Origin: a virus
IMG/VR virus record: IMGVR_UViG_3300044675_002751
Coordinates: 24,090-88,089 of that record
Length of the DNA: 64,000 bases
Strand: one strand, 5' to 3'
This document shows positions 1 to 64,000 of this stretch, in pieces; positions within the stretch are counted from its first letter, which is position 1, and every line of letters begins with the position of its first letter. A model generated the notes under the pieces. It was not told the DNA's origin. It searched no databases and worked only from the letters and a program-made list of their open reading frames with translations. The position numbers and the translations under genes were made by a program.

Positions 1-1
1 A

Positions 2-361
2 AAGACCTTTAAGATGATACCGCTAACTAATGACTGTGTATATAATGAAGGTATATATGATGCTGAGAACAAAGTACTTGCCCTTGTAAGCAAAGAAAAA
101 AAGCAAAGCATGCATATGGTTGCCAAATTAGATGACTTTGGTGATGTAAAACCAATGAAGGTTGGACGCCGTACAAACGGTAAAGACTATGCAGAAGAAC
201 GGAAAACTCTAGAGACATACTATGAATATTACTTAGACAATCCTGAAGAGATTAAAGCTTTCATTAATATGATAGCTTTTAACTCTGACACGTTTGACGT
301 AGACCAATATCTTAAAGAGTCAGGTCTGACAATTGCAAGCAGCAGTATTGTAACTGTATAA
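2..361 (+). CDS. Hypothetical phage protein, probably 5'-truncated by the window edge
   Basis: Frame is open from base 2 (KTFK-MIP...). Followed by a terminator hairpin. Confidence 0.7.
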   Translation, partial: KTFKMIPLTNDCVYNEGIYDAENKVLALVSKEKKQSMHMVAKLDDFGDVKPMKVGRRTNGKDYAEERKTLETYYEYYLDNPEEIKAFINMIAFNSDTFDVDQYLKESGLTIASSSIVTV

Positions 362-386
362 ATCATTAGCCCTGTGGATAACCGTG

Positions 387-414
387 AAGAAGGCAGCAAG
401 AGTCTGCCTTTTTC
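387..414 (+). terminator. Rho-independent terminator
   Basis: AAGGCAG-caagagt-CTGCCTT followed by TTT, downstream of the first ORF. Confidence 0.65.
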
Positions 415-450
415 TAATTAAGGGGAACAGCTGAACTGAACACCTACAAT

Positions 451-2385
451 ATGTCACAAGCTATACACTGGGTAATGGACTACGAAACCATTTGCAACAC
501 GTTTGTTGCAGTATTCCAGCATTATAAAGATGACTCTGTCAGAAAAGTGTTTGTAATAAACAAAGACCAAAATGACATTGTTCCGTTTGTTAAATTCTTG
601 TCTGAATGTAAGACAAAGAATCAATGGCATATCTCTTATAACGGACTAGACTTTGACGCCCAGATCACCCAGCACATAATGAAGAATCAACCGCTTTATA
701 CAAAAATGTCAGGTGATAAGATAGCTGAAAAAATCTATGGATATGCTCAGGAAACTATAGCCCGAAAAAACCGGGGTGAGTTTGTAGAGTTTGCACCTTA
801 TAAGCTATGGATTAGACAGATAGATCTGTTTAGACTAAACCACTGGGACAATAAAGCCAAAAGTTCTTCTCTAAAATGGGTCCAGTATGCTATGGACTGG
901 GAGAATGTAGAAGAGATGCCTCATCACCATGCTGAACCTGTGACAGACAGTCACACTTTGCAGAATGTGATCAGTTATTGCATTAATGACGTTCTTTCTA
1001 CCAAACAGATCCTGGATCATTCTAAAGAGCAGATCAAGCTAAGACAGGTATTGACCAAAGAATACGGAATAGATCTCTATTCTGCATCAGAACCCCGTAT
1101 ATCTAAAGAACTATTCTTGTATTTTCTAGAAAAGAAGACTGGTATTGAAAAAGCAGAACTGAAACGCATGCGTACACCACGTACTCATATTGTTCTAGGG
1201 GACTGTATTCTTGACTATGTCAAGTTTGAAACTCCTGAAATGCAAAAGATGCTAGACTTCTTTCGTAAAACTGTAATCACATCTACTAAAGATGGATTTA
1301 AGTACAGAATGGAATACAAAGGAGTAAAGACTGATTACGGTTTAGGTGGACTCCACGGTGCAACAGACGCAGGTCTTTATGAAGCCAAACCAGGGTGGAC
1401 AATAATGACGTCTGACGTTACTAGTTTCTATCCTAATCTGGCTATCAAGAACGGCTTTGCACCTCAGCATTTACCTAAGAAAGAATTCCTGGATCTGTAC
1501 GAATGGTTCTTTGAAGAAAGAAAGAAAATTCCTAAAACTGATCCTAAGAACTATGTGTACAAGATTATTCTTAACAGTACGTATGGTCTTACTGGTGACG
1601 AGAATTCTTTTCTGTATGATCCTCGAATGACCATGCAGATTACAGTGAATGGTCAGCTGTTGCTCTCTATGTTATATGAGATGTTATCTCTAGCTATACC
1701 TGAAGCTGTACCTCTAATGCAGAACACAGATGGTTTAGAAATGATGATTCCTTCAGGATCTGTAGAAACTTATATGAAAGTGTGTGCTGAATGGGAAAAG
1801 ATGACCAAGCTTTCCCTGGAACATGACGAGTATAAGAAAATGATTATCCGTGACGTAAACAACTACATAGCAATCAACGTAAAAGATAAAGTTAAGTGTA
1901 AAGGTGCATTTGAGTGGGAAGACTTAGAGAAAAAGAAAGTAGCTACGTTCCATAAAAACAAGAGCTTCTTAATTATCCCCAAAGCTATCTACGCTTATTT
2001 TGTCAACGGTGTGCATCCAGAAGACTTTCTTAGAGACAACACCAATGTTATGGACTACTGTGCCGGTGTTAAATCTAAAGGATCTTGGTACTATGAAGAA
2101 CGTTATGTAGATAAAGGTGAGCTAAATGTCAACCGCCTGCAGAAGATAGTTAGATATTATGTATCTAAAAACGGAGGTAAAATTGTCAAGTGTCATCCAG
2201 ACGGAAGAGAAATCCAAGTGGAGTCTGGCAGCTGGCTACAAACTGTAGTCAACCAAATTGATCCTTCAGTTTCTATAGACCAATATGATATCAACTATAG
2301 TTACTATCTAGAAGAAATCAATAAACAGATACAAGGTATTGAGGTTTACAAACCTAAATCTATTACACAACTTTTACTTTTTTAA
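451..2385 (+). CDS. polB: Family B DNA polymerase, crAss-like, with 3'-5' exonuclease domain
   Basis: ExoI DYE, ExoII YNGLDFD, ExoIII YCIND; motif A SDVTSFYPN, motif B KIILNSTYG, motif C NTDG. Confidence 0.95.
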   Translation: MSQAIHWVMDYETICNTFVAVFQHYKDDSVRKVFVINKDQNDIVPFVKFLSECKTKNQWHISYNGLDFDAQITQHIMKNQPLYTKMSGDKIAEKIYGYAQETIARKNRGEFVEFAPYKLWIRQIDLFRLNHWDNKAKSSSLKWVQYAMDWENVEEMPHHHAEPVTDSHTLQNVISYCINDVLSTKQILDHSKEQIKLRQVLTKEYGIDLYSASEPRISKELFLYFLEKKTGIEKAELKRMRTPRTHIVLGDCILDYVKFETPEMQKMLDFFRKTVITSTKDGFKYRMEYKGVKTDYGLGGLHGATDAGLYEAKPGWTIMTSDVTSFYPNLAIKNGFAPQHLPKKEFLDLYEWFFEERKKIPKTDPKNYVYKIILNSTYGLTGDENSFLYDPRMTMQITVNGQLLLSMLYEMLSLAIPEAVPLMQNTDGLEMMIPSGSVETYMKVCAEWEKMTKLSLEHDEYKKMIIRDVNNYIAINVKDKVKCKGAFEWEDLEKKKVATFHKNKSFLIIPKAIYAYFVNGVHPEDFLRDNTNVMDYCAGVKSKGSWYYEERYVDKGELNVNRLQKIVRYYVSKNGGKIVKCHPDGREIQVESGSWLQTVVNQIDPSVSIDQYDINYSYYLEEINKQIQGIEVYKPKSITQLLLF

Positions 2386-2396
2386 CAAATAAGACT

Positions 2397-3257
2397 ATGC
2401 CTATTAAGACAAGCTTCGTTACAGCAGAAGCAATTAGAAACTTTGAACTTCCCCAACACGGGAAGTCTTACACTGTGATCCCTCATGGTCACGCTATAGA
2501 CGAAACGTATAAAGCATTACTTTCTACAGGTTTTAACCTAAAGAATGAAATGTACAAATGTACATTAGACGGGCAGGTTGCCCAAGGTATTTATCATCTT
2601 GATTATAGCAACGATCCTGACATGGGACTTATGTTTGTTTGGTCCAACTCATATGATAAAAGCATGAGTTTTAAATGTGCTGTAGGAGCACATGTGTTTG
2701 TATGCATGAACGGAATAGTAAGTGGAGACATGGCTAGTTTTGTCCGTAAACATACTGGTTCTGCACTTTATGATGCTGCTGTAAATATCAATGAGCAGCT
2801 TTTAAAAGCTAAAGAATACTTTGATGTACTTGTCCAGGACAAAGAAGAACTTAAAGATGTTATCCTTACGCAAAAAGAAAAAGGTACAATATTAGGAAGA
2901 CTCTTTGCAGAACAAGAAATTCTTACACTTACGCAGGTGGGTATTGTTAAGCGTGAGCTGGATAAACCATCTCATAATTACAACTGTAATCCTAACAGTG
3001 CATGGGCTATGTATAACCATGTAACCTTAGCACTAAAAGAATCTCATCCGCAGACGTTCCTGGAAGATCATGAAGTGCTTCATAGTTTCTTTATTAATGA
3101 GTATGGACAACTAAGCAAACCTTCTATAGTAGATCATCACGATGATAGAGAGTTTACAGAAGAAGCTATGGTGTCTCCATTTACACCAAATTATGAAGAA
3201 CAACCTGAAGATTTTGAGCTTGAGCCTGCTGGAGCCTTTGGTGTAACATTTATGTAA
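2397..3257 (+). CDS. DUF932-like protein with acidic C-terminal tail
   Basis: NSYDKSMS...GAHVFVCMNG, RKHTG and AWAMYNHVT motifs typical of DUF932. Confidence 0.7.
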   Translation: MPIKTSFVTAEAIRNFELPQHGKSYTVIPHGHAIDETYKALLSTGFNLKNEMYKCTLDGQVAQGIYHLDYSNDPDMGLMFVWSNSYDKSMSFKCAVGAHVFVCMNGIVSGDMASFVRKHTGSALYDAAVNINEQLLKAKEYFDVLVQDKEELKDVILTQKEKGTILGRLFAEQEILTLTQVGIVKRELDKPSHNYNCNPNSAWAMYNHVTLALKESHPQTFLEDHEVLHSFFINEYGQLSKPSIVDHHDDREFTEEAMVSPFTPNYEEQPEDFELEPAGAFGVTFM

Positions 3258-3263
3258 TTAATT

Positions 3264-3297
3264 AAGGAGCAGAAATTAGTGTCTGCTCCTTTTTATT
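3264..3297 (+). terminator. Rho-independent terminator
   Basis: AAGGAGCAGA...TCTGCTCCTT followed by a T-run. Confidence 0.75.
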
Positions 3298-3310
3298 TTC
3301 CCTATCCCAT

Positions 3311-3667
3311 ATGTCAGAACTGAGGAAAGATACTGTAGGAGAATTATTTATGAATCTCTTGCAACACATGAAGTGTATAGAAGTAAGATTAGATTATGCT
3401 AAAGCAGCTACTACTCAAAAACAAAAGTATGCTATTGATAATGCTGTAAGAAAAGTAAGAGTTGCTATTAATCATATATGTGATCTTTTAGGAGATAGTA
3501 ATCAAGTGATGATAGTAAAATCAGAGTTAGACAAGGTAGATCTGGTATATGTAATGGTATTAACTGAACAATTATTTTGTACACCAAAAGAAGACATGGA
3601 AAAAATAAGTGAAATGATTGACAAGTATTTATCTGATAAGTATGACTCACAAAACCCTGAAACATGA
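3311..3667 (+). CDS. Hypothetical helical protein
   Basis: 118-aa ORF with ATGA overlap to the next gene. Confidence 0.75.
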   Translation: MSELRKDTVGELFMNLLQHMKCIEVRLDYAKAATTQKQKYAIDNAVRKVRVAINHICDLLGDSNQVMIVKSELDKVDLVYVMVLTEQLFCTPKEDMEKISEMIDKYLSDKYDSQNPET

Positions 3668-4371
3668 TTATAGGAATTAACGGCTACTCAGGTAGCGGAA
3701 AAGACACTATTGGTAAGCTAATACAAATAATAACCTGTAAAAAAATTCCTGACGGCTATGATTTAGAAGAGCTAATAGCTTTCTACCATGTACAACATGA
3801 ATGGTGGCTGGAAGAAGAGTCTGGCTGGGAAATCAAGAAGTGGGCAGGTAAGTTAAAGACTATTGCTTCTCTTCTAACTGGCATTCCTGTACAGAAATTT
3901 GAAGACCAAGAGTTCAAGAAGACTAATCTGGGATCAGAATGGTCTACGTGGATACCTTATGAGAGTGACTCTCCTTGGATAGCAGAAGGAGAAAAAGCAG
4001 AGATGCGTATGACAGTGAGAGACTTCTTACAAAAACTTGGTACAGAAGGATTACGTACAGGTCTTCATGAAAACACTTGGGTAAACGCCCTGATGGCTGA
4101 CTACCAACCGCTAGGTTATGACCCACTTACAGAAGCAGAAATATATCCTAACTGGATCATAACCGACACCCGGTTTCCTAATGAAGCTAAAGCTATCAAG
4201 GATGCAGGTGGTATCATTATCCGTGTAGATCGTCCTGGAGTTAGTGCAATAAATGCACACCCTTCTGAAACAGGACTGGACAACTGGGACTTTGATCACA
4301 AGATCATGAACGGTTCTGATTTAGTTTCTCTAATGTTTACAGTGCACAATATTCTTAAAAAGAAAAAATAG
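3664..4371 (+). CDS. Deoxynucleoside monophosphate kinase (T4 gp1-like)
   Basis: P-loop GYSGSGKDT, LQKLGTEGLR, ITDTRFPNE, HPSE. Confidence 0.9.
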   Translation: MIIGINGYSGSGKDTIGKLIQIITCKKIPDGYDLEELIAFYHVQHEWWLEEESGWEIKKWAGKLKTIASLLTGIPVQKFEDQEFKKTNLGSEWSTWIPYESDSPWIAEGEKAEMRMTVRDFLQKLGTEGLRTGLHENTWVNALMADYQPLGYDPLTEAEIYPNWIITDTRFPNEAKAIKDAGGIIIRVDRPGVSAINAHPSETGLDNWDFDHKIMNGSDLVSLMFTVHNILKKKK

Positions 4372-4375
4372 CAGA

Positions 4376-4726
4376 ATGATTACAGATGATAGATGTCAAT
4401 GGGCAATTGATAATAATTTAAGTAATCCAAATTGCCATAAAGATTTCTGTGCTTGTAGCAAAAGATCATTATCTCTTGCTAAAACAAAAAGTAATGATAG
4501 AAAGTGGACAATATTTGAAAATGCTTGTAAAGAGCTTGACAAAAAAGGTATCCCTTATAAACAGATCGGCTCAACAAGAAATATTCTAATAGGAAATATT
4601 ATGACCTTCTATACCCTAGATAATGAATTTACATTTAAAGGTAATAACAAAAGATATTCTTTAGGTAACAAGAAAAAAGCTTATGAATTTATTGAACGTA
4701 TTGTGAAACAATACAATTTAATATGA
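4376..4726 (+). CDS. Hypothetical protein
   Basis: 116-aa AT-rich ORF in the operon with ATGA overlap downstream. Confidence 0.65.
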   Translation: MITDDRCQWAIDNNLSNPNCHKDFCACSKRSLSLAKTKSNDRKWTIFENACKELDKKGIPYKQIGSTRNILIGNIMTFYTLDNEFTFKGNNKRYSLGNKKKAYEFIERIVKQYNLI

Positions 4727-5577
4727 AAATAATTAAACAAAAAACCAAGACATTAATCACTCGTGACAACGGAAGAAGTTCTGATGCTATCAGTCCAAAC
4801 TTTATATACGGGTGCCTAGGTGGTTGCATGTCTTCCTATTGTTATGTAGGAAGATACAACCATGACCGAGTATATGTTAATGAAAATACTGATGATGTAT
4901 TACACTCTGTAAACAAATGGATTGGTAAACAATCCTGGCCTAAGACACCTAACCAAGTAGACGAAAAATATTACACTATAGATATTGGCTGCAGTACAGA
5001 TGTTCCCCTGATGCGTAAACATTACAACTGGCAGGAGGTATTTGACTACTTCAGCTTCAAAGACTCCATGGCCAAGAGCACATTTGCTACTAAGTATCCT
5101 ACAATGTTTTTACCTATGAAGTATGATCTAGACAAAGCCAAACACAGAATCAGGGTGAGTTTAATGCCTCAGGAGTATTCTGATGTCCTGGAACCAGGTA
5201 CAGATAAGATAACTGCACGCATAGAAGAGATACCTAAGCTAATGGAGCATTTAGAAGTACATATTAACTTCTCACCTATTATTTATGCTGAAAACTGGCT
5301 TGCCAAATACAGAAGTTTGTTTGAACAAATAAAAGCTTCAGGCATAGACACCAAGTGTGAATGTATCTTCTTAACCCATAACATCCACCAGCATGAGCGT
5401 AACTCTCAGCCTGTCCGTAATTTAATATGGCGTCCTGATATACAAGAAGCTAAAGACTCTCAGTATGCTCCTGATAATATCCGTTACAAGTGGCAGATTA
5501 AACAACAGATGATACAAGACTTTACCAACCTGTACTCAGAATTCTTTAACCCGGCTGGTATCCGATACATTTTTTAA
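4723..5577 (+). CDS. Spore photoproduct lyase-family radical SAM protein
   Basis: NGRSSD..GCLGGCMSSYCY cluster motif, DIGCSTD, FATK, RIRVSLMP, VHINFSPII, FLTHN. Confidence 0.85.
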   Translation: MKIIKQKTKTLITRDNGRSSDAISPNFIYGCLGGCMSSYCYVGRYNHDRVYVNENTDDVLHSVNKWIGKQSWPKTPNQVDEKYYTIDIGCSTDVPLMRKHYNWQEVFDYFSFKDSMAKSTFATKYPTMFLPMKYDLDKAKHRIRVSLMPQEYSDVLEPGTDKITARIEEIPKLMEHLEVHINFSPIIYAENWLAKYRSLFEQIKASGIDTKCECIFLTHNIHQHERNSQPVRNLIWRPDIQEAKDSQYAPDNIRYKWQIKQQMIQDFTNLYSEFFNPAGIRYIF

Positions 5578-5588
5578 CTCTTTCCAAA

Positions 5589-5837
5589 ATGGAAACAACT
5601 CAAACTATAAAACAACAGACACCCGTAGAACGCTTGGCTGATTATATCCGGTCTCGTTATGAAACTAACCAGGTTTTTGAAAACCTAGTGGACAATCTTA
5701 TAGAAAAAGAAAAAAGAAATATCATAGAAGCCATCATCTACGCTTTAGATGAAGATGGGCATACTGGTGATTGGAAAATCAAGTTTGCTAAAGACTACTA
5801 TACCAAACATTATGAAAAAACTATACAAATATCTTAA
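5589..5837 (+). CDS. Hypothetical protein
   Basis: 82-aa ORF in the operon. Confidence 0.7.
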   Translation: METTQTIKQQTPVERLADYIRSRYETNQVFENLVDNLIEKEKRNIIEAIIYALDEDGHTGDWKIKFAKDYYTKHYEKTIQIS

Positions 5838-5892
5838 GTGGTTAGAAGAGTATAGACTCACTCTTATGGAAAGAACAGGTAGAGGTTATTAA
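5812..5892 (+). CDS. Small hypothetical peptide (26 aa, MKKLYKYLKWLEEYRLTLMERTGRGY)
   Basis: Translated manually; fills the gap between neighbouring genes. Confidence 0.45.
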   Translation: MKKLYKYLKWLEEYRLTLMERTGRGY

Positions 5893-5902
5893 ATCTTACG
5901 TT

Positions 5903-6595
5903 ATGAAAATACTCCACATATCAGACACTCATGGTTTTCACGGAATGTTCCCTGACGAACGCTTTAAAGATATAGATGTAGTCATACACTCTGGTGACTG
6001 CTCTAACTGGAGAGATCCGTATCGTAATGAGCCTGAAGTGAGAAACTTCATTGAGTGGTATAAGAATGTACAGGTCAAGCATAAGATCTATGTAGCAGGT
6101 AATCATGATACATCTATTGAAAGACGTATGGTTACTCCTGGAGACTTTGCAGCAGCTGGTATCATCTACTTGGAAAACGAAGCAACTATTATTGACGGTA
6201 TCAAGTTTTGGGGCTCTCCTATCACACCTACGTTTAATGATTGGGCTTTCATGAAAAAGCGGGAGAAAATCAATCTTGTTTGGCAGATGATACCAGAAGA
6301 TACAGACGTACTTATTACACATGGTCCACCTAAAGGTGTCAGAGATTTATCTTTTGACAGATATGGTGAGTTAGAAATGTGTGGCTGCTCAGCTCTCATG
6401 AAACGTTGCTATGCTCTAAAAGATACACTAAAACTAGTATGCTTTGGGCATATCCATAATATGGACGGTGTTGACACAAATCAAGGAGTATCTCATTACT
6501 CTCGTGTTGATACAATCTACTCCAATGGTGCATGTGTATATGACGGTAAATATGACCTTGGACTTACTTCTCACGGAAACATCATTACATTATGA
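5903..6595 (+). CDS. Calcineurin-like metallophosphoesterase
   Basis: SDTHG, HSGD, GNHD, THGPP, FGHIH motifs. Confidence 0.92.
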   Translation: MKILHISDTHGFHGMFPDERFKDIDVVIHSGDCSNWRDPYRNEPEVRNFIEWYKNVQVKHKIYVAGNHDTSIERRMVTPGDFAAAGIIYLENEATIIDGIKFWGSPITPTFNDWAFMKKREKINLVWQMIPEDTDVLITHGPPKGVRDLSFDRYGELEMCGCSALMKRCYALKDTLKLVCFGHIHNMDGVDTNQGVSHYSRVDTIYSNGACVYDGKYDLGLTSHGNIITL

Positions 6596-6762
6596 ATTAC
6601 AAATCTCTTCCTGAACAGCTTACTTCTTGGATCTATGGTAAAAAGTCCAAAAAGAAAAGCAAGAAAACAAAAACTAGTCCCTGGGCAAAAAAGCATCCCG
6701 GGTTGCGTAAACTAAAAATAACAATAGAAGATTATAACAATCTGTATGGAAAAGATAAATAG
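6592..6762 (+). CDS. Small Lys-rich hypothetical protein (56 aa)
   Basis: Translated manually (MNYKSLPEQ...KKSKKKSKKTK...GKDK); ATGA overlap with the upstream stop. Confidence 0.55.
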   Translation: MNYKSLPEQLTSWIYGKKSKKKSKKTKTSPWAKKHPGLRKLKITIEDYNNLYGKDK

Positions 6763-6964
6763 ACGAAACATCAGTGGCATCTACATCTTCCACAAGTTTG
6801 ATGAAGATGAAAGACGTGAACCCACATGCTTTGAAGACTGCCCCGAATCTAAACAAGATGAGTGGCTTAATTCCCTTGACGCTGAAGGTGTCAAGAACCT
6901 AGCTAAAATGTTAGGTAATACAATTAGATCTATTGCAGACCAATTAGACTTATATGGAAACTAG
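6746..6964 (+). CDS. Hypothetical protein
   Basis: 72-aa ORF overlapping both neighbours. Confidence 0.7.
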   Translation: MEKINRRNISGIYIFHKFDEDERREPTCFEDCPESKQDEWLNSLDAEGVKNLAKMLGNTIRSIADQLDLYGN

Positions 6965-7199
6965 ACCTCGTATTTCAAAGACAGAAGAGCTGTTTATCTT
7001 TTACAAAAGAGGCACAGCAGGCAGCGGGTTCACCGCACTTATAGACGCTATATTCAAACTTGATAGACCTAACCGGGCTAAAATAGCTCTGGGTTATCCT
7101 GAACTAGTTGAGGTTTGTAATCGGTACAATGACGAAACAGGGTACTGGGAAGATCTTCAACAAAGATTTAAAGAAACTGCTCATGCTATAAATTTCTAA
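6954..7199 (+). CDS. Hypothetical protein
   Basis: 81-aa ORF (GSGFTALIDAIFKLD..NRAKIALGYPE). Confidence 0.7.
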   Translation: METRPRISKTEELFIFYKRGTAGSGFTALIDAIFKLDRPNRAKIALGYPELVEVCNRYNDETGYWEDLQQRFKETAHAINF

Positions 7200-7210
7200 A
7201 TCTAAATGTT

Positions 7211-7438
7211 ATGAAAGACTGTTGTGTTATCTGTAGTAACGAAACCCTCTATGATTTTACGGACCACATTGATATGCGGTACGGATACATAGAAGGTCTT
7301 GGTCAGCTATGTATAGACTGCTTTACTGGAAAAAGTAAATCTGTTCAGATACCAATTAAGTTGGTAAAAGACACACCAAATGATATGGAACTTGGAAACA
7401 AAGTCCGTAGAATGTACTGGGAAAATGGGGAACATTAA
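7211..7438 (+). CDS. Small putative Zn-binding protein
   Basis: CxxC...YIEGLGQLCxxC and TPNDMELG motifs. Confidence 0.7.
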   Translation: MKDCCVICSNETLYDFTDHIDMRYGYIEGLGQLCIDCFTGKSKSVQIPIKLVKDTPNDMELGNKVRRMYWENGEH

Positions 7439-7456
7439 GTTCTCCATTTTCTTTTT
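7421..7456 (+). terminator. Probable terminator hairpin spanning the stop codon
   Basis: GAAAATGGGGAAC-attaa-GTTCTCCATTTTC followed by TTTTT. Confidence 0.55.
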
Positions 7457-7484
7457 GTAGACTTTGGAAAGTTCTCTAACTTTA
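7454..7484 (+). promoter_or_regulatory. Putative Bacteroidota housekeeping-sigma promoter
   Basis: TTTG (7454-7457), 19-nt spacer, TAACTTTA (7477-7484); one mismatch to TTTG-N19-21-TAnnTTTG. Confidence 0.45.
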
Positions 7485-7507
7485 CAAAACCTAACCCCCT
7501 ATAACAA

Positions 7508-7780
7508 ATGTTGCAAAGAATAAGTGTGAACCAGACGGGTGATAATACTTGTATAAAAGTTTATAACCCTGCAGAACAAAAGTTAATAGCTGTATTTGAA
7601 AACTATAAAAAAGCTGGTAATAAACTAGGAATTAGTGCTGCCCTTGTACAACATGCCTGTGTAAAAAAAGGTAGAGCGTACTGCCCTCTTATTGGTATGG
7701 AAGTAGCATTAAGATTATCTGCTATTAAAGAAGGAGATGATGACCGGATTTCTATTTGTAATAAAAAAACTCTCTTATGA
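7508..7780 (+). CDS. Hypothetical protein, possibly NUMOD1-like HTH
   Basis: IKVY...LIAVFENYKKAGNKLGIS...C pattern resembles NUMOD1. Confidence 0.55.
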   Translation: MLQRISVNQTGDNTCIKVYNPAEQKLIAVFENYKKAGNKLGISAALVQHACVKKGRAYCPLIGMEVALRLSAIKEGDDDRISICNKKTLL

Positions 7781-7881
7781 AAAAGTATGATTGGGTAACA
7801 TCAGTTACGTGGTCATCAATACTGCTTATATCATCAGCAGTATGGTACTACATGCTTACTTGTATAATCTATAAACTATGA
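7777..7881 (+). CDS. Small membrane peptide (34 aa)
   Basis: Translated manually; ATGA overlaps at both ends; hydrophobic core. Confidence 0.55.
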   Translation: MKKYDWVTSVTWSSILLISSAVWYYMLTCIIYKL

Positions 7882-8288
7882 AAGTATCTTTTGATTTTGA
7901 CGGCACCCTGGAGTTTCAAAATGTCCAGAAATATGCCAAGCAGCTTCTTGAACAAGGAGTTGAAGTGTGGGTGGTTACCACCAGGTGGGATGAAAACCAC
8001 AAACATAAATACCCCATGAACGCCACACTGGACGATCTCTGGGAAGTAGTTGACAGAATAGGTATACCAAGACATCAGGTAAGGTTTACCTGCATGGAGT
8101 GGAAGCACACTTATCTAAAAGGGACCAACTTTATTTGGCACCTTGATGACAATGAAACAGAGTTTGATCATGCTAGAAAAAATCAATGCAACGTACCCAT
8201 GGTATCTGTAGACATGAACGGCTGGCAAGATAAATGTGATAGGTTACTAGAAGAGCGTATAAATCAAAATCAAACTACTGCATCATGA
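7878..8288 (+). CDS. HAD-superfamily hydrolase-like protein
   Basis: Motif I VSFDFDGTL, VVTTR, K, HLDD. Confidence 0.8.
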   Translation: MKVSFDFDGTLEFQNVQKYAKQLLEQGVEVWVVTTRWDENHKHKYPMNATLDDLWEVVDRIGIPRHQVRFTCMEWKHTYLKGTNFIWHLDDNETEFDHARKNQCNVPMVSVDMNGWQDKCDRLLEERINQNQTTAS

Positions 8289-8452
8289 CTATGAAACGAT
8301 TATCTACAGGATTATTTATCCTATTTGGAGCTGCGGCTGCTTATGATTATTACAACTGTGGCACTACAGCAGCTGCCTGGGGCGTACTAGCTATCACAGC
8401 TTTTGGCTTCTGGATGGAAAGCACTATTAAAGAACATCTTAAAAAACAGTAA
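8285..8452 (+). CDS. Small membrane protein with two hydrophobic segments (55 aa)
   Basis: Translated manually; ATGA overlap upstream and TAATG overlap with thyX. Confidence 0.6.
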   Translation: MTMKRLSTGLFILFGAAAAYDYYNCGTTAAAWGVLAITAFGFWMESTIKEHLKKQ

Positions 8453-9216
8453 TGAGTAACACTGTAGAACTGTTAGGATACTACGGAGGAGACAAAGAAC
8501 ATGCAATGAGTGCATGGACTTCTACCAGCCGTGATTACAAAAGCAAGAAAGAACGCATGCCAGGTTTGCTAAAAATGTTAGCATCAGAGGGACATCACAC
8601 TCCCTTTGAAAAGAGTACGTTGCATTTTCTGGTCAACACAGACATTGCTACGCACATCCACCTCATTAAACACAGGGTGGGTGTATCGGTCAACGCTGAG
8701 TCAGCTCGATATAAAGAGCTCAAGGAAGATAAGTTTTATATTCCTGAAGACTGGACATTAGTAAGCAGATTTGATGACGTCTATTTGAATGATGATGACG
8801 CAGAACCTACTACAGCACTTAATAAAACTCGGTGCTATGAATATGATAGTGCATTAAACGCACTTCTTGAAGATGCTGATAGTTCAGAACAAAGTGAAAC
8901 GTGGCATGGACTATTAGAAGCATATACTAAACTAGGTAACAAATTGTACCATGCTGCTCTTGAAGATTTAACACCTGTTTTGGGACGCAAGCGTGCTAAA
9001 GAGTCCGCCAGATTCTTTAAGACCTACAACTCTCAGATTTGTGCTGATGTACAGTTTAACTTCCGCAGCTTTATGCATTTCCAGGGTTTACGCAACTCTG
9101 AGCATGCTCAATTGGAAGTTAGAGAAGTAGCTCAGCAAATGCTGAAGCTTGTACAAGACATCCCAGGTAATCCATTTATACAATCACTTAAAGCTTTTGG
9201 TTATGATTCTCAGTGA
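8452..9216 (+). CDS. thyX: Flavin-dependent thymidylate synthase
   Basis: GHHTPFE, KHRVGVSVNAESARY signature, NFRSFMHF..LR..HAQLEVR. Confidence 0.92.
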   Translation: MSNTVELLGYYGGDKEHAMSAWTSTSRDYKSKKERMPGLLKMLASEGHHTPFEKSTLHFLVNTDIATHIHLIKHRVGVSVNAESARYKELKEDKFYIPEDWTLVSRFDDVYLNDDDAEPTTALNKTRCYEYDSALNALLEDADSSEQSETWHGLLEAYTKLGNKLYHAALEDLTPVLGRKRAKESARFFKTYNSQICADVQFNFRSFMHFQGLRNSEHAQLEVREVAQQMLKLVQDIPGNPFIQSLKAFGYDSQ

Positions 9217-9739
9217 CAAGACTATTCTACAAGAGATAGCAGCAGGTAATATTGTAATTGATCCACTCAATCTTGCACATGTAAACCCAAACAGTGTAGA
9301 CTTAACGTTGGCTCCAGAGTTTAAACGTTATGCTCCTGGTGTACTAGATCCTCGTAAACCCTCAGAAATTTATTCATTTAAGATACCTGAAGAAGGTATG
9401 GTCATTGCACCTGGTGATGTATATCTCTATGCATGTAACGAACGCATTGGTGTAAAGAATAACATCCGTGCTAAGGTAGAAGGTAAATCATCATTAGGAA
9501 GACTAGGACTGTTTATTCACGTTACGGCGGGTTTTATAGACACTGGTTTTGAAGGAAGCCTGGTCCTGGAACTAGTAGCTACACGTGCTATCAAGCTTTA
9601 TCCTAATATGAAAATCTGCCAGGTAGAGTTTGCCCGGGTAGAAGGAGAAATACTAGAAACCTATGACAAGAAATCAGGAAGTAAATATCACGGACAGACC
9701 GGTGTTCAAGAATCAAAGTATCATGAAAACTTCAAGTGA
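9203..9739 (+). CDS. dcd: dCTP deaminase (start reassigned to ATG 9203)
   Basis: MILSD start, NPNSVDLTL, GKSSLGRLG, TAGFIDTGFEG, KICQV, KYHGQ. Confidence 0.92.
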   Translation: MILSDKTILQEIAAGNIVIDPLNLAHVNPNSVDLTLAPEFKRYAPGVLDPRKPSEIYSFKIPEEGMVIAPGDVYLYACNERIGVKNNIRAKVEGKSSLGRLGLFIHVTAGFIDTGFEGSLVLELVATRAIKLYPNMKICQVEFARVEGEILETYDKKSGSKYHGQTGVQESKYHENFK

Positions 9740-10304
9740 TTACTACGAAGAAGATGGTAAAATAGTTCTGACAGCAGACTTCCACATCAAACGTGGAAGC
9801 TGCTGCGGAAAGGTGTGCCGTCATTGTCCATATACTAAACCTCACACTAAAGGAAACAAAACCCTTGAAAAAATGAAAAGAGCTCTGTATTTAGATGACG
9901 TTCGTACACCTACCACTACGATCAACGGTTACGAACCGTGGTATGTTGTAAGAAACTACGAAGAGTTTGTAGGATGGATTACAGAGAACGGTATACCGGA
10001 TCTAATATCCTTTGACCATGACCTAGCTGAAGAACATGTAGAAGACTACTTCAGTCAGTTAGCTCTTAATGGATTCCAGTATCCAACATATGAAAAATAT
10101 GTAGAGAAGACTGGGCTTGACTGTGCCCGCTGGCTGGCAGAATATGTCCAGAATAACAATGCAGTGCTAAAGTCTGTATGTGTACACTCACACAATCCTG
10201 TGGGTGCAACTAACATACAGAGCTTTATCAACGGCCTGAAAAAACATATGGGATGGGAGCAAGATTGCTACCTAGGTCGTCATCCCTTTACAACCGAAAA
10301 ATAA
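9723..10304 (+). CDS. DUF5522-like Cys-rich domain fused to a cyclic-phosphate-processing receiver-like domain
   Basis: HIKRGSCCGKVCRHCPY, then LYLDDVRTP, ISFDHDL, TGLDCARWL, VHSHNPVG. In-frame ATG at 9873 could be a second start. Confidence 0.7.
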   Translation: MKTSSDYYEEDGKIVLTADFHIKRGSCCGKVCRHCPYTKPHTKGNKTLEKMKRALYLDDVRTPTTTINGYEPWYVVRNYEEFVGWITENGIPDLISFDHDLAEEHVEDYFSQLALNGFQYPTYEKYVEKTGLDCARWLAEYVQNNNAVLKSVCVHSHNPVGATNIQSFINGLKKHMGWEQDCYLGRHPFTTEK

Positions 10305-10309
10305 AATAA

Positions 10310-10480
10310 ATGTTTGAAGTAAAAGTGATACTGATCAGTTCCTCAGAAATGTTATTTGGAACAATGCTCGACACAGGAGAAATGGAAGTAGAAGAAAGTA
10401 TGTGGGTAAAGTTTACCAGGTTCCGTTTAGGACTGATATTCTTTACCCTTGACTTTACTTACTTTACTCCTAAGTTTTAA
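10310..10480 (+). CDS. Small hypothetical protein (56 aa), last gene of the + operon
   Basis: Translated manually; its stop is separated by 1 nt from the convergent stop at 10482. Confidence 0.55.
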   Translation: MFEVKVILISSSEMLFGTMLDTGEMEVEESMWVKFTRFRLGLIFFTLDFTYFTPKF

Positions 10481-10481
10481 G

Positions 10482-13400
10482 TTACTTACGTCCAAACTCC
10501 ATCTTTCTTAAGGCAGTTACCGGGTCTACCTGAGATCCGGTAACTCCAAAGATGTCAGCTACGTCATTTAACAGTTTTGGCTGTCCCTCTTTTTGGAACC
10601 AGTAAGGACCAGCATCTCTTTTATAATAACCAGCTGGGTTATCACTTAGAAACTGACTTGTGTGATCCAAGAATTCCAAAGGTTTCTTAATCGTAGTACC
10701 ATACAGTGTTCTAGGATCTAATATAGCACCTGATGTACTTTTGAGTACCTTCCAGTTTCTTCCTAATGTTGTTGGACCCCATGAGCCAAATGATTCTACT
10801 TCAGAAAGAGTACCCAGTGTAGCAACTAACCCATGGTTAAACAACCAACCACCGAAGTTAAAGTCATCTTGATTTAAAGCACCACTTCGTTTTCTCATCT
10901 TTTCAAACCTGTCTTCATCACCTTCTTCGTATCCAAAGACAGATGAAAGTATTATTAAAATAGCCATCTGATGAGTTATGTCTGATGCAAACTTCAGCAT
11001 GTTTCTCTTTTGTTCATCTGTTGTCCACTGCATGCTAGATGTACCATATTTCATGATATCTCTTGCCACCTGTATTACGGAGGTATAATAACCTGTACTA
11101 ACCCCGCCAAGTGCTGCACTAGGACGTGTGACCGCAACTCTGTTCATCAGCATTGATGTAAAGTAACGTTTTAAGAACATGGCTATAGACATGAGAGCAT
11201 AACGCTGTGCTTCAGGCTGGTCCATACGTGCGTATGTACCATTAAGTCTATTACCTAACTCGTGTATCCTGTTCTTAACTTCATTGAACTTTTTACCACC
11301 TGGTGCATACTCTTTGTCTATACCAGACTTAAGTTCTATCTGACCATTTACAACTTCAAATGCATCTATATAGTCTATCTCTTTAGGTTTACCATCAACT
11401 ATCTGCTCTACCTTTACATGATGCATTACACCGCTAAAGAGTTCAACAACAGTTTCTATTTCTAACCACTTTCTTGGAGACATCATAAAACTCAGACTGG
11501 CTGCATCTGATGCCAAAGAACGACCAAACTGTCCACCCATATCAGTTGCAGAACCATCACCTAATGTTGTATTAAGTACCTCTTGTGTAGGATCAAAAAT
11601 CTGCAACAGCTGCGTATCCAAAGAACGGTTGCCTGTCTTGTATAGTTGTGAAGAATATATTGAGAGCATCTTGAAAGCACGAAACTTACCACGCCGATAG
11701 CTGTTCCAGTTTATATATCTACCACTGCTGGCTTCATTCTGCAGCTGAACAATAGCACTTTGTCTGTTTTTGATAGCTGAAGGTAAGATGTTCATTGAAA
11801 ACATTCCAAAGCTAGCTAACTTAAGTAAGGCATTTATACTCTTCAAAGCAATAGGTGTATCACTTAACCAGCCTGTTTTAGTCTTACCTTCAAACTCTCT
11901 TTCATATAAGTTACCAATTGCCTTAGCCCTAACACTAGCTCCTTTTTTAGAAAGATAAGATTTGACACCAGTCTTCTGATACTGCCATTTATTAATCTTA
12001 CCCATTTCCTTAATAGCATTGTCTGGGCTGCCTACTGCTTTTTTCAAAGCTTGAGCAAAAGGATTAAGCTCAATAAGTTTTTTCTGCTTTAGACCAGAGT
12101 GCATATATCTAAGCATGCTGTCTGCTATATTCATAGACACCTGCCCTGGATCCAGAGCATAGAGACCAGTGATAGGTACCTTGTTGATTTCTTCATCAAA
12201 CATGTCTGCATAAATCAGCTGCTCAGGCTTAAAGTTTAATCCATCCTGAACATCATCTGGAGCTTTAGCAAAATACTGTTTTACACGTGTAGCCCATTCA
12301 TAAAACTTATTACCGGTCTTACTAGCCTGCAATGATTCCAAAGCAGGTTTACGGTAACGTGGTATTTGCATATACAATTTACTTTCACGAGCTAATCCTT
12401 CCTGGAACTTAAGATGATATTCTTTCATCTTTTCCAGTACAGCAAATGCTGCTGGATCTTCACGGCGTAGTTTTTCATAATCAGGATTGTAATACCTGTC
12501 ATCTACAGCTCCTTCTTCTAAAGACTTAGGTAGCCAGTTACCACGGTTATCTATAGTCTTACCCACTTCACGCTTTGTACGGAATTCTTTCTTTACACCA
12601 CGGTAGAAATAAGAAAGGTTTGGTTTACCCATAATCACTTCACCGCTGGATAATGTGATCTTTTCGTAATGATCAGGGTTGTTAGGACGTGTACGGTTCC
12701 ATATAAAAAGACGCTCATATACAATCTTGGTGTCATTAATACTTTTATCAAACACCTCTTTAGCTATATGATTATCTTTAAACCATTGCTCAAACTCAGG
12801 AGACTCTTTGAACAGCTCAACATAAGATGCAGGATCTAATAATGTAGAGGCAGAGTCGTTATCTACAGGAGCTCTGCCCATCTTACCTAAGTAGTTATTT
12901 ATAATATCTACATAGTAATCCGTAGCTTCCTTACTCTGAAGATCACCTAGCTTAGAATAAAGAGCTTGCATTTCAGTTTTAGTAAACTTATCTACGCCAA
13001 GGCTATTCTTACGTTCAATAAGCTCATCCATTCTTCCACGCTCCTCTTGAGAAAGCTTTTCACGAGCTACAATCTTTTGGAAGTAACCAGAAAGTTCATC
13101 CATTTCTTCTCTGGTAAGACCAGAGAAACCTGCCATAGAGTTACGTTTAGCAAGAGCTGCCTCTTGTAACTGACGTACTTTCTTTTTACTATTCTCAGAT
13201 ATATCTGTACCAATCACCTGACCGTCCTGGTCACGAAACCCGGTTGCTATATCAAGCATACCTTCCATTTCTTCTGAAGAGTCAACAGCTTTACGTATTT
13301 CAGGACTGAGACCGGCCATTAATTCGTTAAGATCTGCTAACACTTTATTACGTTCTTCAAAAAACTCTGGAGTGTAAGCTATAACTGTATTGTTCTTAAT

Positions 13401-16400
13401 CCACTTATCACGTTTTTCCTTATACTCATCTGACTTCTCATCTACACCATTGTCTACAAGACTCTGCTCAAAACGCTTTAAGTTAGATTCAAATAAACCC
13501 TGTATAGGAACCCATTCAAAAAAGTCTCTTGATGCTTTACGATACTCTTTTTCAATCTTAGCCAGCTCCAGATCACGACCTGTTTTTGGATTACCATTAA
13601 GATCAGTGAGAGAAGCAAGCTGAGAATACTCTCTCCAAAGAATCTTTTTCTCTTCTGCAATAAAGTCAAGTGCATCATCATCATAGTTCATAGCATCCAG
13701 TTCTTGAATCTGGTTAAGCAAGATCTGCTTACGCCTGTATGCCTCACGACCCATCTCAGAATCATAGATCTTCTCACGCTCATAGTACTCAGGTACATAC
13801 TCCTGGTGGAAATAATCTCTACGTAACTTACGCATTTCTTTGAGCTTCTGATCAGCCAAAGTCTGGTCACCATCAGCTACTGCCTGGTCATAATCATATT
13901 TAAGTTGGGCAGAGTCAGCAGTGAAGTTATTAAACTTATCTTTAAAAGACCACACCTCTTTAGTAGCAAAATTACCTTTCTCATCTATGTAAGGAACTTT
14001 TTCTAGGCTAACTATTTTACCCATCAGCTCAGAATAGTTTCTACGACTATAACCAGCTGCGTTCAATAATGGGTCAAGATCACGTACAAAATCATTTATA
14101 TTACGTTGGGCTTTGGCATCTACGTCATTATATGCATTCTTAATAAACATAGCAAAACCTCCCACAATAGGATCTGGTGAGTTTGTATATGCTTCTAAAA
14201 ATGCAGAGTAACTATTAGTGTCACCAAGTTTACCTGTCAGCATATCTTTAAGTTTTTCCTTATCAATACGCATCTTTTCATACTTTGCCTTCACTTCATC
14301 TATCTTAGCTTTAGGAGCATTCTTGGCTACAAGAGCATCTATTTCTGCAGTGTACATCCTATCAATCTCTTTAGCCAATGGTTCTAAAGCCTCGTATATA
14401 ACATCGTTTACATTATCACTATAGATCTTGTTAATGATCCTTTCTGTCTGAGCAACTGTATTTTGAACACCAGATACCACTCTTCCAAATTCTGTATTTG
14501 GATTAAGACCTGCATCAGCTAAACGGTCAACGGTTTCATTAATAAACTTATCCCAGTTACGTACAAGAAGATCATAGTAAAATATGTTCCCTATCACCTC
14601 TTTAGAATCACCTTGTTTAGCCAACTCACGGACGTGATTTAGAATACTGTCACTCAGTTTCTGCAAACGAAGCATAGAGTGTACAAAACTTTGGGTAGTC
14701 TTAGCCCTTATTGTAAGATCGTCAAAGATGTCAGCAAGTCTTTCATCTATCTCAGAGTTAGAAAGCGTAGACTTCAGTTCTTGTAACTGACCCCTACCGG
14801 TTTCATCTACCAAGAACTTACGGGCTTCGTTGTAGTTCTTGTTTTCACGTATACGTCTAATGTGATTAGACACTACATCATAAAAACGTTTTACAGAATT
14901 AGACACTCCGCTATATTCTACAGCATTAAGCTCATTCATAAAGTTACTGATATCACGGATATAATCTACCATGTCAGCTTCTGTAACAATATCAGTTGAG
15001 ATGTTGAATTTATTTCCTCTGAGCATCTCAGCCAGTTCTGCCAATGAAGTGTCAGTAGATAGCTTGTCTATATTTATAGAAGTACCAAATACCTTACGGA
15101 ACATTTGCTTTAGGGCAAATATCATCTTCTTAATAAATTCACTAAACCCAACACTATCTTTTACACCATTTATCTGATTCTGAGCTTTAGCCGTTAATCC
15201 TCTAACAATAACTTCCTCCCTGAACTTCTGATCTGTCTCATTAACCTCAGGATATAACGCCTGTACACCAGCAATAATACTTTGTCCTTCTGGAGTAGAA
15301 GCAAGTTGGTTGTAAAGATTATTAAACAGTGTAGGATTCTGAACTGCAACAGCAGCTATAAGTGGGTGAGAAAACTCATGTAGGACATTCTCTGTAGAAA
15401 AACCACCGTCTACAAAATACACCTGACCATTAAAAAAGAAAGCTTTTTCTCCTCTCCATGGATTAGATGCATTAGCAGTTATCTCGGCAGCTTGTGCTGC
15501 AGTAACCATAGTGTAAGGAACACCTAGGTTCTCAGCTATGGTATCAGCCATAGTGCGGACAATATTTTGTCCTACCTCTATCTTCTGAGCTTGTTCTGTA
15601 GGTAATGTTGGCTCACTAACAACAGGATTAGTTAACTGAGAAAGGATTACATCCCCTGTTCTATCTTCTTGTCTAAATCCTTCAGTATCTCTTTGATCTC
15701 CTTGATCTCTTCTTTGGACATCTTGTCCTGCTGATACATTGCCAACATTCCTTGAAACGTTCCCTTCACCGACTCTAGAGAGCTCGTTTCCTTCAAAGCT
15801 TTTTGATAGATTTCTTGTAGAGGACTTGTCATATTCATATTTTAGTTTTTTATATGTATCAAAATGTTTCTTGTATACAGAACGCATTAACCCCTCAAAG
15901 TAGGGATACTTGCCTGTGGCATATATGTTACCATATAATTTAGCAAGAGCTGTTGTAAAGCTAGCACCTTCACCCGACACTGTAGTGTGATTAATTTCGT
16001 GGATGATGATATGGGTCATAAGACCAGTAGCTGCTTCTGCACTTTCTATGTTAAAAGACAATGGGTTAATAAAAATAGCATCAATAACCTTACTAACATG
16101 CACACCGCCATAACTCTTATCTATAGAAACACCTGCAAAAAACTTACGGTCTGTACCTGAAAGTTTTTCATACTGGTAACCCAATTCTTTACCAGCAAAT
16201 CTTACCATATCATAGACTACAGAGCCAAAGTCACTAAAAAACTCAATAGCTCCTGGTACGGCCAGGTAATCAAAGTTAGTATTGTTATGATACTGAGGCT
16301 CATTTTCTTTAAAACCGCTGGTGTCTACAGTGTTTTTACCAAGTTCAATATCTTTATCAGCTTTAAAGCTAGAACCATATTTTTTCTCACGCTCTACTTC

Positions 16401-17996
16401 TACCTGATCACCTGTCTCTTCATCCTTTACGCTATTACCAGTAATAACAAGCCTAGTTTTCTTGCGTGGTAATACGTCTTTGTACTTCTCATTTAGTCTC
16501 TTACGTTCAGCAATAGCATCATCCACCTCTTTATAAATCTTCTCTCTTTCTTCAGGAGTAAGTATCTTGTTTGGATCAGTCTTAGGTAGAGCACGGATGT
16601 TCTTAAATACATCTGCTGCGTCTTTTTCTGCCTCACCGGCTGCATACTTTCGTAGATATGCATACAAGCTGTTAATGTCTTCGGTGACAGTGTTTTTAAA
16701 ATCTTCTCTTTGATTATTGAAAGGATACTGCTCAGCAGTAGATCCAACAGACGGTTTAATGTTTATTACTATATTGTAAGGAATAGGCTCATAGTCTCTA
16801 AATTCAATACGTTTACTAAACTGAAAGAGTCCAGAAGAAAGTACCTCATGTCTTGGACTTTCTGTCTTCTCTTCTCCTACATATACTTCTGCTTCACCCC
16901 ATGCAAACTTTACATTAGAGAGCAGTGGTGGTAGTACTTCTTTAGAAATGTTTGCACCAATAGGTAACACTTGATTTTTTGTACTATTTCTCTTAGTTAC
17001 ATTCACACTGACATTCAAATTACCAATAAGTGGACGAGTTAAAATGTCAAATCTGTCTACAGGATTAGATGCATACTCACCTGGGAAATCAATAGATCTG
17101 GTAGTTCCTTCAGGAGTAGTATAACTCTCAGGTATCTTAACCTTTACAAACGTACCATTAGGTTCAGATGTAGGTTCAGTACGGATCTGAAAGTCATCAT
17201 TATATAGTTCAAGATTAGTAGCTTTTATAGAAGTCTTTATACCGTCTCGAACGGTAGCTACTTCTACATACTCACTACCTAATAAAAATTGCACTTTAGC
17301 CAAACCAAAACCTCCAGAACGCTCACCTTCAGAAAGTCCTTCTTTATTAGTACCACCTATAGAAAGAAATGCACTCTTTACAATGTCAGGTGTCATACCA
17401 ATACCATCATCTTTTATAGATATAGTACGCTCATCATAGTTAACATCAAGAGTGATATTACCCGGAGCGGCTGTATTTACAACCTGGGTACTTGGTTTAA
17501 AGTTTTGAATTTTTTGCTCTAAATCCTGCCTTCTATTAAACAATTCATTGACTTTCCATGGATCACCTGTAAGTACCTCACCTTGATCATCAAATGTAAT
17601 CTTTTTACTTTCAGCAGACATGTCTACCATCACTTTATTAAACTCCCTGATAAGAGCTTGCTTTTGCTCCTGTGGATTACCAACTACAGTTTCTTTCTTA
17701 CTAAGATTCTGTACGGTCTTAATGGCATCAAATGAGTTTTGTAACAACTCCTTTACTGCAACTTGTGCCAAAGGTTTGTTATACATAGTAGGACCAAGCA
17801 GCATAAGTAACTGCTTCTTGTTTACACCAATCTGTCCTTGTTCTACAGAACCTTCTCTGTTATACATGACATATTCTTTGGCAGTAGGAATGCTCCCATT
17901 ACCAATGGTCATATAAGCACGGAAAGCTTCTTTCTCTCCGAGCTGTTCAACGAGACTAGTCCACTCTACTGAATTTTTGTTAGGGCAGGTTAACAT
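10482..17996 (-). CDS. Giant virion ejection/cargo protein with N-terminal GHKL (Hsp90-like) ATPase and two zincin-like HExxH motifs
   Basis: ELLQNSFDA, DDGIGM, GGFGLAK, NGT boxes; HEINH and HEFSH; C-terminal hydrophobic segments; position next to the virion RNAP as in crAss-like phages. Confidence 0.8.
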   Translation of the reverse strand: MLTCPNKNSVEWTSLVEQLGEKEAFRAYMTIGNGSIPTAKEYVMYNREGSVEQGQIGVNKKQLLMLLGPTMYNKPLAQVAVKELLQNSFDAIKTVQNLSKKETVVGNPQEQKQALIREFNKVMVDMSAESKKITFDDQGEVLTGDPWKVNELFNRRQDLEQKIQNFKPSTQVVNTAAPGNITLDVNYDERTISIKDDGIGMTPDIVKSAFLSIGGTNKEGLSEGERSGGFGLAKVQFLLGSEYVEVATVRDGIKTSIKATNLELYNDDFQIRTEPTSEPNGTFVKVKIPESYTTPEGTTRSIDFPGEYASNPVDRFDILTRPLIGNLNVSVNVTKRNSTKNQVLPIGANISKEVLPPLLSNVKFAWGEAEVYVGEEKTESPRHEVLSSGLFQFSKRIEFRDYEPIPYNIVINIKPSVGSTAEQYPFNNQREDFKNTVTEDINSLYAYLRKYAAGEAEKDAADVFKNIRALPKTDPNKILTPEEREKIYKEVDDAIAERKRLNEKYKDVLPRKKTRLVITGNSVKDEETGDQVEVEREKKYGSSFKADKDIELGKNTVDTSGFKENEPQYHNNTNFDYLAVPGAIEFFSDFGSVVYDMVRFAGKELGYQYEKLSGTDRKFFAGVSIDKSYGGVHVSKVIDAIFINPLSFNIESAEAATGLMTHIIIHEINHTTVSGEGASFTTALAKLYGNIYATGKYPYFEGLMRSVYKKHFDTYKKLKYEYDKSSTRNLSKSFEGNELSRVGEGNVSRNVGNVSAGQDVQRRDQGDQRDTEGFRQEDRTGDVILSQLTNPVVSEPTLPTEQAQKIEVGQNIVRTMADTIAENLGVPYTMVTAAQAAEITANASNPWRGEKAFFFNGQVYFVDGGFSTENVLHEFSHPLIAAVAVQNPTLFNNLYNQLASTPEGQSIIAGVQALYPEVNETDQKFREEVIVRGLTAKAQNQINGVKDSVGFSEFIKKMIFALKQMFRKVFGTSINIDKLSTDTSLAELAEMLRGNKFNISTDIVTEADMVDYIRDISNFMNELNAVEYSGVSNSVKRFYDVVSNHIRRIRENKNYNEARKFLVDETGRGQLQELKSTLSNSEIDERLADIFDDLTIRAKTTQSFVHSMLRLQKLSDSILNHVRELAKQGDSKEVIGNIFYYDLLVRNWDKFINETVDRLADAGLNPNTEFGRVVSGVQNTVAQTERIINKIYSDNVNDVIYEALEPLAKEIDRMYTAEIDALVAKNAPKAKIDEVKAKYEKMRIDKEKLKDMLTGKLGDTNSYSAFLEAYTNSPDPIVGGFAMFIKNAYNDVDAKAQRNINDFVRDLDPLLNAAGYSRRNYSELMGKIVSLEKVPYIDEKGNFATKEVWSFKDKFNNFTADSAQLKYDYDQAVADGDQTLADQKLKEMRKLRRDYFHQEYVPEYYEREKIYDSEMGREAYRRKQILLNQIQELDAMNYDDDALDFIAEEKKILWREYSQLASLTDLNGNPKTGRDLELAKIEKEYRKASRDFFEWVPIQGLFESNLKRFEQSLVDNGVDEKSDEYKEKRDKWIKNNTVIAYTPEFFEERNKVLADLNELMAGLSPEIRKAVDSSEEMEGMLDIATGFRDQDGQVIGTDISENSKKKVRQLQEAALAKRNSMAGFSGLTREEMDELSGYFQKIVAREKLSQEERGRMDELIERKNSLGVDKFTKTEMQALYSKLGDLQSKEATDYYVDIINNYLGKMGRAPVDNDSASTLLDPASYVELFKESPEFEQWFKDNHIAKEVFDKSINDTKIVYERLFIWNRTRPNNPDHYEKITLSSGEVIMGKPNLSYFYRGVKKEFRTKREVGKTIDNRGNWLPKSLEEGAVDDRYYNPDYEKLRREDPAAFAVLEKMKEYHLKFQEGLARESKLYMQIPRYRKPALESLQASKTGNKFYEWATRVKQYFAKAPDDVQDGLNFKPEQLIYADMFDEEINKVPITGLYALDPGQVSMNIADSMLRYMHSGLKQKKLIELNPFAQALKKAVGSPDNAIKEMGKINKWQYQKTGVKSYLSKKGASVRAKAIGNLYEREFEGKTKTGWLSDTPIALKSINALLKLASFGMFSMNILPSAIKNRQSAIVQLQNEASSGRYINWNSYRRGKFRAFKMLSIYSSQLYKTGNRSLDTQLLQIFDPTQEVLNTTLGDGSATDMGGQFGRSLASDAASLSFMMSPRKWLEIETVVELFSGVMHHVKVEQIVDGKPKEIDYIDAFEVVNGQIELKSGIDKEYAPGGKKFNEVKNRIHELGNRLNGTYARMDQPEAQRYALMSIAMFLKRYFTSMLMNRVAVTRPSAALGGVSTGYYTSVIQVARDIMKYGTSSMQWTTDEQKRNMLKFASDITHQMAILIILSSVFGYEEGDEDRFEKMRKRSGALNQDDFNFGGWLFNHGLVATLGTLSEVESFGSWGPTTLGRNWKVLKSTSGAILDPRTLYGTTIKKPLEFLDHTSQFLSDNPAGYYKRDAGPYWFQKEGQPKLLNDVADIFGVTGSQVDPVTALRKMEFGRK

Positions 17997-18013
17997 AGGG
18001 TATGTTCTTTATA

Positions 18014-21000
18014 TTATTCTCCAAAGCATTTCTTCATAAACTCATCCACCATCTCATCGGTGATGTCTTGGTTAGACTGCATTTGCTTACGTAAAGCAGC
18101 ATCTGTTTCTGATCCAGGCATTACATAGTTAAGACGCTTGTACAGCTCTAATACCATATAGTTCTTTGTACGTGGAGCAGCAGCCAACATGTCTTTACCA
18201 TTTACCACTGTCAGTCCTTGTTCAGGAAAAGCTACTTCATTACCATTTTCATATTGTGTTTCTATAGCAGTAATAGCATCATTAATCATCTTAGCATTTT
18301 CTTCAAAAGTCTCATCACTAAGAACTTTCTTACCGTCCTGAGTAATTGGAAAGCTAATACTGTTGTTAGCTTTCTGCATTACACCAAATACATCTTTGCT
18401 ATCTTTAAAGTTTGGATATACAAGCATTATACTGCTATTTTTTTCTAACAATGCCTTAGCACTGCCTGCTCCGGCTATTGAAGGATATACAAACAGTCCT
18501 TGGATATTCTTAGTTAGTTGTGTTCCATCAGTTGAACTTGTACTAACTGATGACACATCCGGTGTATACAAATAGTTACGAAATCTCTGACGAGTAGAAG
18601 AATTAGAAGTATTCCATATATCTGTAAACCGTTTAAAGTAGTCATTTAACAACTTAGACTTATCCTTCATTTCTGTAATCTCTTTCAAAGGTTCAGCCAT
18701 AAGTTTAAGCAAAGTATCTTTTGGTAAAATGGAAGCTAAGTTATTAGAGCTTTTTGTAGCACCGGCTCTAATGTATTCAGCTACAATCATTCTGTTAAAG
18801 AACCTACTAATCTCAGCGTTCTGTACAGGGTTTTCCACTTTTACAGTCATTGGATCAGCTAGACGTACCAAGTTTTCATGGAGTACATTTGCAAGATCTT
18901 TGTCTGTACGGGAAGAAGTAAGCTTCAGAGTCTTAAGTTTCTTATTGTTTGACTGAACAACATTACCTTCAGAATCAGCTTTAGCTCCTTCATTTACATA
19001 ACCCAGCTGATCAAATATCATATATTGTTCAGCCAGCTGTGGATACTTAGCTTTAATAGCCAGGAACTGGTCAGCTATACTAACACCAGGAGCCTTAAGC
19101 ATATGATAAAAGTTAAAACTAAGTTCTAGAGCTCGAGTTGCTAGCTTTTGTTCATAAACTTCTCTTGACTCATTACCAACAGGTGTAATAGACCTAAGAT
19201 GCTCACGCTCCATTACAAAGTGAATATACTCCTGTAAGTTCTGGTAGTTACCACCCATGTTAAAAGTTTCAGCGTCAACAGTAGCCAAGCCCTGAGATTT
19301 GTAACCTTGACCAGCAAATGCTTTAGTATTAAAATCAGACTCTATCTGGTTAAAGTCTAAGTACATCACTCCATCTTTTACAAAAGCACCTTGGCGTAAC
19401 TGGACATTTTTAACCGGCAAAGCCTGCTTTACAGAAAGTCCTTTATACTCTTTAATGTTGTTAATATCTACCCCTTTCAGATAGTTCTGTAAGAGATACA
19501 TTGGAAGGTCATTATGAAAAGTAGCTACAAACTTTTCAGCAATTGGAAAAGCAGTAGCAAAAGATCTTGACTTTACTTTACTCAATAAAAAAGAGTTTAT
19601 CTGAGCGTCACCCCTCAGTTGCATAAGAGGTTTAAGTATACCCAACTGAAACTTTTGAACCAAGAAGGAACTAATTGGAGAATCTGTAAGAATCTTATCC
19701 TTCATATTTTCTGGTACTGCATCTACATACTCTAGTCCTTCAATCTTATCAAGACGCTCAGTTGCAGCAAACAAACTTTTAGAAGGAGCTGTATCTACGT
19801 TAACAGTGAGCTTGATGTTAGTCAGTTGCTTAGTAACTTCTTCTAGTTCTATAAAATGCAGTAATCCTGCAATAGCTTCAGGACTATTTCTGTCCTTAGA
19901 CTTGATCACTTTTTCTAAAGAAGCTACATCATAGGTCCTGTTTTTATTAAAGTTTTCTATAGCTTTATACAGCAGATCGTTGGTAAGGTTTCCATCTTTG
20001 GTTAAAGCACCGATACCCAAACGAGTATAGAAATCTTTCTTGATACCAAATTTTCTCAAGCCTTTTTGTGAGCTAGCCTGATTCTCAGGATTAGCTGCAT
20101 TGTAAAACGGAGACTCCACCTTGTACATCTCCTTGATATAGTCTACCACTAAAGGCTGTGATACAAAATAAGCTGCTGTACGGAAATCTACACCTGCTTC
20201 AAGCATAAACAACAACACCGGACCGGCTATGTTATTACCGTTGATGTTAAAAATCCAGGCGTCTTTTTCAATGTCCACCCATCCGTTCATCAACTGACCA
20301 ATAAGGTCACTCACCTTGTCCATAGTTACTGTGTTGATATCAGAAAGAGATATATACTCTTCCCCTTTCTCAGTCATTGTATTATGCTTCATCCTGATAT
20401 TAATAGGACGAACCTGTGGTTTTTTGCTTAAATCTATCTGACCGGTTTCTTTGTTAAAGTTGTAGTGTGTGTATGTCTTTTCAAGACGGGCACCCACTCT
20501 TTTAAATATAGAAGAGTAAGCATTATCCACGGCACCAATACCTAGAGTCTTCTTACCTATGTTGGTACGATCATGCACGAACATGTTGTAACGTGGCTCA
20601 AGTACACGAGTTGGAGAAATAACCTTAGTTTCTTTACCTTTTATTATAGCGGTACGCGGCTTGCCAGTCTTAACAGCAAAAGGATCGTATCCCTGAATGT
20701 TTTCACTAGCCAGTTCATCAGCTACACCTTTAACAAGGTCGGTATTGTTTGGACGTATAAGAGCATCAAAGTTGTCAGGGTGTTCAAGGATCTCACGGAT
20801 CTTTTCTACCACTTTATTTTCTGATGATTTAAGTCCTTTACCTTTTATGTATGTAGGCAGTTCATCAGTTGCTTCCTGTAAAAGAACCTTGTATACTTTC
20901 TGCTCGTCTTCAGTGAGCTCGTAAACAGAAAAGTCATTCTCTGCAGCATCTAGGATAATGTTAATGTTATCCATGCTAAAATCAAGATCCGGATACTTAG

Positions 21001-24000
21001 TTGACAGCTCTTTTATCTTACCCTTACTCTTGTCTCTGTTAATCTTAATACCAATGTTTGGTTGGAAAATTGTAAGTTTATCAATGTCAAAGTCAGCACC
21101 AGACTTGGCTACGATTTCTGCAGGAGGAACAATGATAGACCCGGCTTCTTCAGGCAGGAACTCATACACCTCCATGAACTCCATGGAGTTTAATCCCTGT
21201 ACGGGAATACGTACACCCACCATAGTGATCATCTTACGGTTATCACCTTTGTCTAGCCACTGGTCATCTTTGATCATCTCGTTAAGACGCTCACGGGTGC
21301 CGATCTTCTGGCCGTCATTGTGTTTCAGGTTAAGAAGTTTATAGTAATCACCCTTCAGAGAGATCTTCACCTTCATTGCGGTGGTCTTACCGCGTTTACC
21401 ATTTTTATCTTTTTCACCAGGACGGTAAGTAGGTAGGTCGTTAGTACCACGATATTTCTTGATTTCTTCTTCTGAAGGATTGGTATAACGGTTACGAGAT
21501 TCAAAACCGGCACCAGATACCTGGACCAACATCTCACCATTCATCTTTTGTTTGACTAAACGCTTTACAACTATATTGTTTAGCATCTTCTCAATCTTCT
21601 CAGCGTTTAGTGAAAAGCTAAGATCTGTAAAGCTTCCTGATTCCAAGCTCTCTCGTACAAAGTCAATCTCATGTTCTGGCAATTCCAAACGCTCCATTTC
21701 ACGAGCTACAAACTCTAAAAGACTACGCATACTACCAGTAAGTTCCCCAGATGCATTCTCTTTCCAGCCAACTTGCTTTAAGAGTTCCTGCTTCTTATAC
21801 TCCTGCATCTCTTCCAGCAAACCTTCGAAGTCTTTTACCAGTTTATCAAAGTCACCGGTAAGGGCAAAACCCTGTTTAAAAGTATCATTGATAATCAGCT
21901 TTCTAAGCTGCGTAGAAAATACAGTCTTATTTTTCCATGTAGACTGGATGTCGACTTGGTCTTTTAAATACTGTATAAAAATGTCATTAGGAGTGTAAGT
22001 AGGTTCACCCTCGTTCCATGGTTTTACAACACGGTTGTTGTAGTCATCATTCTCATATAAAGAGTCAGGCTTTCCATTAGAAGTGATAGTAGCTAGCTTT
22101 GATCCAGATTCAAACAATGCATAATCTACACCCTGCTTAACAAGGTTATCATGAAACACTTCCATGTTAGTTCCTTTTACCAGACTTGGGATAAGTGGTA
22201 CCAAAGAGAATTTATGGAATCCTTGTACATGTAGTTTCTCAGTCTTTACAGGACCAGCGTATTGGAACTTCTTGGTTGGGAAGAACTCAGTGATCTCAGC
22301 AGGATCTACTTGCTCACCAGCAATAATTCTATTGTAAAGATCATTCTGTTTTTCAGACCATGCACCTTCTAGTATAGAAAGTATTCTGTATGCATCAAAA
22401 GTAATCCAGCCCTGACCATCACCTTCTGTCATTTTCTCATATGGTTCAAGAATCTTAATGGCTTCCTCTTTACTATATTTTTCTGTAAGAGCTTCTAAGT
22501 ATTCTTTATAATAAACAGACGGTACATTATTATCTTTAAAGACCGCTGTTCTGATTGTACCATCGAAGCTTCTTTCGTTGGCACCAATAGCACGGGCATA
22601 ACCACGACCTAGGTTGTTTATAAACTGATTAACAGCTTCATCACTGGCAAAGATCCTACCAGTAGAACCAATAGACGCATTACGTTTATGAAACTCTTCT
22701 TTGTTATGATTATATAAAGCTAGATCTCCATAAAAAAGAGACACCATTTCCATATTGTGAATCAGAGCATTAACCGTAAATGCCTTGATAGCTACATCCT
22801 GCAGCATTGCTGTCTGGTCTTCACCTACAGCTACAGAAACGTCTTTACGTATATAAGAAGCTATATCTTTTCCATCTCTTGAGCTGTGTAAAAGCTCAGG
22901 AGAAATAAAAGGCATTTCCTGGAAAAACTTCATATTTTCCTCAAACAGTCCGTTTAGATATACACGGATATCATCTGTAATCTTTTGTTTGATCTCGGGT
23001 GCATTAATAACTGATAAAGAGTCATCAGCATTAGCCATTTTTTTAAGCTGCTCCTTAGTATTGATTAAAATGTCATCAAACATCATAAACTCTTGACCAC
23101 GCTCGTTAAATCCTGGGATGTTTGGAACCTGTCCTTGTTTGATGATAGCCATACGCTCCATCTCAGCTGCAATCTTTGGTAAAAGAAGGTCTACACTATG
23201 ACTTAACCAATTACCTTTTGCACCACCTTCTTTCTCATAAAAATGACCAGGGCTGATATAAAGATGACGGGTATCCTTTGTATTAAATGGAGAGTTAATC
23301 TTAGATACGCTTATGCCATAAGCAGTTGACTTAGATGCATGCCTTGGTAGTTCCATTATACCTTGCCCAAGCATAGTATGAATGTCAAACAAAAACTTAG
23401 ATGCTGGATCTAGGTTAGTAGTTTTAATACCAGACTGAACACTTTGTCCACCAGCTATTGTTTCTATAACACTCTTAATACCATCTAGGTTAACAATGTT
23501 CATAGTCACAAAACCACTGGACAAGTTAGTTCCATCAGCAATACGCTTATTTTTATTAGCCATATCTACTAACTTACCACTTGGTATACTAAACATAGAG
23601 TTTAGCAGTATTGCGTACTTTGCGTGAGGATTTCTACGAAAGTCTAAATGTTGCAAATGGGCATATTGAACTAGCCCTCTTTTTTTAGTCGGATTATCTT
23701 TATCAAGGCTATCATCTTCATCAACACTATAATCTAACTCAGGATTATTTATATCGTTAAGCAACTTAGTAATAGAGTTATTTAAAGAAAGGTCGTATAC
23801 AATGTCACCGTTTACGTTAGTAACAGCATTGTTAGTGTACTTACCGCTATCCTGTGCTTCTATAGATAGAATCTTATTTACATTGGAAGACTCACCTCCT
23901 TTAGGTCCTGCTTTACGTAGTGCGTTTATAGGGTTGGACGGCATCTGGTTTTTCTCTGCCATCCACTTTACAGCGTTGTACAGGAATCCAATAGACTTAT

Positions 24001-27000
24001 AGTTATCTCTTATCTGTTCCCTAATAGCGTTATTATCTGTAAGGAAGAAACCTATGGATCTCAAAAACTGCAAAGCTTTTTCCTCATTAATAATAATATT
24101 GTCTTTACCAAATATTTGATAATATGGAAAGTCTTTAATAACCTGTTTAGTGTTCAGCTCATTACCAGCTGCAGACTTGTTAATATATGCACCACGGGGC
24201 ATTCCCTGAAACTGTGATACAAATGTTTTTTCTACCTGGCGGAACTGGGGAGATACTTCTGAAAACTCAAAACTAAATCCACCTTCACTGTCAGATATCA
24301 AACGTCCTTCTTTAATAGGTACTCTGTATACAGAAAAGTCTCTAAAGAAGTTGATCCATATCTTCATGTATGGCCAGTTCTTAGTTTGTGTATGGTCCAA
24401 CGGATTACGCATTCGGTCCACCAAGGCCTTTAGCTCAGGAAAACGTTGAGAAGCTTCTGATAACTTACCATACATCTGGTTAGTTGTATTAGAACCAGCC
24501 ACTGTATTTATTACAATACTCCAGGTTTTGTTAAAGTCAACCAATTTGGGTACACCTAAAGCATTAAGTACAGGATTACCTTTCCTATCTACTTGAGGAA
24601 GACTTTTGATAAGATATACTATCTCGTTAGATGCAAGTTCACGTACAGAGAGTTCGTTACCCTTACGCTCAAAAGCGTTCTGTCCATACTCTTCACGCAT
24701 CTGCTGTTCGGTCTTAGCCAGGGGATTTTCTGTGTCTTTAACTTCAGCAGCTTCTTCATTTACACTTTGGTCATACCCATCCATATCAACCACCCTGTCT
24801 TCAAATGTGAAGTAAGAGCTTCTTTTCTTATGGAAAGCAATGACACCAGTAGTTTGTTCACCCTTTGCCACCTTGGAGAAATCTCCCCAGTTTGCAAGAG
24901 CAAAGTCTAGAATACGTGCTGCAGCAGGTTTATCTACCAAATCTTCTCTCAGCTTTTCTAACTTATTTTTAATATCTATCTCATAAAGTGGACCTATTAA
25001 CTCAGGCCTGGTAAATATTGATCCAATGCTAAATTTGTAATCAGAAAGTGTAGATGCTATTAAAGAGTCTATAGTTTCTACTAGTGTAATAGAATCCTGG
25101 TAGTTCAGTGACTCATCCACCTTTGGATCTACAGCCTCCATTCCTTTATTAAGAACACCAAACTGTACGTTCTTTATAGAAGGTGTATAATCATTGATGT
25201 CTCCTATATATAGTTTATCATATAGTTCTTGAATACCTTTAACAGCAGTACGGTCAGCAGCTATGTCTTTAAAGCTGTATCCGCTAAACAACTGCTTTAG
25301 AAAGTTCCATATCTTTCTAAAGAGGCTATTACGTACAGGACGTCCATTAATAACATTCTTACGGTCAGAGAGTACGTACTTTCTAAAGTCTTCTGCCATA
25401 AACTCTTCCAGCTGCATATCAGTGGCTGCACTAAACTTTACAGTGCGTCCGTCAGCAGTTTTAAAACTACCAGTAAGTTTACGGGCTTCATTATAAAGAG
25501 CTTTCTTCTGCTCTTTAGTTAAGAACATCTGTGAGAAAGCATGCCAACCCTCATGATAAAGATCTGTAAAGTTAGATCCGCTCCATAGTGTAATACCAGA
25601 AACAGTAAACTCAGCTAGTGCATTGGAGTTTACTACATTAAACATTACCTGAAAAGGAACAATCTTAGATAGTGGTGAGTTATTATACCACTTTTCAGCA
25701 GCATCAATCTGCTCTTTGGTAGCTGTACTATCAAGTAGTAAAGACTTTTTTAAAGAAAAGTCTGTACGGTCAAGCAATGCTTTAAACGCACTGACTGGGG
25801 TATCTGTAGGTGTAGACTGCTCTAAAGAAGAAGTTTGTTCTTTAGGCTGAACCTTTACCTCACCAAAAATCTTTTTCTGTGTTTCTGCAGTAGGGAATAT
25901 AGTATTATAAGCATTAAGGCTTACTATCTTACCCTCCTCATTTTTAGCCAGGTTAGTATAAAAGTTATCAGCCAAAAAGTTATTATAACGCTCTGGCTGC
26001 AGTGTCACCTTACCATCCAGGTTAACCGGCATATTAAAAGTTGTACCAACTAAGTCTTTATTAATGTTTACAGTTTGAGTGTTCAGGTTTGTTACAAACT
26101 TGTCCTTGTTCTCAGCTGTCACCTCAAAGGTCTCTCCACCTTGTTTGATCATAAGCTTACCATCTATCTCAAAGATGTTTGTATCATTAGAGAAAGTAAA
26201 CTGCTTTAGTGTTTTGATCTTGTCAATATTGGAAACGTCAGCGTTAAAGATCATATCAGCCAGGTTCGGTACTAGGCTAGGTATGTTCTGAAACTTAGGT
26301 CTGCGTATAAGAAGCGGAAACTCGTAATCTGGTACATTAAAATAAACACCCCCGTTAATAAGAATACCAGTTTCTTGGTTAGAAATCCAAGGTTTAAAAC
26401 CTTCAGGTAGCTCAATAGAACTTATAGAATTTTTCTTAGAAAAGTCTTCCTTTACATAACCGTTCTTACCTGGACTAACAGAAAACAATAACACCTGACT
26501 TGGGTTAGATATAATAAACTGTCTTGATTTTTCCAAGACATCCATTTCCTGGTTACGTTCTTTAGTAAGTTCTTCCACTGTACCAAAACCTTTTCGTACA
26601 AGATCTGCTACAGTTTGTACACGACCCACCATACGCTGACCTGCCACTTGTCCTTTAGCCTCGTTGCTCTTAGACGGTGTATATGGTCTACGCATCTTTC
26701 CATAAGCAATGACACCCTTATCTTTTTCTACAGGAGTTCCCTGTTGGTCAAAGTATAAAATATTACCCTGCTTGTCAGAAAATACAAGATATGTTTCATC
26801 ACCTTTATCCCTCTGCTCCATTTTCTGCTGAGCTGTTTTAGCAAACGGGGTTCCTGCAGCATCATCTGTAGAATAGTATTGTTTGTCTGCCTCTTGTAAT
26901 TGATCAAATGGAATCATAGAAGCAGGTATCAATCTTAAGTAGATACCAGTTACATTACCCAGAGTTAGTTTATCAGCTGTAGGTCTGTTGTACTGACTCA

Positions 27001-27613
27001 TCAGATTGTTGAGCTTCCTTACTACAGCATAGTAGGCACGTTTAACTGGATCCGGATCTGGTATATTCTGTTCTGCCTTTACTCCACCATAAGCTTTAGC
27101 TTCTTGGTTAAATACAGCAAAAGCTGTTTCCGGGGCGGCAACAAAACTAATTTCAGAGTTTAGTAATGCTTTTTTCTTTTCCTCATCCTTTTTTTCAATT
27201 TCTGTGTACCCATCTGTCGGTAGCACACCTGTAGAAGGGTTGCTTTCCTCTATAATTTCAGCCGCTGCTTCATTAGTTGCTAAGGCAGGTTGAAGAAACT
27301 TAGCTACGTTTTGTATGTCAGCATTAAAGTCTGCGTCTAACTGATCAAGCTCAGAAAGATTTACAGCACTTTTTCTCATATGAGCTTTACTATCTTCAAA
27401 CATAGCATAGCTCAGTAGCAACATACTTGGCATATGCTGTATGTAGTCCATAGCATTTGCCTGCTCTGCACCAGCATCAACGAGTGTTTTATACAAGTCT
27501 CGGATAGCTTGTAAAGCATTAAAATTATCACCACGATTTTTAGAAGCAATGACTGCTCCGTGTACAACACCAAATAGTGATGATATCTGATCTTCTGATA
27601 ATCTACAAGCCAT
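18014..27613 (-). CDS. Virion-packaged crAss-type two-barrel DNA-dependent RNA polymerase with zincin-like domain
   Basis: Catalytic GADFDIDKL loop, RIPVQG, EGDGQGWI, STQLRKL; HEGWH..EEFMAE zincin; 3199 aa. Confidence 0.92.
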   Translation of the reverse strand: MACRLSEDQISSLFGVVHGAVIASKNRGDNFNALQAIRDLYKTLVDAGAEQANAMDYIQHMPSMLLLSYAMFEDSKAHMRKSAVNLSELDQLDADFNADIQNVAKFLQPALATNEAAAEIIEESNPSTGVLPTDGYTEIEKKDEEKKKALLNSEISFVAAPETAFAVFNQEAKAYGGVKAEQNIPDPDPVKRAYYAVVRKLNNLMSQYNRPTADKLTLGNVTGIYLRLIPASMIPFDQLQEADKQYYSTDDAAGTPFAKTAQQKMEQRDKGDETYLVFSDKQGNILYFDQQGTPVEKDKGVIAYGKMRRPYTPSKSNEAKGQVAGQRMVGRVQTVADLVRKGFGTVEELTKERNQEMDVLEKSRQFIISNPSQVLLFSVSPGKNGYVKEDFSKKNSISSIELPEGFKPWISNQETGILINGGVYFNVPDYEFPLLIRRPKFQNIPSLVPNLADMIFNADVSNIDKIKTLKQFTFSNDTNIFEIDGKLMIKQGGETFEVTAENKDKFVTNLNTQTVNINKDLVGTTFNMPVNLDGKVTLQPERYNNFLADNFYTNLAKNEEGKIVSLNAYNTIFPTAETQKKIFGEVKVQPKEQTSSLEQSTPTDTPVSAFKALLDRTDFSLKKSLLLDSTATKEQIDAAEKWYNNSPLSKIVPFQVMFNVVNSNALAEFTVSGITLWSGSNFTDLYHEGWHAFSQMFLTKEQKKALYNEARKLTGSFKTADGRTVKFSAATDMQLEEFMAEDFRKYVLSDRKNVINGRPVRNSLFRKIWNFLKQLFSGYSFKDIAADRTAVKGIQELYDKLYIGDINDYTPSIKNVQFGVLNKGMEAVDPKVDESLNYQDSITLVETIDSLIASTLSDYKFSIGSIFTRPELIGPLYEIDIKNKLEKLREDLVDKPAAARILDFALANWGDFSKVAKGEQTTGVIAFHKKRSSYFTFEDRVVDMDGYDQSVNEEAAEVKDTENPLAKTEQQMREEYGQNAFERKGNELSVRELASNEIVYLIKSLPQVDRKGNPVLNALGVPKLVDFNKTWSIVINTVAGSNTTNQMYGKLSEASQRFPELKALVDRMRNPLDHTQTKNWPYMKIWINFFRDFSVYRVPIKEGRLISDSEGGFSFEFSEVSPQFRQVEKTFVSQFQGMPRGAYINKSAAGNELNTKQVIKDFPYYQIFGKDNIIINEEKALQFLRSIGFFLTDNNAIREQIRDNYKSIGFLYNAVKWMAEKNQMPSNPINALRKAGPKGGESSNVNKILSIEAQDSGKYTNNAVTNVNGDIVYDLSLNNSITKLLNDINNPELDYSVDEDDSLDKDNPTKKRGLVQYAHLQHLDFRRNPHAKYAILLNSMFSIPSGKLVDMANKNKRIADGTNLSSGFVTMNIVNLDGIKSVIETIAGGQSVQSGIKTTNLDPASKFLFDIHTMLGQGIMELPRHASKSTAYGISVSKINSPFNTKDTRHLYISPGHFYEKEGGAKGNWLSHSVDLLLPKIAAEMERMAIIKQGQVPNIPGFNERGQEFMMFDDILINTKEQLKKMANADDSLSVINAPEIKQKITDDIRVYLNGLFEENMKFFQEMPFISPELLHSSRDGKDIASYIRKDVSVAVGEDQTAMLQDVAIKAFTVNALIHNMEMVSLFYGDLALYNHNKEEFHKRNASIGSTGRIFASDEAVNQFINNLGRGYARAIGANERSFDGTIRTAVFKDNNVPSVYYKEYLEALTEKYSKEEAIKILEPYEKMTEGDGQGWITFDAYRILSILEGAWSEKQNDLYNRIIAGEQVDPAEITEFFPTKKFQYAGPVKTEKLHVQGFHKFSLVPLIPSLVKGTNMEVFHDNLVKQGVDYALFESGSKLATITSNGKPDSLYENDDYNNRVVKPWNEGEPTYTPNDIFIQYLKDQVDIQSTWKNKTVFSTQLRKLIINDTFKQGFALTGDFDKLVKDFEGLLEEMQEYKKQELLKQVGWKENASGELTGSMRSLLEFVAREMERLELPEHEIDFVRESLESGSFTDLSFSLNAEKIEKMLNNIVVKRLVKQKMNGEMLVQVSGAGFESRNRYTNPSEEEIKKYRGTNDLPTYRPGEKDKNGKRGKTTAMKVKISLKGDYYKLLNLKHNDGQKIGTRERLNEMIKDDQWLDKGDNRKMITMVGVRIPVQGLNSMEFMEVYEFLPEEAGSIIVPPAEIVAKSGADFDIDKLTIFQPNIGIKINRDKSKGKIKELSTKYPDLDFSMDNINIILDAAENDFSVYELTEDEQKVYKVLLQEATDELPTYIKGKGLKSSENKVVEKIREILEHPDNFDALIRPNNTDLVKGVADELASENIQGYDPFAVKTGKPRTAIIKGKETKVISPTRVLEPRYNMFVHDRTNIGKKTLGIGAVDNAYSSIFKRVGARLEKTYTHYNFNKETGQIDLSKKPQVRPINIRMKHNTMTEKGEEYISLSDINTVTMDKVSDLIGQLMNGWVDIEKDAWIFNINGNNIAGPVLLFMLEAGVDFRTAAYFVSQPLVVDYIKEMYKVESPFYNAANPENQASSQKGLRKFGIKKDFYTRLGIGALTKDGNLTNDLLYKAIENFNKNRTYDVASLEKVIKSKDRNSPEAIAGLLHFIELEEVTKQLTNIKLTVNVDTAPSKSLFAATERLDKIEGLEYVDAVPENMKDKILTDSPISSFLVQKFQLGILKPLMQLRGDAQINSFLLSKVKSRSFATAFPIAEKFVATFHNDLPMYLLQNYLKGVDINNIKEYKGLSVKQALPVKNVQLRQGAFVKDGVMYLDFNQIESDFNTKAFAGQGYKSQGLATVDAETFNMGGNYQNLQEYIHFVMEREHLRSITPVGNESREVYEQKLATRALELSFNFYHMLKAPGVSIADQFLAIKAKYPQLAEQYMIFDQLGYVNEGAKADSEGNVVQSNNKKLKTLKLTSSRTDKDLANVLHENLVRLADPMTVKVENPVQNAEISRFFNRMIVAEYIRAGATKSSNNLASILPKDTLLKLMAEPLKEITEMKDKSKLLNDYFKRFTDIWNTSNSSTRQRFRNYLYTPDVSSVSTSSTDGTQLTKNIQGLFVYPSIAGAGSAKALLEKNSSIMLVYPNFKDSKDVFGVMQKANNSISFPITQDGKKVLSDETFEENAKMINDAITAIETQYENGNEVAFPEQGLTVVNGKDMLAAAPRTKNYMVLELYKRLNYVMPGSETDAALRKQMQSNQDITDEMVDEFMKKCFGE

Positions 27614-27616
27614 TGC

Positions 27617-30600
27617 TTACTTTGTTTTACATCCTAGGTTCTGAAGAAGATTGTTAAGATTTTGCTGGTTATCTGTACCTGCAGCTTTAGCCGCATTCTC
27701 TCCTGCTTGTTTTACTGCAGCAGAATTTTGTGTAAATGCACTTTTAGTATCCTGTGAAGCCTCGACTTCTTTTTTATCTTGCGGGGTTATTTCTATATCT
27801 GGGGTGGGTTCCATAGAGACAGCTTTACCAGGTTCAACATTAGAGATTTTCTGAGACAGGTCTTTGGCAGCAATAACTTCTGCAACACTCTGTGAACTAC
27901 CGGCAATCTTTACACTTACTTCGTTATTGTTTACAGATTTTACAAAGCCTTTTCTACCGTCTACAAATGTAACTATATCACCTTTCTGTAGATCTTTTGG
28001 GGATATGTTCTGTAGAAGTTCTCCACGTCTTTTAGCAAGCATTGTAGTTATATCTTTACTCTTAGCTTGACCAGTAGAGATAAGCTCAATAAGATCTATT
28101 GTAATTGGTTTACTATCTGCTTTAGATAAATCAGGAAGGTCTTTAATAGAAGATACAGAATCTATAAGTTCCTGAGCTTTTTGAGAACCTGTTTTTTCTG
28201 CAGGTCCAGGCTTTTCTGTTTCATCTACTTCAGGAGTAGTTTCAGCAGGTTTAGCTCCTTCTAAAGCAGCTAGTTCTGCGTTATATTTAGTATTTAAAGC
28301 ATCAACTGCATCTTGATACTTTTTAATGTAAGTAGTTTCATCTACTCCAAGTTTCTTAGCATCATCCTTTAAATTAGCCTGGTTAGGAAGCTGCCACTTA
28401 TTAGTACTGGCATTCCAAAATGATTTACTAACTAAGTAATTATTGTCTCTATCTACAATAGCAGCAATCTTTTCATTCTTATCTGCATACGCAAATAGAC
28501 CATTGCCTAAATCTATATAAACACCGTTAGGTAGTGCTTGAGATAAAGGAATGCTGCCTGAGATTGTACCATATAGTGTTTTTTCTATATCAGCTTTCTT
28601 ATCAGAAACTTGTGTAACAACAGGTTCTGTACGAGCTGTTCCTTGTGCTTGTGCAAGAGGAGAATCGTTAGGTTGAAGAACAGCCGTTGTAGTACTTGTT
28701 GTGGCTGGCGTAGCTGCTGCTGCAGGTTGAGCTTTTCCTTTGTTAAACTGAGCTTTAATCCTAGCAGCTCTTGGGGAAATACGTACAAACTCATCAAAGC
28801 TCATTTCTGAACCATACTCTTCTATGTATTGATTATAAGCGTCCTCAAGTTTAAGTTGAAGTTCAGGATCTAAAACTTCTGCAGCAGGTGTCGTAGTACT
28901 AGTAGTATCAGCTGGTTTAGAGTCTTGAGTAGCTACTGGTTTTTCAACAACTGGGTCAGCTGTAACAGGAGGAGCATCATCTCTAATCTGATCATCTATT
29001 TCCAAAATAGCCTGTACTGCAGCATACTTAGGTGAACTAGGATCCAGATCTTTTAATGTACCAGCATCAATAAACGTAGTAGGTTTTTTACCTGTACGTA
29101 CGAACTCTTGAAGTTCTTCAGGATCCAACATTACTCCCTGAGCAGTTATTGCTTTAATAAGCTCATTCATTTCCATAATACGCTGACCACGCTCTATACG
29201 GGTAGCTGTGTCTGCTTCTCTATTTTGAAACAAGTCCGTTAACTTAGCATTTAATCTTTCAGCATGCTTAAAAAGATTACCAGGGTCCAGTAGGTTATTA
29301 ACTATTTGATTATAATTACGAGCATTACTATTTAGATTATAGTAGTCTAATAGTTTTACAAAAGAGTCATCAATCTTATCATCAAATACGTAATCACTAT
29401 TTACAGCAGCTATCTGCTTTAAATAAGCTTTATAACTTTCTTTTAAAGGATCAATAGTGTCTTGTCCAAACTGTATAATAATCTGACCGTTCTCTTCTAC
29501 CTCAGTAGTGTTTGCTTTTTCAAGATGGGTACGAAGCTTATCTCTATAATCCATTAACCGGTCAAGTCTTTCTTTCTTTTGCTCTCCTAGTTTCTTTTGT
29601 TCAGGTTCTGTAATTGCCTGGTAGGATTTAACTTCTTTGTCAAGAAGAGATATTTCATTATCAAGAACATCTAAACTTGTAAGGACAGTAAAGTCTGATG
29701 AAGAAGCTTTTGATACAGGACGGTTGCTAGCAAGATCACTATATAAACCATTCATTCTTTGTAACGAACGGTCAAAGTTATACTGAGAAGCAATAGCTGT
29801 TTTCTTTGCTGCTTCAAATGCTCTGAAGGCAATAGCTTCCTGAGTAAACTCAGGAGTGCCTTTCTTTATCTTGTTAGGTGTAAATGGATTCTTAAACTGC
29901 TTACTGATAGTATCATATCTATGTTTTATTTCTTCAGCACGTGATATGATCTCTTGAAGTTTCTCTGTATTTTTAGCTGACTCAGGTGTACCAAGAAAAT
30001 TAGCAAGTTCTTTACTATCAAGTTTAGAAAGTTCCTTGTAGTTATCTATTAATCCTTCAAATGTTCCGTTGTCCAGAGCAGTAAAGATGTGGTCAAACAT
30101 CTTTAAATCTTTAGCATCCTGGAATGTTTTAGCATCCCCTGCAGCCTCAGCTTGGTTCATCACATCTGAAGTGTGTTTCTGTACAACAGCACTCTCGTTA
30201 GTAGAACTAAAATATTTAAGAGGATTTTTATAAAGTTCATTTAACCCATCAATAGCTTCTTGACGTGTTTTCTGTTTGTTAGCTTTAAATTCAGCATACT
30301 TTTTTGGCTGAGCCACTCTATAATAAATACTAGGTACATCTTTAAGGAAAAGATTCTGAGCTTTTCCCATAAACCCTCCCATAAGAAATCCTGAAGCAAA
30401 AGTGTCTAGTCCACGAGTAGACGTAAATTCTTTACTGATTGCATCCCACGCATGACCAGCAGCATAATCAAAACCACCTAGTGTAGGATCTTTATATACT
30501 CCATCATAGTATGCACTAACAGCATCTGATGTTACATTCTGTAAGTTTTCCTGAATACCCTCAGCAAAGTTTCTTCTAAAGTAACTTAATCCCATGCCAA

Positions 30601-32029
30601 CATAAGCCTTTGGGTTCATTAAGTTATTTTTAGTACTCTTTACCCATCCGTCCGCCAAGGCATCAAAATATCCTGTTCCCTTCTTAAACCCAACACCTTT
30701 TTGTGCCATCTCAGCTGCCTCATCCAGGGTCTTAAAACCACGGAACTTAAACAGACCGTCAAGCACAACACGGTTGGTCAGGTATATAGTAGGGAAGTTA
30801 ATAGCTGTTACACCATAACCAGTATCTTCTGCTTGCTCATATATTCTTTCAAGATCTTTTCCTTCTGGAGCTTTACCGTTGTCTTTCTCATATTTATCCA
30901 TCAGCTCGTTAATCTTATCTAACCTAGCACTACCACCTTCTAACTTTGATTCAGAAAGTGCCAGATTAAGATCACGCATATCTCTATAGAAAGATCCAAA
31001 TGTCTGCTTAGCTTTAGCTGCATTACTTGCATTACGAATACTTGCAGTACCCCTTGCCATATCTACAACATCATCTGTAGTACGTGTAAGAGGATTTACA
31101 AACTGTAAAGCTCCTTTACCTAAAGTGTAAGCACCAGCTTTTGCTGCTGTATAAAATGTCTTTGCGTCTTGTATTTTAGAAAGAGACTTAGCAAGAGCTA
31201 CTCCTCCGCTTGCAATATTACCTATAGCATTAGTATTGTATCCTTGCTTTACTCCTTTACCAAAACGAGCAAAGTTTGCTGCTGTTCTCATTGCAGCAAT
31301 ACCACCCATTGCACCTTCAGAAACAACGGTTGCACCAAACAATGCAGCTTCTTCAGCTAAAATACTTAAACCAATACCGACTGTATATGCAGAGTTAAGA
31401 GCAAAGTTATTTACCCAAGCTCCTACTCCGGCTAGTCCTCCTTCTCTGCTAGACATCCCTATAGACTGAAGTCTTGCAAAGTTTTCTGCAGTCTGATCAT
31501 CAGGACTAAAAAAATCATCACCTTTTGCTAAACTTGCCATTGATCTATAACCAGATACACCTCCTTCATAAGCTAGTGATCCAAAGACAGAAGCCATACG
31601 ACCATAGTCCTGCCAGATAGTAGTGTTCTTATTAAAGTTCTTTTCGTTATCTACAAAAGGAGAAAAGCCCACCTTGTTAAATGTCTCTTTACCATAGCCT
31701 AGATAACGATCTACGTTTAGTTTCTTAGCATCAAATTCTGCTACCCTAGCTGCTTGAAACTGGTTACGACTTTGATTAGCCATCTGAGCAATACCGCCAC
31801 CTTCTGTTAATCCTTTTAACCACTGACGCTGTATATCTGAACGCTTTTTTAGATCAGCCATAGTTACTGGCTTCTTCTTAGCAGGAGGATCACCAGGATC
31901 AGTTTGGTTATTTTCTAACTCCTGTAAATCAAAAGCACCTAGTGCATCTGTAGGGTCTGTAACACCTCCCAGATCTAGACCAGCACCTATTGCCTGAGTA
32001 TCAAGAGTATTTAATGTATCTACTGCCAT
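27617..32029 (-). CDS. Large virion ejection protein with putative membrane-spanning segments
   Basis: Gly/Ala-rich hydrophobic segments at about aa 200-250 and 545-560, EGIQENLQ motif, coiled coils; immediately upstream of the RNAP. Confidence 0.75.
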   Translation of the reverse strand: MAVDTLNTLDTQAIGAGLDLGGVTDPTDALGAFDLQELENNQTDPGDPPAKKKPVTMADLKKRSDIQRQWLKGLTEGGGIAQMANQSRNQFQAARVAEFDAKKLNVDRYLGYGKETFNKVGFSPFVDNEKNFNKNTTIWQDYGRMASVFGSLAYEGGVSGYRSMASLAKGDDFFSPDDQTAENFARLQSIGMSSREGGLAGVGAWVNNFALNSAYTVGIGLSILAEEAALFGATVVSEGAMGGIAAMRTAANFARFGKGVKQGYNTNAIGNIASGGVALAKSLSKIQDAKTFYTAAKAGAYTLGKGALQFVNPLTRTTDDVVDMARGTASIRNASNAAKAKQTFGSFYRDMRDLNLALSESKLEGGSARLDKINELMDKYEKDNGKAPEGKDLERIYEQAEDTGYGVTAINFPTIYLTNRVVLDGLFKFRGFKTLDEAAEMAQKGVGFKKGTGYFDALADGWVKSTKNNLMNPKAYVGMGLSYFRRNFAEGIQENLQNVTSDAVSAYYDGVYKDPTLGGFDYAAGHAWDAISKEFTSTRGLDTFASGFLMGGFMGKAQNLFLKDVPSIYYRVAQPKKYAEFKANKQKTRQEAIDGLNELYKNPLKYFSSTNESAVVQKHTSDVMNQAEAAGDAKTFQDAKDLKMFDHIFTALDNGTFEGLIDNYKELSKLDSKELANFLGTPESAKNTEKLQEIISRAEEIKHRYDTISKQFKNPFTPNKIKKGTPEFTQEAIAFRAFEAAKKTAIASQYNFDRSLQRMNGLYSDLASNRPVSKASSSDFTVLTSLDVLDNEISLLDKEVKSYQAITEPEQKKLGEQKKERLDRLMDYRDKLRTHLEKANTTEVEENGQIIIQFGQDTIDPLKESYKAYLKQIAAVNSDYVFDDKIDDSFVKLLDYYNLNSNARNYNQIVNNLLDPGNLFKHAERLNAKLTDLFQNREADTATRIERGQRIMEMNELIKAITAQGVMLDPEELQEFVRTGKKPTTFIDAGTLKDLDPSSPKYAAVQAILEIDDQIRDDAPPVTADPVVEKPVATQDSKPADTTSTTTPAAEVLDPELQLKLEDAYNQYIEEYGSEMSFDEFVRISPRAARIKAQFNKGKAQPAAAATPATTSTTTAVLQPNDSPLAQAQGTARTEPVVTQVSDKKADIEKTLYGTISGSIPLSQALPNGVYIDLGNGLFAYADKNEKIAAIVDRDNNYLVSKSFWNASTNKWQLPNQANLKDDAKKLGVDETTYIKKYQDAVDALNTKYNAELAALEGAKPAETTPEVDETEKPGPAEKTGSQKAQELIDSVSSIKDLPDLSKADSKPITIDLIELISTGQAKSKDITTMLAKRRGELLQNISPKDLQKGDIVTFVDGRKGFVKSVNNNEVSVKIAGSSQSVAEVIAAKDLSQKISNVEPGKAVSMEPTPDIEITPQDKKEVEASQDTKSAFTQNSAAVKQAGENAAKAAGTDNQQNLNNLLQNLGCKTK

Positions 32030-32030
32030 A

Positions 32031-33899
32031 TTAATTACCAGATAACTGTTTAGGATCTCTGACGCCTTTAAGTTGTGAGTGCTCTCTTATCAACTGCCTG
32101 TTAATTCGGAAGTTCTCAAGAGCTTTCTTATATAGATCTATATCTAACTGATCCAGATCAACGCTCAGATCATGTCTATTTTTAACACCCGGTAAGTCTT
32201 TAATGTCAAATGTGTCCATTTTAGCCGTTTCCAAATTATAAGCAACACCATTTCCAGTGACCACATACTCACCTTTCTTCTTGTCCAATACTATATTATA
32301 GGTCATGCTGCTAGGAATAGTTCTACTAAAAGTACCGTTTCCACTAAGGTTAATCATACCTTCTACAGGAGATATGCTTGTACCTTTCATTGACTGCTTT
32401 CCTATTGTAGTAGTACCACTTACATTCTTTGGTACATAAATTGTAATACCGGATCTAACAAACTTGTGATTTTTACCATCTGAGTCCCTGGCAATGTCTG
32501 GATTGTCTTTTGTTCCAAGATGTCTGTCAAAATAAGAAGAACGCATTTTAATATGATAGGCATGGTAATTTTCATCACCACCGGATATCGGTACAAAAGA
32601 AATATCACCTGTTACACGTTTATCACTATTTTTTTTACGATCAGTGTTTACAATATCATCTTGTAAATCTTGCCAAATTACCTTAACCATATTCTTAGAA
32701 GCCTCATCAGTTTCAGACGGAATCTCAACATTGGTTTCATCTAACTCTCCTTGTGCAAAAAGTACATCATCACTACTAGTAATAACTTTCAGTAGATTAA
32801 TAGTATTTTTCATCTCCTCTTTTACCTGATTATCATCATCAAATGCATCATCCATATCAAACTTATACTGCTGTTTAGAAACAGTTGTTTTGATCCCACC
32901 TGCATTATTATCCATTAAACCTTCTGCTGCTGCTTTAATCTTTCTGGTTTTGGGATTCTTGTTATACTCTTCAAACACTCTTCTTAATACATCGTCATAA
33001 TTCAAATTCTTATATTTGTTAGCAAGTATTTGATACTGAGCTTGCTCAAGCATACCGTAACCTTCTTCACTATTTTGCATTTTAGGTCTAGAGTCTAGTG
33101 GAATCGTTTTACCACTTGAGGACGGAGTTACAACAACTCCATACGGAGTTTTAACACGTTGACCAGGCTTTGCCTCTTGAGCCCATTTACCAGCCATAGG
33201 GTTTGGCATGTCCGTACGCTGCATAAATAAAGATCCACCAAGAGGTTTAGGGTTTTTCTTTCTCCACTCTTCTAATTCTGTATTTATTAAATTAGCCTGG
33301 TATTGTTTTATATCTTTTATAGCCTGATTACGATTCTTAAATTGTCCGTCATCAGTTAACAATAGTTTATGCCAACCGTTGACTTTCATCTTAGCATCAA
33401 CATTAATAGCTGCATTTTTAATATCACCGAACATTATCTTATTTGCCTCAGCTATATATCCAAAATCATCATCTACTCTCTTTTGTAACTTAAGTAATTC
33501 AACAGCCTGGTCGTCATCAATGTCTGGATTTGTAGCAGCCATCTTAGCCTGCTCGTATAGCTGATCACCATATTTTTCTATGAGAGCTGGTATTTGATCT
33601 AAGTTTTCAATAGGTTTCCCTTTTATTTTAGGTAAACCCTGTGATAGCTGAAATGCTTGAACAACATAGTTACTTAAATCTTCATTGTATGCTTTATACT
33701 GATTTTGAAGATATTTATTATTTACTTCATACAAAGGAGTTTCATCTTTCTTCTGATTCTTTTCAACATAAATATGCCCACCCATCATAGAAGTCACCCT
33801 AACACCATCATCTTTTGATGTTGTTGCTGTTTCTTTAGTAGATTTGGTAGCACCTTTTATTGGATCTTCTCCCCCATCAAATGTTTGCATATCTTCCAT
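32031..33899 (-). CDS. Putative virion cargo protein
   Basis: 622-aa Cys-free ORF in the ejection module. Confidence 0.65.
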   Translation of the reverse strand: MEDMQTFDGGEDPIKGATKSTKETATTSKDDGVRVTSMMGGHIYVEKNQKKDETPLYEVNNKYLQNQYKAYNEDLSNYVVQAFQLSQGLPKIKGKPIENLDQIPALIEKYGDQLYEQAKMAATNPDIDDDQAVELLKLQKRVDDDFGYIAEANKIMFGDIKNAAINVDAKMKVNGWHKLLLTDDGQFKNRNQAIKDIKQYQANLINTELEEWRKKNPKPLGGSLFMQRTDMPNPMAGKWAQEAKPGQRVKTPYGVVVTPSSSGKTIPLDSRPKMQNSEEGYGMLEQAQYQILANKYKNLNYDDVLRRVFEEYNKNPKTRKIKAAAEGLMDNNAGGIKTTVSKQQYKFDMDDAFDDDNQVKEEMKNTINLLKVITSSDDVLFAQGELDETNVEIPSETDEASKNMVKVIWQDLQDDIVNTDRKKNSDKRVTGDISFVPISGGDENYHAYHIKMRSSYFDRHLGTKDNPDIARDSDGKNHKFVRSGITIYVPKNVSGTTTIGKQSMKGTSISPVEGMINLSGNGTFSRTIPSSMTYNIVLDKKKGEYVVTGNGVAYNLETAKMDTFDIKDLPGVKNRHDLSVDLDQLDIDLYKKALENFRINRQLIREHSQLKGVRDPKQLSGN

Positions 33900-33910
33900 A
33901 CAGTTCTTTT

Positions 33911-35332
33911 TTACTGACCTCCTTTATTTACATCACGAGAATCAAGATCAGAATTGTTTTGATCAACACCACCATTTATAATAGCATTCTGACTATTCTG
34001 CTTTTGCTCTTTTTGATTTCTTTCTTTTTTTTCTTTTTCAGTCTCAGGTTTATTACTTGAGTTAGGTTTAATACCTCTTTTAATCTGCTCATCCATAAAT
34101 AGGACTTTATTAAACTGCCTTAGATTTTCTAAAGTGATAGAACGATTTAAAGCTAGCTGGCTATTAAGTTTAGCCATATATTGAGGATCAGCTTTTGCAA
34201 TAGATTCTGCATCTTTGTATGCTAAGAGTCTAGCTATCTTATCAGCCTTATCTGTATAACTTGCAAATACTACAGCATTATCTACAGCTGTTCTTAAGTC
34301 ATCAATATTAGTAAGATCTGCTGTATTTAGTACGGTGCTTTCATTTCTACTGTTTTCTGCAGCTTCTTCTGCAGCTTGAAGTCTACTTACATCCTCTAAA
34401 TACTTCTTATGCTCATCACTACCAGGTATAATACCACGAGTTGTAATAACTTTTTCCCAAGAGTCTTTACGAGCTCTCAGATCTTTTACTTCTTGTGAAT
34501 CTGCAACTACCTGGTCTTTCTGCACCTTACCTAGTTGAGAGTATATCTCTTTTAAATACTCTCTTTCTGCAGCTTGTTCACTACCATAAACTGCAGCATT
34601 AGCTTTCATAAAGTCCCTACGCTGTACATAAGCCTCAGCTCTCATCATGTCCTTAATAGCTGGGTCACTAGCAAAGAGTGTATTTACCATAGACTGTGTA
34701 AGTGGTAAAGCAATATCACCATTCTTCTTGGTCCAGATGTACCCACCATCTCTAACATCTTGTTTAACACTTATACCCATTTCCTTATACATCTTAGTGG
34801 CAACACCCATAAGATCAACATTAGGAATATACTTAGGAGTGTTCATAGAAAGAGCACTAGCTCTATCTGCATTCTTAAACTCTTCAGCTTGGTATTGCAA
34901 ATATTTCATCCCAGTGTCCCAATATTGACGCCTAGTTTCAGGATTAGATGATGTACGCATTTGTTCAGCGTCACTAGCTGTCTGATAATAGCTTTTCGTC
35001 CAAAGAATATCTTTTATAATATCCTTGTCATTTTGCAATGGCTCAAACAAGTTTAATGCATACTCCTGGTTCTGAACTAAAGACAGATCCATGGTGCTAG
35101 CATTCTTTAAACTTTCTGAAATCTCTTTTAGGTAGGCATCACGTCTTTCTATATTACCATCACGCATTAAAGGTGACTGAAACACTGAATCATAAATTGA
35201 CTTTACTTTACGTGCACCCTCTGCATATGCGGTACTTCTGAGCATAAGACCACGCTCAACTCTATTCCAATCAGGTTTAAAGTTGGGCTGCTTTGGGAAG
35301 ACATCAGTAATACCAGGTAAGTATGTTGCCAT
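33911..35332 (-). CDS. Putative virion cargo/ejection protein
   Basis: 473-aa helical Cys-free ORF (MATYLPG...DLSLVQN); preceded by a promoter-like motif. Confidence 0.65.
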   Translation of the reverse strand: MATYLPGITDVFPKQPNFKPDWNRVERGLMLRSTAYAEGARKVKSIYDSVFQSPLMRDGNIERRDAYLKEISESLKNASTMDLSLVQNQEYALNLFEPLQNDKDIIKDILWTKSYYQTASDAEQMRTSSNPETRRQYWDTGMKYLQYQAEEFKNADRASALSMNTPKYIPNVDLMGVATKMYKEMGISVKQDVRDGGYIWTKKNGDIALPLTQSMVNTLFASDPAIKDMMRAEAYVQRRDFMKANAAVYGSEQAAEREYLKEIYSQLGKVQKDQVVADSQEVKDLRARKDSWEKVITTRGIIPGSDEHKKYLEDVSRLQAAEEAAENSRNESTVLNTADLTNIDDLRTAVDNAVVFASYTDKADKIARLLAYKDAESIAKADPQYMAKLNSQLALNRSITLENLRQFNKVLFMDEQIKRGIKPNSSNKPETEKEKKERNQKEQKQNSQNAIINGGVDQNNSDLDSRDVNKGGQ

Positions 35333-35337
35333 AAGGT

Positions 35338-35354
35338 TCTACATATATAATATA
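35338..35354 (-). promoter_or_regulatory. Putative phage late promoter motif TATATTATATATGTAGA
   Basis: Near-identical motifs upstream of other minus-strand genes at 51014-51030 and 56715-56730. Confidence 0.5.
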
Positions 35355-35363
35355 AACTAAAAT

Positions 35364-35391
35364 CTGCTAAGTTTAAAACTAAACTTAGCAG
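35364..35391. terminator. Perfect 12-bp inverted repeat (terminator or operator)
   Basis: CTGCTAAGTTTA-aaac-TAAACTTAGCAG between two genes. Confidence 0.6.
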
Positions 35392-35401
35392 GTTTAAAAG
35401 A

Positions 35402-37963
35402 CTAGTTGTTACTACCTAAAGAAAGACTTGATCTCCTACGACTGGAAGATTTGGGGAATCCAAAAGCATCATATGACTGTGTATTTGTCTGACGAGCTCC
35501 TGTCAAAGCTTGTATAGTCAAACGCTCTGCCATTTGTTCTCTACGCTTTTCATCTTTAATATCTTTCAAGTTGTCATATATATTCTTATACGTAGTGTTT
35601 GCAGATGCTCCTAGATTATCTAGACCTCCAGCTCCATTAGTTCCATAACCTGAAGCATACTTAAATATGTCACCCGCATTTCCTTTAAAAATGGTTTTAT
35701 AGCTTGCAGGATCACGGTAGAAATATGGATCACGCATATTAATATCATAAAGATCACCACGGTTTTCCCAAGCTGCTCCAAACTTATCTGCAACATTAGC
35801 CAGATATTCCCTCTGTGCATTTTCATAAGCTTGTCTTGCACGTACAGAGTTATCATAACGATCTTTAGCGTTCATGGTATTATACATTGTCACCTTGTCT
35901 TTACGATCCTGTTCCCTGGCAGAAAACTCGTTAAACACACCTACAGATTGTAAAGCATTATTAGCAATAGTCTGACCAACTGCGTCTCCTGTTTTACCAG
36001 CAAGGAATGAAAGATTTGAAGCTAAAGCAGAAGCAGGTCCGTATGTTGCCTGTGTATCCCCGGCAATATTATATGTTTGTTGTAACTGTTGAGCCTGGCT
36101 TAACCAATCAGGTAAAGCATATTGTCCTTTTTGAAATGCCATGTCTGGTGAAAAAGGCATATATACATTAGGAGGAATAGCTCCAGCAGCAAGTAGATTT
36201 GCTACGTCCGGAGCCAAAAATCCAAACGGAGCTTGTCTTGTAGGTCTTAACTCATCTGGTTTTTTTAATGGATCAGGATCTGGATCTTTCTTTTTTTCCT
36301 CAACAGGAGGATCTTCCTTTTTAACAGGTTTTTCTTTCTTCACCCAAGCTGGAGCACTAAATGTATGCTGACCAAACTTATCATCCAGACCGTAAGCATC
36401 TTTACCACTAAAGTAAGACGGGTCTACATTTTTATTATACCATTCCTGGAACTTGCGTGTTGAACCAACTTTTGTAGGATCCCAATTAGGATTTTGTTTA
36501 AAGAACTCAGGAAACCTCTTTTTAAAGTCAGCCATTCGTGCTGCACTAGTCCAGTCTTCTTTTCCATATACACGTTTATTACCAATAGCACTTTGTGTAG
36601 CTGGCATGTTTTCATCAAACCCTTCTGGATATATAAGATCGTAATCTTCTTTCTTCTTAGGTTCCAATACTGTTGTCTTAAATGCTGGTTGATATGTAGG
36701 CACTGTACTGCTACCTTTCTTTCCTTGAAACTTAGGCATAACATACCCACCATATGCCATTTCAGAGGCACCTAATATGGCTTCACTAAGAGCTGGTGCA
36801 GGAAGGCCTTTCATAGCTTCTTGTACCATAGCCAGCTTAGCAAGCATTTCATTATTTTTTTCAAACATACGTTTATCAGAGTTTATGCCTATACTATCAC
36901 TCTCACGAGTCTTATCTTCTAATCTGGCTTTGTAGTCATTGAGTTTAAACTTCTTTGCTATGGTTGCAGGTGTTACACCACCAGCTTTGTAACTCACACC
37001 AAACATTGCTAATATTTCTGGATCTTTAATCTTCATTTTCTTAGTATCTGAAAATATAAACGATCCTGCTGGAGCTTGTTCCTCAGTAAGCTTAGTACCA
37101 TTGTTATAGTGTCTTTCTCCACCTATAACAAAATGAGTACCGTCTGGACGCCATATAGTTTCTCCTCTTTCAGCTTCTAAGACTTTCATACCCGACTTTT
37201 CACTCATAGCATTTGTAGCTGTTTCAGAAGATGAATCTTCCATATCTGTGTACACCTTCCTGCGGCCAAGATCTAAACCATAGTTTGACTGTCCGCCATA
37301 TTCCATTTTAGGTGCACTTGTAATACGTATTTTCATAGGATTAATATTAGATTGTCCACCATAAGCAAACATACCTTCATTAGGTGTTGGTAGTTTATTA
37401 GGTTGAAATACACCAGAGTTTGTCATGTAGTTTCCTCTAAACATTTCAGTAGCCTGGGGATTAAGATTATTCATGTATTGCTGTCCTCTATCTTCATCTA
37501 GCTTTTTCTCATTTCCAAAATAGTTAGTAAAAAAATTACCAACATTTATTAGTCCTGTAGCTAAAGCACTATAAGCTCCAAGTTTTTTACCAAACTTATT
37601 AAAAGGACTTGCTTTAACGTCCTCAGTTGTGGTAGCAGTCTTTTGACTTGAGTTCATAGGATTAGAAGCTGTTCCCTCATTACCTGTAGTTTTGAAAGCG
37701 TTAGTAGGTAAACCTTTTTTACGTCTGTCACTAAACTCTCTCATCTTTTCAAATAATCTTTTTTCAGCTTCTGCCTCTTGTGGAGTGACACACTTCTGTA
37801 GTACTGCACTATAAGTTTGACCAGGAGGACATGTAGATGAATCACTAGGTTGATTATAAAAGTTTGCTGGATCATTCTCCCATTCAGAATGCCAACCAAC
37901 CTGGCTGGGTTCTTCATCACCCTGAAACTTTCTAACACCTTTTTTTGTAATACGTATTTTCAT
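35402..37963 (-). CDS. crAss-like virion cargo protein with xxGG motifs and an internal MKIRIT duplication
   Basis: EAERGE..GERHYNNGT..FIFSD motif recalled from crAss-like structural proteins; FAYGG, MEYGG, MAYGG. Confidence 0.7.
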   Translation of the reverse strand: MKIRITKKGVRKFQGDEEPSQVGWHSEWENDPANFYNQPSDSSTCPPGQTYSAVLQKCVTPQEAEAEKRLFEKMREFSDRRKKGLPTNAFKTTGNEGTASNPMNSSQKTATTTEDVKASPFNKFGKKLGAYSALATGLINVGNFFTNYFGNEKKLDEDRGQQYMNNLNPQATEMFRGNYMTNSGVFQPNKLPTPNEGMFAYGGQSNINPMKIRITSAPKMEYGGQSNYGLDLGRRKVYTDMEDSSSETATNAMSEKSGMKVLEAERGETIWRPDGTHFVIGGERHYNNGTKLTEEQAPAGSFIFSDTKKMKIKDPEILAMFGVSYKAGGVTPATIAKKFKLNDYKARLEDKTRESDSIGINSDKRMFEKNNEMLAKLAMVQEAMKGLPAPALSEAILGASEMAYGGYVMPKFQGKKGSSTVPTYQPAFKTTVLEPKKKEDYDLIYPEGFDENMPATQSAIGNKRVYGKEDWTSAARMADFKKRFPEFFKQNPNWDPTKVGSTRKFQEWYNKNVDPSYFSGKDAYGLDDKFGQHTFSAPAWVKKEKPVKKEDPPVEEKKKDPDPDPLKKPDELRPTRQAPFGFLAPDVANLLAAGAIPPNVYMPFSPDMAFQKGQYALPDWLSQAQQLQQTYNIAGDTQATYGPASALASNLSFLAGKTGDAVGQTIANNALQSVGVFNEFSAREQDRKDKVTMYNTMNAKDRYDNSVRARQAYENAQREYLANVADKFGAAWENRGDLYDINMRDPYFYRDPASYKTIFKGNAGDIFKYASGYGTNGAGGLDNLGASANTTYKNIYDNLKDIKDEKRREQMAERLTIQALTGARQTNTQSYDAFGFPKSSSRRRSSLSLGSNN

Positions 37964-37966
37964 AAG

Positions 37967-39301
37967 TTAGAGTATTTCAAATTCATAACCTTGAGCACGG
38001 AGTTGTTCTAGTTGTGCAGGACTTACTTCCATCTCTTGACCTACAACAGGACCTCCTTGTCTATAACTAGCAGTTGGCATAAACTCAGGAATATATCCTC
38101 CATAAGCATAACCTGCATTCCCAGACCAAGTTGGAGTTTTTGATCTCTGACGTCTACCATTATAATCTATATAACCACCCCTACCATATATCATTGAATA
38201 GTCTACATCTTCGTCATCATCATCTGCAGAAGAACTTTCTTCTTGAGCAGCAGGAACTTCTTGTTCAGATGATTCTTCTTCATCTACTTCTTCTACATCT
38301 TCTTCATACTCTTCCTGAGCTTCTGGCATATCCTGTTGATCCGCTTGAACTATTTCTTGATACATCTGCATAAGAAGTTGCTCTTGTTCTTCTTCACTTC
38401 TTTGCTGTAATTCACCAACAATAGCTTCTACAGACATAGCTGAATAATCAGCATATGCTTGTATTATTTCTTCTGCAGAAGGCATGTTTTCCAACTCACC
38501 ACCATCTTGCCAGGTAGCTCTAGCAAATGCTCTGAAGTATGGATTCTTATCCAGGTTCTTTTTATGACGAGCATAAAAGGCTTTTTTCCTTTCAGGATCT
38601 CTTGGATGCTGACCAAGCTTTGAGTCACCAAAGTATTTAACAGTACCATCAGGTCCTGTTACTTTATGTGTTTTTCCTTTTCTATCATTGCTTCTGCTTA
38701 CAACATATCCACCTTTTTTCATTTTTTCCATTTGCTCAGAAGCTTCAGGACCATACATTAAATAGTCAGATATAGCATCTGCACTATGATCCATAACAGC
38801 TAGCTTAGAAGCAATCCACGGATCAAGATTCTCATCTGGTTTTATAAACTTCAACAGCTTACTCATTTTATCAGATACAGCAGCCATCTGACCCATTGCC
38901 ATTTCACCATTAGCTTCTCCACCATCTGCCATAAACGGATAAGCCATACCACCATATGCCATGTTTTCAATAATCTTAGCCTGAACATATTCAGGGAGGG
39001 CTTGAAAACCTGCGTTCTGAGGTTCTCCACCTTGAGCCATAGAACTCATCTTTTGTTGAAGAGCATTACCTGAATACCCTTGAGCTTTAAGCTGTGCTTC
39101 TAAAAGCCAATTAGGTTTACCACCATCTGCCATCATTGGTATTTCCATACCATATTCAGCTTTACGCCAGGTTCCACCTTTACCTTTGTACCACTTAGCA
39201 GCCCAGCCGTTAGCATAAGCACTTGGATATACATCAAATTTTTGTTTAGCTAAAGACTTAGCTTTAGACCACAGACTGGGGTTATTAGGTTTGTTTGCCA
39301 T
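37967..39301 (-). CDS. Modular virion cargo protein with nine [MYW]xxGG motifs
   Basis: Short distinct modules separated by MADGG, MAQGG, MAYGG, MADGG, MKKGG, WQDGG, YGRGG, YAYGG, YRQGG. Confidence 0.7.
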   Translation of the reverse strand: MANKPNNPSLWSKAKSLAKQKFDVYPSAYANGWAAKWYKGKGGTWRKAEYGMEIPMMADGGKPNWLLEAQLKAQGYSGNALQQKMSSMAQGGEPQNAGFQALPEYVQAKIIENMAYGGMAYPFMADGGEANGEMAMGQMAAVSDKMSKLLKFIKPDENLDPWIASKLAVMDHSADAISDYLMYGPEASEQMEKMKKGGYVVSRSNDRKGKTHKVTGPDGTVKYFGDSKLGQHPRDPERKKAFYARHKKNLDKNPYFRAFARATWQDGGELENMPSAEEIIQAYADYSAMSVEAIVGELQQRSEEEQEQLLMQMYQEIVQADQQDMPEAQEEYEEDVEEVDEEESSEQEVPAAQEESSSADDDDEDVDYSMIYGRGGYIDYNGRRQRSKTPTWSGNAGYAYGGYIPEFMPTASYRQGGPVVGQEMEVSPAQLEQLRAQGYEFEIL

Positions 39302-39309
39302 AGGATATA

Positions 39310-42300
39310 TTAATTTCTTTTATGATTGTAGTTAATACGTTGAGATGATGTCTTATTTCTTTTAAACTTAGCTTTCTCAGCAGAACTCATTTCAGATGAA
39401 GTCTTTGGAGTTTCAGAAGATACTCTTTTAGAAGGACGACATGCAGGATAACCTTTACGACTTTCTCCTTCTTGTCTACCACAAGTTTTTCCTGTCTTTA
39501 CATCAACCCACTTTTCAGCAAACCATCTGTCCAATCCACCGTGCTGACCACCTTTGGCCATCATATTAATTTCTCCACCTTGTTTCTTTTGAAAGAATAA
39601 TGGCAGATTCTCTGTTTTATTTTTAACATACTGCATATAACCACCTGGACTCAAAAAAGATTTAGGATTAATATCATATATATCATATACTCCTTTCTTA
39701 GAGTTAAACTTGACATTACCAGATACATTATCAACATCTAAAGCAATACCTTTATCTCTTAACTGTTTTGCTTGTTTAAGAAATAGTGCGTAAGCATCTC
39801 TACTTGATAGATTTAGTTTTTCAACATTAGTATTATTAAGATTATCCATAATACTAACTTCATTTTTTGTAGGACCAGTACCTTTCCATACTGACGGAGT
39901 ATCAAAGTTTTGATATTTAACAGGTATGGCAATATTACCTGTACCTCTCATGGACTGTACACTTTCTAATAACTCAGGAGTCCATTGATTACCAAAGGGT
40001 CTTCCCAACTTAATTACACTTTGCGGATGATTTTTAAACTCATACACAGAACCATAAGTACCTTGACCTAGTTTTTTACCAAATGGTGTTTTATCTATCA
40101 AAGAGTTTTCATAATCACTTCTACCTTTCTGTAGTTCTTTAAAATCAATTTTCTTTTTTGCACGTAGAATTTCTAATTTTTTATTATTTTCTGCAATAGA
40201 CTGAACATATTGCGGAAACCCACTTTGTAAATCTATTGTTTCTGGACTTACTTCTTTAGTATATCCCTTCCACCAATGTGGTTTATCTCCTACGTTTTTA
40301 AAACCGAAAGGATTAGAAAGATTACGGTTTAATTTATAAGCATTTTTTAAAGCGGTATTCTCTGTAAGATACTTACCTGCAACTTTTGTTCCTTGGTTAA
40401 CTGCACCTGGAACTTTACCCAAAGCCCCTGCTGCTTTTGGTATCATAGAAGGAGCTACATTAACAACGTCTTCAGCAAAGTTTGCAAAGTTTCCAACACC
40501 TGTGTTACTAGGATTGAAGTATCTATTACCGGCATCCATAGTCAGATTGGCAAAAGATCTTCCTGGTGAGGTGAATATACTAGTAGCAACATCAGCAACA
40601 GGATTGCCTGTGTTTGTTAGCATGTTAGCACCTCTCAAAATTCTTGCTCTTAATGAATTATCTTTTAACAAATAACTTTGTTCCTCAACTGATTTGTTAG
40701 GATTGTAATCAGGATGCATCTGAGTACGATAGCTGTCGTTGTTAACCTTTTCAATAATACTGTTTGCTTTTGCATCTTTAGTTCTTACGGCTCTTCTAGC
40801 ATGAGCTTCTGAATAACCCCCTTTGTTTATTAATGCTTGAACTTGTTGCTCAGCTTTTTTATTAGATGATTCTTGAGCAGCTATTTGATTAGCAACCCTT
40901 CTATCTATACCGCTATTGGTACTACTAGCAACTGCTCTGGGTCTTTCAAAGTTAACCTGACCTCTTATTTGATAAGTTGGTAACTTACTATGCTGACCAC
41001 CTTTTTTAAAACTATCGTACATAGTCTCAGCACCCAAAGCACCAAGCAGAGCACGATTTGCCATTAAATTTGCATCAGTCATACCTTTCACTTTTGTAAA
41101 AGGTTCTATATAATTAACTCTTGGAATATTCCTAGTACCGGAAGGAAGATTAGCTTGTGGACTAAATGGATACAATGGTTGTCCTGGTTTTAAATATTTA
41201 CTATTTCTTCTGAATTCATTAAAACCTAAGAATGTAGGTAATGCAACAGATGCCGCATTAATTGCAGCATTGTCGTAGTTTCCTTTACGAGTTTCCATAC
41301 CTGCCTGAAATGCGTCTACTCCACTACCTAACATATTGCCTATTTTTCCGACAGCCTGTCCTATAGGATGAGGTATAAAATTACCAGCCTGCATTGCGTC
41401 TGTTATTACATCTGCATAACCCAGTCCTTTGTTAAGAAGTTTTTCTGCTTTTCTCCAGTTGTAAAATTGTTGTCTTACAGCGTCAGGAGTAGATGACCGA
41501 GGTTGTAAAACAGGTTGTTCTTTTTTAGAAGCACGCTGAGCATGTTGTTTTAAATGCTCCATCTTTAGTTGGTCAGAAGTCTTCTTTACTACAGGTTTTT
41601 TTACATAAGTAGAATTAGACATTATAGGATCTACTACATTAGTGTTTTGTCCACCACTATCAAATCTTTTAAAACTACCTACACCTGGATTAGGAGCAAT
41701 CTGAGGTTGTTTCCATTTAAACAATGGTATATTATCTGGTTTACTATAATTAAACGTCATAGGCATCTCATGACCAGTAACTGCATTTATCTGATCTTCC
41801 ATATATTTATATGGTTTAGATGCGTACAAAGGAGATCTGTAACTAAGAGGTACACTATTTTTATTATACAAGTTATCTGCTAACAAATCCTTAGGAGCAG
41901 CTTTTATAAGTGTAGTTCTTCTTGGGTATAAAAACTTATTTCTTGGTATTATATACTCATTAGGATTCATTTCAAATCTAGATGTATTCTGACTCTCTTT
42001 AAGAGCTACTATATCCTTATCACCTTTAATATTCTTTTTCCAAAAAGGTACTTTGTATTCAGTTAAACGTAAGTCTTTTCCATCCAACAACCCACGATTA
42101 CTAGCATACTGACCTATCTCTGCAAGACTTGAAGTAGTCCAATCTCCTTTTTCATAAACTTTTTTTGCTAAGTCATTAGCTTCATAACCAAGTTTATTAC
42201 CCCCAACAGCTTCTACTCTGTATGTTCTTTTAGGATAAATAGCTCTATCTATTTTTTGAGGAATATTCTTGAAAAATGGCTCAGCAAATTTTTCACCGGC

Positions 42301-43728
42301 ACCTGCTATCAATGGTAGTCCTATTGATGTTACATATGGTAGTATTGAATTTTCTTGTTTAGCCATTAACGGAGCAGTACCTAACCCGCCTGCTACAGAA
42401 GTAACTAAACTTAAAGGGTTAAGATAGTTATCAAAAAATGATTCATTATCTTCATTAAACCTACCTCTTTGTTCAACTGCTTTACCTTGTACATAAGACT
42501 TTTCCCTCCAATCCATTTGATCAAACGTCTTTTTTTCTCCTGTAGGTAAAACATATGGCTGTCCTTGATCAACAGCAGCAACTGCAGATTTTCTATCTGC
42601 AACTCTCTCAGCAAGTTCTTTTTTTTGTATTTTATTTTGCTCTGCAATCCAATCAAGTCTTTTTTTGTTAGCAAGCTCTGGAGTATTTGTAGCTTGAATT
42701 GGTTTATTATTACTTCCTAAATAATAGCTTTTGGGTGCTCCTTGACTTTTTATTGGCTTACCATATTTTTTTACATAATCTGTAACACTATTAAGTTCTC
42801 CGCCAACTTGTTTAATGTGACGTATGTACATGTCAAGATCCTTGTTTTTTCTGAGGATATTATCACGTATATCCATTACACGTTTTCCATACAAAGGATT
42901 CTTACGCATATCTATCCCTTCTTTAGGAACAGGTACACCATAAATCTTCTTCATTTTAAAACCATGATAATCCTGCTCAGTTTCTGGAAAAACCTTACCC
43001 AAACCATTATAAGTCTGGAATCTCATTTCAGGATCCTTGTAACCAAGCTTATCAGCATATTGCATTTTAGTAGCAATAGCTCTTGCGTATACGTCAAAAT
43101 CATCTACGTCTCCATCATCTAATTTGCTTGGTATAATTTGGTTTCCTTCCAATAAGTAATGTCCTACTGGACCATCACTTATTTTACCCCAACCAGTCTC
43201 TTGAAGATCAATAGCCAAGGCATCATAAGGATCTATACCATATCTTTTAGCAGCTTTAACTATACCATAAATTCTATCACTAGGATATTTACCGGTTAAG
43301 AGTTCTACATTAGGATTAATAGGTTTACCAGTTGTCCTGCTAACCTTACGAGAATCTTTTATGTACATTTCTTTAGGTAGTGTAAGTACAACACCTTTTT
43401 TCTTTGGTTGTTCCATACCAAACAAGTTCCTAAGATCTGCAGCTATAGATGAAAACCAACCAGTTTCTTCACCACCATTTTGCATTAACGGATATTCTCT
43501 TACAGGCTTAGAAGGAAAATAATAATCCTGCCCATCTTTCATATACTGACGCGTACCATCAGGAGAAACACCGATAGCATCAAACCCAACTCCTTTCATA
43601 GTAATATGCTGAGAGTTGATATCTGTCACCTGACCTGGTGTTTGCCACTGGTTTTTGGGCGTACGAACTTTCTTAGGCTTAGCTAAGTTGTTCATAATCT
43701 GCGTAAGTAGTTTACCGTTGTGACTCAT
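39310..43728 (-). CDS. Polyvalent cargo protein with lysozyme/SLT-like, ART-like, kinase-like and C-terminal DUF5872-like modules
   Basis: AAKRYGIDP..AIDLQETG..YNG; YR..WTTSS..NEY; LGQGTYGSVY..VIK; GLDRWFAEKWVD..CGR..YPACRP. Confidence 0.7.
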   Translation of the reverse strand: MSHNGKLLTQIMNNLAKPKKVRTPKNQWQTPGQVTDINSQHITMKGVGFDAIGVSPDGTRQYMKDGQDYYFPSKPVREYPLMQNGGEETGWFSSIAADLRNLFGMEQPKKKGVVLTLPKEMYIKDSRKVSRTTGKPINPNVELLTGKYPSDRIYGIVKAAKRYGIDPYDALAIDLQETGWGKISDGPVGHYLLEGNQIIPSKLDDGDVDDFDVYARAIATKMQYADKLGYKDPEMRFQTYNGLGKVFPETEQDYHGFKMKKIYGVPVPKEGIDMRKNPLYGKRVMDIRDNILRKNKDLDMYIRHIKQVGGELNSVTDYVKKYGKPIKSQGAPKSYYLGSNNKPIQATNTPELANKKRLDWIAEQNKIQKKELAERVADRKSAVAAVDQGQPYVLPTGEKKTFDQMDWREKSYVQGKAVEQRGRFNEDNESFFDNYLNPLSLVTSVAGGLGTAPLMAKQENSILPYVTSIGLPLIAGAGEKFAEPFFKNIPQKIDRAIYPKRTYRVEAVGGNKLGYEANDLAKKVYEKGDWTTSSLAEIGQYASNRGLLDGKDLRLTEYKVPFWKKNIKGDKDIVALKESQNTSRFEMNPNEYIIPRNKFLYPRRTTLIKAAPKDLLADNLYNKNSVPLSYRSPLYASKPYKYMEDQINAVTGHEMPMTFNYSKPDNIPLFKWKQPQIAPNPGVGSFKRFDSGGQNTNVVDPIMSNSTYVKKPVVKKTSDQLKMEHLKQHAQRASKKEQPVLQPRSSTPDAVRQQFYNWRKAEKLLNKGLGYADVITDAMQAGNFIPHPIGQAVGKIGNMLGSGVDAFQAGMETRKGNYDNAAINAASVALPTFLGFNEFRRNSKYLKPGQPLYPFSPQANLPSGTRNIPRVNYIEPFTKVKGMTDANLMANRALLGALGAETMYDSFKKGGQHSKLPTYQIRGQVNFERPRAVASSTNSGIDRRVANQIAAQESSNKKAEQQVQALINKGGYSEAHARRAVRTKDAKANSIIEKVNNDSYRTQMHPDYNPNKSVEEQSYLLKDNSLRARILRGANMLTNTGNPVADVATSIFTSPGRSFANLTMDAGNRYFNPSNTGVGNFANFAEDVVNVAPSMIPKAAGALGKVPGAVNQGTKVAGKYLTENTALKNAYKLNRNLSNPFGFKNVGDKPHWWKGYTKEVSPETIDLQSGFPQYVQSIAENNKKLEILRAKKKIDFKELQKGRSDYENSLIDKTPFGKKLGQGTYGSVYEFKNHPQSVIKLGRPFGNQWTPELLESVQSMRGTGNIAIPVKYQNFDTPSVWKGTGPTKNEVSIMDNLNNTNVEKLNLSSRDAYALFLKQAKQLRDKGIALDVDNVSGNVKFNSKKGVYDIYDINPKSFLSPGGYMQYVKNKTENLPLFFQKKQGGEINMMAKGGQHGGLDRWFAEKWVDVKTGKTCGRQEGESRKGYPACRPSKRVSSETPKTSSEMSSAEKAKFKRNKTSSQRINYNHKRN

Positions 43729-46700
43729 TATCTAGGTGATTGAAGAAGTTTTTGGTTAGATAACTTGAATATTATTTTACTATCCCCACTCTTAAGTTTT
43801 CTAAGCCATACACGATTTACATTGTGACGAAACTTTTTACGTTCTAATACAGGCTTTTGATAGTTTACATATTGTGGATTAATCTGAAATTCATATCCGT
43901 TAGACCTAGTAAGGAACATTGGAATATCTGCAGAAGTAAACTCCCCACGGTTTCTGGTAATGTCCCAGAACTGGTTAAACCTGTATTTATTTTCTTCTTT
44001 AGAATAAAGTATCTTGATAGAAGTCTGACCCACTTGAGGATATGACAACATAGAAACAGGATTAACCTTACTCTTTAATTCCATCTCTAAAAGACCAGAT
44101 ATCTGCTCTGAGTTATAAATCATAGCATAATCAAAAGCCTGATCTAAAACATGAAACTTGTCTCCACACTCATTGTAGTATTTATAAGTTTCCATTAAGT
44201 ATTCTATATTACGTACAGAGTTAACCATCTGACCTGTAGCTGAAACAAACTCCACTTCAAACGGGTAATCAACACCGTAATAATTGCAGAACAAATCACA
44301 ACGGCTATTGTGTTTCCAGATAGAGTTACGGTTAACACTCATAAAGTGAGCTTTACCTGGAATAACGTATGTTGGTTTCCAGTCATGAAAACTCAACCAC
44401 ATTTTACTTTTAGGGTCATATGATATAGTCCATGAAGCATCCTCCCAGGCAGATCTATCAGAAAACGGATAGTAGGTTTTTATTCCGTCAATTATTTTAT
44501 AAAAGCCGTTACTGTCATAAATAAGATCTTTCATTAAAGGCTTGTAGTCCTTTTTAGAAATATAAATTATCTCATTTGTATTGTCATATATCATCTGTAC
44601 ACCAATACCTTGAACAGGGTTATCAGATAATGGATAATCAGGATATACCTTTAAAAGGTCACTAGGAAGATATCTGCTGAACCACCACTTCATTCCATCA
44701 CGTGAAATCTCATTAAGACCGCCTGCAAACTGAAATACTTTACCTTGGTCTTGGCTTACCCAGAATACACCATATGTACAGTTAAGAGTAGCCCATTTAC
44801 TTTGGCAAGATCCGTATTCATAACTCTCATCTACATTAACAACATTTTGTAACTGTTGTGCCCCACTAAATAAAGCTCCGTCTCCTATTGTAATCTTAGC
44901 ACCTGTAGCATCTAGCTTAAGCTCCTCCTGACCCATAAACTGCAGCGGACTCTGCCTTCTCATCATAAACAAAGCACCTGTTCGGTTAATAGGTTTTACA
45001 GCAGTGATAGGTGAGCCAAAATCTTTATAGTTATTAGCTAGGTATACACGCCAGCTATCTTTCTTTGCTTCCATTTGCTGTGGAAGAGAGTAGATTACCC
45101 TGTCCGGATAATAAGAGTAACAGGTCTCTGCTTTTTTAGGATCAAAGTCACGCGGGAATATATTACCCCAAGTAATCTGAGAACCAAAAAGTTTAGCAAC
45201 ACTTAAAGAGTAATCATATTTATAGTAGTTGCCTTCTTTAATAATATCACTACGAAACATCTGAGGATAGTCTTTATACTCATATGGATCATAGTGACGT
45301 TTAGCCGGAGTATCTTCCCAATCACGGTAAGCTAGATTTATTTCACTCTCTACATAAAAGTCACGCACACCGCTATAAAATAAATAGAAATAACCTTGTG
45401 CTACAAAAAACAGGGAGCTGTCCAGTTCATCAAGGCTTCTGTTATTAGCTACATTAGAAAATATGCGGAAACTTTGACGAGTAGAGTCAATCCAAAAACG
45501 TGGATATGCAATAGCTGCATATGCTCGGTAGTCAAACTCTGTCAAGTCTGGTTCACCCATCAACCAGGTGTTAAAGAAAAAGAAAGAGTTCTTTTCTGTA
45601 AAACGATTGATATAAACATCACCACCAAAAAATATCTCACTTTTATATTTAGCTGCTGGATTGTTAGCAGCTTGTACACAATAACTAATTGGCAGTTGTT
45701 TAATAGATTCAAGTTGACCATACTGAGATGGGACTGTCACCTTTACAGCTCCATAGTGTCCAGAAATAGTACTCTCCCCCATTCTATTAATTCTACCAAT
45801 AGAATTAAAACGAAACCTACTATTATCTACTACTGATGGATTGGTTATCTCTCTGTCAATCTTTAATCCAACAAAACCAGAACGGTTTACATTATTGATT
45901 GTATGATCAGCGTCAAAGCTATGAACACTATTTCCAATATATCCACTTTTTTCTATTCTGTATCTTCTATAATTCTCAGCTTTAGTAGATGCATTATCAT
46001 AAAAACCGTGAGAGTCATATTGTAAAGCATTCTGACGTTTTGGAATCATGCCGTATACAATATTCATAATCTGCTCACCAATCATGTTAGATTCCAAGAC
46101 TGTCATTGCTATAGCCATTGTAGCATTATAAACACCAATAATGGTATTCTCAACAGCAACAACTGGGTTTGGAAACATTACGCTACCACCTGTACCTAAA
46201 ACTTCAGCACTACCACCAATAGCATAATTTGGTTTCTTAGTAAGACTTAACTTCTTATCATATGGTAATTCCTGAGTTCCTGCTAAAGTAATATTCATAT
46301 CTTGTGCCATAACAGAAAGCACATTACCAACACTTACTATTACAGAAATAACACTACTAAATATACCGGCAAAGTTTGTCGGGGTTTTAAATTTAGGATG
46401 CTTATAAGGATGACTAAAAAATCCTTGGCTTTTACCACTAATTTCTTGATACACTTTTAACTCACTTACACCTAAAAAAGGTTTTGTAAATGATGTATCA
46501 GGACTGTGAAAAGATAAATAGTCTTTTTTATATTTAGATAAAGGACTATCTAAACTAGCTTCAGAACGACCTGTTTTTCCTGCTTTTAATTTATCTCTTT
46601 GCTCTCTTAGTTTCTTTTTAGCTGCTCTTCGATCGGCACGCCTTTGCCTAGCTTCCTGCCTCCTTCTACGTTTGCCTGCTTTTTCATCCTCCTCATCTTC

Positions 46701-48515
46701 ATCATCATACTGATCTTCAGATGTGTCTGTAACTTGTAATAATTCATCATCATCTGGTCCAATAACTCCCGCAAGACTAGGATCAATTAATGCCACTTCA
46801 GAAGTTAAAAGATAGTCAGTATCTAAGTCATTATATGGATAGTTTTGATACAAGCCATTAACTCTTGTACCAGGTATATCATACTCTCTTAAATTATTAA
46901 GTAGTCCTTTTGCAACAATAGATTTATTACCCTGGCGTGATCCACGAAGTATTTCGTAACCCACAATAGATAGTATTGGATTACCATACCTATCTAAAGG
47001 GTGTGTTATATTCTCAAACTGTACACCAAGAATAGTAATCTTGTCAGATGTGTTATTATAATTGTTTAATAATATAGAAACTGTTTCATCTGGCATCTTG
47101 TGATGACGTATAGGCTTACCGCATAATTCTGCCCAGATATCTTGACGATTATCAGGATAGCGTTCTGTAGACTCCCAGTAAGCCATCTTACCGGTAGCTT
47201 TAACTAAACCACCATCAGCTAATGTAGATGGAGTAATAGATTCTACTGTACCTGTATTTTGCACCTGCCAACGTTTCTTGTTCTCTACAGTGTCAGCAGA
47301 TCCAACTGTTTCAAAAGCATCACCACCAAACACTTGTGTTTCTTCACCCGGTAAAGGTGCACGACCAGGAATGTGATAAGAATCCGAACGTTCTCCAGTA
47401 TTATACACCCAACGAATAAAAAACGAGTATTGCTCGTCTTTCATATATCCAGTGTTATTACCAGCCTTATTATAATAATCTGCAGGATACTCCACTGCCA
47501 CCCAGCTTGTACGAATCTTATTAGCTTGAGGTTGATAGTTAAACTTTGTTTTAGAATATACACCTACACGAAGAGCGTAGTTATTTACTTGATATATAGC
47601 ATCAGACTTTTCAATAGGCTCAGTTCTTACTACTACATCTGCAATAGGAATAGAAATTTGCTCATTGCTAATATTGTCTATATAAATAGTTCCCTGGTTA
47701 GTAGAATAATAACCAACACGGCGTGCTATAGTTTGTGAGTTTACCTGTGCAACAAGTACTAGTTCAAACTCATCAAAGTTCTTGTCTACATCTACAATTG
47801 TTACTTCTAAAGAAGATACTACATTCTGATGGTCAAATAAAGACTGCACTTCACTTAAACCAATATAGTCTGTAATTCTAACTTGATTAATAGTATAAGC
47901 AAGACACACCTGGTAAGATCCATTAGGAAGTGTACCTGCACTCTTGCCTTTTTTTATAGTGAGACAAGGGTGTTCTACAAGAGTTGCTATACGGATTCTT
48001 TCACAATCCAACTGGTTTGTAAAAGTTTTGATAGCACAGTCATTAACTATCTGGGTAGTATACTTAAAAGGAGGATTATCAAGATCCATAAACCTATCAG
48101 GGTTCAGGCCGTCTGACCAATAAACCGGACGATCACAGTCAAAGCGTTTTCTGGAAATACCAGTAATAAGATGTGTGCGTTTAAAGTTTAAACAGGGATC
48201 ATTTACCTTCTTTGTATAAAGACATCTGCTTTCATCAAAAATTCCAATCTCTGAGTTTTTATCATCTGTTGTAAATACTGCCCACTGATCGTCAGTGAGA
48301 TGCACACAACCAATAAGATGATAAGGAAGAGTTACACAATGTAAGTTAGCTGGCTCATTACCTACAACCCCTGTCTGACCATCATGTGAATTATTAACCA
48401 AGTTTCGGGCATGTGTCCACAAACCCTCTCCAACGAAAGTCTCGTTTATATCTTTTACCATTCCTTTAGTAAAGGAATTAGTAACGGCCCCTGGATTCTG
48501 TTTTTGTTCAGCCAT
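43728..48515 (-). CDS. crAss-like tail stabilisation/muzzle protein
   Basis: NSFTKGMVKD..NEPAN N-terminus, beta-propeller-like segments, FFGGDVYINRF, WTISY..WLSFHDW; follows the tail ring genes. Confidence 0.8.
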   Translation of the reverse strand: MAEQKQNPGAVTNSFTKGMVKDINETFVGEGLWTHARNLVNNSHDGQTGVVGNEPANLHCVTLPYHLIGCVHLTDDQWAVFTTDDKNSEIGIFDESRCLYTKKVNDPCLNFKRTHLITGISRKRFDCDRPVYWSDGLNPDRFMDLDNPPFKYTTQIVNDCAIKTFTNQLDCERIRIATLVEHPCLTIKKGKSAGTLPNGSYQVCLAYTINQVRITDYIGLSEVQSLFDHQNVVSSLEVTIVDVDKNFDEFELVLVAQVNSQTIARRVGYYSTNQGTIYIDNISNEQISIPIADVVVRTEPIEKSDAIYQVNNYALRVGVYSKTKFNYQPQANKIRTSWVAVEYPADYYNKAGNNTGYMKDEQYSFFIRWVYNTGERSDSYHIPGRAPLPGEETQVFGGDAFETVGSADTVENKKRWQVQNTGTVESITPSTLADGGLVKATGKMAYWESTERYPDNRQDIWAELCGKPIRHHKMPDETVSILLNNYNNTSDKITILGVQFENITHPLDRYGNPILSIVGYEILRGSRQGNKSIVAKGLLNNLREYDIPGTRVNGLYQNYPYNDLDTDYLLTSEVALIDPSLAGVIGPDDDELLQVTDTSEDQYDDEDEEDEKAGKRRRRQEARQRRADRRAAKKKLREQRDKLKAGKTGRSEASLDSPLSKYKKDYLSFHSPDTSFTKPFLGVSELKVYQEISGKSQGFFSHPYKHPKFKTPTNFAGIFSSVISVIVSVGNVLSVMAQDMNITLAGTQELPYDKKLSLTKKPNYAIGGSAEVLGTGGSVMFPNPVVAVENTIIGVYNATMAIAMTVLESNMIGEQIMNIVYGMIPKRQNALQYDSHGFYDNASTKAENYRRYRIEKSGYIGNSVHSFDADHTINNVNRSGFVGLKIDREITNPSVVDNSRFRFNSIGRINRMGESTISGHYGAVKVTVPSQYGQLESIKQLPISYCVQAANNPAAKYKSEIFFGGDVYINRFTEKNSFFFFNTWLMGEPDLTEFDYRAYAAIAYPRFWIDSTRQSFRIFSNVANNRSLDELDSSLFFVAQGYFYLFYSGVRDFYVESEINLAYRDWEDTPAKRHYDPYEYKDYPQMFRSDIIKEGNYYKYDYSLSVAKLFGSQITWGNIFPRDFDPKKAETCYSYYPDRVIYSLPQQMEAKKDSWRVYLANNYKDFGSPITAVKPINRTGALFMMRRQSPLQFMGQEELKLDATGAKITIGDGALFSGAQQLQNVVNVDESYEYGSCQSKWATLNCTYGVFWVSQDQGKVFQFAGGLNEISRDGMKWWFSRYLPSDLLKVYPDYPLSDNPVQGIGVQMIYDNTNEIIYISKKDYKPLMKDLIYDSNGFYKIIDGIKTYYPFSDRSAWEDASWTISYDPKSKMWLSFHDWKPTYVIPGKAHFMSVNRNSIWKHNSRCDLFCNYYGVDYPFEVEFVSATGQMVNSVRNIEYLMETYKYYNECGDKFHVLDQAFDYAMIYNSEQISGLLEMELKSKVNPVSMLSYPQVGQTSIKILYSKEENKYRFNQFWDITRNRGEFTSADIPMFLTRSNGYEFQINPQYVNYQKPVLERKKFRHNVNRVWLRKLKSGDSKIIFKLSNQKLLQSPR

Positions 48516-48918
48516 GTTTTACTTGTAGCTTCTTCTTTTCTAAAAACTTATAGAGAGATTCTGTGATATGTCCAGCCATCCATGCCTGGGCTTCTTCATC
48601 TGTAATCCCTCTGTCTTCTGTTATTCTAACCGCTGCATGAAATATTTCATGAGCTATTGTGTTATGCGTGATGTAACCCTTTTCAATCATAAGGTAGTAA
48701 GTATCCATATTTGGCATTACCAACACACCTTCTGCCTCATCTTCAAACTCATCTTTAATATTATACTTCTTATATATTTTTTCTACGCTGTTCTTGACAT
48801 TGTCTACAACGGCAATTACAAGCTTGCAACCATATGTTGGAAACTTGATAGTAGTAGACGGTTGCCTGGTTTTTTTACCAGCCGTAACCTGACTTGAACA
48901 TATCGTAGTATCTTGCAT
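48508..48918 (-). CDS. Small zincin-like metallopeptidase-fold protein (start uncertain)
   Basis: TIAHEIFH...DEEAQAW. Confidence 0.65.
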   Translation of the reverse strand: MQDTTICSSQVTAGKKTRQPSTTIKFPTYGCKLVIAVVDNVKNSVEKIYKKYNIKDEFEDEAEGVLVMPNMDTYYLMIEKGYITHNTIAHEIFHAAVRITEDRGITDEEAQAWMAGHITESLYKFLEKKKLQVKHG

Positions 48919-49741
48919 ATTGAGCCTTGCGGTTTGTTTCCCAGAGCTGCTTCATTTCAGCAAAGTCCGGAGTGTTAACAATAGTGAGAGCATTATTACG
49001 GGCTGCTCTTAACCTCTGCTCAACAAGCTGCATCTTCTGTGACACTTCTTCACCGTTCATGTACAAGTTTTCTAGGATACGCTGCTTGATAGCATACTCA
49101 TAGTACTCATTGATCATTGGATGATCTAGTACTAAAAGGTTTCCTTCATGATCTTCCAATGCACCCTGATAAGAAATAAAAAGTTTTCCTTCTTCTACAT
49201 TAGTGTAGATGAAACCATTCTTTATGTATCCGGCTTTATGAGATGTACTAAGAGCATCCTTTCTTCCACTTACAGGATCAATATGGATTCTGTCAAAGGT
49301 TTCATACGTTCTGGTTTCATAAGAACGTTTCTCCACCACCTGTACAAATATGTTTTCACCGGTCTTGCATTCTACAGCATATGTTTTTTCACAACTGCAA
49401 GTAGGATCAGGAGCACCACATTTCTTACATAAGTTAGAAGAAAGAATAATGTTTTCTGTCTGGCGGCCCTGGAGTACAGGCTGAGATACTGTGTACTTAC
49501 CACACAGCATAGCATAGTTTAGTACATAGAAATCATCCGGCAGCTTAGTCTTGCTTTTCTCTATATCTAAAACTTTCTCTTTAGTTCCATGTATTCTTAA
49601 ACCAAGATCATAATTTACTCTCTGGGCAACTTTAATAAGCTGACCAGGTTCAATCATACCCTCGTTGTTATACTGAGTAAAATCTGTAGCTACCTCGTTA
49701 AGCAGCTCATCAAACGTGCGGTATTTCGGCTCTGTTTTCAT
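48875..49741 (-). CDS. Putative tail ring/adaptor protein
   Basis: KLPDDFY, YIKNGFIYTN, ISYQG..D.EG pattern; synteny with the crAss-like tail module. Confidence 0.65.
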   Translation of the reverse strand: MKTEPKYRTFDELLNEVATDFTQYNNEGMIEPGQLIKVAQRVNYDLGLRIHGTKEKVLDIEKSKTKLPDDFYVLNYAMLCGKYTVSQPVLQGRQTENIILSSNLCKKCGAPDPTCSCEKTYAVECKTGENIFVQVVEKRSYETRTYETFDRIHIDPVSGRKDALSTSHKAGYIKNGFIYTNVEEGKLFISYQGALEDHEGNLLVLDHPMINEYYEYAIKQRILENLYMNGEEVSQKMQLVEQRLRAARNNALTIVNTPDFAEMKQLWETNRKAQYARYYDMFKSGYGW

Positions 49742-49746
49742 GGCAG

Positions 49747-50418
49747 TTAACGGGCAATATTTTGTTTGTCATTAATAGGATCAGGAGTAATACTTAACAT
49801 ACCTGTAAGATCTTTGTATACAGCAGCCTCAAGTTCACCAAGTAAGTAATCAGGGACATTAAAAGTTTGGTCTGATTTTACTACGCAGCTGTCTGCCTCA
49901 CATGTAAATGCAGATATGTCATCTTCAAACACACCTTCTATACGTACAGCATCCCATTCCAAATCAGGGAAATAGATATAATCATCCAGATACCAGTAGT
50001 ACTTAGTCTTGTTGTATTTGAAGTTCTTACTCTTAGACATTGCCAGGTAAGAACTCGGAACTGTAGGTTGCATTTCTTGTGATCCATCTAAAGAAGCTAT
50101 GGTACGAATCAACGGACCCCAGTAGCCCTGCATAAACATGGGCATCTTATCTTTCGTACGCTTTATCTTACAGTCAGAAGTAAGTCCTGTGCATCCTGCT
50201 TCTATCTTATCTACCTCAATTAATTCTACAAAATCCATCATTTGCAAGACACCAGAAAAAGACAAAATCCTATTCTTAGAATCTTCTCTCTTAAGTAACC
50301 ATTTAGAATGTTTATTTACAAAAGAGTATATAACTCGGTCAGTCAGTAAAGCATCTTGCCTTACTGCTTTTACCTGAGAACGAATTCTTGAGAGTACATC
50401 TCCAATGGTAGTTTTCAT
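49747..50418 (-). CDS. Putative tail tubular/ring protein
   Basis: TDRVIY, YYWYLDDYIYFP, IEGVFED motifs; synteny. Confidence 0.65.
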   Translation of the reverse strand: MKTTIGDVLSRIRSQVKAVRQDALLTDRVIYSFVNKHSKWLLKREDSKNRILSFSGVLQMMDFVELIEVDKIEAGCTGLTSDCKIKRTKDKMPMFMQGYWGPLIRTIASLDGSQEMQPTVPSSYLAMSKSKNFKYNKTKYYWYLDDYIYFPDLEWDAVRIEGVFEDDISAFTCEADSCVVKSDQTFNVPDYLLGELEAAVYKDLTGMLSITPDPINDKQNIAR

Positions 50419-50421
50419 AGG

Positions 50422-51009
50422 TTAGTCCAGATTAAACTCGTCATACTCATCTAAGAGTCTAGCGGTTTCTTGTTTCTTAAAGTCTTTGAACTTCTGTTTA
50501 CGAAACAGTAAGCTCACCTTAACCAGGTTATCCACCTGCACATATTTCTTCCACTCTGTAGGATACGTTTTGGCTACGGTTCTTTTGAAATCACGAAGAC
50601 CGGTAAAACCCCACATCTCGTGATGCTTAAACCGATACTTAGTTTCAAAGTTTGTGTAGAATATCTTAGCTACATATTGATCAGATTCCCAGTTTTGGTT
50701 CTGCACCTTTTGACCATACTGGTTACTCACCTTATAGTTAGGATTGTCATTCTGTTTTCTAGGACAGGTTCCTATAAACAAATAACCCAGTTGTTCGGGT
50801 AACTCTACCCCATCCCGGTTATCTATGACATGCTGCCATATCTTTCCGTTAAAGGATGATATTACCTGTTTAAACTGGGTGGCAGTTAAAGAACTAAACC
50901 TAGAGTTCTCTTCTATAAACTTATTGTAGACATCAACGTTAGTTAGGTTTAGCTTTTTAGGGCGGTACCTAGGAGCATTGAGGTCGGGTTTTTTATAGTT
51001 TGTGGCCAC
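50422..51009 (-). CDS. IHF/HU-like protein of the crAss tail module (GTG start)
   Basis: Basic protein with GVELPEQLGYLFI; position matches crAss-like IHF-like genes. Confidence 0.55.
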   Translation of the reverse strand: MATNYKKPDLNAPRYRPKKLNLTNVDVYNKFIEENSRFSSLTATQFKQVISSFNGKIWQHVIDNRDGVELPEQLGYLFIGTCPRKQNDNPNYKVSNQYGQKVQNQNWESDQYVAKIFYTNFETKYRFKHHEMWGFTGLRDFKRTVAKTYPTEWKKYVQVDNLVKVSLLFRKQKFKDFKKQETARLLDEYDEFNLD

Positions 51010-51013
51010 AAGT

Positions 51014-51030
51014 TCTACATTAATAATTTA
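51014..51030 (-). promoter_or_regulatory. Putative late promoter motif TAAATTATTAATGTAGA
   Basis: Variant of the 35338 and 56715 motif, 4 nt before the start codon. Confidence 0.45.
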
Positions 51031-51069
51031 CGTAAAATCCATGAAGTTTCCTAGTTAAACTTGTAGAGT

Positions 51070-52383
51070 TTAAGCATTGTAAGTAAACTCTGAAATCTTA
51101 CCCTTATGGTAGTCATGTACTTCCATAAGAGCCTGGCGTTTAGATCCTGTAAACTTGTTGTGATAGTGCCAGTAATCTGATTTGGAAAGAGAAGGCAAAT
51201 GCTTTATGGCAAAGCCGTGTATCTCATTATCTGTAACGTATTCTGTAGTCTTCTTAGAATGAAAGTGTCCGGTATAACAGGTGCGGTAGATAGTACTCCC
51301 CCAAAACAATGGGAACTCAGTAGCGTAAACCAGCGGTGTCCATTTCTTTGTTACGTCTCCATGTTCAAAACCAAAGAAGTTGGCTCCGTACACTTTTACT
51401 TTACGCTCTGAATACTCTACATCAAAAATGATGTTTTCATCTTGGAAACATTTGCTTAAACCATGAGCCAAGTGGTAAGAGCTTAAGCGGTCATGATTAC
51501 CAGGTAAATAAACTACCTCAAGCTTTTCACAAAACTGTTTTAGATAATGTACAGACCAGTGTAAAGCATCAAATGCCTGGTTGTAAGCATCCTGAGCACG
51601 CATGTCATTATCTACCGGGGTGCCTTTGGTGGTCTGTCCCATGAACGTATCCATATTTAACAGGTCACCACCAAAGACATAAATAATTTTTTCAACCCGG
51701 TGGCTCATGTACGCCCTCATTGTGAGGTTAGCAACGGCGTCTTTAAAATCTTGTATTACATTTCCGTTTCCTTCTTTACCAAAGTGAAGATCCTGTATAG
51801 ACAGGATAGCCACTGTACGATTTTCAAAATTTGCATTTAGATGCACTTCCTTTACAGGAGTGTAAGAAGGTTGAAAATTCTGTAGTGTTTCTTTCAGCAG
51901 CTCTTTAGGTTCCAGTTCTTTCTGGCTAACCTGGGCTGAAATAAGCCAGTAGTCTTTATGCTGCTTATTCCAATAAGTAGATAGCTTCCACTTCTTGGTA
52001 TCTATCTTAAGTATTCTTATGATTTCTTCCGGACTCTTTGGCTCCGAGAAAGCTATTCCTTTTATCTCTGCTGTACCTGAATCTAGATCTTCTCTAAACT
52101 CAACTACTCTTTCCCGGTTCTGGTTAATAGCATCAATTAGATTTTCTTCCAGGTCAGATATATACTCATCTTTAATCTGTTCATCACTTATTAAATCAAG
52201 CATCCGTTTTCCTGCAAGATCTACCAGACTGTTATCCAACTCCGTCTGTAAAAGTTCTCTAGTTTGTAGAATTTGTCTTTTGATTTCTTGGTATTTTCCA
52301 AGAGAAATACCTAACTTTGACGCACACCACTCATCAGTCTTTTTCCATTTGAGTGAGCCGTACACTTTAGAAATAAGGTTCAT
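51070..52383 (-). CDS. Metallophosphoesterase/nuclease (Mre11/SbcD-like fold) with N-terminal helical extension
   Basis: DLHFG, GGDLLN, GNHD, EHGD, GHFH. Confidence 0.85.
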   Translation of the reverse strand: MNLISKVYGSLKWKKTDEWCASKLGISLGKYQEIKRQILQTRELLQTELDNSLVDLAGKRMLDLISDEQIKDEYISDLEENLIDAINQNRERVVEFREDLDSGTAEIKGIAFSEPKSPEEIIRILKIDTKKWKLSTYWNKQHKDYWLISAQVSQKELEPKELLKETLQNFQPSYTPVKEVHLNANFENRTVAILSIQDLHFGKEGNGNVIQDFKDAVANLTMRAYMSHRVEKIIYVFGGDLLNMDTFMGQTTKGTPVDNDMRAQDAYNQAFDALHWSVHYLKQFCEKLEVVYLPGNHDRLSSYHLAHGLSKCFQDENIIFDVEYSERKVKVYGANFFGFEHGDVTKKWTPLVYATEFPLFWGSTIYRTCYTGHFHSKKTTEYVTDNEIHGFAIKHLPSLSKSDYWHYHNKFTGSKRQALMEVHDYHKGKISEFTYNA

Positions 52384-52426
52384 AGGGTATTGGATTGGTA
52401 TACGGTGTATGAAATTAGTTCTAATA

Positions 52427-52452
52427 TGTAGAACTTACACAAATGTTCTACA
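52427..52452. promoter_or_regulatory. Inverted repeat TGTAGAAC-N10-GTTCTACA (possible operator)
   Basis: 8-bp perfect arms upstream of the phosphoesterase gene. Confidence 0.4.
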
Positions 52453-52472
52453 ATATTTTTCCACATGATGTT

Positions 52473-52508
52473 AAAAAAGAAGCCCCTATGTAGAAACAAA
52501 GGGGCTTT
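52473..52508 (-). terminator. Rho-independent terminator
   Basis: Minus strand AAGCCCCT...AGGGGCTT followed by CTTTTTT. Confidence 0.75.
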
Positions 52509-52551
52509 GTTATGTCAGAGGAAACCAACAAAACCACTGACTTTTTATATT

Positions 52552-53601
52552 TTATTCTTGAGGTTGATTACCACCACCGCTACAGTTTTGAACACAGGTT
52601 GCATAATCTGTGTAAGGTCCATCTACTGTTCCAAGACACTCACCATTTACGCATACCCATGATGAAGCCCCGCCACCGGATCCTCCACTACCACCACCTG
52701 CACAAGTCGTGCAGTCTGCGTGTGTTGATATGACATCATTAGTATTTACTGTGGTTGTAGGAGAAATATTATCAAAACACTGAACAGTGTTGCCACAAGT
52801 AACACAGTTAGCTTTAATAATCACATTAGCTGAATCCAAATTAGCTGTAGTAGAGCGGAATGATTCTGTAATATTGCCGCTACAAAGAATACCAGTATAG
52901 TAATAATAGGTTGGACCAGGAGGTACATAATTACATCCCAGAGTAACATCCCAAGAATCATTAGTCTGGTTGTTTGGATCAGCACCGCCAACTTGAACTC
53001 TAAGTTCATACTCTTTTGTCTGATCGTAAGTAAATTGAATATTTCCTGTAGATGGTGTGTTGTTACTAGCACCCCAAGGACCAGGATAATTAGCTGTACC
53101 TGCCCAGTTAGAAGTTACAGTGATTGTAGAATCAGTAACATTATAAATATCAAAACGGTTAATTCTGTCTACTACGTTATATGCAAGTGTGATAGTGCTA
53201 CCGTTCTGTACACCAGTAAAATCAAGAACTACAGAAGGATAGATATAAAAGTTCATGTTGTCAACAGTACCCTGGTAACCACATCCGCATCTGAGAGGTA
53301 CACCTAAACCGGTAACAGTAGTTGTGACAGGCTGACTTTGAAATCCGGGTCCACACTGACTTTCTACTGAAACATTAATATTTTCACAAGCAGGAACATT
53401 AAAAATAGTTACAGGTGAAGTTGCAGCATTAGGAGAAACAGTTGTGTAACTAGTATCAGAAGCCCGCTTCCACTTTACCACATATCCAGATGCAGGAGCA
53501 GGGTTAGCTGCATTAAATGTAACTACAACATCTCTTGTTGTACTACAAGTTAAGCAGTTATTATTAGTGCTTCCGGGAGGTGTTGTAGGTGTAAATGCCA
53601 T
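52552..53601 (-). CDS. Cys-rich FN3/Ig-like virion decoration protein
   Basis: GYVVKWK FN3-like strand pattern, Thr-rich, many Cys, C-terminal WxCVNGxC module. Confidence 0.65.
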   Translation of the reverse strand: MAFTPTTPPGSTNNNCLTCSTTRDVVVTFNAANPAPASGYVVKWKRASDTSYTTVSPNAATSPVTIFNVPACENINVSVESQCGPGFQSQPVTTTVTGLGVPLRCGCGYQGTVDNMNFYIYPSVVLDFTGVQNGSTITLAYNVVDRINRFDIYNVTDSTITVTSNWAGTANYPGPWGASNNTPSTGNIQFTYDQTKEYELRVQVGGADPNNQTNDSWDVTLGCNYVPPGPTYYYYTGILCSGNITESFRSTTANLDSANVIIKANCVTCGNTVQCFDNISPTTTVNTNDVISTHADCTTCAGGGSGGSGGGASSWVCVNGECLGTVDGPYTDYATCVQNCSGGGNQPQE

Positions 53602-53613
53602 AGTCTTATTTTA

Positions 53614-54036
53614 TTAGGCGGTACATTGTGTAGTTCTAGTAAAAGACCCACCCGCAACAGAGCCATCTTTTGCACAAACAGTAGTAGGTGAGTTTGCATT
53701 ATTAGAAACAGTTATTGTTTGATCTACTTGTCCGCAAGGGATATAAGTATAGTTACCCGTGTTTATAAGTATAAAGTTGTAACAAACACTGGTTCCTCCA
53801 ATAGCTGAAAAATTAATAGGAAGACCAAAACTTCCATTACCACAGTTTGCCTGTATTGTTCCTTCAATATTTAAACATGCTGGAACTGAAGATATCACTA
53901 CTGGATTACCATACTGAGTAACTTCGTTCCAGGCTATTTCACCAACAGCTCTCCACTTAACTAAATATCCATTAGCTGGTGGAATATCTGGAGCTACAAA
54001 AGAAACTTGAAGTGTTTTAAAAGTTGAACAAGACAT
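53614..54036 (-). CDS. Cys-rich FN3-like protein, paralogous to the N-terminus of 52552-53601
   Basis: PPANGYLVKWR..NPVVISSVPACLNI versus PASGYVVKWK..SPVTIFNVPACENI. Confidence 0.65.
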   Translation of the reverse strand: MSCSTFKTLQVSFVAPDIPPANGYLVKWRAVGEIAWNEVTQYGNPVVISSVPACLNIEGTIQANCGNGSFGLPINFSAIGGTSVCYNFILINTGNYTYIPCGQVDQTITVSNNANSPTTVCAKDGSVAGGSFTRTTQCTA

Positions 54037-54047
54037 ACGTTAGGTTT

Positions 54048-54701
54048 TTATACTATAGTTCCTGTACCAGAAAGTTTAACAGGAGAAGTAGCAAATGCTT
54101 GAAATGTTTTAGGAGATCCCTGTACAATTGTTATAGTAAAGATCTGATGATCAGATCCTACTGCTCTTATAACTGTAGCACCGCCAGACAAAGGAGTTGT
54201 AGGGGCTTGAGATACTGTAAATGTAGTGGCATTAGTAATACCAGTTACAGTAGTGTTTGCAGCAAATACACCAAGACCTGAGGCAACCGATACAGTCATT
54301 CCTACAGCAAGTCCGGTTGTAGATCCTACAGTAATAGTAGCTGAAGCATTTGTTGCACCAGCTGTAGATGTGTAAACAGGACCAAGACCTAAATAAGACA
54401 CCACCATAGGAGTGGTAGTTGTTGATGTGGCTGTATAGTTAGCAAGAGGAATAGGATTAGCAAGCATAGGGTTGATCACCTTATGCATCTTTAAAAGCAT
54501 AGTCAAGAGTCTATCCTGGTTTAGAATACCAAAAGCAGGAAGATTGGGTCCTGTATAACCGGAACACTCTACCCCCAACACTTCCTCACAAGGTTCACCT
54601 TCTATACAAGGAGGTAAGTTGATTGCAAGATTAGGAGGGCAATCTGCACAAGGGTTGCAGTTTACCAAAGGAAGAGTATTATTGTAGCAGCCGCATGACA
54701 T
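54048..54701 (-). CDS. Cys-rich virion/fibre protein
   Basis: N-terminal C..YTGPNL motif similar to 55429-56661; beta-rich TGLAVGMTV domain. Confidence 0.65.
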   Translation of the reverse strand: MSCGCYNNTLPLVNCNPCADCPPNLAINLPPCIEGEPCEEVLGVECSGYTGPNLPAFGILNQDRLLTMLLKMHKVINPMLANPIPLANYTATSTTTTPMVVSYLGLGPVYTSTAGATNASATITVGSTTGLAVGMTVSVASGLGVFAANTTVTGITNATTFTVSQAPTTPLSGGATVIRAVGSDHQIFTITIVQGSPKTFQAFATSPVKLSGTGTIV

Positions 54702-54731
54702 AGCTTAATATATTAAAGTGTTATTTTATAA

Positions 54732-55415
54732 TTACTGTTGAGGATTACCTCCACCACCGCTACAGTTCTGTACGCAAGTTGCGTAATCGGTATAACCTCC
54801 ACCTACAACTCCAACACAGTTTCCGTTAACACAATCCCAAGCAGAAGCACTACCTCCACCACCGCCAGAACCTGTATCAATAGCAGCACCAACATTAGTT
54901 GGAGCATTACAAACAGGAGTTGCGGTAGTAGTAGCATTAACAGCAGTACACTGCTTGTTAAAACTTCCTGCAATTATTGTTACTCTAACTTTATAACTAG
55001 TTGACTGAGTGAGTGTACTAAATGTTCCTGATACTGTTCCAGTAACTGAAGGGCTTTGAGTTTGAAGTACTGTGGTTCCAGCTGAATCAAGAAGATGCAC
55101 GGTATAACCAGTGGTAGATCCACCAACATTAGTAAAACTATAGGCCACAGTAGTATCTGTAGGTGTAATAGTTACTGTAGGACAAATCAAATTTACCTGC
55201 TGAGTAGACAAACTAGGAGCAGGCGTTCCACCTGTACAGTTGGTAACAACTCTAAAATCGTATATTTGATTATCTATCAATCCAGTAATAGTAGCACTTG
55301 TTACGTTTCCAGCTACATTAGAGTGTGTAGTCCAAGTACTAGCTGATGCCAACTTATATTGTACATCTTGTGAAGCTGCACCACCTCCTGTTAACCAGGT
55401 AAGATTAATATTCAT
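54732..55415 (-). CDS. Tandem FN3-domain virion protein
   Basis: ATITGL..YDFRV and TLTQSTSYKVRV FN3 signatures; C-terminal WDCVNGNC module. Confidence 0.75.
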   Translation of the reverse strand: MNINLTWLTGGGAASQDVQYKLASASTWTTHSNVAGNVTSATITGLIDNQIYDFRVVTNCTGGTPAPSLSTQQVNLICPTVTITPTDTTVAYSFTNVGGSTTGYTVHLLDSAGTTVLQTQSPSVTGTVSGTFSTLTQSTSYKVRVTIIAGSFNKQCTAVNATTTATPVCNAPTNVGAAIDTGSGGGGGSASAWDCVNGNCVGVVGGGYTDYATCVQNCSGGGGNPQQ

Positions 55416-55428
55416 ATAGTATGTTTAT

Positions 55429-56661
55429 TTAAATTAATGTAGCAGTTACAGAGGCAACAACCGGACAAGGAACCAGTATGGTTCTAACAGTAGACTTATT
55501 GCATTCCTTACCATCTTTAGTGATACATCCATTCACTGTTATAGTGTATGTAAGTGATGTATTTAAAGCTGCTCCGGATACACCAGATCCAGCTACAATA
55601 GCAGTGAACGTGTTATTACTGGAAGCAAGAGATACAAGATCAACCCTAAAATCTTTACTAGTAGTTCCGTCAGAAATAGTAACCAAAGATCCAAGCTGAC
55701 TGCAGTTAGAGAAACCGGCAGGAATAATCGTACCAGGGTTGAAATCCAAGTATACTTCCTGACGTAGATTATTTGCAGAAGCAGTGTAACCCAAAATAAA
55801 TTGAGTACAATCAACTTGAGAACAACAGTTCTTAAGATCATTTATAGCAGCTCTCATGTCACAAACTGTAATCCAAAGATTCTGAAAAGACTGAGCAATA
55901 TTAGTTATGCTGCCATTCCACCCTGCAACAGATGATAAAGTTCCTGCTTGACTAAGTGCGTTTTGTGCACCCAGGTTTGCACACTGCTGAGCAGCAGCTG
56001 CTGTAAGTGCATTATTTGTACCAAGAGCATTTCTAAGTAAGCAATACTGAGCTTCTAGTTCATCAAGAACAGTATTCATTGCAGTAGGTACAGCAGGTAA
56101 AATACAATTAGGAGTAACTTGAGGAAGAGTTACACCAGGAGCATTTTCAAGAGCAGTAATCCTAGTATTGTGACTAGCTATTTGAGAAGTATGCTGGTTA
56201 ACTAAAGTGTTAAGCTGGCAAACTTTCTGAGCAATAGTTAAAGAGTATTGATTATGAATAAGTTGTGTAACTGTCTGCCCCTGGTTGTTCTGATACTGTA
56301 AGCAAGTGGGCAACGCCAAAGTAGGCTCAGTGTAACTAGTTCCAGGAGTAATTCCTGCAATAGTTGTGTTAAGACAACACACCTTTCTAACAATGAAATC
56401 CAATACTGCTGACAGGGTCTTTTGAGTAGGAGCAGGATTACTAGCAGAACAAAAACTAACCAGGCAGGAAAGATCCAGGTCAGTCAGATCGTATGCATCA
56501 GCTATGTTGCACAGATCGGTTGCCATTTTATAGACTACGTCAGATACAGTGTCACCGTTGCAAAGGTTAAGGCACGGGATAGCAGGACCCTGCCAAACGA
56601 CACAATTGGAAGATACAGGAGAACAACCCTGCTCAGCAGTATTGGACTTAGTAGGTAACAT
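55429..56661 (-). CDS. Cys-rich fibre-like structural protein with coiled coil
   Basis: CSPVSSNCVVWQGP motif; heptad segment HTSQIASHNTRITALEN. Confidence 0.65.
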   Translation of the reverse strand: MLPTKSNTAEQGCSPVSSNCVVWQGPAIPCLNLCNGDTVSDVVYKMATDLCNIADAYDLTDLDLSCLVSFCSASNPAPTQKTLSAVLDFIVRKVCCLNTTIAGITPGTSYTEPTLALPTCLQYQNNQGQTVTQLIHNQYSLTIAQKVCQLNTLVNQHTSQIASHNTRITALENAPGVTLPQVTPNCILPAVPTAMNTVLDELEAQYCLLRNALGTNNALTAAAAQQCANLGAQNALSQAGTLSSVAGWNGSITNIAQSFQNLWITVCDMRAAINDLKNCCSQVDCTQFILGYTASANNLRQEVYLDFNPGTIIPAGFSNCSQLGSLVTISDGTTSKDFRVDLVSLASSNNTFTAIVAGSGVSGAALNTSLTYTITVNGCITKDGKECNKSTVRTILVPCPVVASVTATLI

Positions 56662-56714
56662 AGGGTATAGAATATTATAGTCTGGTCAATCCCAGGTTTA
56701 AGCTTAAGGTGTAG

Positions 56715-56730
56715 TCTACAATATAATATA
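56715..56730 (-). promoter_or_regulatory. Putative late promoter motif TATATTATATTGTAGA
   Basis: Lies just after a terminator and before the Cys-rich gene block; matches the 35338 and 51014 motifs. Confidence 0.5.
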
Positions 56731-56751
56731 CTGAATTTCTACAAGAAAAAC

Positions 56752-56781
56752 AAAAAACCACCCCCTGAAAAGGAGGTGGTT
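56752..56781 (-). terminator. Rho-independent terminator
   Basis: Minus strand AACCACCTCC-ttttca-GGGGGTGGTT followed by TTTT. Confidence 0.8.
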
Positions 56782-56807
56782 AAACACACTATATATAAAA
56801 TGACAGA

Positions 56808-57296
56808 CTAGTCTACAGTAACCAAGCGGAAAAAAGTCTCGTAGTTCTCTGAAGTTTCTACCTTCTCAAACTCATTGAGTTTGAATCCTTTATATTCTAC
56901 TTCCTTTTCAGTCTGAAGCAGCTCGTTAAACTCTGTCTCAAAAGACTGGAAGTCAGGGTTCATTTTTTTCTTACTCACCTTGCTACCATCTTCATTAGTA
57001 GTCTCAATAACTTTACCATCTTCATCAACCTCGTCTACAAGCATAGGAATCGTAAATCCACCCTTTCCATCATCTTTACCGTACTTACGGATCAGGTCGT
57101 TCTTAAGTTCTTCAACAGCTGCCTTCTCAGCTGCTACAGCCTTGCCAAGTGAAGACAACCAATACTTAGTTATTAAAGGTAGTTTTTCCTGGAGCAATCC
57201 CTGAGACGTCTTGGCTCCAGTCTGTGGGTTAACAACACCATTAAGTTCTGCGTCTAAGTTATAGAACTCAAACAATTTAAGTGTGATTTTTTCCAT
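56808..57296 (-). CDS. Hypothetical protein (DUF1617-like)
   Basis: LKNDLIRKYG...FETEFNELL pattern; has its own upstream element and terminator. Confidence 0.6.
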   Translation of the reverse strand: MEKITLKLFEFYNLDAELNGVVNPQTGAKTSQGLLQEKLPLITKYWLSSLGKAVAAEKAAVEELKNDLIRKYGKDDGKGGFTIPMLVDEVDEDGKVIETTNEDGSKVSKKKMNPDFQSFETEFNELLQTEKEVEYKGFKLNEFEKVETSENYETFFRLVTVD

Positions 57297-57320
57297 GGGT
57301 ATTAGATTATTAGTTTAAAC

Positions 57321-57350
57321 TTCTACAAATATAGATATATATTTGTAGAA
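57321..57350. promoter_or_regulatory. Perfect 13-bp inverted repeat containing the Bacteroidota -7 element TATATTTG on both strands
   Basis: TTCTACAAATATA-gata-TATATTTGTAGAA. Confidence 0.55.
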
Positions 57351-57424
57351 ATTATAAAAAATATTCACAGGTTATACACCTTTTAAATAAACTCCTTCCT
57401 AAAAAACAGTGTCTATATTAATAA

Positions 57425-57910
57425 TTAAGTGTAACATGCTGTAATTGCAGAACTGTACCCAGCACAAGAACCTCCATTAAAGACAGCAGATAGTATTTGA
57501 TAACTAGTAATTGGTTCTCCTGTAGGAGTAGCAAATACCTGACTAGATCCTACTGTTATAGAAGTATTAGCAGTCCCAGAAAGAAAATTAGTATCAGTAT
57601 AACTATATTCTATATCAATTTGACAACCTGTTGTTACAAGACTACCAGATCCTCCTGAACAATTTAAAAGAGATCTAAAACGTAATTGTTCTGATAAACT
57701 ACCCGCCAAATTTACTCCAATAAATAAGGAAGCATTACTACAACTAAATACAGCAGTGACAATACCACTTGCGTTTGCTTGGTAAACATTATCACCTACT
57801 CTATAAAACCCAGCTGGTGCGGTTATATTTAATTCATAGTTTGTGTATAAAACACAACCCATACCAAGTGGATCACAAACTGAATATATCTCAACACTAG
57901 AAAAAGCCAT
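57425..57910 (-). CDS. Putative tail-associated protein
   Basis: Ser/Thr/Cys-rich, beta-rich; APAGFY motif. Confidence 0.6.
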   Translation of the reverse strand: MAFSSVEIYSVCDPLGMGCVLYTNYELNITAPAGFYRVGDNVYQANASGIVTAVFSCSNASLFIGVNLAGSLSEQLRFRSLLNCSGGSGSLVTTGCQIDIEYSYTDTNFLSGTANTSITVGSSQVFATPTGEPITSYQILSAVFNGGSCAGYSSAITACYT

Positions 57911-57919
57911 AATACAAAT

Positions 57920-58765
57920 TTATGATTGAGTAAAAGTTGCTGTTTTACTTACTGGATCATAGTTTAAATAACCAAGTGTTTGAGAATTTGCAAATGATAT
58001 TGGATTACTACCCCCTGCTTCTGCTCGATTAGCTAACACAATAATATTTAATTTAACAAAGTCAGTTAAAACACTTCCACCACCGGGAAGCATATTAAAC
58101 TGTGATCCAACTGTAGGATTACCACCACTAAATGCATAAAATTCAACAGTAATTTCTCCAGTCAAACGAGCACCAAACCACCATGCATTCAATCTAAACC
58201 GTATTGGATTATCAGTTATTCCTGGATAAACATTTAAAAGTTTTCCGTAGTTAACAGAAAAAGCTTCTACTCCTGAAGAAGTGTTATCACCATTCCAATA
58301 AACAAACGCATCTTGAACTAATGTTGTATTATCAGGAACAGTATTAGATCCTTGAGCATAACCGATAGTATTACCTTGAACACCTCCTATACCAGTATTA
58401 CTAAAACTTGCAATAATATCTAAATCACTACCTGAAGTAGTTGGCCAACGAAGACGAACAATTACGTAGTCATGACTAGCTAATACAGGAGTGCAAGCAA
58501 TAGTACCAGAACATGCCTCTTGATAGCTTAAATTACTGTAACCTGTGCAGTTATAATAAATACATGGAATGGTATGATTATACGCAAACCATTCAGATAA
58601 AGAAGCTGGATTAGTTGCAGATGGTCTAAATATACTACATTGGTTTATAGGAGAATAAATTCCATCCTCTGCAGTATTGAGACTAACCTCTGCATTAGAC
58701 GCCCTACCCAGTTCTGTGTTTATTTGTGATAAACTTATAGGATTACCTTGATTAGGAAGTGCCAT
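57920..58765 (-). CDS. Tail fibre-associated protein
   Basis: MALP..GNPISLSQINTELG N-terminus, typical of genes following S74-containing fibres. Confidence 0.65.
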   Translation of the reverse strand: MALPNQGNPISLSQINTELGRASNAEVSLNTAEDGIYSPINQCSIFRPSATNPASLSEWFAYNHTIPCIYYNCTGYSNLSYQEACSGTIACTPVLASHDYVIVRLRWPTTSGSDLDIIASFSNTGIGGVQGNTIGYAQGSNTVPDNTTLVQDAFVYWNGDNTSSGVEAFSVNYGKLLNVYPGITDNPIRFRLNAWWFGARLTGEITVEFYAFSGGNPTVGSQFNMLPGGGSVLTDFVKLNIIVLANRAEAGGSNPISFANSQTLGYLNYDPVSKTATFTQS

Positions 58766-58768
58766 AAT

Positions 58769-61700
58769 TTATCTATTTTCTCCTAAATAATTAATCTGCT
58801 CTTGTAAGTTATCTATCTTAGCTTGTTGTTCTTTGATAGCTTCTATGAGTACCCCTACAATATTACCATAAGATACACCATACATACCGTCATCACCCTG
58901 GTTAACTACTTCAGGTAATACCTCAAGAACTTCTTGAGCTATGACACCGACCTTACGTGATTTGTCTTCAACATCAGTACGGTTATAAGTAACTCCTCTT
59001 AATTTGGAAACTATACTTACAGCATCTTGAACAGTTTCAATATTCTCTTTAACACGTTTGTCAGAAAAAGCAGTTATATCTCCAGACGCTACAATAGCAC
59101 CTGCTACATAAGTAGCTCCATTAAGATAAACCTTGTAAGAAGAACTTGTAGTAGCACCACCTATAGCCACACAATCATTAACAGCATTATAATACCAGTA
59201 CCATTTACCAATAGATTCTTTGTAAGCTCCACCACTACCATTAGCGTCAAACATAATACCATTGACACCACTATATCCGGAGTAAATACCATCATAGCCA
59301 GCCTTGTTACCTAAAATTTGAAACTGTCCGTAAGTACTTGTTGTGTTCACTTGAAAATGAGCTCCGTAATAATTTGGCCAGTACATACCGTGTGTACCGT
59401 TCATGGCAAACCATGTGTTCACGTCATAATAGTTACTAGCATTGAATACACTATTAGGTGCATTCATGTTACCAGATGTCCAAACCTGAACCCATGGATA
59501 CCAAGTTCCTGATTGTACTCTTCTAATCTTTAAATCATCTCCCCAAAAAGAGTGAGCAAGTTGAAATCCATAACCATCACCAGGTCCTGTCCATGCGTTA
59601 CCAGCAACATTAATCCAGTTCCACCAATCAGTTGTTGGCATACCTGTTACGCCTGAACCAAAATAAAACCCTGATGGATTAGTTGAATCAAGTCCATTTG
59701 CAGTATCATTTGTTTTGGCAGTAGATTTACCTCTAGCCCCATCACCATAAACAATTCGGCTTACATCAATACCACCTACTGTAGCAGCATTACCGCTAAT
59801 ACTAATTGCCCATGTACCACTTGCTCCTGAACCGGTCAAACTTGGAGCATAAGCTGTATAGTTACTACTGTTAAGATAGTAAACCCAGTTACCAAACGTT
59901 CCATTTTGTACATTTCTTGTAGCAAGACGGTTTGCATTATCTTCCCATCCCCATGCTACTTGGGTGCCCCACAAAGCACTTGAATTATAATGTCTAAAGT
60001 TTTCAACAAACCACCATGAACCACCTGGACTATTAGATATACTGGCATCATCTCCCAGATATCTATACGTACCGGCAGCAGTATTAGAAAAATCTGTGTT
60101 ATAGTTACCAGAAGTACCACCTCTGCTAATAAAGTTACTACTACTCAAAGATGTAGCTGTAGCAGCATTGCCACTAATGCTTATTCCCCAGGTTCCGGAA
60201 GCACCTGTTCCTGTAAGAGTTGGTGAGTAAGAATTATAGTTACCAGCGTGTAATAAGTTATACCATGTTCCCCAAGTAGAGTCAATACCTTTTCTTAATC
60301 TTAAACCAGGAAGTCCTGCACCATCCTGTCCACTTTCGTTTATAAACGCAAGTTGGTAAGAAGAGTCTCCTGTACTTACAGTGGTACCAGTCCATGGAGT
60401 AAATGACATTACACCAGCATAGTTTCCTGTTCCACCAACAAAACTTGCTCCTACAAAATCAAAGTTTACACTTCTTGCAAGAGTAGTAGGAGTTCTGTTT
60501 GTAAGATCTCTTGGTCCATCATTAAATACTATTCGTAAAGCATCAGTGGCAGAATACGCACTTCCTGTTACATTAATAGCCCATGTACCGGACGCCCCTG
60601 TACCTGTAAGACTTGGAGCATAGGAGTTCCAATTGGCGGCATGTAAAGTTTGATTACCGTTTACAGTGACATTAAATGCATTAAAGTTTCCTACAGCATC
60701 AAATGAACCAAGTGTAGTATAATTAAGAGTTCTTCCAGCTGTTCCACTAGGGGCACCATAAAAAGTAAAACCACCATTACCAAATACCAGATAACTTGAA
60801 GTGTCAGTACCAGGTGCAATCCAACTACCTCCTGTTGTGGTGTGACGAACATTATAACCAATACCAGAATAGCTACTTCCTGAATATCCTGCTACTACCC
60901 CCCTACCTTCATTACCTGCAGATCCAAGGTTTACATTGTAACTACCAACGTTAACATCCCAAAAGTTATTAGCTCCTATAGAAGTAGTTGTAGTATTTCC
61001 TCTTCCTGTTACTGTAGCAAGAGTCTCAGAAGCTGCTGTACCTGTTACGTTTATACCCCAGGTGCCGGTTGCTCCAACGCCTGATAATGTAGGAGAATAC
61101 GAGTTATAGTTTCCACTATTTAAAAAAGTAATCCAACTTGTCCAGCTACCTTGGTAACGACCTCTCATTTTAATGTCATTACCCGGAAGACCATATGCAA
61201 TAGCAAGCTGAGTTACGTTACCTGTACCATTCTTACTAGAATACTCTAAATTAAAGGGATGGTAATAACTACCAGCAAGACCAAAACCATTTGTAGCATT
61301 ACCTAAAAGAAGTGTAGCACTTGATCCAGGTTGTGTATTTGAAACATCATTCCAGTCCAAAGTTCCGGAAGTGGTTGTAGCTCCAAATAAGTTTTTAACA
61401 AAAATAGTGTTTGCAATAGCAGTGGAGTAATCACCTATAGCTTGTGTAGTAGCAAAAGAAGCATTAGTAGCATTTGTAGCTGATGTTGCACTGGTAGCTG
61501 TGGCTGCGTTACCGTTAAGTGTTGCTGTAATAGTTCCTGCACTAAAGTTACCAGAGCCGTCACGAGAAACAAGAGTGTTTCCTACATTAGAGTTAGTTTC
61601 ATATCCTGCACTACTATCATTTAATAAAAGAGTAACTCCGTTGGTAAATCTAAATACACCTGGACTGTCTCCATTTCTAACACATAGTAATAACCAGTTA

Positions 61701-62419
61701 TAAGGTACTGTAACGTTAGCAGTATAACTTACCACTCTAAAGTTTGCTGCAACACTTGCGTTACTACTTCCAAACGGTAAAATATAATACAAAGCTTCCC
61801 ATGCTGCCAGCGGTATACCAGTAGCTCCTACTGTTTTATTACTAGCTCCACCAACACCTGTTATTACAGTACCAGCTGTTGGAACATTAATATCAAAAAA
61901 TCCAGAAACAGCTGATGTAGCTGATCTTCCGTTACAAATAACAATTAATCTATTGGTCCAGTTTATATTACCAGAAGCGTCTACAGATATAGTCCCACCA
62001 CCGGTAATATTCATACCAGCACGAAGACCAGGAACAATAAGATCGTCTGTCTCTGTTTCTGTAAAATATCTATCATCATGAATATGAGATGACAACGAGT
62101 AGACGCTAGAATTTAAACTACCATCCGCCATTACAAACTGAGCAGATGTACCTGTAATATATGATATTGCTGTACCGGCTGTTCTAACAAAACCAGTTCC
62201 GTTTAATATAGTAGGAACACTTGCAGAAAGAATATTACCAGAAGCATCAAAAGCAAGATAACCAACAACAGTTCCTGGAAAAGACGAAGTAGTTAAATAG
62301 CCTGTTAGTTTCAACTGTCCAGGAATAGACAGCTGTGCAGGTAACGTTACATTACCTGAAGCATCATAACTAACAATGTTATTAATATTGGACGTCCGTC
62401 TCTGTTTGTTCATTGCCAT
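58769..62419 (-). CDS. Tail fibre with C-terminal peptidase S74 intramolecular chaperone
   Basis: FSDKRVKENI..LRGVTY..GVIAQEV..VSYGNIVGVLIEAIKE; repeated GASGTW linkers. Confidence 0.88.
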   Translation of the reverse strand: MAMNKQRRTSNINNIVSYDASGNVTLPAQLSIPGQLKLTGYLTTSSFPGTVVGYLAFDASGNILSASVPTILNGTGFVRTAGTAISYITGTSAQFVMADGSLNSSVYSLSSHIHDDRYFTETETDDLIVPGLRAGMNITGGGTISVDASGNINWTNRLIVICNGRSATSAVSGFFDINVPTAGTVITGVGGASNKTVGATGIPLAAWEALYYILPFGSSNASVAANFRVVSYTANVTVPYNWLLLCVRNGDSPGVFRFTNGVTLLLNDSSAGYETNSNVGNTLVSRDGSGNFSAGTITATLNGNAATATSATSATNATNASFATTQAIGDYSTAIANTIFVKNLFGATTTSGTLDWNDVSNTQPGSSATLLLGNATNGFGLAGSYYHPFNLEYSSKNGTGNVTQLAIAYGLPGNDIKMRGRYQGSWTSWITFLNSGNYNSYSPTLSGVGATGTWGINVTGTAASETLATVTGRGNTTTTSIGANNFWDVNVGSYNVNLGSAGNEGRGVVAGYSGSSYSGIGYNVRHTTTGGSWIAPGTDTSSYLVFGNGGFTFYGAPSGTAGRTLNYTTLGSFDAVGNFNAFNVTVNGNQTLHAANWNSYAPSLTGTGASGTWAINVTGSAYSATDALRIVFNDGPRDLTNRTPTTLARSVNFDFVGASFVGGTGNYAGVMSFTPWTGTTVSTGDSSYQLAFINESGQDGAGLPGLRLRKGIDSTWGTWYNLLHAGNYNSYSPTLTGTGASGTWGISISGNAATATSLSSSNFISRGGTSGNYNTDFSNTAAGTYRYLGDDASISNSPGGSWWFVENFRHYNSSALWGTQVAWGWEDNANRLATRNVQNGTFGNWVYYLNSSNYTAYAPSLTGSGASGTWAISISGNAATVGGIDVSRIVYGDGARGKSTAKTNDTANGLDSTNPSGFYFGSGVTGMPTTDWWNWINVAGNAWTGPGDGYGFQLAHSFWGDDLKIRRVQSGTWYPWVQVWTSGNMNAPNSVFNASNYYDVNTWFAMNGTHGMYWPNYYGAHFQVNTTSTYGQFQILGNKAGYDGIYSGYSGVNGIMFDANGSGGAYKESIGKWYWYYNAVNDCVAIGGATTSSSYKVYLNGATYVAGAIVASGDITAFSDKRVKENIETVQDAVSIVSKLRGVTYNRTDVEDKSRKVGVIAQEVLEVLPEVVNQGDDGMYGVSYGNIVGVLIEAIKEQQAKIDNLQEQINYLGENR
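59783..61120 (-). repeat. Four ~30-aa tail-fibre linker repeats (NYNSYxPxLTGxGASGTWxIxxxGxA)
   Basis: Copies at about 61031-61120, 60554-60643, 60161-60250 and 59783-59872. Confidence 0.85.
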
Positions 62420-62444
62420 CTTGCCAAAAATTGAATGTTAAATA

Positions 62445-62732
62445 TTACTCACTAACCAATACCAAATTAAGTTTATCAGCTACATACGCATAAGCTGCAG
62501 CATTGCTATCATCCCAATCTTGGTAATCTTGTCCAGACATATGCACTGAACCTGATGATACTGGATATTGCATTACAAGTCCACCCTCTTCTAGCGGTTG
62601 TTGAACATGTTGAAGTGAATAGCTAAATGTAGCTGTAGCTTGCATATCATCATACGATATGTAACATGAAAGTTTGGTAGCAAGTTTTGCTTCTCCGTTG
62701 TTCCAAACTGAAATAGGCTCAATAGTTCTCAT
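62445..62732 (-). CDS. Hypothetical tail-fibre-associated protein
   Basis: 95 aa; IEPISVW..GQDYQDWD..AYVADKLNL. Confidence 0.65.
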   Translation of the reverse strand: MRTIEPISVWNNGEAKLATKLSCYISYDDMQATATFSYSLQHVQQPLEEGGLVMQYPVSSGSVHMSGQDYQDWDDSNAAAYAYVADKLNLVLVSE

Positions 62733-62747
62733 AGTTTTATGTTTTAT

Positions 62748-63500
62748 TTAAAGTCCAAAAAATCCAAGTGTTCCCATAGGGTCAAAGCTTGAAGCCATTA
62801 CGTTTACAGCCGACTCTCTAAGTCTTACCATAAATGCCGTACCTGTATGAGATGCTGCAAGTGTTGACGCATATACCGGAGCTGCTGTAGACGTACCAGC
62901 TGTTGCAAGTCTGTATCCACCACTCATTGCCATCTGGTCACGGTTGGTATTAACTAAGTCGTTTGTTGGTGACTCTGTGAACGTACCAAATGTTACACCT
63001 GTTGCAGAAATAGAAATAGCAGACTGAGTACCTGCGTCAGAACGTATAGCCGCATAACCTACCGCCATATCATTGGTTGTAATACCAAAATTGGTAGATG
63101 CTGTCACACTAAATCCAGTACCTGCTGTAGCATCCCCACCTCCCGCTCCTACTGGAAAATCCCAGAATAAATTAGCATCTTTCTGAAACACAATAATAAC
63201 ACCACCAACAGCTTCGTTAGCAGTTTCATTCACAAGAGGATTTGTCTCTGATCCAGTATGCACCTTGTAAAATGCAGTGACTCTCATAGATCCAAGGTCT
63301 GTATCTGACGCAACTGTTCCATTTGTTGCAAATCCTATAAGAGTCCAACCTGCTGGCATTGTTTGCACAGAGTTATACTCTTTACATCCAACAAAACACA
63401 ACATTATGTCTCCCGCTACTGCACCAGCAGGAATAGCAGGTGTAATAGTAGCATTACCAGCACTAGCATATGCACCTGTTGCTCTTATAGATATTGCCAT
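62748..63500 (-). CDS. Putative virion surface protein
   Basis: Ala/Thr/Gly-rich beta protein (PAGAVAGD, PAGWTLI). Confidence 0.65.
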   Translation of the reverse strand: MAISIRATGAYASAGNATITPAIPAGAVAGDIMLCFVGCKEYNSVQTMPAGWTLIGFATNGTVASDTDLGSMRVTAFYKVHTGSETNPLVNETANEAVGGVIIVFQKDANLFWDFPVGAGGGDATAGTGFSVTASTNFGITTNDMAVGYAAIRSDAGTQSAISISATGVTFGTFTESPTNDLVNTNRDQMAMSGGYRLATAGTSTAAPVYASTLAASHTGTAFMVRLRESAVNVMASSFDPMGTLGFFGL

Positions 63501-63505
63501 ATACC

Positions 63506-63703
63506 TTAGAAATAGTTTGAGTAAGCACCTGTCTGAAGATCATCAATAATCTCCTGGTCAGTCATAGTATCTGGATAAGTGAAAGGACTTCTTGATAGCT
63601 GAGCCACTCTCACACCGTTGTCATATACATTACATTCTGCTATGAGATTAACGTTTCCGTTACCGTCAGCTACCTTATTAAATAGTTCTATTATTTTTTC
63701 CAT
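63506..63703 (-). CDS. Hypothetical protein
   Basis: 65-aa ORF tightly spaced between neighbours. Confidence 0.6.
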   Translation of the reverse strand: MEKIIELFNKVADGNGNVNLIAECNVYDNGVRVAQLSRSPFTYPDTMTDQEIIDDLQTGAYSNYF

Positions 63704-63706
63704 AGG

Positions 63707-64000
63707 TTATGGTATTTCGTATCCTTGTACTTGAATATATACGGTCATTGCTGCGGAAGTAGTCACACGCAGTATATGATCAGATGTTGTAGAACAGAAA
63801 GGACTTTTTAAAGCTTTTACAACACCCGGTCTAGCAGTTGTAGAGGGAGCAAATTCACCTCTAAACAAAACAGGATCTGTACCAGCAGAATAGGTAGTAT
63901 CTGCAGAAGCTCCCTGCCAAACAGTAACTATACCAGCTGTTGTGCCACCGGTAGCAATAGTCAAATCAGTAACAACAAACTTTCTGGTAGATGTAGGTGT
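63707..64000 (-). CDS. Putative structural protein, 5'-truncated by the window edge
   Basis: Frame is open to base 64000 (TPTSTRKFVVTDLT...). Confidence 0.65.
   Translation of the reverse strand, partial: TPTSTRKFVVTDLTIATGGTTAGIVTVWQGASADTTYSAGTDPVLFRGEFAPSTTARPGVVKALKSPFCSTTSDHILRVTTSAAMTVYIQVQGYEIP

Follow-up and report, generated by a model that had tools for sequence, protein, structure and literature searches.

Here we report an analysis of a window of viral DNA, the whole 64,000-nucleotide stretch at positions 24,090 to 88,089 of the IMG/VR record IMGVR_UViG_3300044675_002751, whose minus strand carries three giant genes with products that would form an ordered chain. They encode protein A (27617-32029; 1470 aa, 160.8 kDa), the candidate first member, a virion RNA polymerase or RNAP (18014-27613; 3199 aa, 361 kDa) in the middle, and protein C (10482-17996; 2504 aa, 284 kDa) at the end. 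Two proteins of 622 and 473 aa are encoded upstream of A on the same strand (32031-35332). The minus strand also has genes for virion structural and tail-fibre proteins, and the plus strand encodes PolB, ThyX, a dNMP kinase, and a DUF932 protein. This gene context, tblastn matches that were nearly all Crassvirales and FpV4-like phages, and the homology of the RNAP to phi14:2 gp66 bear out the crAss-like origin assumed in the original prediction.

The assignment of the 3199-aa protein as an RNAP, also proposed earlier, is supported by a match to phi14:2 gp66 (PDB 6vr4, E 2e-27) and by DFDID, the catalytic-type motif of crAss-like RNAPs (bioRxiv 10.1101/2020.03.07.982082), at residues 2174-2178 (21080-21094, minus strand). 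It has tblastn matches to the RNAPs of crAss001 and phi14:2, and a DFDxD motif was found in 61 of the 66 ORFs of RNAP size among the relatives. Protein C contains a GHKL-type ATPase-like domain at residues 177-266 (17199-17468, minus strand; Pfam HATPase_c_3, E 2.6e-7, above the cut-off) and an HExxH motif at residues 666-670 (15987-16001, minus strand) within a weak YgjP-like metallopeptidase match (E 0.007, below the cut-off). By its sequence the motif appears to agree with the report of a zincin-like domain in phi14:2 gp65 (bioRxiv 10.1101/2020.03.07.982082). Protein A had no family match in Pfam or PHROGs, and RNAP, C, and the two upstream proteins had none in PHROGs. Nothing was found by megablast of the block or tblastn of A against the phage collection, nor by phmmer with A and C against the proteins of cultured phages; A is taken as the counterpart of phi14:2 gp67 and crAss001 gp47 solely by its position. 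The block proteins of phi14:2 and crAss001 were detected in virions by mass spectrometry (bioRxiv 10.1101/2020.03.07.982082; PMC10172136), which, together with the RNAP homology, suggests that A, RNAP, and C are packaged and ejected.

Cysteines at the junction-facing termini

The three proteins hold four cysteines in 7173 aa. A computational count placed them at A-1467 (LGCKTK, the fourth residue from the C-terminus; codon 27629-27631), RNAP-3 (MACRL, 27605-27607), RNAP-3196 (KKCFGE, again fourth from the C-terminus; 18026-18028), and C-4 (MLTCP, 17985-17987), all on the minus strand, exactly as had been read from the translations by eye. Internal cysteines, which such a reading might have missed, are absent from all three proteins, as are cysteines at the N-terminus of A and the C-terminus of C. 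The other window genes (21 ORFs) encode 150 cysteines in 6844 residues (2.2%), and at this rate the probability of four or fewer in 7173 residues is P ~ 3e-62; that the one, two, and one cysteines should all sit within four residues of junction-facing ends has P ~ 1.4e-11. Neither the 622-aa nor the 473-aa protein has any cysteine, nor do their orthologues, and these proteins are likely further cargo outside the chain.

To assess conservation, which the original prediction had left to be established, we compared 79 related IMG/VR loci with 28-72% identity, counting non-identical intact ORFs. Every intact copy kept the terminal-cysteine rule, and two apparent exceptions, L032 and L035, proved to be frameshifts. 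A C-terminal cysteine was present in 48/49 A orthologues and an N-terminal one in 0/49; RNAP orthologues had an N-terminal cysteine in 52/53 cases and a C-terminal one in 53/53; and for C orthologues the corresponding counts were 55/55 and 0/55. Internal cysteines numbered 19 in 398,947 residues of these orthologues.

The cysteines lie 1-9 residues from the termini, at positions relative to the end that vary, and both TGT and TGC occur at each site. In crAss001, gp47 has its sole cysteine at residue 2339 of 2341, and it is encoded apart from gp50, on the other strand. Since both codons are used and crAss001 keeps the rule across strands, the rule is no nucleotide feature of gene junctions, and the varying distance to the end speaks against such an artefact as well. 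A lipobox was rejected for want of a signal peptide, and an intein because nine residues at most lie beyond any cysteine.

Gene splits, fusions, and the number of cysteine pairs

The rule is also kept in phi14:2, crAss001, Suoliviridae, Intestiviridae, and FpV4, and across these phages and the related loci the number of cysteine pairs tracks the number of polypeptides. Two proteins share one pair in FpV4, cr118_1, cr1_1, p-crAssphage LMMB, crAss002, and cr271_1; three proteins have two pairs in the window, phi14:2, crAss001, and Dulem virus 41; and four proteins have three pairs in L025, L028, L032, L054, and L060. The extra chain protein of the four-protein loci (242-655 aa) has a cysteine as its third residue and another as its last. 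In L017, L023, L043, and L047 the RNAP ORF ends in a homologous stretch of 120 aa (E 1e-8 to 1e-18); there the module is fused, and no internal cysteine is present. Apparent gaps between RNAP and C in L025, L027, L028, L032, and L054 reflected a small chain member below our initial threshold of 300 aa.

In FpV4, cr118_1, and cr1_1, single-ORF proteins of 4287-4946 aa occupy the place of the separate A and RNAP genes and lack an N-terminal cysteine; FpV4 gp32 has one cysteine in total. Their position, length, and tblastn match to RNAP mark them as putative A+RNAP fusions, although the fusion point was not located, the profiles of the A C-terminus and RNAP N-terminus having matched nothing in the proteins of cultured phages. 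Such forms present the same block as two giant proteins rather than the three of the window, and, as judged from their sequences, support covalent continuity as the conserved feature. They are joined by a peptide bond and are supposed to be cleaved into their components (bioRxiv 10.1101/2020.03.07.982082), whereas the link proposed here would be reversible by reduction.

The purge of internal cysteines has exceptions: Intestiviridae RNAP fusion proteins have 6-14 of them, and crAss001 gp50 has one in addition to Cys5 and Cys2404 at its ends. A further search with crAss001 gp50 yielded genomes that were for the most part near-identical, and contributed little. In p-crAssphage, an 861-aa protein, and in crAss002, gp30, have a lone C-terminal cysteine and no N-terminal-cysteine partner encoded adjacent to them.

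Predicted docking and a proposed disulfide chain

Modelling of the terminal pairs, suggested together with the original prediction, was carried out for the A-RNAP junction with RNAP residues 1-450 and the last 230 aa of A, in three runs with three controls. The runs gave ipSAE values of 0.73, 0.74, and 0.69, as compared with 0.00 for the best control; among reference cases, 58 of 80 solved complexes and 2 of 110 mismatched pairs attained that mark, a calibration that applies only roughly because the alignments were our own. The partner had a pLDDT of 68 or more, and at least 53% of contacts were common to the runs. The confident interface comprises RNAP residues 2-27, 43-74, and 97-104 and A residues 1412-1468, with both cysteines within it, and the subset of residue pairs with least error shows an antiparallel register. 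According to the model, the C-terminal segment of A (residues 1412-1468; 27626-27796, minus strand), which terminates in the motif L-[LF]-N-[ND]-L-G-C, is predicted to dock on the N-terminal region of RNAP (residues 2-104; 27302-27610, minus strand), which carries the motif C-x-L-[STN]-x-x-Q-[IV]-E.

A bond of this kind has been seen in an unrelated phage. In the cryo-EM structure of the pre-ejectosome of cyanophage A4 (PNAS 2025; PMC12002296), gp27 Cys1715 forms a disulfide with gp26 Cys5, and the C-terminal helix of gp27 is inserted in gp26. In the genome of this phage (Anabaena phage A-4L) these are the sole cysteines of two adjacent genes, for proteins of 1717 and 1114 aa. As in the window, the upstream protein has its cysteine a few residues from the C-terminus (in gp27 the sole one, residue 1715 of 1717), and another is placed near the N-terminus of the downstream protein (residue 5 of gp26, here RNAP Cys3 and C Cys4). 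A4 differs in having one link between two proteins, in belonging to an unrelated family, Saffermanviridae, and in having no RNAP; its link is noted by the authors as a structural detail (PMC12002296). Here there are two putative links (one to three in relatives) that would form a chain including the vRNAP, and whose cysteine pairs are conserved across the order and come and go as genes are split or fused.

Other known systems share parts of this arrangement. The phi14:2 gp67-gp66-gp65 block and crAss001 gp47, gp50, and gp49 have a homologous RNAP, giant flanking genes, and the identical terminal-cysteine rule, but similarity is limited to the RNAP core, A and C having none that is detectable. 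The ejection proteins of Schitoviridae (N4-like phages) likewise are nearly cysteine-free (0.00075% in vRNAP homologues), a suppression explained by passage through the oxidising periplasm (PMC11445570, Nat Commun 2024). The N4 unit, gp50, is a single polypeptide of 3500 aa with 0 cysteines, terminal ones included, whereas the unit described here is cut in pieces and retains a cysteine pair for each cut. T7 gp15 and gp16 have no cysteine, and T7 gp14 has a lone one at residue 2.

The tail-to-head pairing of the cysteines, the core of the ordered A-RNAP-C thread that had been predicted, is therefore strongly supported by conservation across the order, covariation with splits and fusions, the predicted heterotypic docking, and the A4 disulfide. 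We consider it probable that the docked termini of separately made A, RNAP, and C are joined by disulfides as A-S-S-RNAP-S-S-C. Each protein would be translated separately, its C-terminal segment would dock against the following protein's N-terminal segment, and the cysteines 1-9 residues from the docked ends would become linked by a disulfide, yielding a linear covalent unit of ~806 kDa, the functional equivalent of the fused polyproteins of other crassviruses. With cysteines at the extreme termini the joined chain would be unbranched, and the purge of all others would prevent loops or wrong cross-links in proteins that have to pass a narrow tail in a partly unfolded state on their way out of the capsid.

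Crassvirus particles are known to contain disulfides, which were seen in tail and portal-vertex proteins of crAss001, in maps that did not resolve the cargo (PMC10172136). The cytoplasm being reducing, the proposed bonds could form only after packaging or release, and no thiol oxidase turned up in the Pfam or PHROGs results for the window ORFs that were scanned. For the rest of the predicted thread, we infer that these disulfides form in the particle, help to co-package the proteins or to order their ejection, and are broken by reduction in the cytoplasm of the host.

The chief alternative is that the disulfides are structural, locking the packed cargo or fixing a 1:1:1 stoichiometry in the capsid, with no serial thread. 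Such a role matches that given to the gp27-gp26 bond by the A4 authors, who describe it as stabilising a mortise-and-tenon pre-ejectosome, not a thread (PMC12002296), and the predicted A-RNAP docking is a folded interface. It leaves unexplained that in each lineage the cysteines are found 1-9 residues from a terminus and that fused genes replace the cysteine pair, both of which fit linear continuity, and we regard a purely structural lock as rather unlikely. Much less credible is that the terminal cysteines coordinate Zn, Fe, or Cu in a metal bridge between the docked termini. Two-chain zinc hooks are known in other proteins, and a metal bridge could be made in the reducing cytoplasm as well, which would solve the redox problem. 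However, each junction has two cysteines only, and conserved His, Cys, Asp, or Glu ligands are missing from the flanking motifs; the number of cysteines increases by two for every added protein, which is at odds with a single Cys4 site; and the A4 map shows a disulfide (PMC12002296).

It also seems highly improbable that the cysteines serve another thiol chemistry or signal with the neighbours left unlinked, as a processing site, an attachment to portal, capsid, or DNA, or enzymatic ligation. Protein C has the metallopeptidase-like HExxH, and fused forms have been proposed to undergo processing (bioRxiv 10.1101/2020.03.07.982082), yet a signal need not occur as complementary C- and N-terminal pairs that appear and vanish with splits and fusions, and the nine or fewer residues beyond any cysteine are too few for an intein-like module. 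Least probable of all is another disulfide topology, with RNAP cyclised N-to-C plus an A-C bond or with homodimers through like termini: four cysteines permit three perfect pairings, and alternatives are possible in principle, but two-protein systems allow only the C-to-N heterotypic pair or homodimers, A4 has the heterotypic pair (PMC12002296), our model puts the A C-terminus on the RNAP N-terminus, and a 3199-aa ring would presumably traverse a narrow channel poorly.

The original prediction regarded the disulfide chain as undescribed. This has to be qualified, as a single such link has been published for A4 (PMC12002296) and cysteine suppression in ejected proteins for Schitoviridae (PMC11445570). 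For crassviruses, our literature searches, incomplete in coverage, brought up no account of these cysteines. Neither the crAss001 paper (PMC10172136) nor the phi14:2 preprint uses the word "cysteine", and the latter does not use "disulfide" either.

How crassviruses pass nearly a megadalton of protein, including the polymerase that starts infection, through a narrow tail is a question raised in structural papers on crAss001 (PMC10172136) and N4. As a broader and tentative proposal, the disulfide chain may reflect a terminal-cysteine code, used in crassviruses and independently in at least one cyanopodophage, by which any cut in the giant ejected unit is re-joined by a docking-guided disulfide. 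About 0.8 MDa would then be handled as one unbranched, reduction-cleavable polyprotein of fixed stoichiometry and exit order, separating into active RNAP and its partners in the reducing cytoplasm. Both phi14:2 and crAss001, which keep the rule, are already in culture, making a reduction-cleavable chain testable. If true, the chain would explain why these genes split and fuse freely in evolution, why their products avoid cysteine, and how stoichiometry and exit order are set, and a simple sequence rule could recognise ejected cargo in uncultured phages.

Giant virion proteins and their cysteines

Three abutting minus-strand ORFs of the window, with intergenic gaps of 3 and 17 nt, encode protein A (27617-32029, 1470 aa), the virion RNA polymerase (RNAP; 18014-27613, 3199 aa) and protein C (10482-17996, 2504 aa). 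The original prediction held that four cysteines at the gene junctions link these proteins into one disulfide chain, which is pulled serially through the tail and released by reduction in the host. A script count returned exactly the positions predicted, namely A-1467, RNAP residues 3 and 3196, and C-4, and found no internal cysteine that had been missed. The cysteine content of the other genes of the window is 2.2%, against which the depletion in A, RNAP and C has P ~3e-62; the placement of the four residues, at the protein ends facing the next protein, has P ~1.4e-11. Two proteins encoded upstream, of 622 and 473 aa, contain no cysteine. Two further virion proteins are cysteine-poor with exactly two cysteines each, at residues 45 and 58 of an 853-aa protein (35402-37963, minus) and at 1416 and 1430 of a 1472-aa protein (39310-43728, minus), and a Cys128/Cys134 pair is kept in several clades of the ~1000-aa relatives of the 473-aa protein; such close pairs may represent local disulfides or metal sites.

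For the middle protein, a match to the phi14:2 gp66 crystal structure (6vr4, E 2e-27) and a DFDID motif at residue 2174 were found, and its tblastn matches, at 21-31% identity, fell almost exclusively on RNAP genes of Crassvirales and of FpV4-like phages. Protein C contains a GHKL-type ATPase-like domain (17199-17468, minus; Pfam HATPase_c_3, E 2.6e-7). Roughly 400 residues further downstream it has an HExxH motif (15987-16001, minus), which lies inside a weak metallopeptidase match and recalls the zincin-like domain described for phi14:2 gp65 in the phi14:2 RNAP preprint; we met no mention of this domain combination for crassvirus cargo. Protein A gave no match to any known family in PHROGs or Pfam. 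Its last 230 aa (27620-28309, minus) hold a small conserved domain, GD-x-V-x-F-x-x-G-x-x-G, invariant in seven relatives, followed by an acidic linker and a terminal L-x-N-L-G-C helix. The 64-kb window belongs to an IMG/VR record of 88 kb with an estimated completeness of 70%. The gene context is consistent with a crAss-like phage: PolB, ThyX and dNMP kinase are encoded on a different strand from the structural and tail-fibre proteins. The replication module also encodes a protein combining DUF5522 with a cREC_REC (cyclic-phosphate processing receiver) domain (9663-10304, plus) and a spore-photoproduct-lyase-like protein (4723-5577, plus).

Conservation of the terminal cysteines

With the RNAP as query, IMG/VR yielded 79 loci at 28-72% identity, and the counts refer to the non-identical intact ORFs among them. 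Relatives of A have a C-terminal cysteine in 48 of 49 cases and an N-terminal one in none of the 49; relatives of the RNAP have an N-terminal cysteine in 52/53 and a C-terminal one in 53/53; all 55 relatives of C have an N-terminal cysteine and none of the 55 a C-terminal one. The N-terminal cysteines occupy residues 3-6 and the C-terminal ones are followed by 0-9 residues, with only 19 internal cysteines in 398,947 residues (0.005%). The junction-facing cysteines are thus kept in the orthologues, as the original prediction required, and both exceptions are frameshifts, which might reflect faulty assembly or recent pseudogenisation: in one locus the sequence of the true RNAP N-terminus, MVNCSLS, is found in a different frame (break at L032:7670-7868), and in the other, protein A is broken (L035:6880-6940). 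Both TGT and TGC are used at every cysteine site. The flanking motifs are junction-specific, being C-x-L-[STN]-x-x-Q-[IV]-E at the RNAP N-terminus and C-P-[NI]-[KI]-x-x-x-E-W at that of C, and have diverged between clades with the cysteine retained. At one locus a short cysteine-containing ORF between RNAP and C (L070:18784-19088), which may be an inserted gene, breaks the rule.

The same three-protein arrangement is found in cultured and classified crassviruses. In phi14:2, the sole cysteine of gp67 is its last residue (1797/1797), gp66 has Cys 3 and Cys 2179 of 2180, and the sole cysteine of gp65 is residue 3. In crAss001, gp47 has a sole cysteine at 2339 of 2341, gp50 has cysteines 5, 1334 and 2404 of 2412, and gp49 a sole one at 5; the gp47 gene, which lies on the other strand, does not neighbour that of gp50, so that the rule is a property of the proteins and not of the DNA junction or of coupled translation. 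In Dulem virus 41 the first protein has Cys 2471 of 2474, the second has Cys 4 and a cysteine as its last residue, 2247, besides three internal cysteines, and the third has Cys 5.

The number of cysteine pairs tracks the number of polypeptides, with one pair for two proteins and three pairs for four. In FpV4, cr118_1 and cr1_1 (the latter two Suoliviridae), one ORF occupies the place of the separate A and RNAP genes, and from its position, length and RNAP tblastn match we read it as a putative A+RNAP fusion. In FpV4 this protein (gp32, 4287 aa) has a single cysteine, 4286, and an N-terminus without one, and gp33 has Cys 3 and an internal Cys 1461. The corresponding residues are Cys 4943 of 4946 with four internal cysteines, then Cys 3, in cr118_1, and Cys 4548 of 4551 with internal 4026, then Cys 5 with internal 1884, in cr1_1. 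Three other phages with two proteins also have one pair: Cys 1956 of 1957 precedes Cys 3 of the next protein in p-crAssphage LMMB, as does Cys 2748 of 2749 in cr271_1. In crAss002, Cys 2019 of 2020 is followed by gp33 (L084:13948-26685) with M-S-C at residues 33-35; the annotated start of gp33 is probably 32 codons too early, and Met33-Ser-Cys35 would make the usual M-x-C N-terminus. An extra protein of 242-261 aa stands between RNAP and C in L025 (17742-18470), L027/L028 (L028:17640-18398), L032 (20202-20987) and L054 (12312-13082), and one of 655 aa in L060 (19620-21587); their only cysteines are residue 3 and the last residue. The C-terminal 120 aa of these linker proteins share homology, at E 1e-8 to 1e-18, with the final part of the RNAP ORF of L017, L023, L043 and L047, where the module is fused to the RNAP and the RNAP has its two terminal cysteines only.

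Predicted docking and a structural precedent

The A-RNAP junction was modelled from RNAP residues 1-450, with an alignment of 27 rows, and the C-terminal 230 aa of A, with one of 7 rows. Three runs scored 0.73, 0.74 and 0.69, and the highest of three controls scored 0.00. Among solved complexes 58 of 80 score as high as the runs, and among mismatched pairs 2 of 110; this calibration is rough here because our own alignments were used. Partner pLDDT did not fall below 68, and at least 53% of the contacts were common to the runs. The confident predicted interface joins RNAP 2-27, 43-74 and 97-104 to A 1412-1468 and contains both cysteines. Some of the pairs with least error are antiparallel (RNAP 12, 16, 19 and 23 with A 1461, 1457, 1454 and 1450); if this register holds, the chain ends would meet at the same end of the helix pair, the place of a hairpin loop in a fused protein. 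Modelling of these terminal peptides, as the original prediction had proposed, predicts docking of the A C-terminus on the RNAP N-terminus, as a matter of model confidence and not of measurement. Such docking offers an answer to two objections: non-covalent association could pick out the correct partner while the surrounding cytoplasm is reducing, and later oxidation could lock the pair.

A precedent comes from the unrelated cyanopodophage A4, whose cryo-EM structure contains a disulfide between gp27 Cys1715 and gp26 Cys5, beside the gp27 C-terminal helix inserted in the gp26 cleft (PMC12002296). The gene for gp26 (1114 aa) directly follows that for gp27 (1717 aa) in the direction of transcription of the A-4L genome, and neither protein has a cysteine other than these. 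The sequence signature of the crassvirus block, a C-terminal and then an N-terminal cysteine, therefore corresponds in this podophage to an experimentally seen tail-to-head disulfide. Disulfides are also present in tail and portal-vertex proteins of crAss001 particles, and the LC-MS/MS of crAss001 virions included samples with and without reduction (PMC10172136).

Interpretation and alternatives

We consider it rather probable that docking would guide a tail-to-head disulfide into place at every junction, joining A, RNAP and C into one linear 806-kDa unit. Terminal cysteines and the lack of any others suit a chain that stays unbranched through the constrictions of less than 50 A in crAss001 (PMC10172136). 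The cysteine pattern of the original prediction stands and its disulfide chain is supported in part; serial ejection and release by reduction we infer only. Counting against a chain are the Intestiviridae RNAP fusion proteins with 6-14 internal cysteines, and lone C-terminal cysteines in upstream virion proteins of p-crAssphage LMMB (861 aa, Cys 860; L082:3045-5630) and crAss002 (gp30, Cys 550 of 557; L084:3253-4926), next to which no N-terminal partner is encoded. The same disulfide could instead only lock packed cargo, and other pairing topologies or other thiol chemistry at the terminal cysteines are further rivals. A metal bridge between docked termini is unlikely, as each junction offers two ligands only and no conserved extra one.

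Cysteine suppression has been described for ejected proteins of Schitoviridae and ascribed to passage through the oxidising periplasm (PMC11445570). N4 gp50, the vRNAP, has no cysteine in 3500 aa (L142:10524-21026), and in T7 (gp14-16, L143:1229-8052) gp15 and gp16 have none and gp14 has one, at residue 2. The depletion half of our finding is therefore of a known kind. The retained terminal pairs go unmentioned in the crAss001 atlas and the phi14:2 RNAP preprint, neither text containing the word 'cysteine' nor the preprint 'disulfide', and literature searches of incomplete coverage gave no account of them in crassviruses. What is new here is a multi-link, order-wide pattern that takes in the virion RNAP, and the proposed disulfide chain is directly testable on cultured phages.

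Follow-up and report, generated by a model that had tools for sequence, protein, structure and literature searches.

A recurrent bulky residue-x-x-Gly-Gly motif at predicted module joints in the cargo proteins of an uncultured crAss-like phage

Three adjacent genes of an uncultured phage encode proteins punctuated by a short peptide, [MFYWK]-x-x-G-G, in which a bulky residue and any two further residues precede a pair of glycines. The pattern is real, is selected at the protein level and is common to the family, which numbers thousands of relatives. Comparison of aligned relatives indicates that in two of the three proteins the motif marks the joints where modules have been swapped, inserted, deleted, fused or split. 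A literature search found no paper describing the motif.

The window analysed was a 64,000-nt stretch (positions 24,090 to 88,089 of IMG/VR record IMGVR_UViG_3300044675_002751), and all nucleotide coordinates below refer to it. The record is 88 kb long and 70% complete, with the portal, capsid and other head genes falling outside.

Results

Cargo genes and their neighbourhood

The phage was placed among the crAss-like phages on the basis of matches to both crAss tail ring protein families. The genes relevant to this analysis were as follows.

48875..50418, minus strand: crAss tail ring proteins 1 and 2 (Pfam CrAss_Ring_1, 3.5e-14; CrAss_Ring_2, 2.4e-18)
48508..48918, minus strand: P0243, small conserved HExxH protein of 136 aa, just before the muzzle gene (phrog_1365)
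43728..48515, minus strand: virion structural protein of 1595 aa in the muzzle position (phrog_37948/15100; gene order as in crAss001 gp44-gp46)
39310..43728, minus strand: P0001, modular cargo protein of 1472 aa, directly after the muzzle-position gene
37967..39301, minus strand: P0002, beads-on-a-string cargo protein of 444 aa, in which 10 of 10 GG pairs are motif copies
35402..37963, minus strand: P0003, cargo-position protein of 853 aa, with five regex copies, all within residues 199-406

The 1595-aa muzzle-position gene supplied the context by which the next genes were identified as cargo genes: P0001-P0003 come directly after it and ahead of giant polymerase-associated genes, and the genome encodes crAss ring proteins. 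The three are predicted to be packaged in the virion and injected as cargo, each being a string of small modules that fold independently. A Pfam scan of P0001-P0003 (E ≤ 0.1) matched no crAss cargo family, and a nucleotide search of the region against cultured phages gave no match. The modules were likewise absent from the cultured phages searched, except for one small module found in a cyanophage.

Several unrelated effector-type domains were seen per polypeptide, namely a weak glucosaminidase-like stretch, DUF5872 and kinase-like look-alikes. The layout of P0001 comprised an N-module (residues 1-86), a weak lysozyme/glucosaminidase-like stretch (157-194), a kinase-like module (about 1165-1380) resting on look-alike matches, and the C-half of DUF5872 (1392-1461), which scored 50 bits against PF19197 (gathering cut-off 27.5). 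PDB sequence searches with the kinase-like and lysozyme-like parts returned no match. For P0002, which has more than 4000 relatives, the N-terminus reached only 17.7 bits against DUF5872 (cut-off 27.5), the C-terminal module matched DUF7210 weakly, and two further modules matched short PHROG families. Cargo proteins of relatives carried YkuD and, in one relative, ART-PolyVal; both DUF5872 and DUF5754 were present among relatives. The other packaged proteins of the same block (473, 622, 1470, 3199 and 2504 aa) lacked the motif.

Motif count, enrichment and conservation

An earlier note on this DNA had described the motif in three consecutive genes, and its open reading frames and every coordinate that it quoted proved correct. 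Using the regular expression [MFYWK]..GG, we counted 21 copies rather than the "about 18" first given: six in P0001, 10 in P0002 (where nine had been reported; KGKGG is the tenth) and five in P0003, in which FVIGG and YKAGG fit in addition to the FAYGG, MEYGG and MAYGG already listed. The enrichment over the rest of the proteome, which had been suggested as a check, was clear. Of the 27 GG pairs in the three ORFs, 21 fit the motif; the remaining 81 ORFs of the 88-kb record had 120 GG pairs, 21 of them fitting (Fisher P = 3.9e-9). Copies per residue were nine times denser than in the rest of the record (P = 5e-11). We also shuffled each protein 5000 times and compared the motif counts with those observed. 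The observed count was reached by 0 shuffles for P0002, 33 for P0003 and 98 for P0001, so the signal is overwhelming in P0002 and moderate in the other two ORFs taken alone.

The same preferences were found in 239 relatives. Among their 3,903 GG pairs, 78% had one of the five residues at position -3 (M 36%, Y 16%, K 12%, F 8% and W 6%); Met was enriched 7x at this position and Leu depleted to 0.4x. The residue following GG was most often E (18%) or Y (17%), and Pro was not depleted there (0.8x). About 37% of adjacent copies lay less than 20 residues apart, and none of the 239 relatives had a protein terminating at GG. Glycine codons within the motif (GGT 62%, GGA 31%) were used as elsewhere, which points to selection on the peptide, and copy-to-copy nucleotide identity averaged only 8.9 of 15 nt.

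The individual copies, with the number of relatives keeping each, are given below.

43471..43485, minus: MQNGG, P0001 82-86, joint after the N-module; kept in 100/107, breakpoints cluster at 84-89
42799..42813, minus: KQVGG, P0001 306-310; kept in 12/16, breakpoints 309-314
41650..41664, minus: FDSGG, P0001 689-693; kept in 2/4 relatives covering the site, breakpoints 684-694
40996..41010, minus: FKKGG, P0001 907-911; kept in 2/5 covering relatives, breakpoints 911 and 916
39574..39588, minus: KKQGG, P0001 1381-1385; whole motif 8/49, GG 26/49, breakpoints 1379-1393
39547..39561, minus: MAKGG, P0001 1390-1394, joint before the DUF5872 C-half; GG 82/83, whole motif 54/83
39173..39187, minus: KGKGG, P0002 39-43, within the DUF5872 N-half module; kept in 211/242, also at the C-terminal end of the cyanophage protein
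39119..39133, minus: MADGG, P0002 57-61, in a linker with pLDDT < 50; kept in 181/256
39026..39040, minus: MAQGG, P0002 88-92, ends helix 78-89; kept in 198/287
38948..38962, minus: MAYGG, P0002 114-118, ends helix 104-118; kept in 268/302
38918..38932, minus: MADGG, P0002 124-128, in linker 116-130; kept in 247/303
38708..38722, minus: MKKGG, P0002 194-198, ends helix 185-196, joint before a DUF5754-like module; kept in 284/326
38498..38512, minus: WQDGG, P0002 264-268, strongest mosaic breakpoint (51 alignments end at 268); kept in 292/310
38174..38188, minus: YGRGG, P0002 372-376, after an acidic tract; kept in 42/125
38096..38110, minus: YAYGG, P0002 398-402, 33 alignments start at 401; kept in 79/158
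38051..38065, minus: YRQGG, P0002 413-417, followed by Pro, joint before the conserved C-terminal module; GG 170/178
37355..37369, minus: FAYGG, P0003 199-203; kept in 14/27
37292..37306, minus: MEYGG, P0003 220-224; kept in 48/64
37118..37132, minus: FVIGG, P0003 278-282; kept in 37/67
36977..36991, minus: YKAGG, P0003 325-329, probably a chance copy; kept in 10/67
36746..36760, minus: MAYGG, P0003 402-406; GG 42/52, whole motif 12/52

Motif copies were conserved in relatives and non-motif GG pairs were not. The ten P0002 copies were kept in 34-94% of relatives and YKAGG of P0003 in 10 of 67, versus none for the non-motif GG pairs at residues 447, 509 and 779.

Motif copies as module joints

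The earlier note had placed most copies at boundaries between modules and suggested checking whether breakpoints of module gain and loss fall at the motif. Both held for P0001 and P0002 and failed for P0003. We counted the indel or replacement breakpoints lying within 4 residues of a motif copy. P0001 had 23 among 51, where 5% were expected (P = 7e-17), P0002 had 36 among 65, where 29% were expected (P = 6e-6), and P0003 had 0 among 23. In the predicted P0002 model, all 10 copies were inside or abutting linkers with pLDDT < 50 between confident modules; half of them followed the end of a predicted helix by 0-2 residues, and the other half had no adjoining helix. One related protein, P0011, has the N-module of P0001 joined to a different module exactly at the MQNGG position.

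The boundary between the P0001 and P0002 genes was itself a motif-bearing joint in 32 relatives in which the two are fused. There the sequence read ...INYQHRR-[KMQ]-[EQ]-x-GG (in most cases KEYGG or KEDGG), followed by six residues, most of them acidic, and MANKPNNP..., and the joint fell exactly where this phage has a stop codon, 8 nt and a start codon. This 11-residue joint was nearly identical across all 32 fusions and was dropped where the gene is split, which suggests that a joint is needed only when modules are fused. The idea that effectors are shuffled at the motif was thus borne out to the extent that modules are exchanged, gained, lost, fused and split at joints, in cargo-position proteins that carry effector-like modules.

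Protease searches

We searched for proteases in 19 records, comprising this one and 18 near-complete relatives. Peptidase_C48 (Ulp1/SENP-type, clan CE), Peptidase_S78 (HK97-type) and ClpP matched none of the 19, with positive controls that worked; C39 peptidase also matched none of the 19. The Peptidase_S77 (T4-type) and Peptidase_C5 (adenain) profiles were silent in all 19 as well, but so were their controls. Within P0001-P0003 there was neither an HExxH sequence nor, in the Pfam scan, a peptidase family.

The small protein P0243 is a candidate minimal zincin and a candidate protease for the joints. Its HExxH, Arg103 and Glu109 were invariant in both alignments, and H90, E91, H94 and E109 were invariant even in two divergent homologues. 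Matches of the family to SprT-like profiles were obtained for eight of 33 members, all below threshold (best E 0.011), and a Peptidase_M78 look-alike scored 0.88. The AF2 model of P0243 had a pLDDT of 89. A Foldseek search with this confident model found nothing below E 0.1, a VIA wide search retrieved no zincin (best Z 5.7, unrelated ribosome-silencing-factor-like folds), and a PDB sequence search gave no match. Complex prediction of P0243 with the joint-rich P0002 segment 76-140 scored 0.00, which speaks neither for nor against binding.

P0243 was detected in 13 of the 18 near-complete relatives (11 strong matches and the two divergent homologues, encoded elsewhere in the genome), and no homologue was found in the other five even with a broadened profile. 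Motif-rich cargo genes were present in all 18, and P0243 was therefore rejected as an obligatory partner of the motif. None of the 18 motif-rich near-complete relatives has the zincin that lies at residues 560-760 of the 2504-aa protein, and this domain was therefore discarded as the processing enzyme. An HEGWH region in the 3199-aa protein was found in six of the 18 relatives, as judged with a single-sequence query of a highly divergent region.

Discussion

Each joint ends one module and opens a flexible linker to the next, and these are the points at which modules have been gained, lost, exchanged, fused and split. The cargo string may then be cut at the joints, releasing individual modules or peptides inside the filled capsid or once injected. 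The small HExxH protein encoded just before the muzzle gene would be one candidate for the cutting enzyme and a host enzyme another. That the joint is a recognition site for cutting is our best guess, which we hold tentatively. With somewhat less confidence still, we entertain a "polyprotein code", in which an unrecognised protease (a small HExxH-family member or a host enzyme) would cut every joint and release dozens of small effectors or peptides in the capsid or host, the joints also allowing effectors to be swapped freely.

The strict choice of residue at -3, together with the depletion of Leu, favours recognition by a partner over a plain flexible linker. Cutting also finds some support in P0243, a late-operon protein with an invariant HExxH...E signature, in the recurrence of the P0002 N-terminal module in another context (the C-terminal end of the cyanophage protein), and in the precedents for processing in polyvalent phage proteins and in the head and ejection proteins of T4/phiKZ-like phages. 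Against it stand the tolerance of Pro after GG, including at the most conserved joint, and the failure to find a Ulp1/SENP, C39, HK97-type or ClpP protease in this record or the 18 near-complete relatives, of which five lack P0243 and all 18 lack the zincin of the 2504-aa protein. A further objection is the close spacing of many copies, at less than 20 residues: were each one cut, peptides of 5-15 residues would result. The 239 relatives without a protein ending at GG count against it too, as do the treatment of crAss001 C1 as one chain and the lack of association between breakpoints and motif in P0003.

Several of these points would be expected if the string stayed whole and the joints were flexible, perhaps elastic, linkers, often capping a helix. 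Modules would then unfold and pass the portal and tail channel one by one, the -3 residue packing on the preceding module or gripping the channel. This reading, which we find rather doubtful, agrees with the protease searches, with the tolerated Pro, with the helix ends that half of the P0002 copies follow, and with tandem Tyr/Met/Gly/Pro-rich units such as GGYIPE-MxYGG, which resemble repeat linkers. It also agrees with crAss001 C1, which is interpreted as a single chain with part of it in the capsid and part in the tail, and whose resolved pieces are flanked by aromatic-A-x-GG. However, Leu would be the preferred -3 residue of a generic helix cap or linker, yet it is depleted to 0.4x and Met enriched 7x; linker length and sequence are strongly conserved, as in the near-identical joint of the 32 fusions; and half of the copies have no neighbouring helix. 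The same crAss001 protein, parts of which are docked on the portal and ring proteins, could be taken to suggest that the repeats are multivalent docking motifs or "stickers", binding a repeated site on the portal, ring proteins, capsid interior or each other, so that cargo is condensed and held during assembly. The many closely spaced copies are what multivalent short motifs usually show, the choice of M/Y/F/W/K and not L/I/V is characteristic of pocket or pi-type contacts, and the motif is restricted to cargo genes beside the muzzle gene. We nevertheless consider docking unlikely, as the motif is missing from the other packaged proteins of the block (the 3199-aa polymerase-like protein among them), the joint is deleted rather than retained at the split gene, and in P0001 the copies are found at the ends of modules, not as free arrays. 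The first two of these observations also make a general capsid-loading tag, the other role suggested in the earlier note, unlikely.

Clustering of breakpoints at the motif and extreme mosaicism might alternatively reflect a DNA-level recombination signal, a short homology promoting shuffling with the peptide as a by-product. This is disfavoured and highly improbable, given that glycine codons are ordinary, that copies share so few of their 15 nt, and that -3 varies among five amino acids with unrelated codons. Chance, or a composition rich in Gly, Met and Tyr, deserves hardly any credence and is refuted for P0001 and P0002, even if P0001 and P0003 alone are moderately enriched, the residue class was picked after the data were seen, and YKAGG is poorly conserved. 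Such an explanation is contradicted by the enrichment over the rest of the proteome, by the absence of any P0002 shuffle reaching the observed count, by the identical logo in the 3903 GG pairs of the relatives, and by a positional conservation far above that of non-motif GG.

CrAss-like phages, which rank with the most abundant viruses known, load, arrange and deliver a large protein cargo. One conserved joint peptide, common to thousands of cargo proteins and located at exchange points, is a concrete, mutable handle on how they do so. If the joints are cut, as our preferred reading has it, a major phage order would use a polyprotein strategy with an unrecognised protease, as eukaryotic viruses use polyproteins; if they are uncut, they are probably what allows a folded string to travel through the tail. 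Either way, the joints mark off many very small, strongly conserved and uncharacterised modules, of which some also occur in cyanophages and giant viruses. Modules that are kinase-like, cell-wall-active or ADP-ribosyltransferases are promising candidates for factors that act early in taking over the host.

Comparison with known systems

The genes for the cargo proteins C1 (gp45) and C2 (gp46) of Bacteroides phage crAss001 occupy the same position as those of P0001-P0003, immediately following the muzzle gene and preceding those for the giant polymerase-associated proteins. Neither sequence nor Pfam comparison detected a match between the two sets of proteins. The crAss001 cargo proteins are packaged and should be the first to be ejected (Bayfield et al. 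2023, PMC10172136). The structural paper reported no processing, treated C1 as one chain, partly in the capsid and partly in the tail, and described parts of it docked on the portal and ring proteins (PMC10172136). Of the 21 GG pairs in gp45, five fit the regular expression, which is about the background rate; the resolved C1 pieces 214-245 and 425-552 are flanked by related aromatic-A-x-GG peptides. GG-containing peptides of gp45 include SAYGG (206-210), FAEGGG (260-265), NAFGG (424-428) and FAYGG (559-563). In the cargo genes of the cultured phage phi14:2 the motif was absent. We re-analysed the peak lists of crAss001 gel bands 3-9 (PMC6235969 source data), which corresponded to gp50/gp47, gp49/gp44, portal, gp26/gp22, gp25 and gp23 at expected sizes; almost all peaks assignable to gp45 were equally explained by the known protein of the band.

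P0001-P0003 also resemble the polyvalent proteins of phages and conjugative elements (Iyer, Burroughs, Anand, de Souza, Aravind 2017, PMC5512222) in combining many unrelated small domains in one injected polypeptide and in their extreme mosaicism. Polyvalent proteins were predicted to be processed into parts by zincins, and the paper mentions neither glycine nor linkers, so the joint is not described there (PMC5512222). A zincin is frequent, not obligatory, in polyvalent proteins, and P0001-P0003 have no zincin domain.

In T4, phiKZ-like and SPN3US phages, prohead proteases cut head and ejection proteins at short motifs and small internal proteins are released. The joints are similar in being a short conserved motif that recurs in proteins packed with DNA. 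Prohead-protease motifs, however, end in Glu (LxE, S/A/G-x-E) and are accompanied by a prohead protease gene, whereas the motif here ends in GG and no HK97-type protease was found in the 19 records. CrAss-like phages are podovirus-like, and no maturation protease is known from them.

At the Gly-Gly sites of adenovirus, ASFV, SUMO/ubiquitin and bacteriocin C39 systems, precursors are cut at a glycine pair that has a hydrophobic residue two places before it, with Leu, Ile or Met preferred. The joints share with these sites two glycines after an upstream hydrophobic residue. They differ in that this residue lies three places before GG, Leu and Ile are avoided, and Pro after GG is common. The earlier analogy with adenovirus, ASFV and SUMO-type sites does not hold in register; Leu is at 0.4x, and no clan-CE match of the Ulp1 type was found in the 19 records.

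DUF5872 (PF19197) and DUF5754 (PF19058) are small viral domains that are present in these cargo proteins or their relatives. The two halves of DUF5872 occur here in reversed order, lying across the P0001/P0002 gene boundary, and the N-half module in P0002 shares 96% identity across 27 residues with the C-terminus of a protein of 201 aa from a cyanophage unrelated to this phage.

Genomic context of the cargo genes

The window covers bases 24090-88089 of a record from an uncultured virus; the record comprises 88 kb, an estimated 70% of the complete genome. Its minus-strand block includes a tail fibre gene, genes for crAss tail ring proteins 1 and 2 (Pfam CrAss_Ring_1, 3.5e-14; CrAss_Ring_2, 2.4e-18) and a 1595-aa ORF assigned as a virion structural protein (phrog_37948/15100). 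The 1595-aa gene is followed by ORFs of 1472, 444, 853, 473, 622, 1470, 3199, and 2504 aa. Gene order is the same in the cultured Bacteroides phage crAss001, where muzzle gene gp44 is followed by cargo genes gp45 and gp46 and then by giant polymerase-associated proteins. Based on this shared order, three adjacent ORFs were placed where a crAss-like phage has its cargo genes:

39310-43728, minus strand: P0001 (1472 aa), cargo position
37967-39301, minus strand: P0002 (444 aa), cargo position
35402-37963, minus strand: P0003 (853 aa), cargo position

No similarity between these three proteins and the cargo proteins of crAss001 was detected, and no close cultured phage was present in the collection searched.

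A conserved peptide motif in the cargo proteins

The earlier note described a recurrent [MFYWK]-x-x-G-G motif in these ORFs. All of its motif coordinates were correct, and the observation was confirmed: the motif is a joint in modular cargo proteins, conserved at the protein level, with six copies in P0001, 10 in P0002, and five in P0003. The motif was also enriched over the rest of the proteome: the residue three places before GG (position -3) was M, F, Y, W, or K in 21/27 GG pairs of the three ORFs versus 21/120 in the remaining 81 ORFs (Fisher P = 3.9e-9), and motif density was nine-fold above that of the other 81 ORFs. When each protein was shuffled 5000 times, the observed copy number was reached in no shuffles for P0002, 33 for P0003, and 98 for P0001. 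Chance is effectively excluded as an explanation of the motif as a whole; the P0003 copy YKAGG does resemble a chance occurrence.

The pattern is shared with relatives of this phage. More than 4000 relatives of P0002 are about as long as P0002 itself, and 919 others are longer. Among 3903 GG pairs from 239 of these, the -3 residue was M in 36%, Y in 16%, K in 12%, F in 8%, and W in 6%, Leu was depleted (0.4x), and the commonest residues after GG were E (18%) and Y (17%). Individual copies were retained as well: MQNGG of P0001 in 100 of 107 relatives, MEYGG of P0003 in 48 of 64, and each of the ten P0002 copies in 34-94%. The three GG pairs without the -3 residue that do not adjoin a motif copy (P0001 447 and 509; P0003 779) corresponded to a whole motif in none of the relatives. 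Glycine codon use was the same in the motif as elsewhere, and the copies shared on average only 8.9 of 15 nt; selection therefore acts on the peptide, and a DNA-level signal is effectively excluded.

Motif placement and module breakpoints

An AlphaFold2 model of P0002, built from an alignment of 38 sequences, contained confident small modules (residues 62-91, 198-266, 272-329, and 418-444) with linkers of low confidence between them. Each of the ten GG pairs lay within or next to a linker, five of them 0-2 residues past a helix end.

Mosaicism was strong among relatives. Collinear alignments with 797 related proteins and ORFs supplied a set of distinct insertion, deletion, and replacement breakpoints. 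The proposal that module boundaries fall at the motif held for P0001 and P0002 and failed for P0003. Breakpoints within four residues of a motif numbered 23/51 in P0001 (5% expected, P = 7e-17) and 36/65 in P0002 (29% expected, P = 6e-6), with P values that are generous because alignment ends tend toward conserved residues; in P0003 the count was 0/23. The clustering in P0001, where motifs cover just 5% of the sequence, is unmistakable despite this bias.

Two single cases are clear-cut. In the relative P0011, the P0001 N-module (1-86) is fused at its MxNGG straight to a DUF5754-like module. At the boundary between P0001 and P0002, 8 nt (39302-39309) separate the stop of the first gene from the start of the second. 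Instead, 32 relatives have an in-frame joint there, ...INYQHRR-[KMQ]-[EQ]-x-GG, then six mostly acidic residues and MANKPNNP...; the joint is 11 residues long, and its first five mostly read KEYGG or KEDGG. In 122 relatives a protein starts at MANKPNNP. Thus, the joint occurs only where the modules are fused and is absent where the genes are separate.

Module content

DUF5872 is divided between two genes in reversed order: its C-half closes P0001 (50 bits), and its N-half opens P0002. Residues 198-266 of P0002 are DUF5754-like, and relatives carry DUF5754, YkuD L,D-transpeptidase, and ART-PolyVal domains. The P0002 N-module (39173-39301, minus strand; first ~40 residues) shared 96% identity across 27 residues with the C-terminus of a hypothetical protein (201 aa) from Synechococcus myophage Sf-CH8 (locus L091, 1039-1644), which is unusually high conservation for unrelated phage types. 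Residues 330-371 of P0002 (38189-38314, minus strand) are nearly all Asp, Glu, or Ser; this 42-residue tract follows a confidently modelled helical module and precedes the next joint, and close relatives have unrelated inserts instead.

In P0001, residues 157-194 (43147-43260, minus strand) weakly resemble glucosaminidase/lysozyme (Pfam E 0.0024, below the cut-off), which would fit a cell-wall-opening role of an ejected protein. All look-alikes of residues 1165-1380 found with a protein language model were kinase-fold proteins (YrbL, OspG, T7 kinase, and RIO; scores 0.92-0.93). At ~1170-1365 (39634-40221, minus strand) there is a Gly-rich loop, GQGTYGSV, then VIK and later DVDNVSGN. The module had no Pfam match and no PDB sequence match; as a lead only, it may be an injected mini-kinase. 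In P0003, the hexapeptide MKIRIT occurs at residues 1 (37940-37963, minus strand) and 210 (37313-37336, minus strand), the second between the FAYGG and MEYGG joints, a hint of duplication within the protein or of a second start.

Function of the motif and candidate proteases

A cut site of the cargo proteins, as the earlier note had suggested, would be the best single mechanism proposed; we regard it as a tentative reading, somewhat short of an even chance. Several observations speak against a cut at each copy: some 37% of adjacent copies lie <20 residues apart, Pro is not depleted after GG and follows the best conserved joint, no protein among the relatives ends at GG, and no processing is reported in the structural study of crAss001 (Bayfield et al. 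2023, PMC10172136). A hinge or threading joint that stays uncut is possible, if rather doubtful. The narrow choice of -3 residue, the avoidance of Leu there, and the conservation of joints in length and sequence count for recognition by some partner. The other rival reading, a multivalent docking motif, we consider unlikely.

Proteases were sought in this record and 18 relatives at least 90% complete, all 18 with motif-rich cargo ORFs. Ulp1/SENP (C48), C39, HK97-type (S78), and ClpP gave no Pfam profile match in any of them, with positive controls; adenain (C5) and T4-type (S77) gave none in the same 19 records, but their controls were silent. Three ORFs contained HExxH: those of 2504 and 3199 aa and one of 136 aa beside the muzzle-position gene. 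The cassette that includes the HExxH of the 2504-aa protein was rejected as a processing enzyme, being absent from 18/18 relatives. The 3199-aa, polymerase-like giant protein has HEGWH at residue 687 (25550-25570, minus strand); a single-sequence search matched the 200 residues around it in 6/18 relatives, the region being too divergent to score. This region may represent a zincin-like domain such as has been reported for the N4 virion polymerase. The third ORF is:

48508-48918, minus strand: P0243 (136 aa), overlapping the ring-1 gene and the muzzle gene at their ends; phrog_1365 (function unknown)

P0243 has an invariant HNTIAHExxH...R...E signature and a confident model (pLDDT 89) of strand-strand-helix-strand-strand-helix-helix, with HExxH on the sixth element. 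Profile and language-model hints pointed to SprT-like or M78-like zincins, all below threshold. Fold searches with the model retrieved no zincin: Foldseek gave nothing below E 0.1, and the best VIA Z, 5.7, was to folds resembling ribosome-silencing factors. Within the late operon, P0243 may thus encode a zincin-like protein of minimal size. P0243 was detected in 13/18 near-complete relatives, in two of them as a divergent copy elsewhere in the genome, and was undetectable in the other five even with a broadened profile. Since these five bear the motif, P0243 cannot be its obligatory partner.

Comparison with known systems

The motif is absent from the cargo genes of phi14:2, a cultured phage. 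The crAss001 cargo protein C1 (gp45; locus L082, 11988-14516) has 21 GG pairs, of which only five fit the motif; several of the 21 read aromatic-A-x-GG or A-F-GG. Two gp45 pieces were resolved by cryo-EM, one in the tail barrel (214-245) and one on the portal (425-552) (PMC10172136). The former is flanked by SAYGG (206-210) and FAEGGG (260-265), the latter by NAFGG (424-428) and FAYGG (559-563). Re-matching published crAss001 gel peak lists to the crAss001 proteome recovered the expected proteins in large bands, including the equimolar portal protein, and no convincing gp45 signal at ≥70 kDa. Zincin peptidases are predicted to process polyvalent proteins in a paper that mentions neither glycine nor linkers (Iyer et al. 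2017, PMC5512222). The polyvalent proteins described there have the same domain make-up as P0001-P0003 and their relatives.
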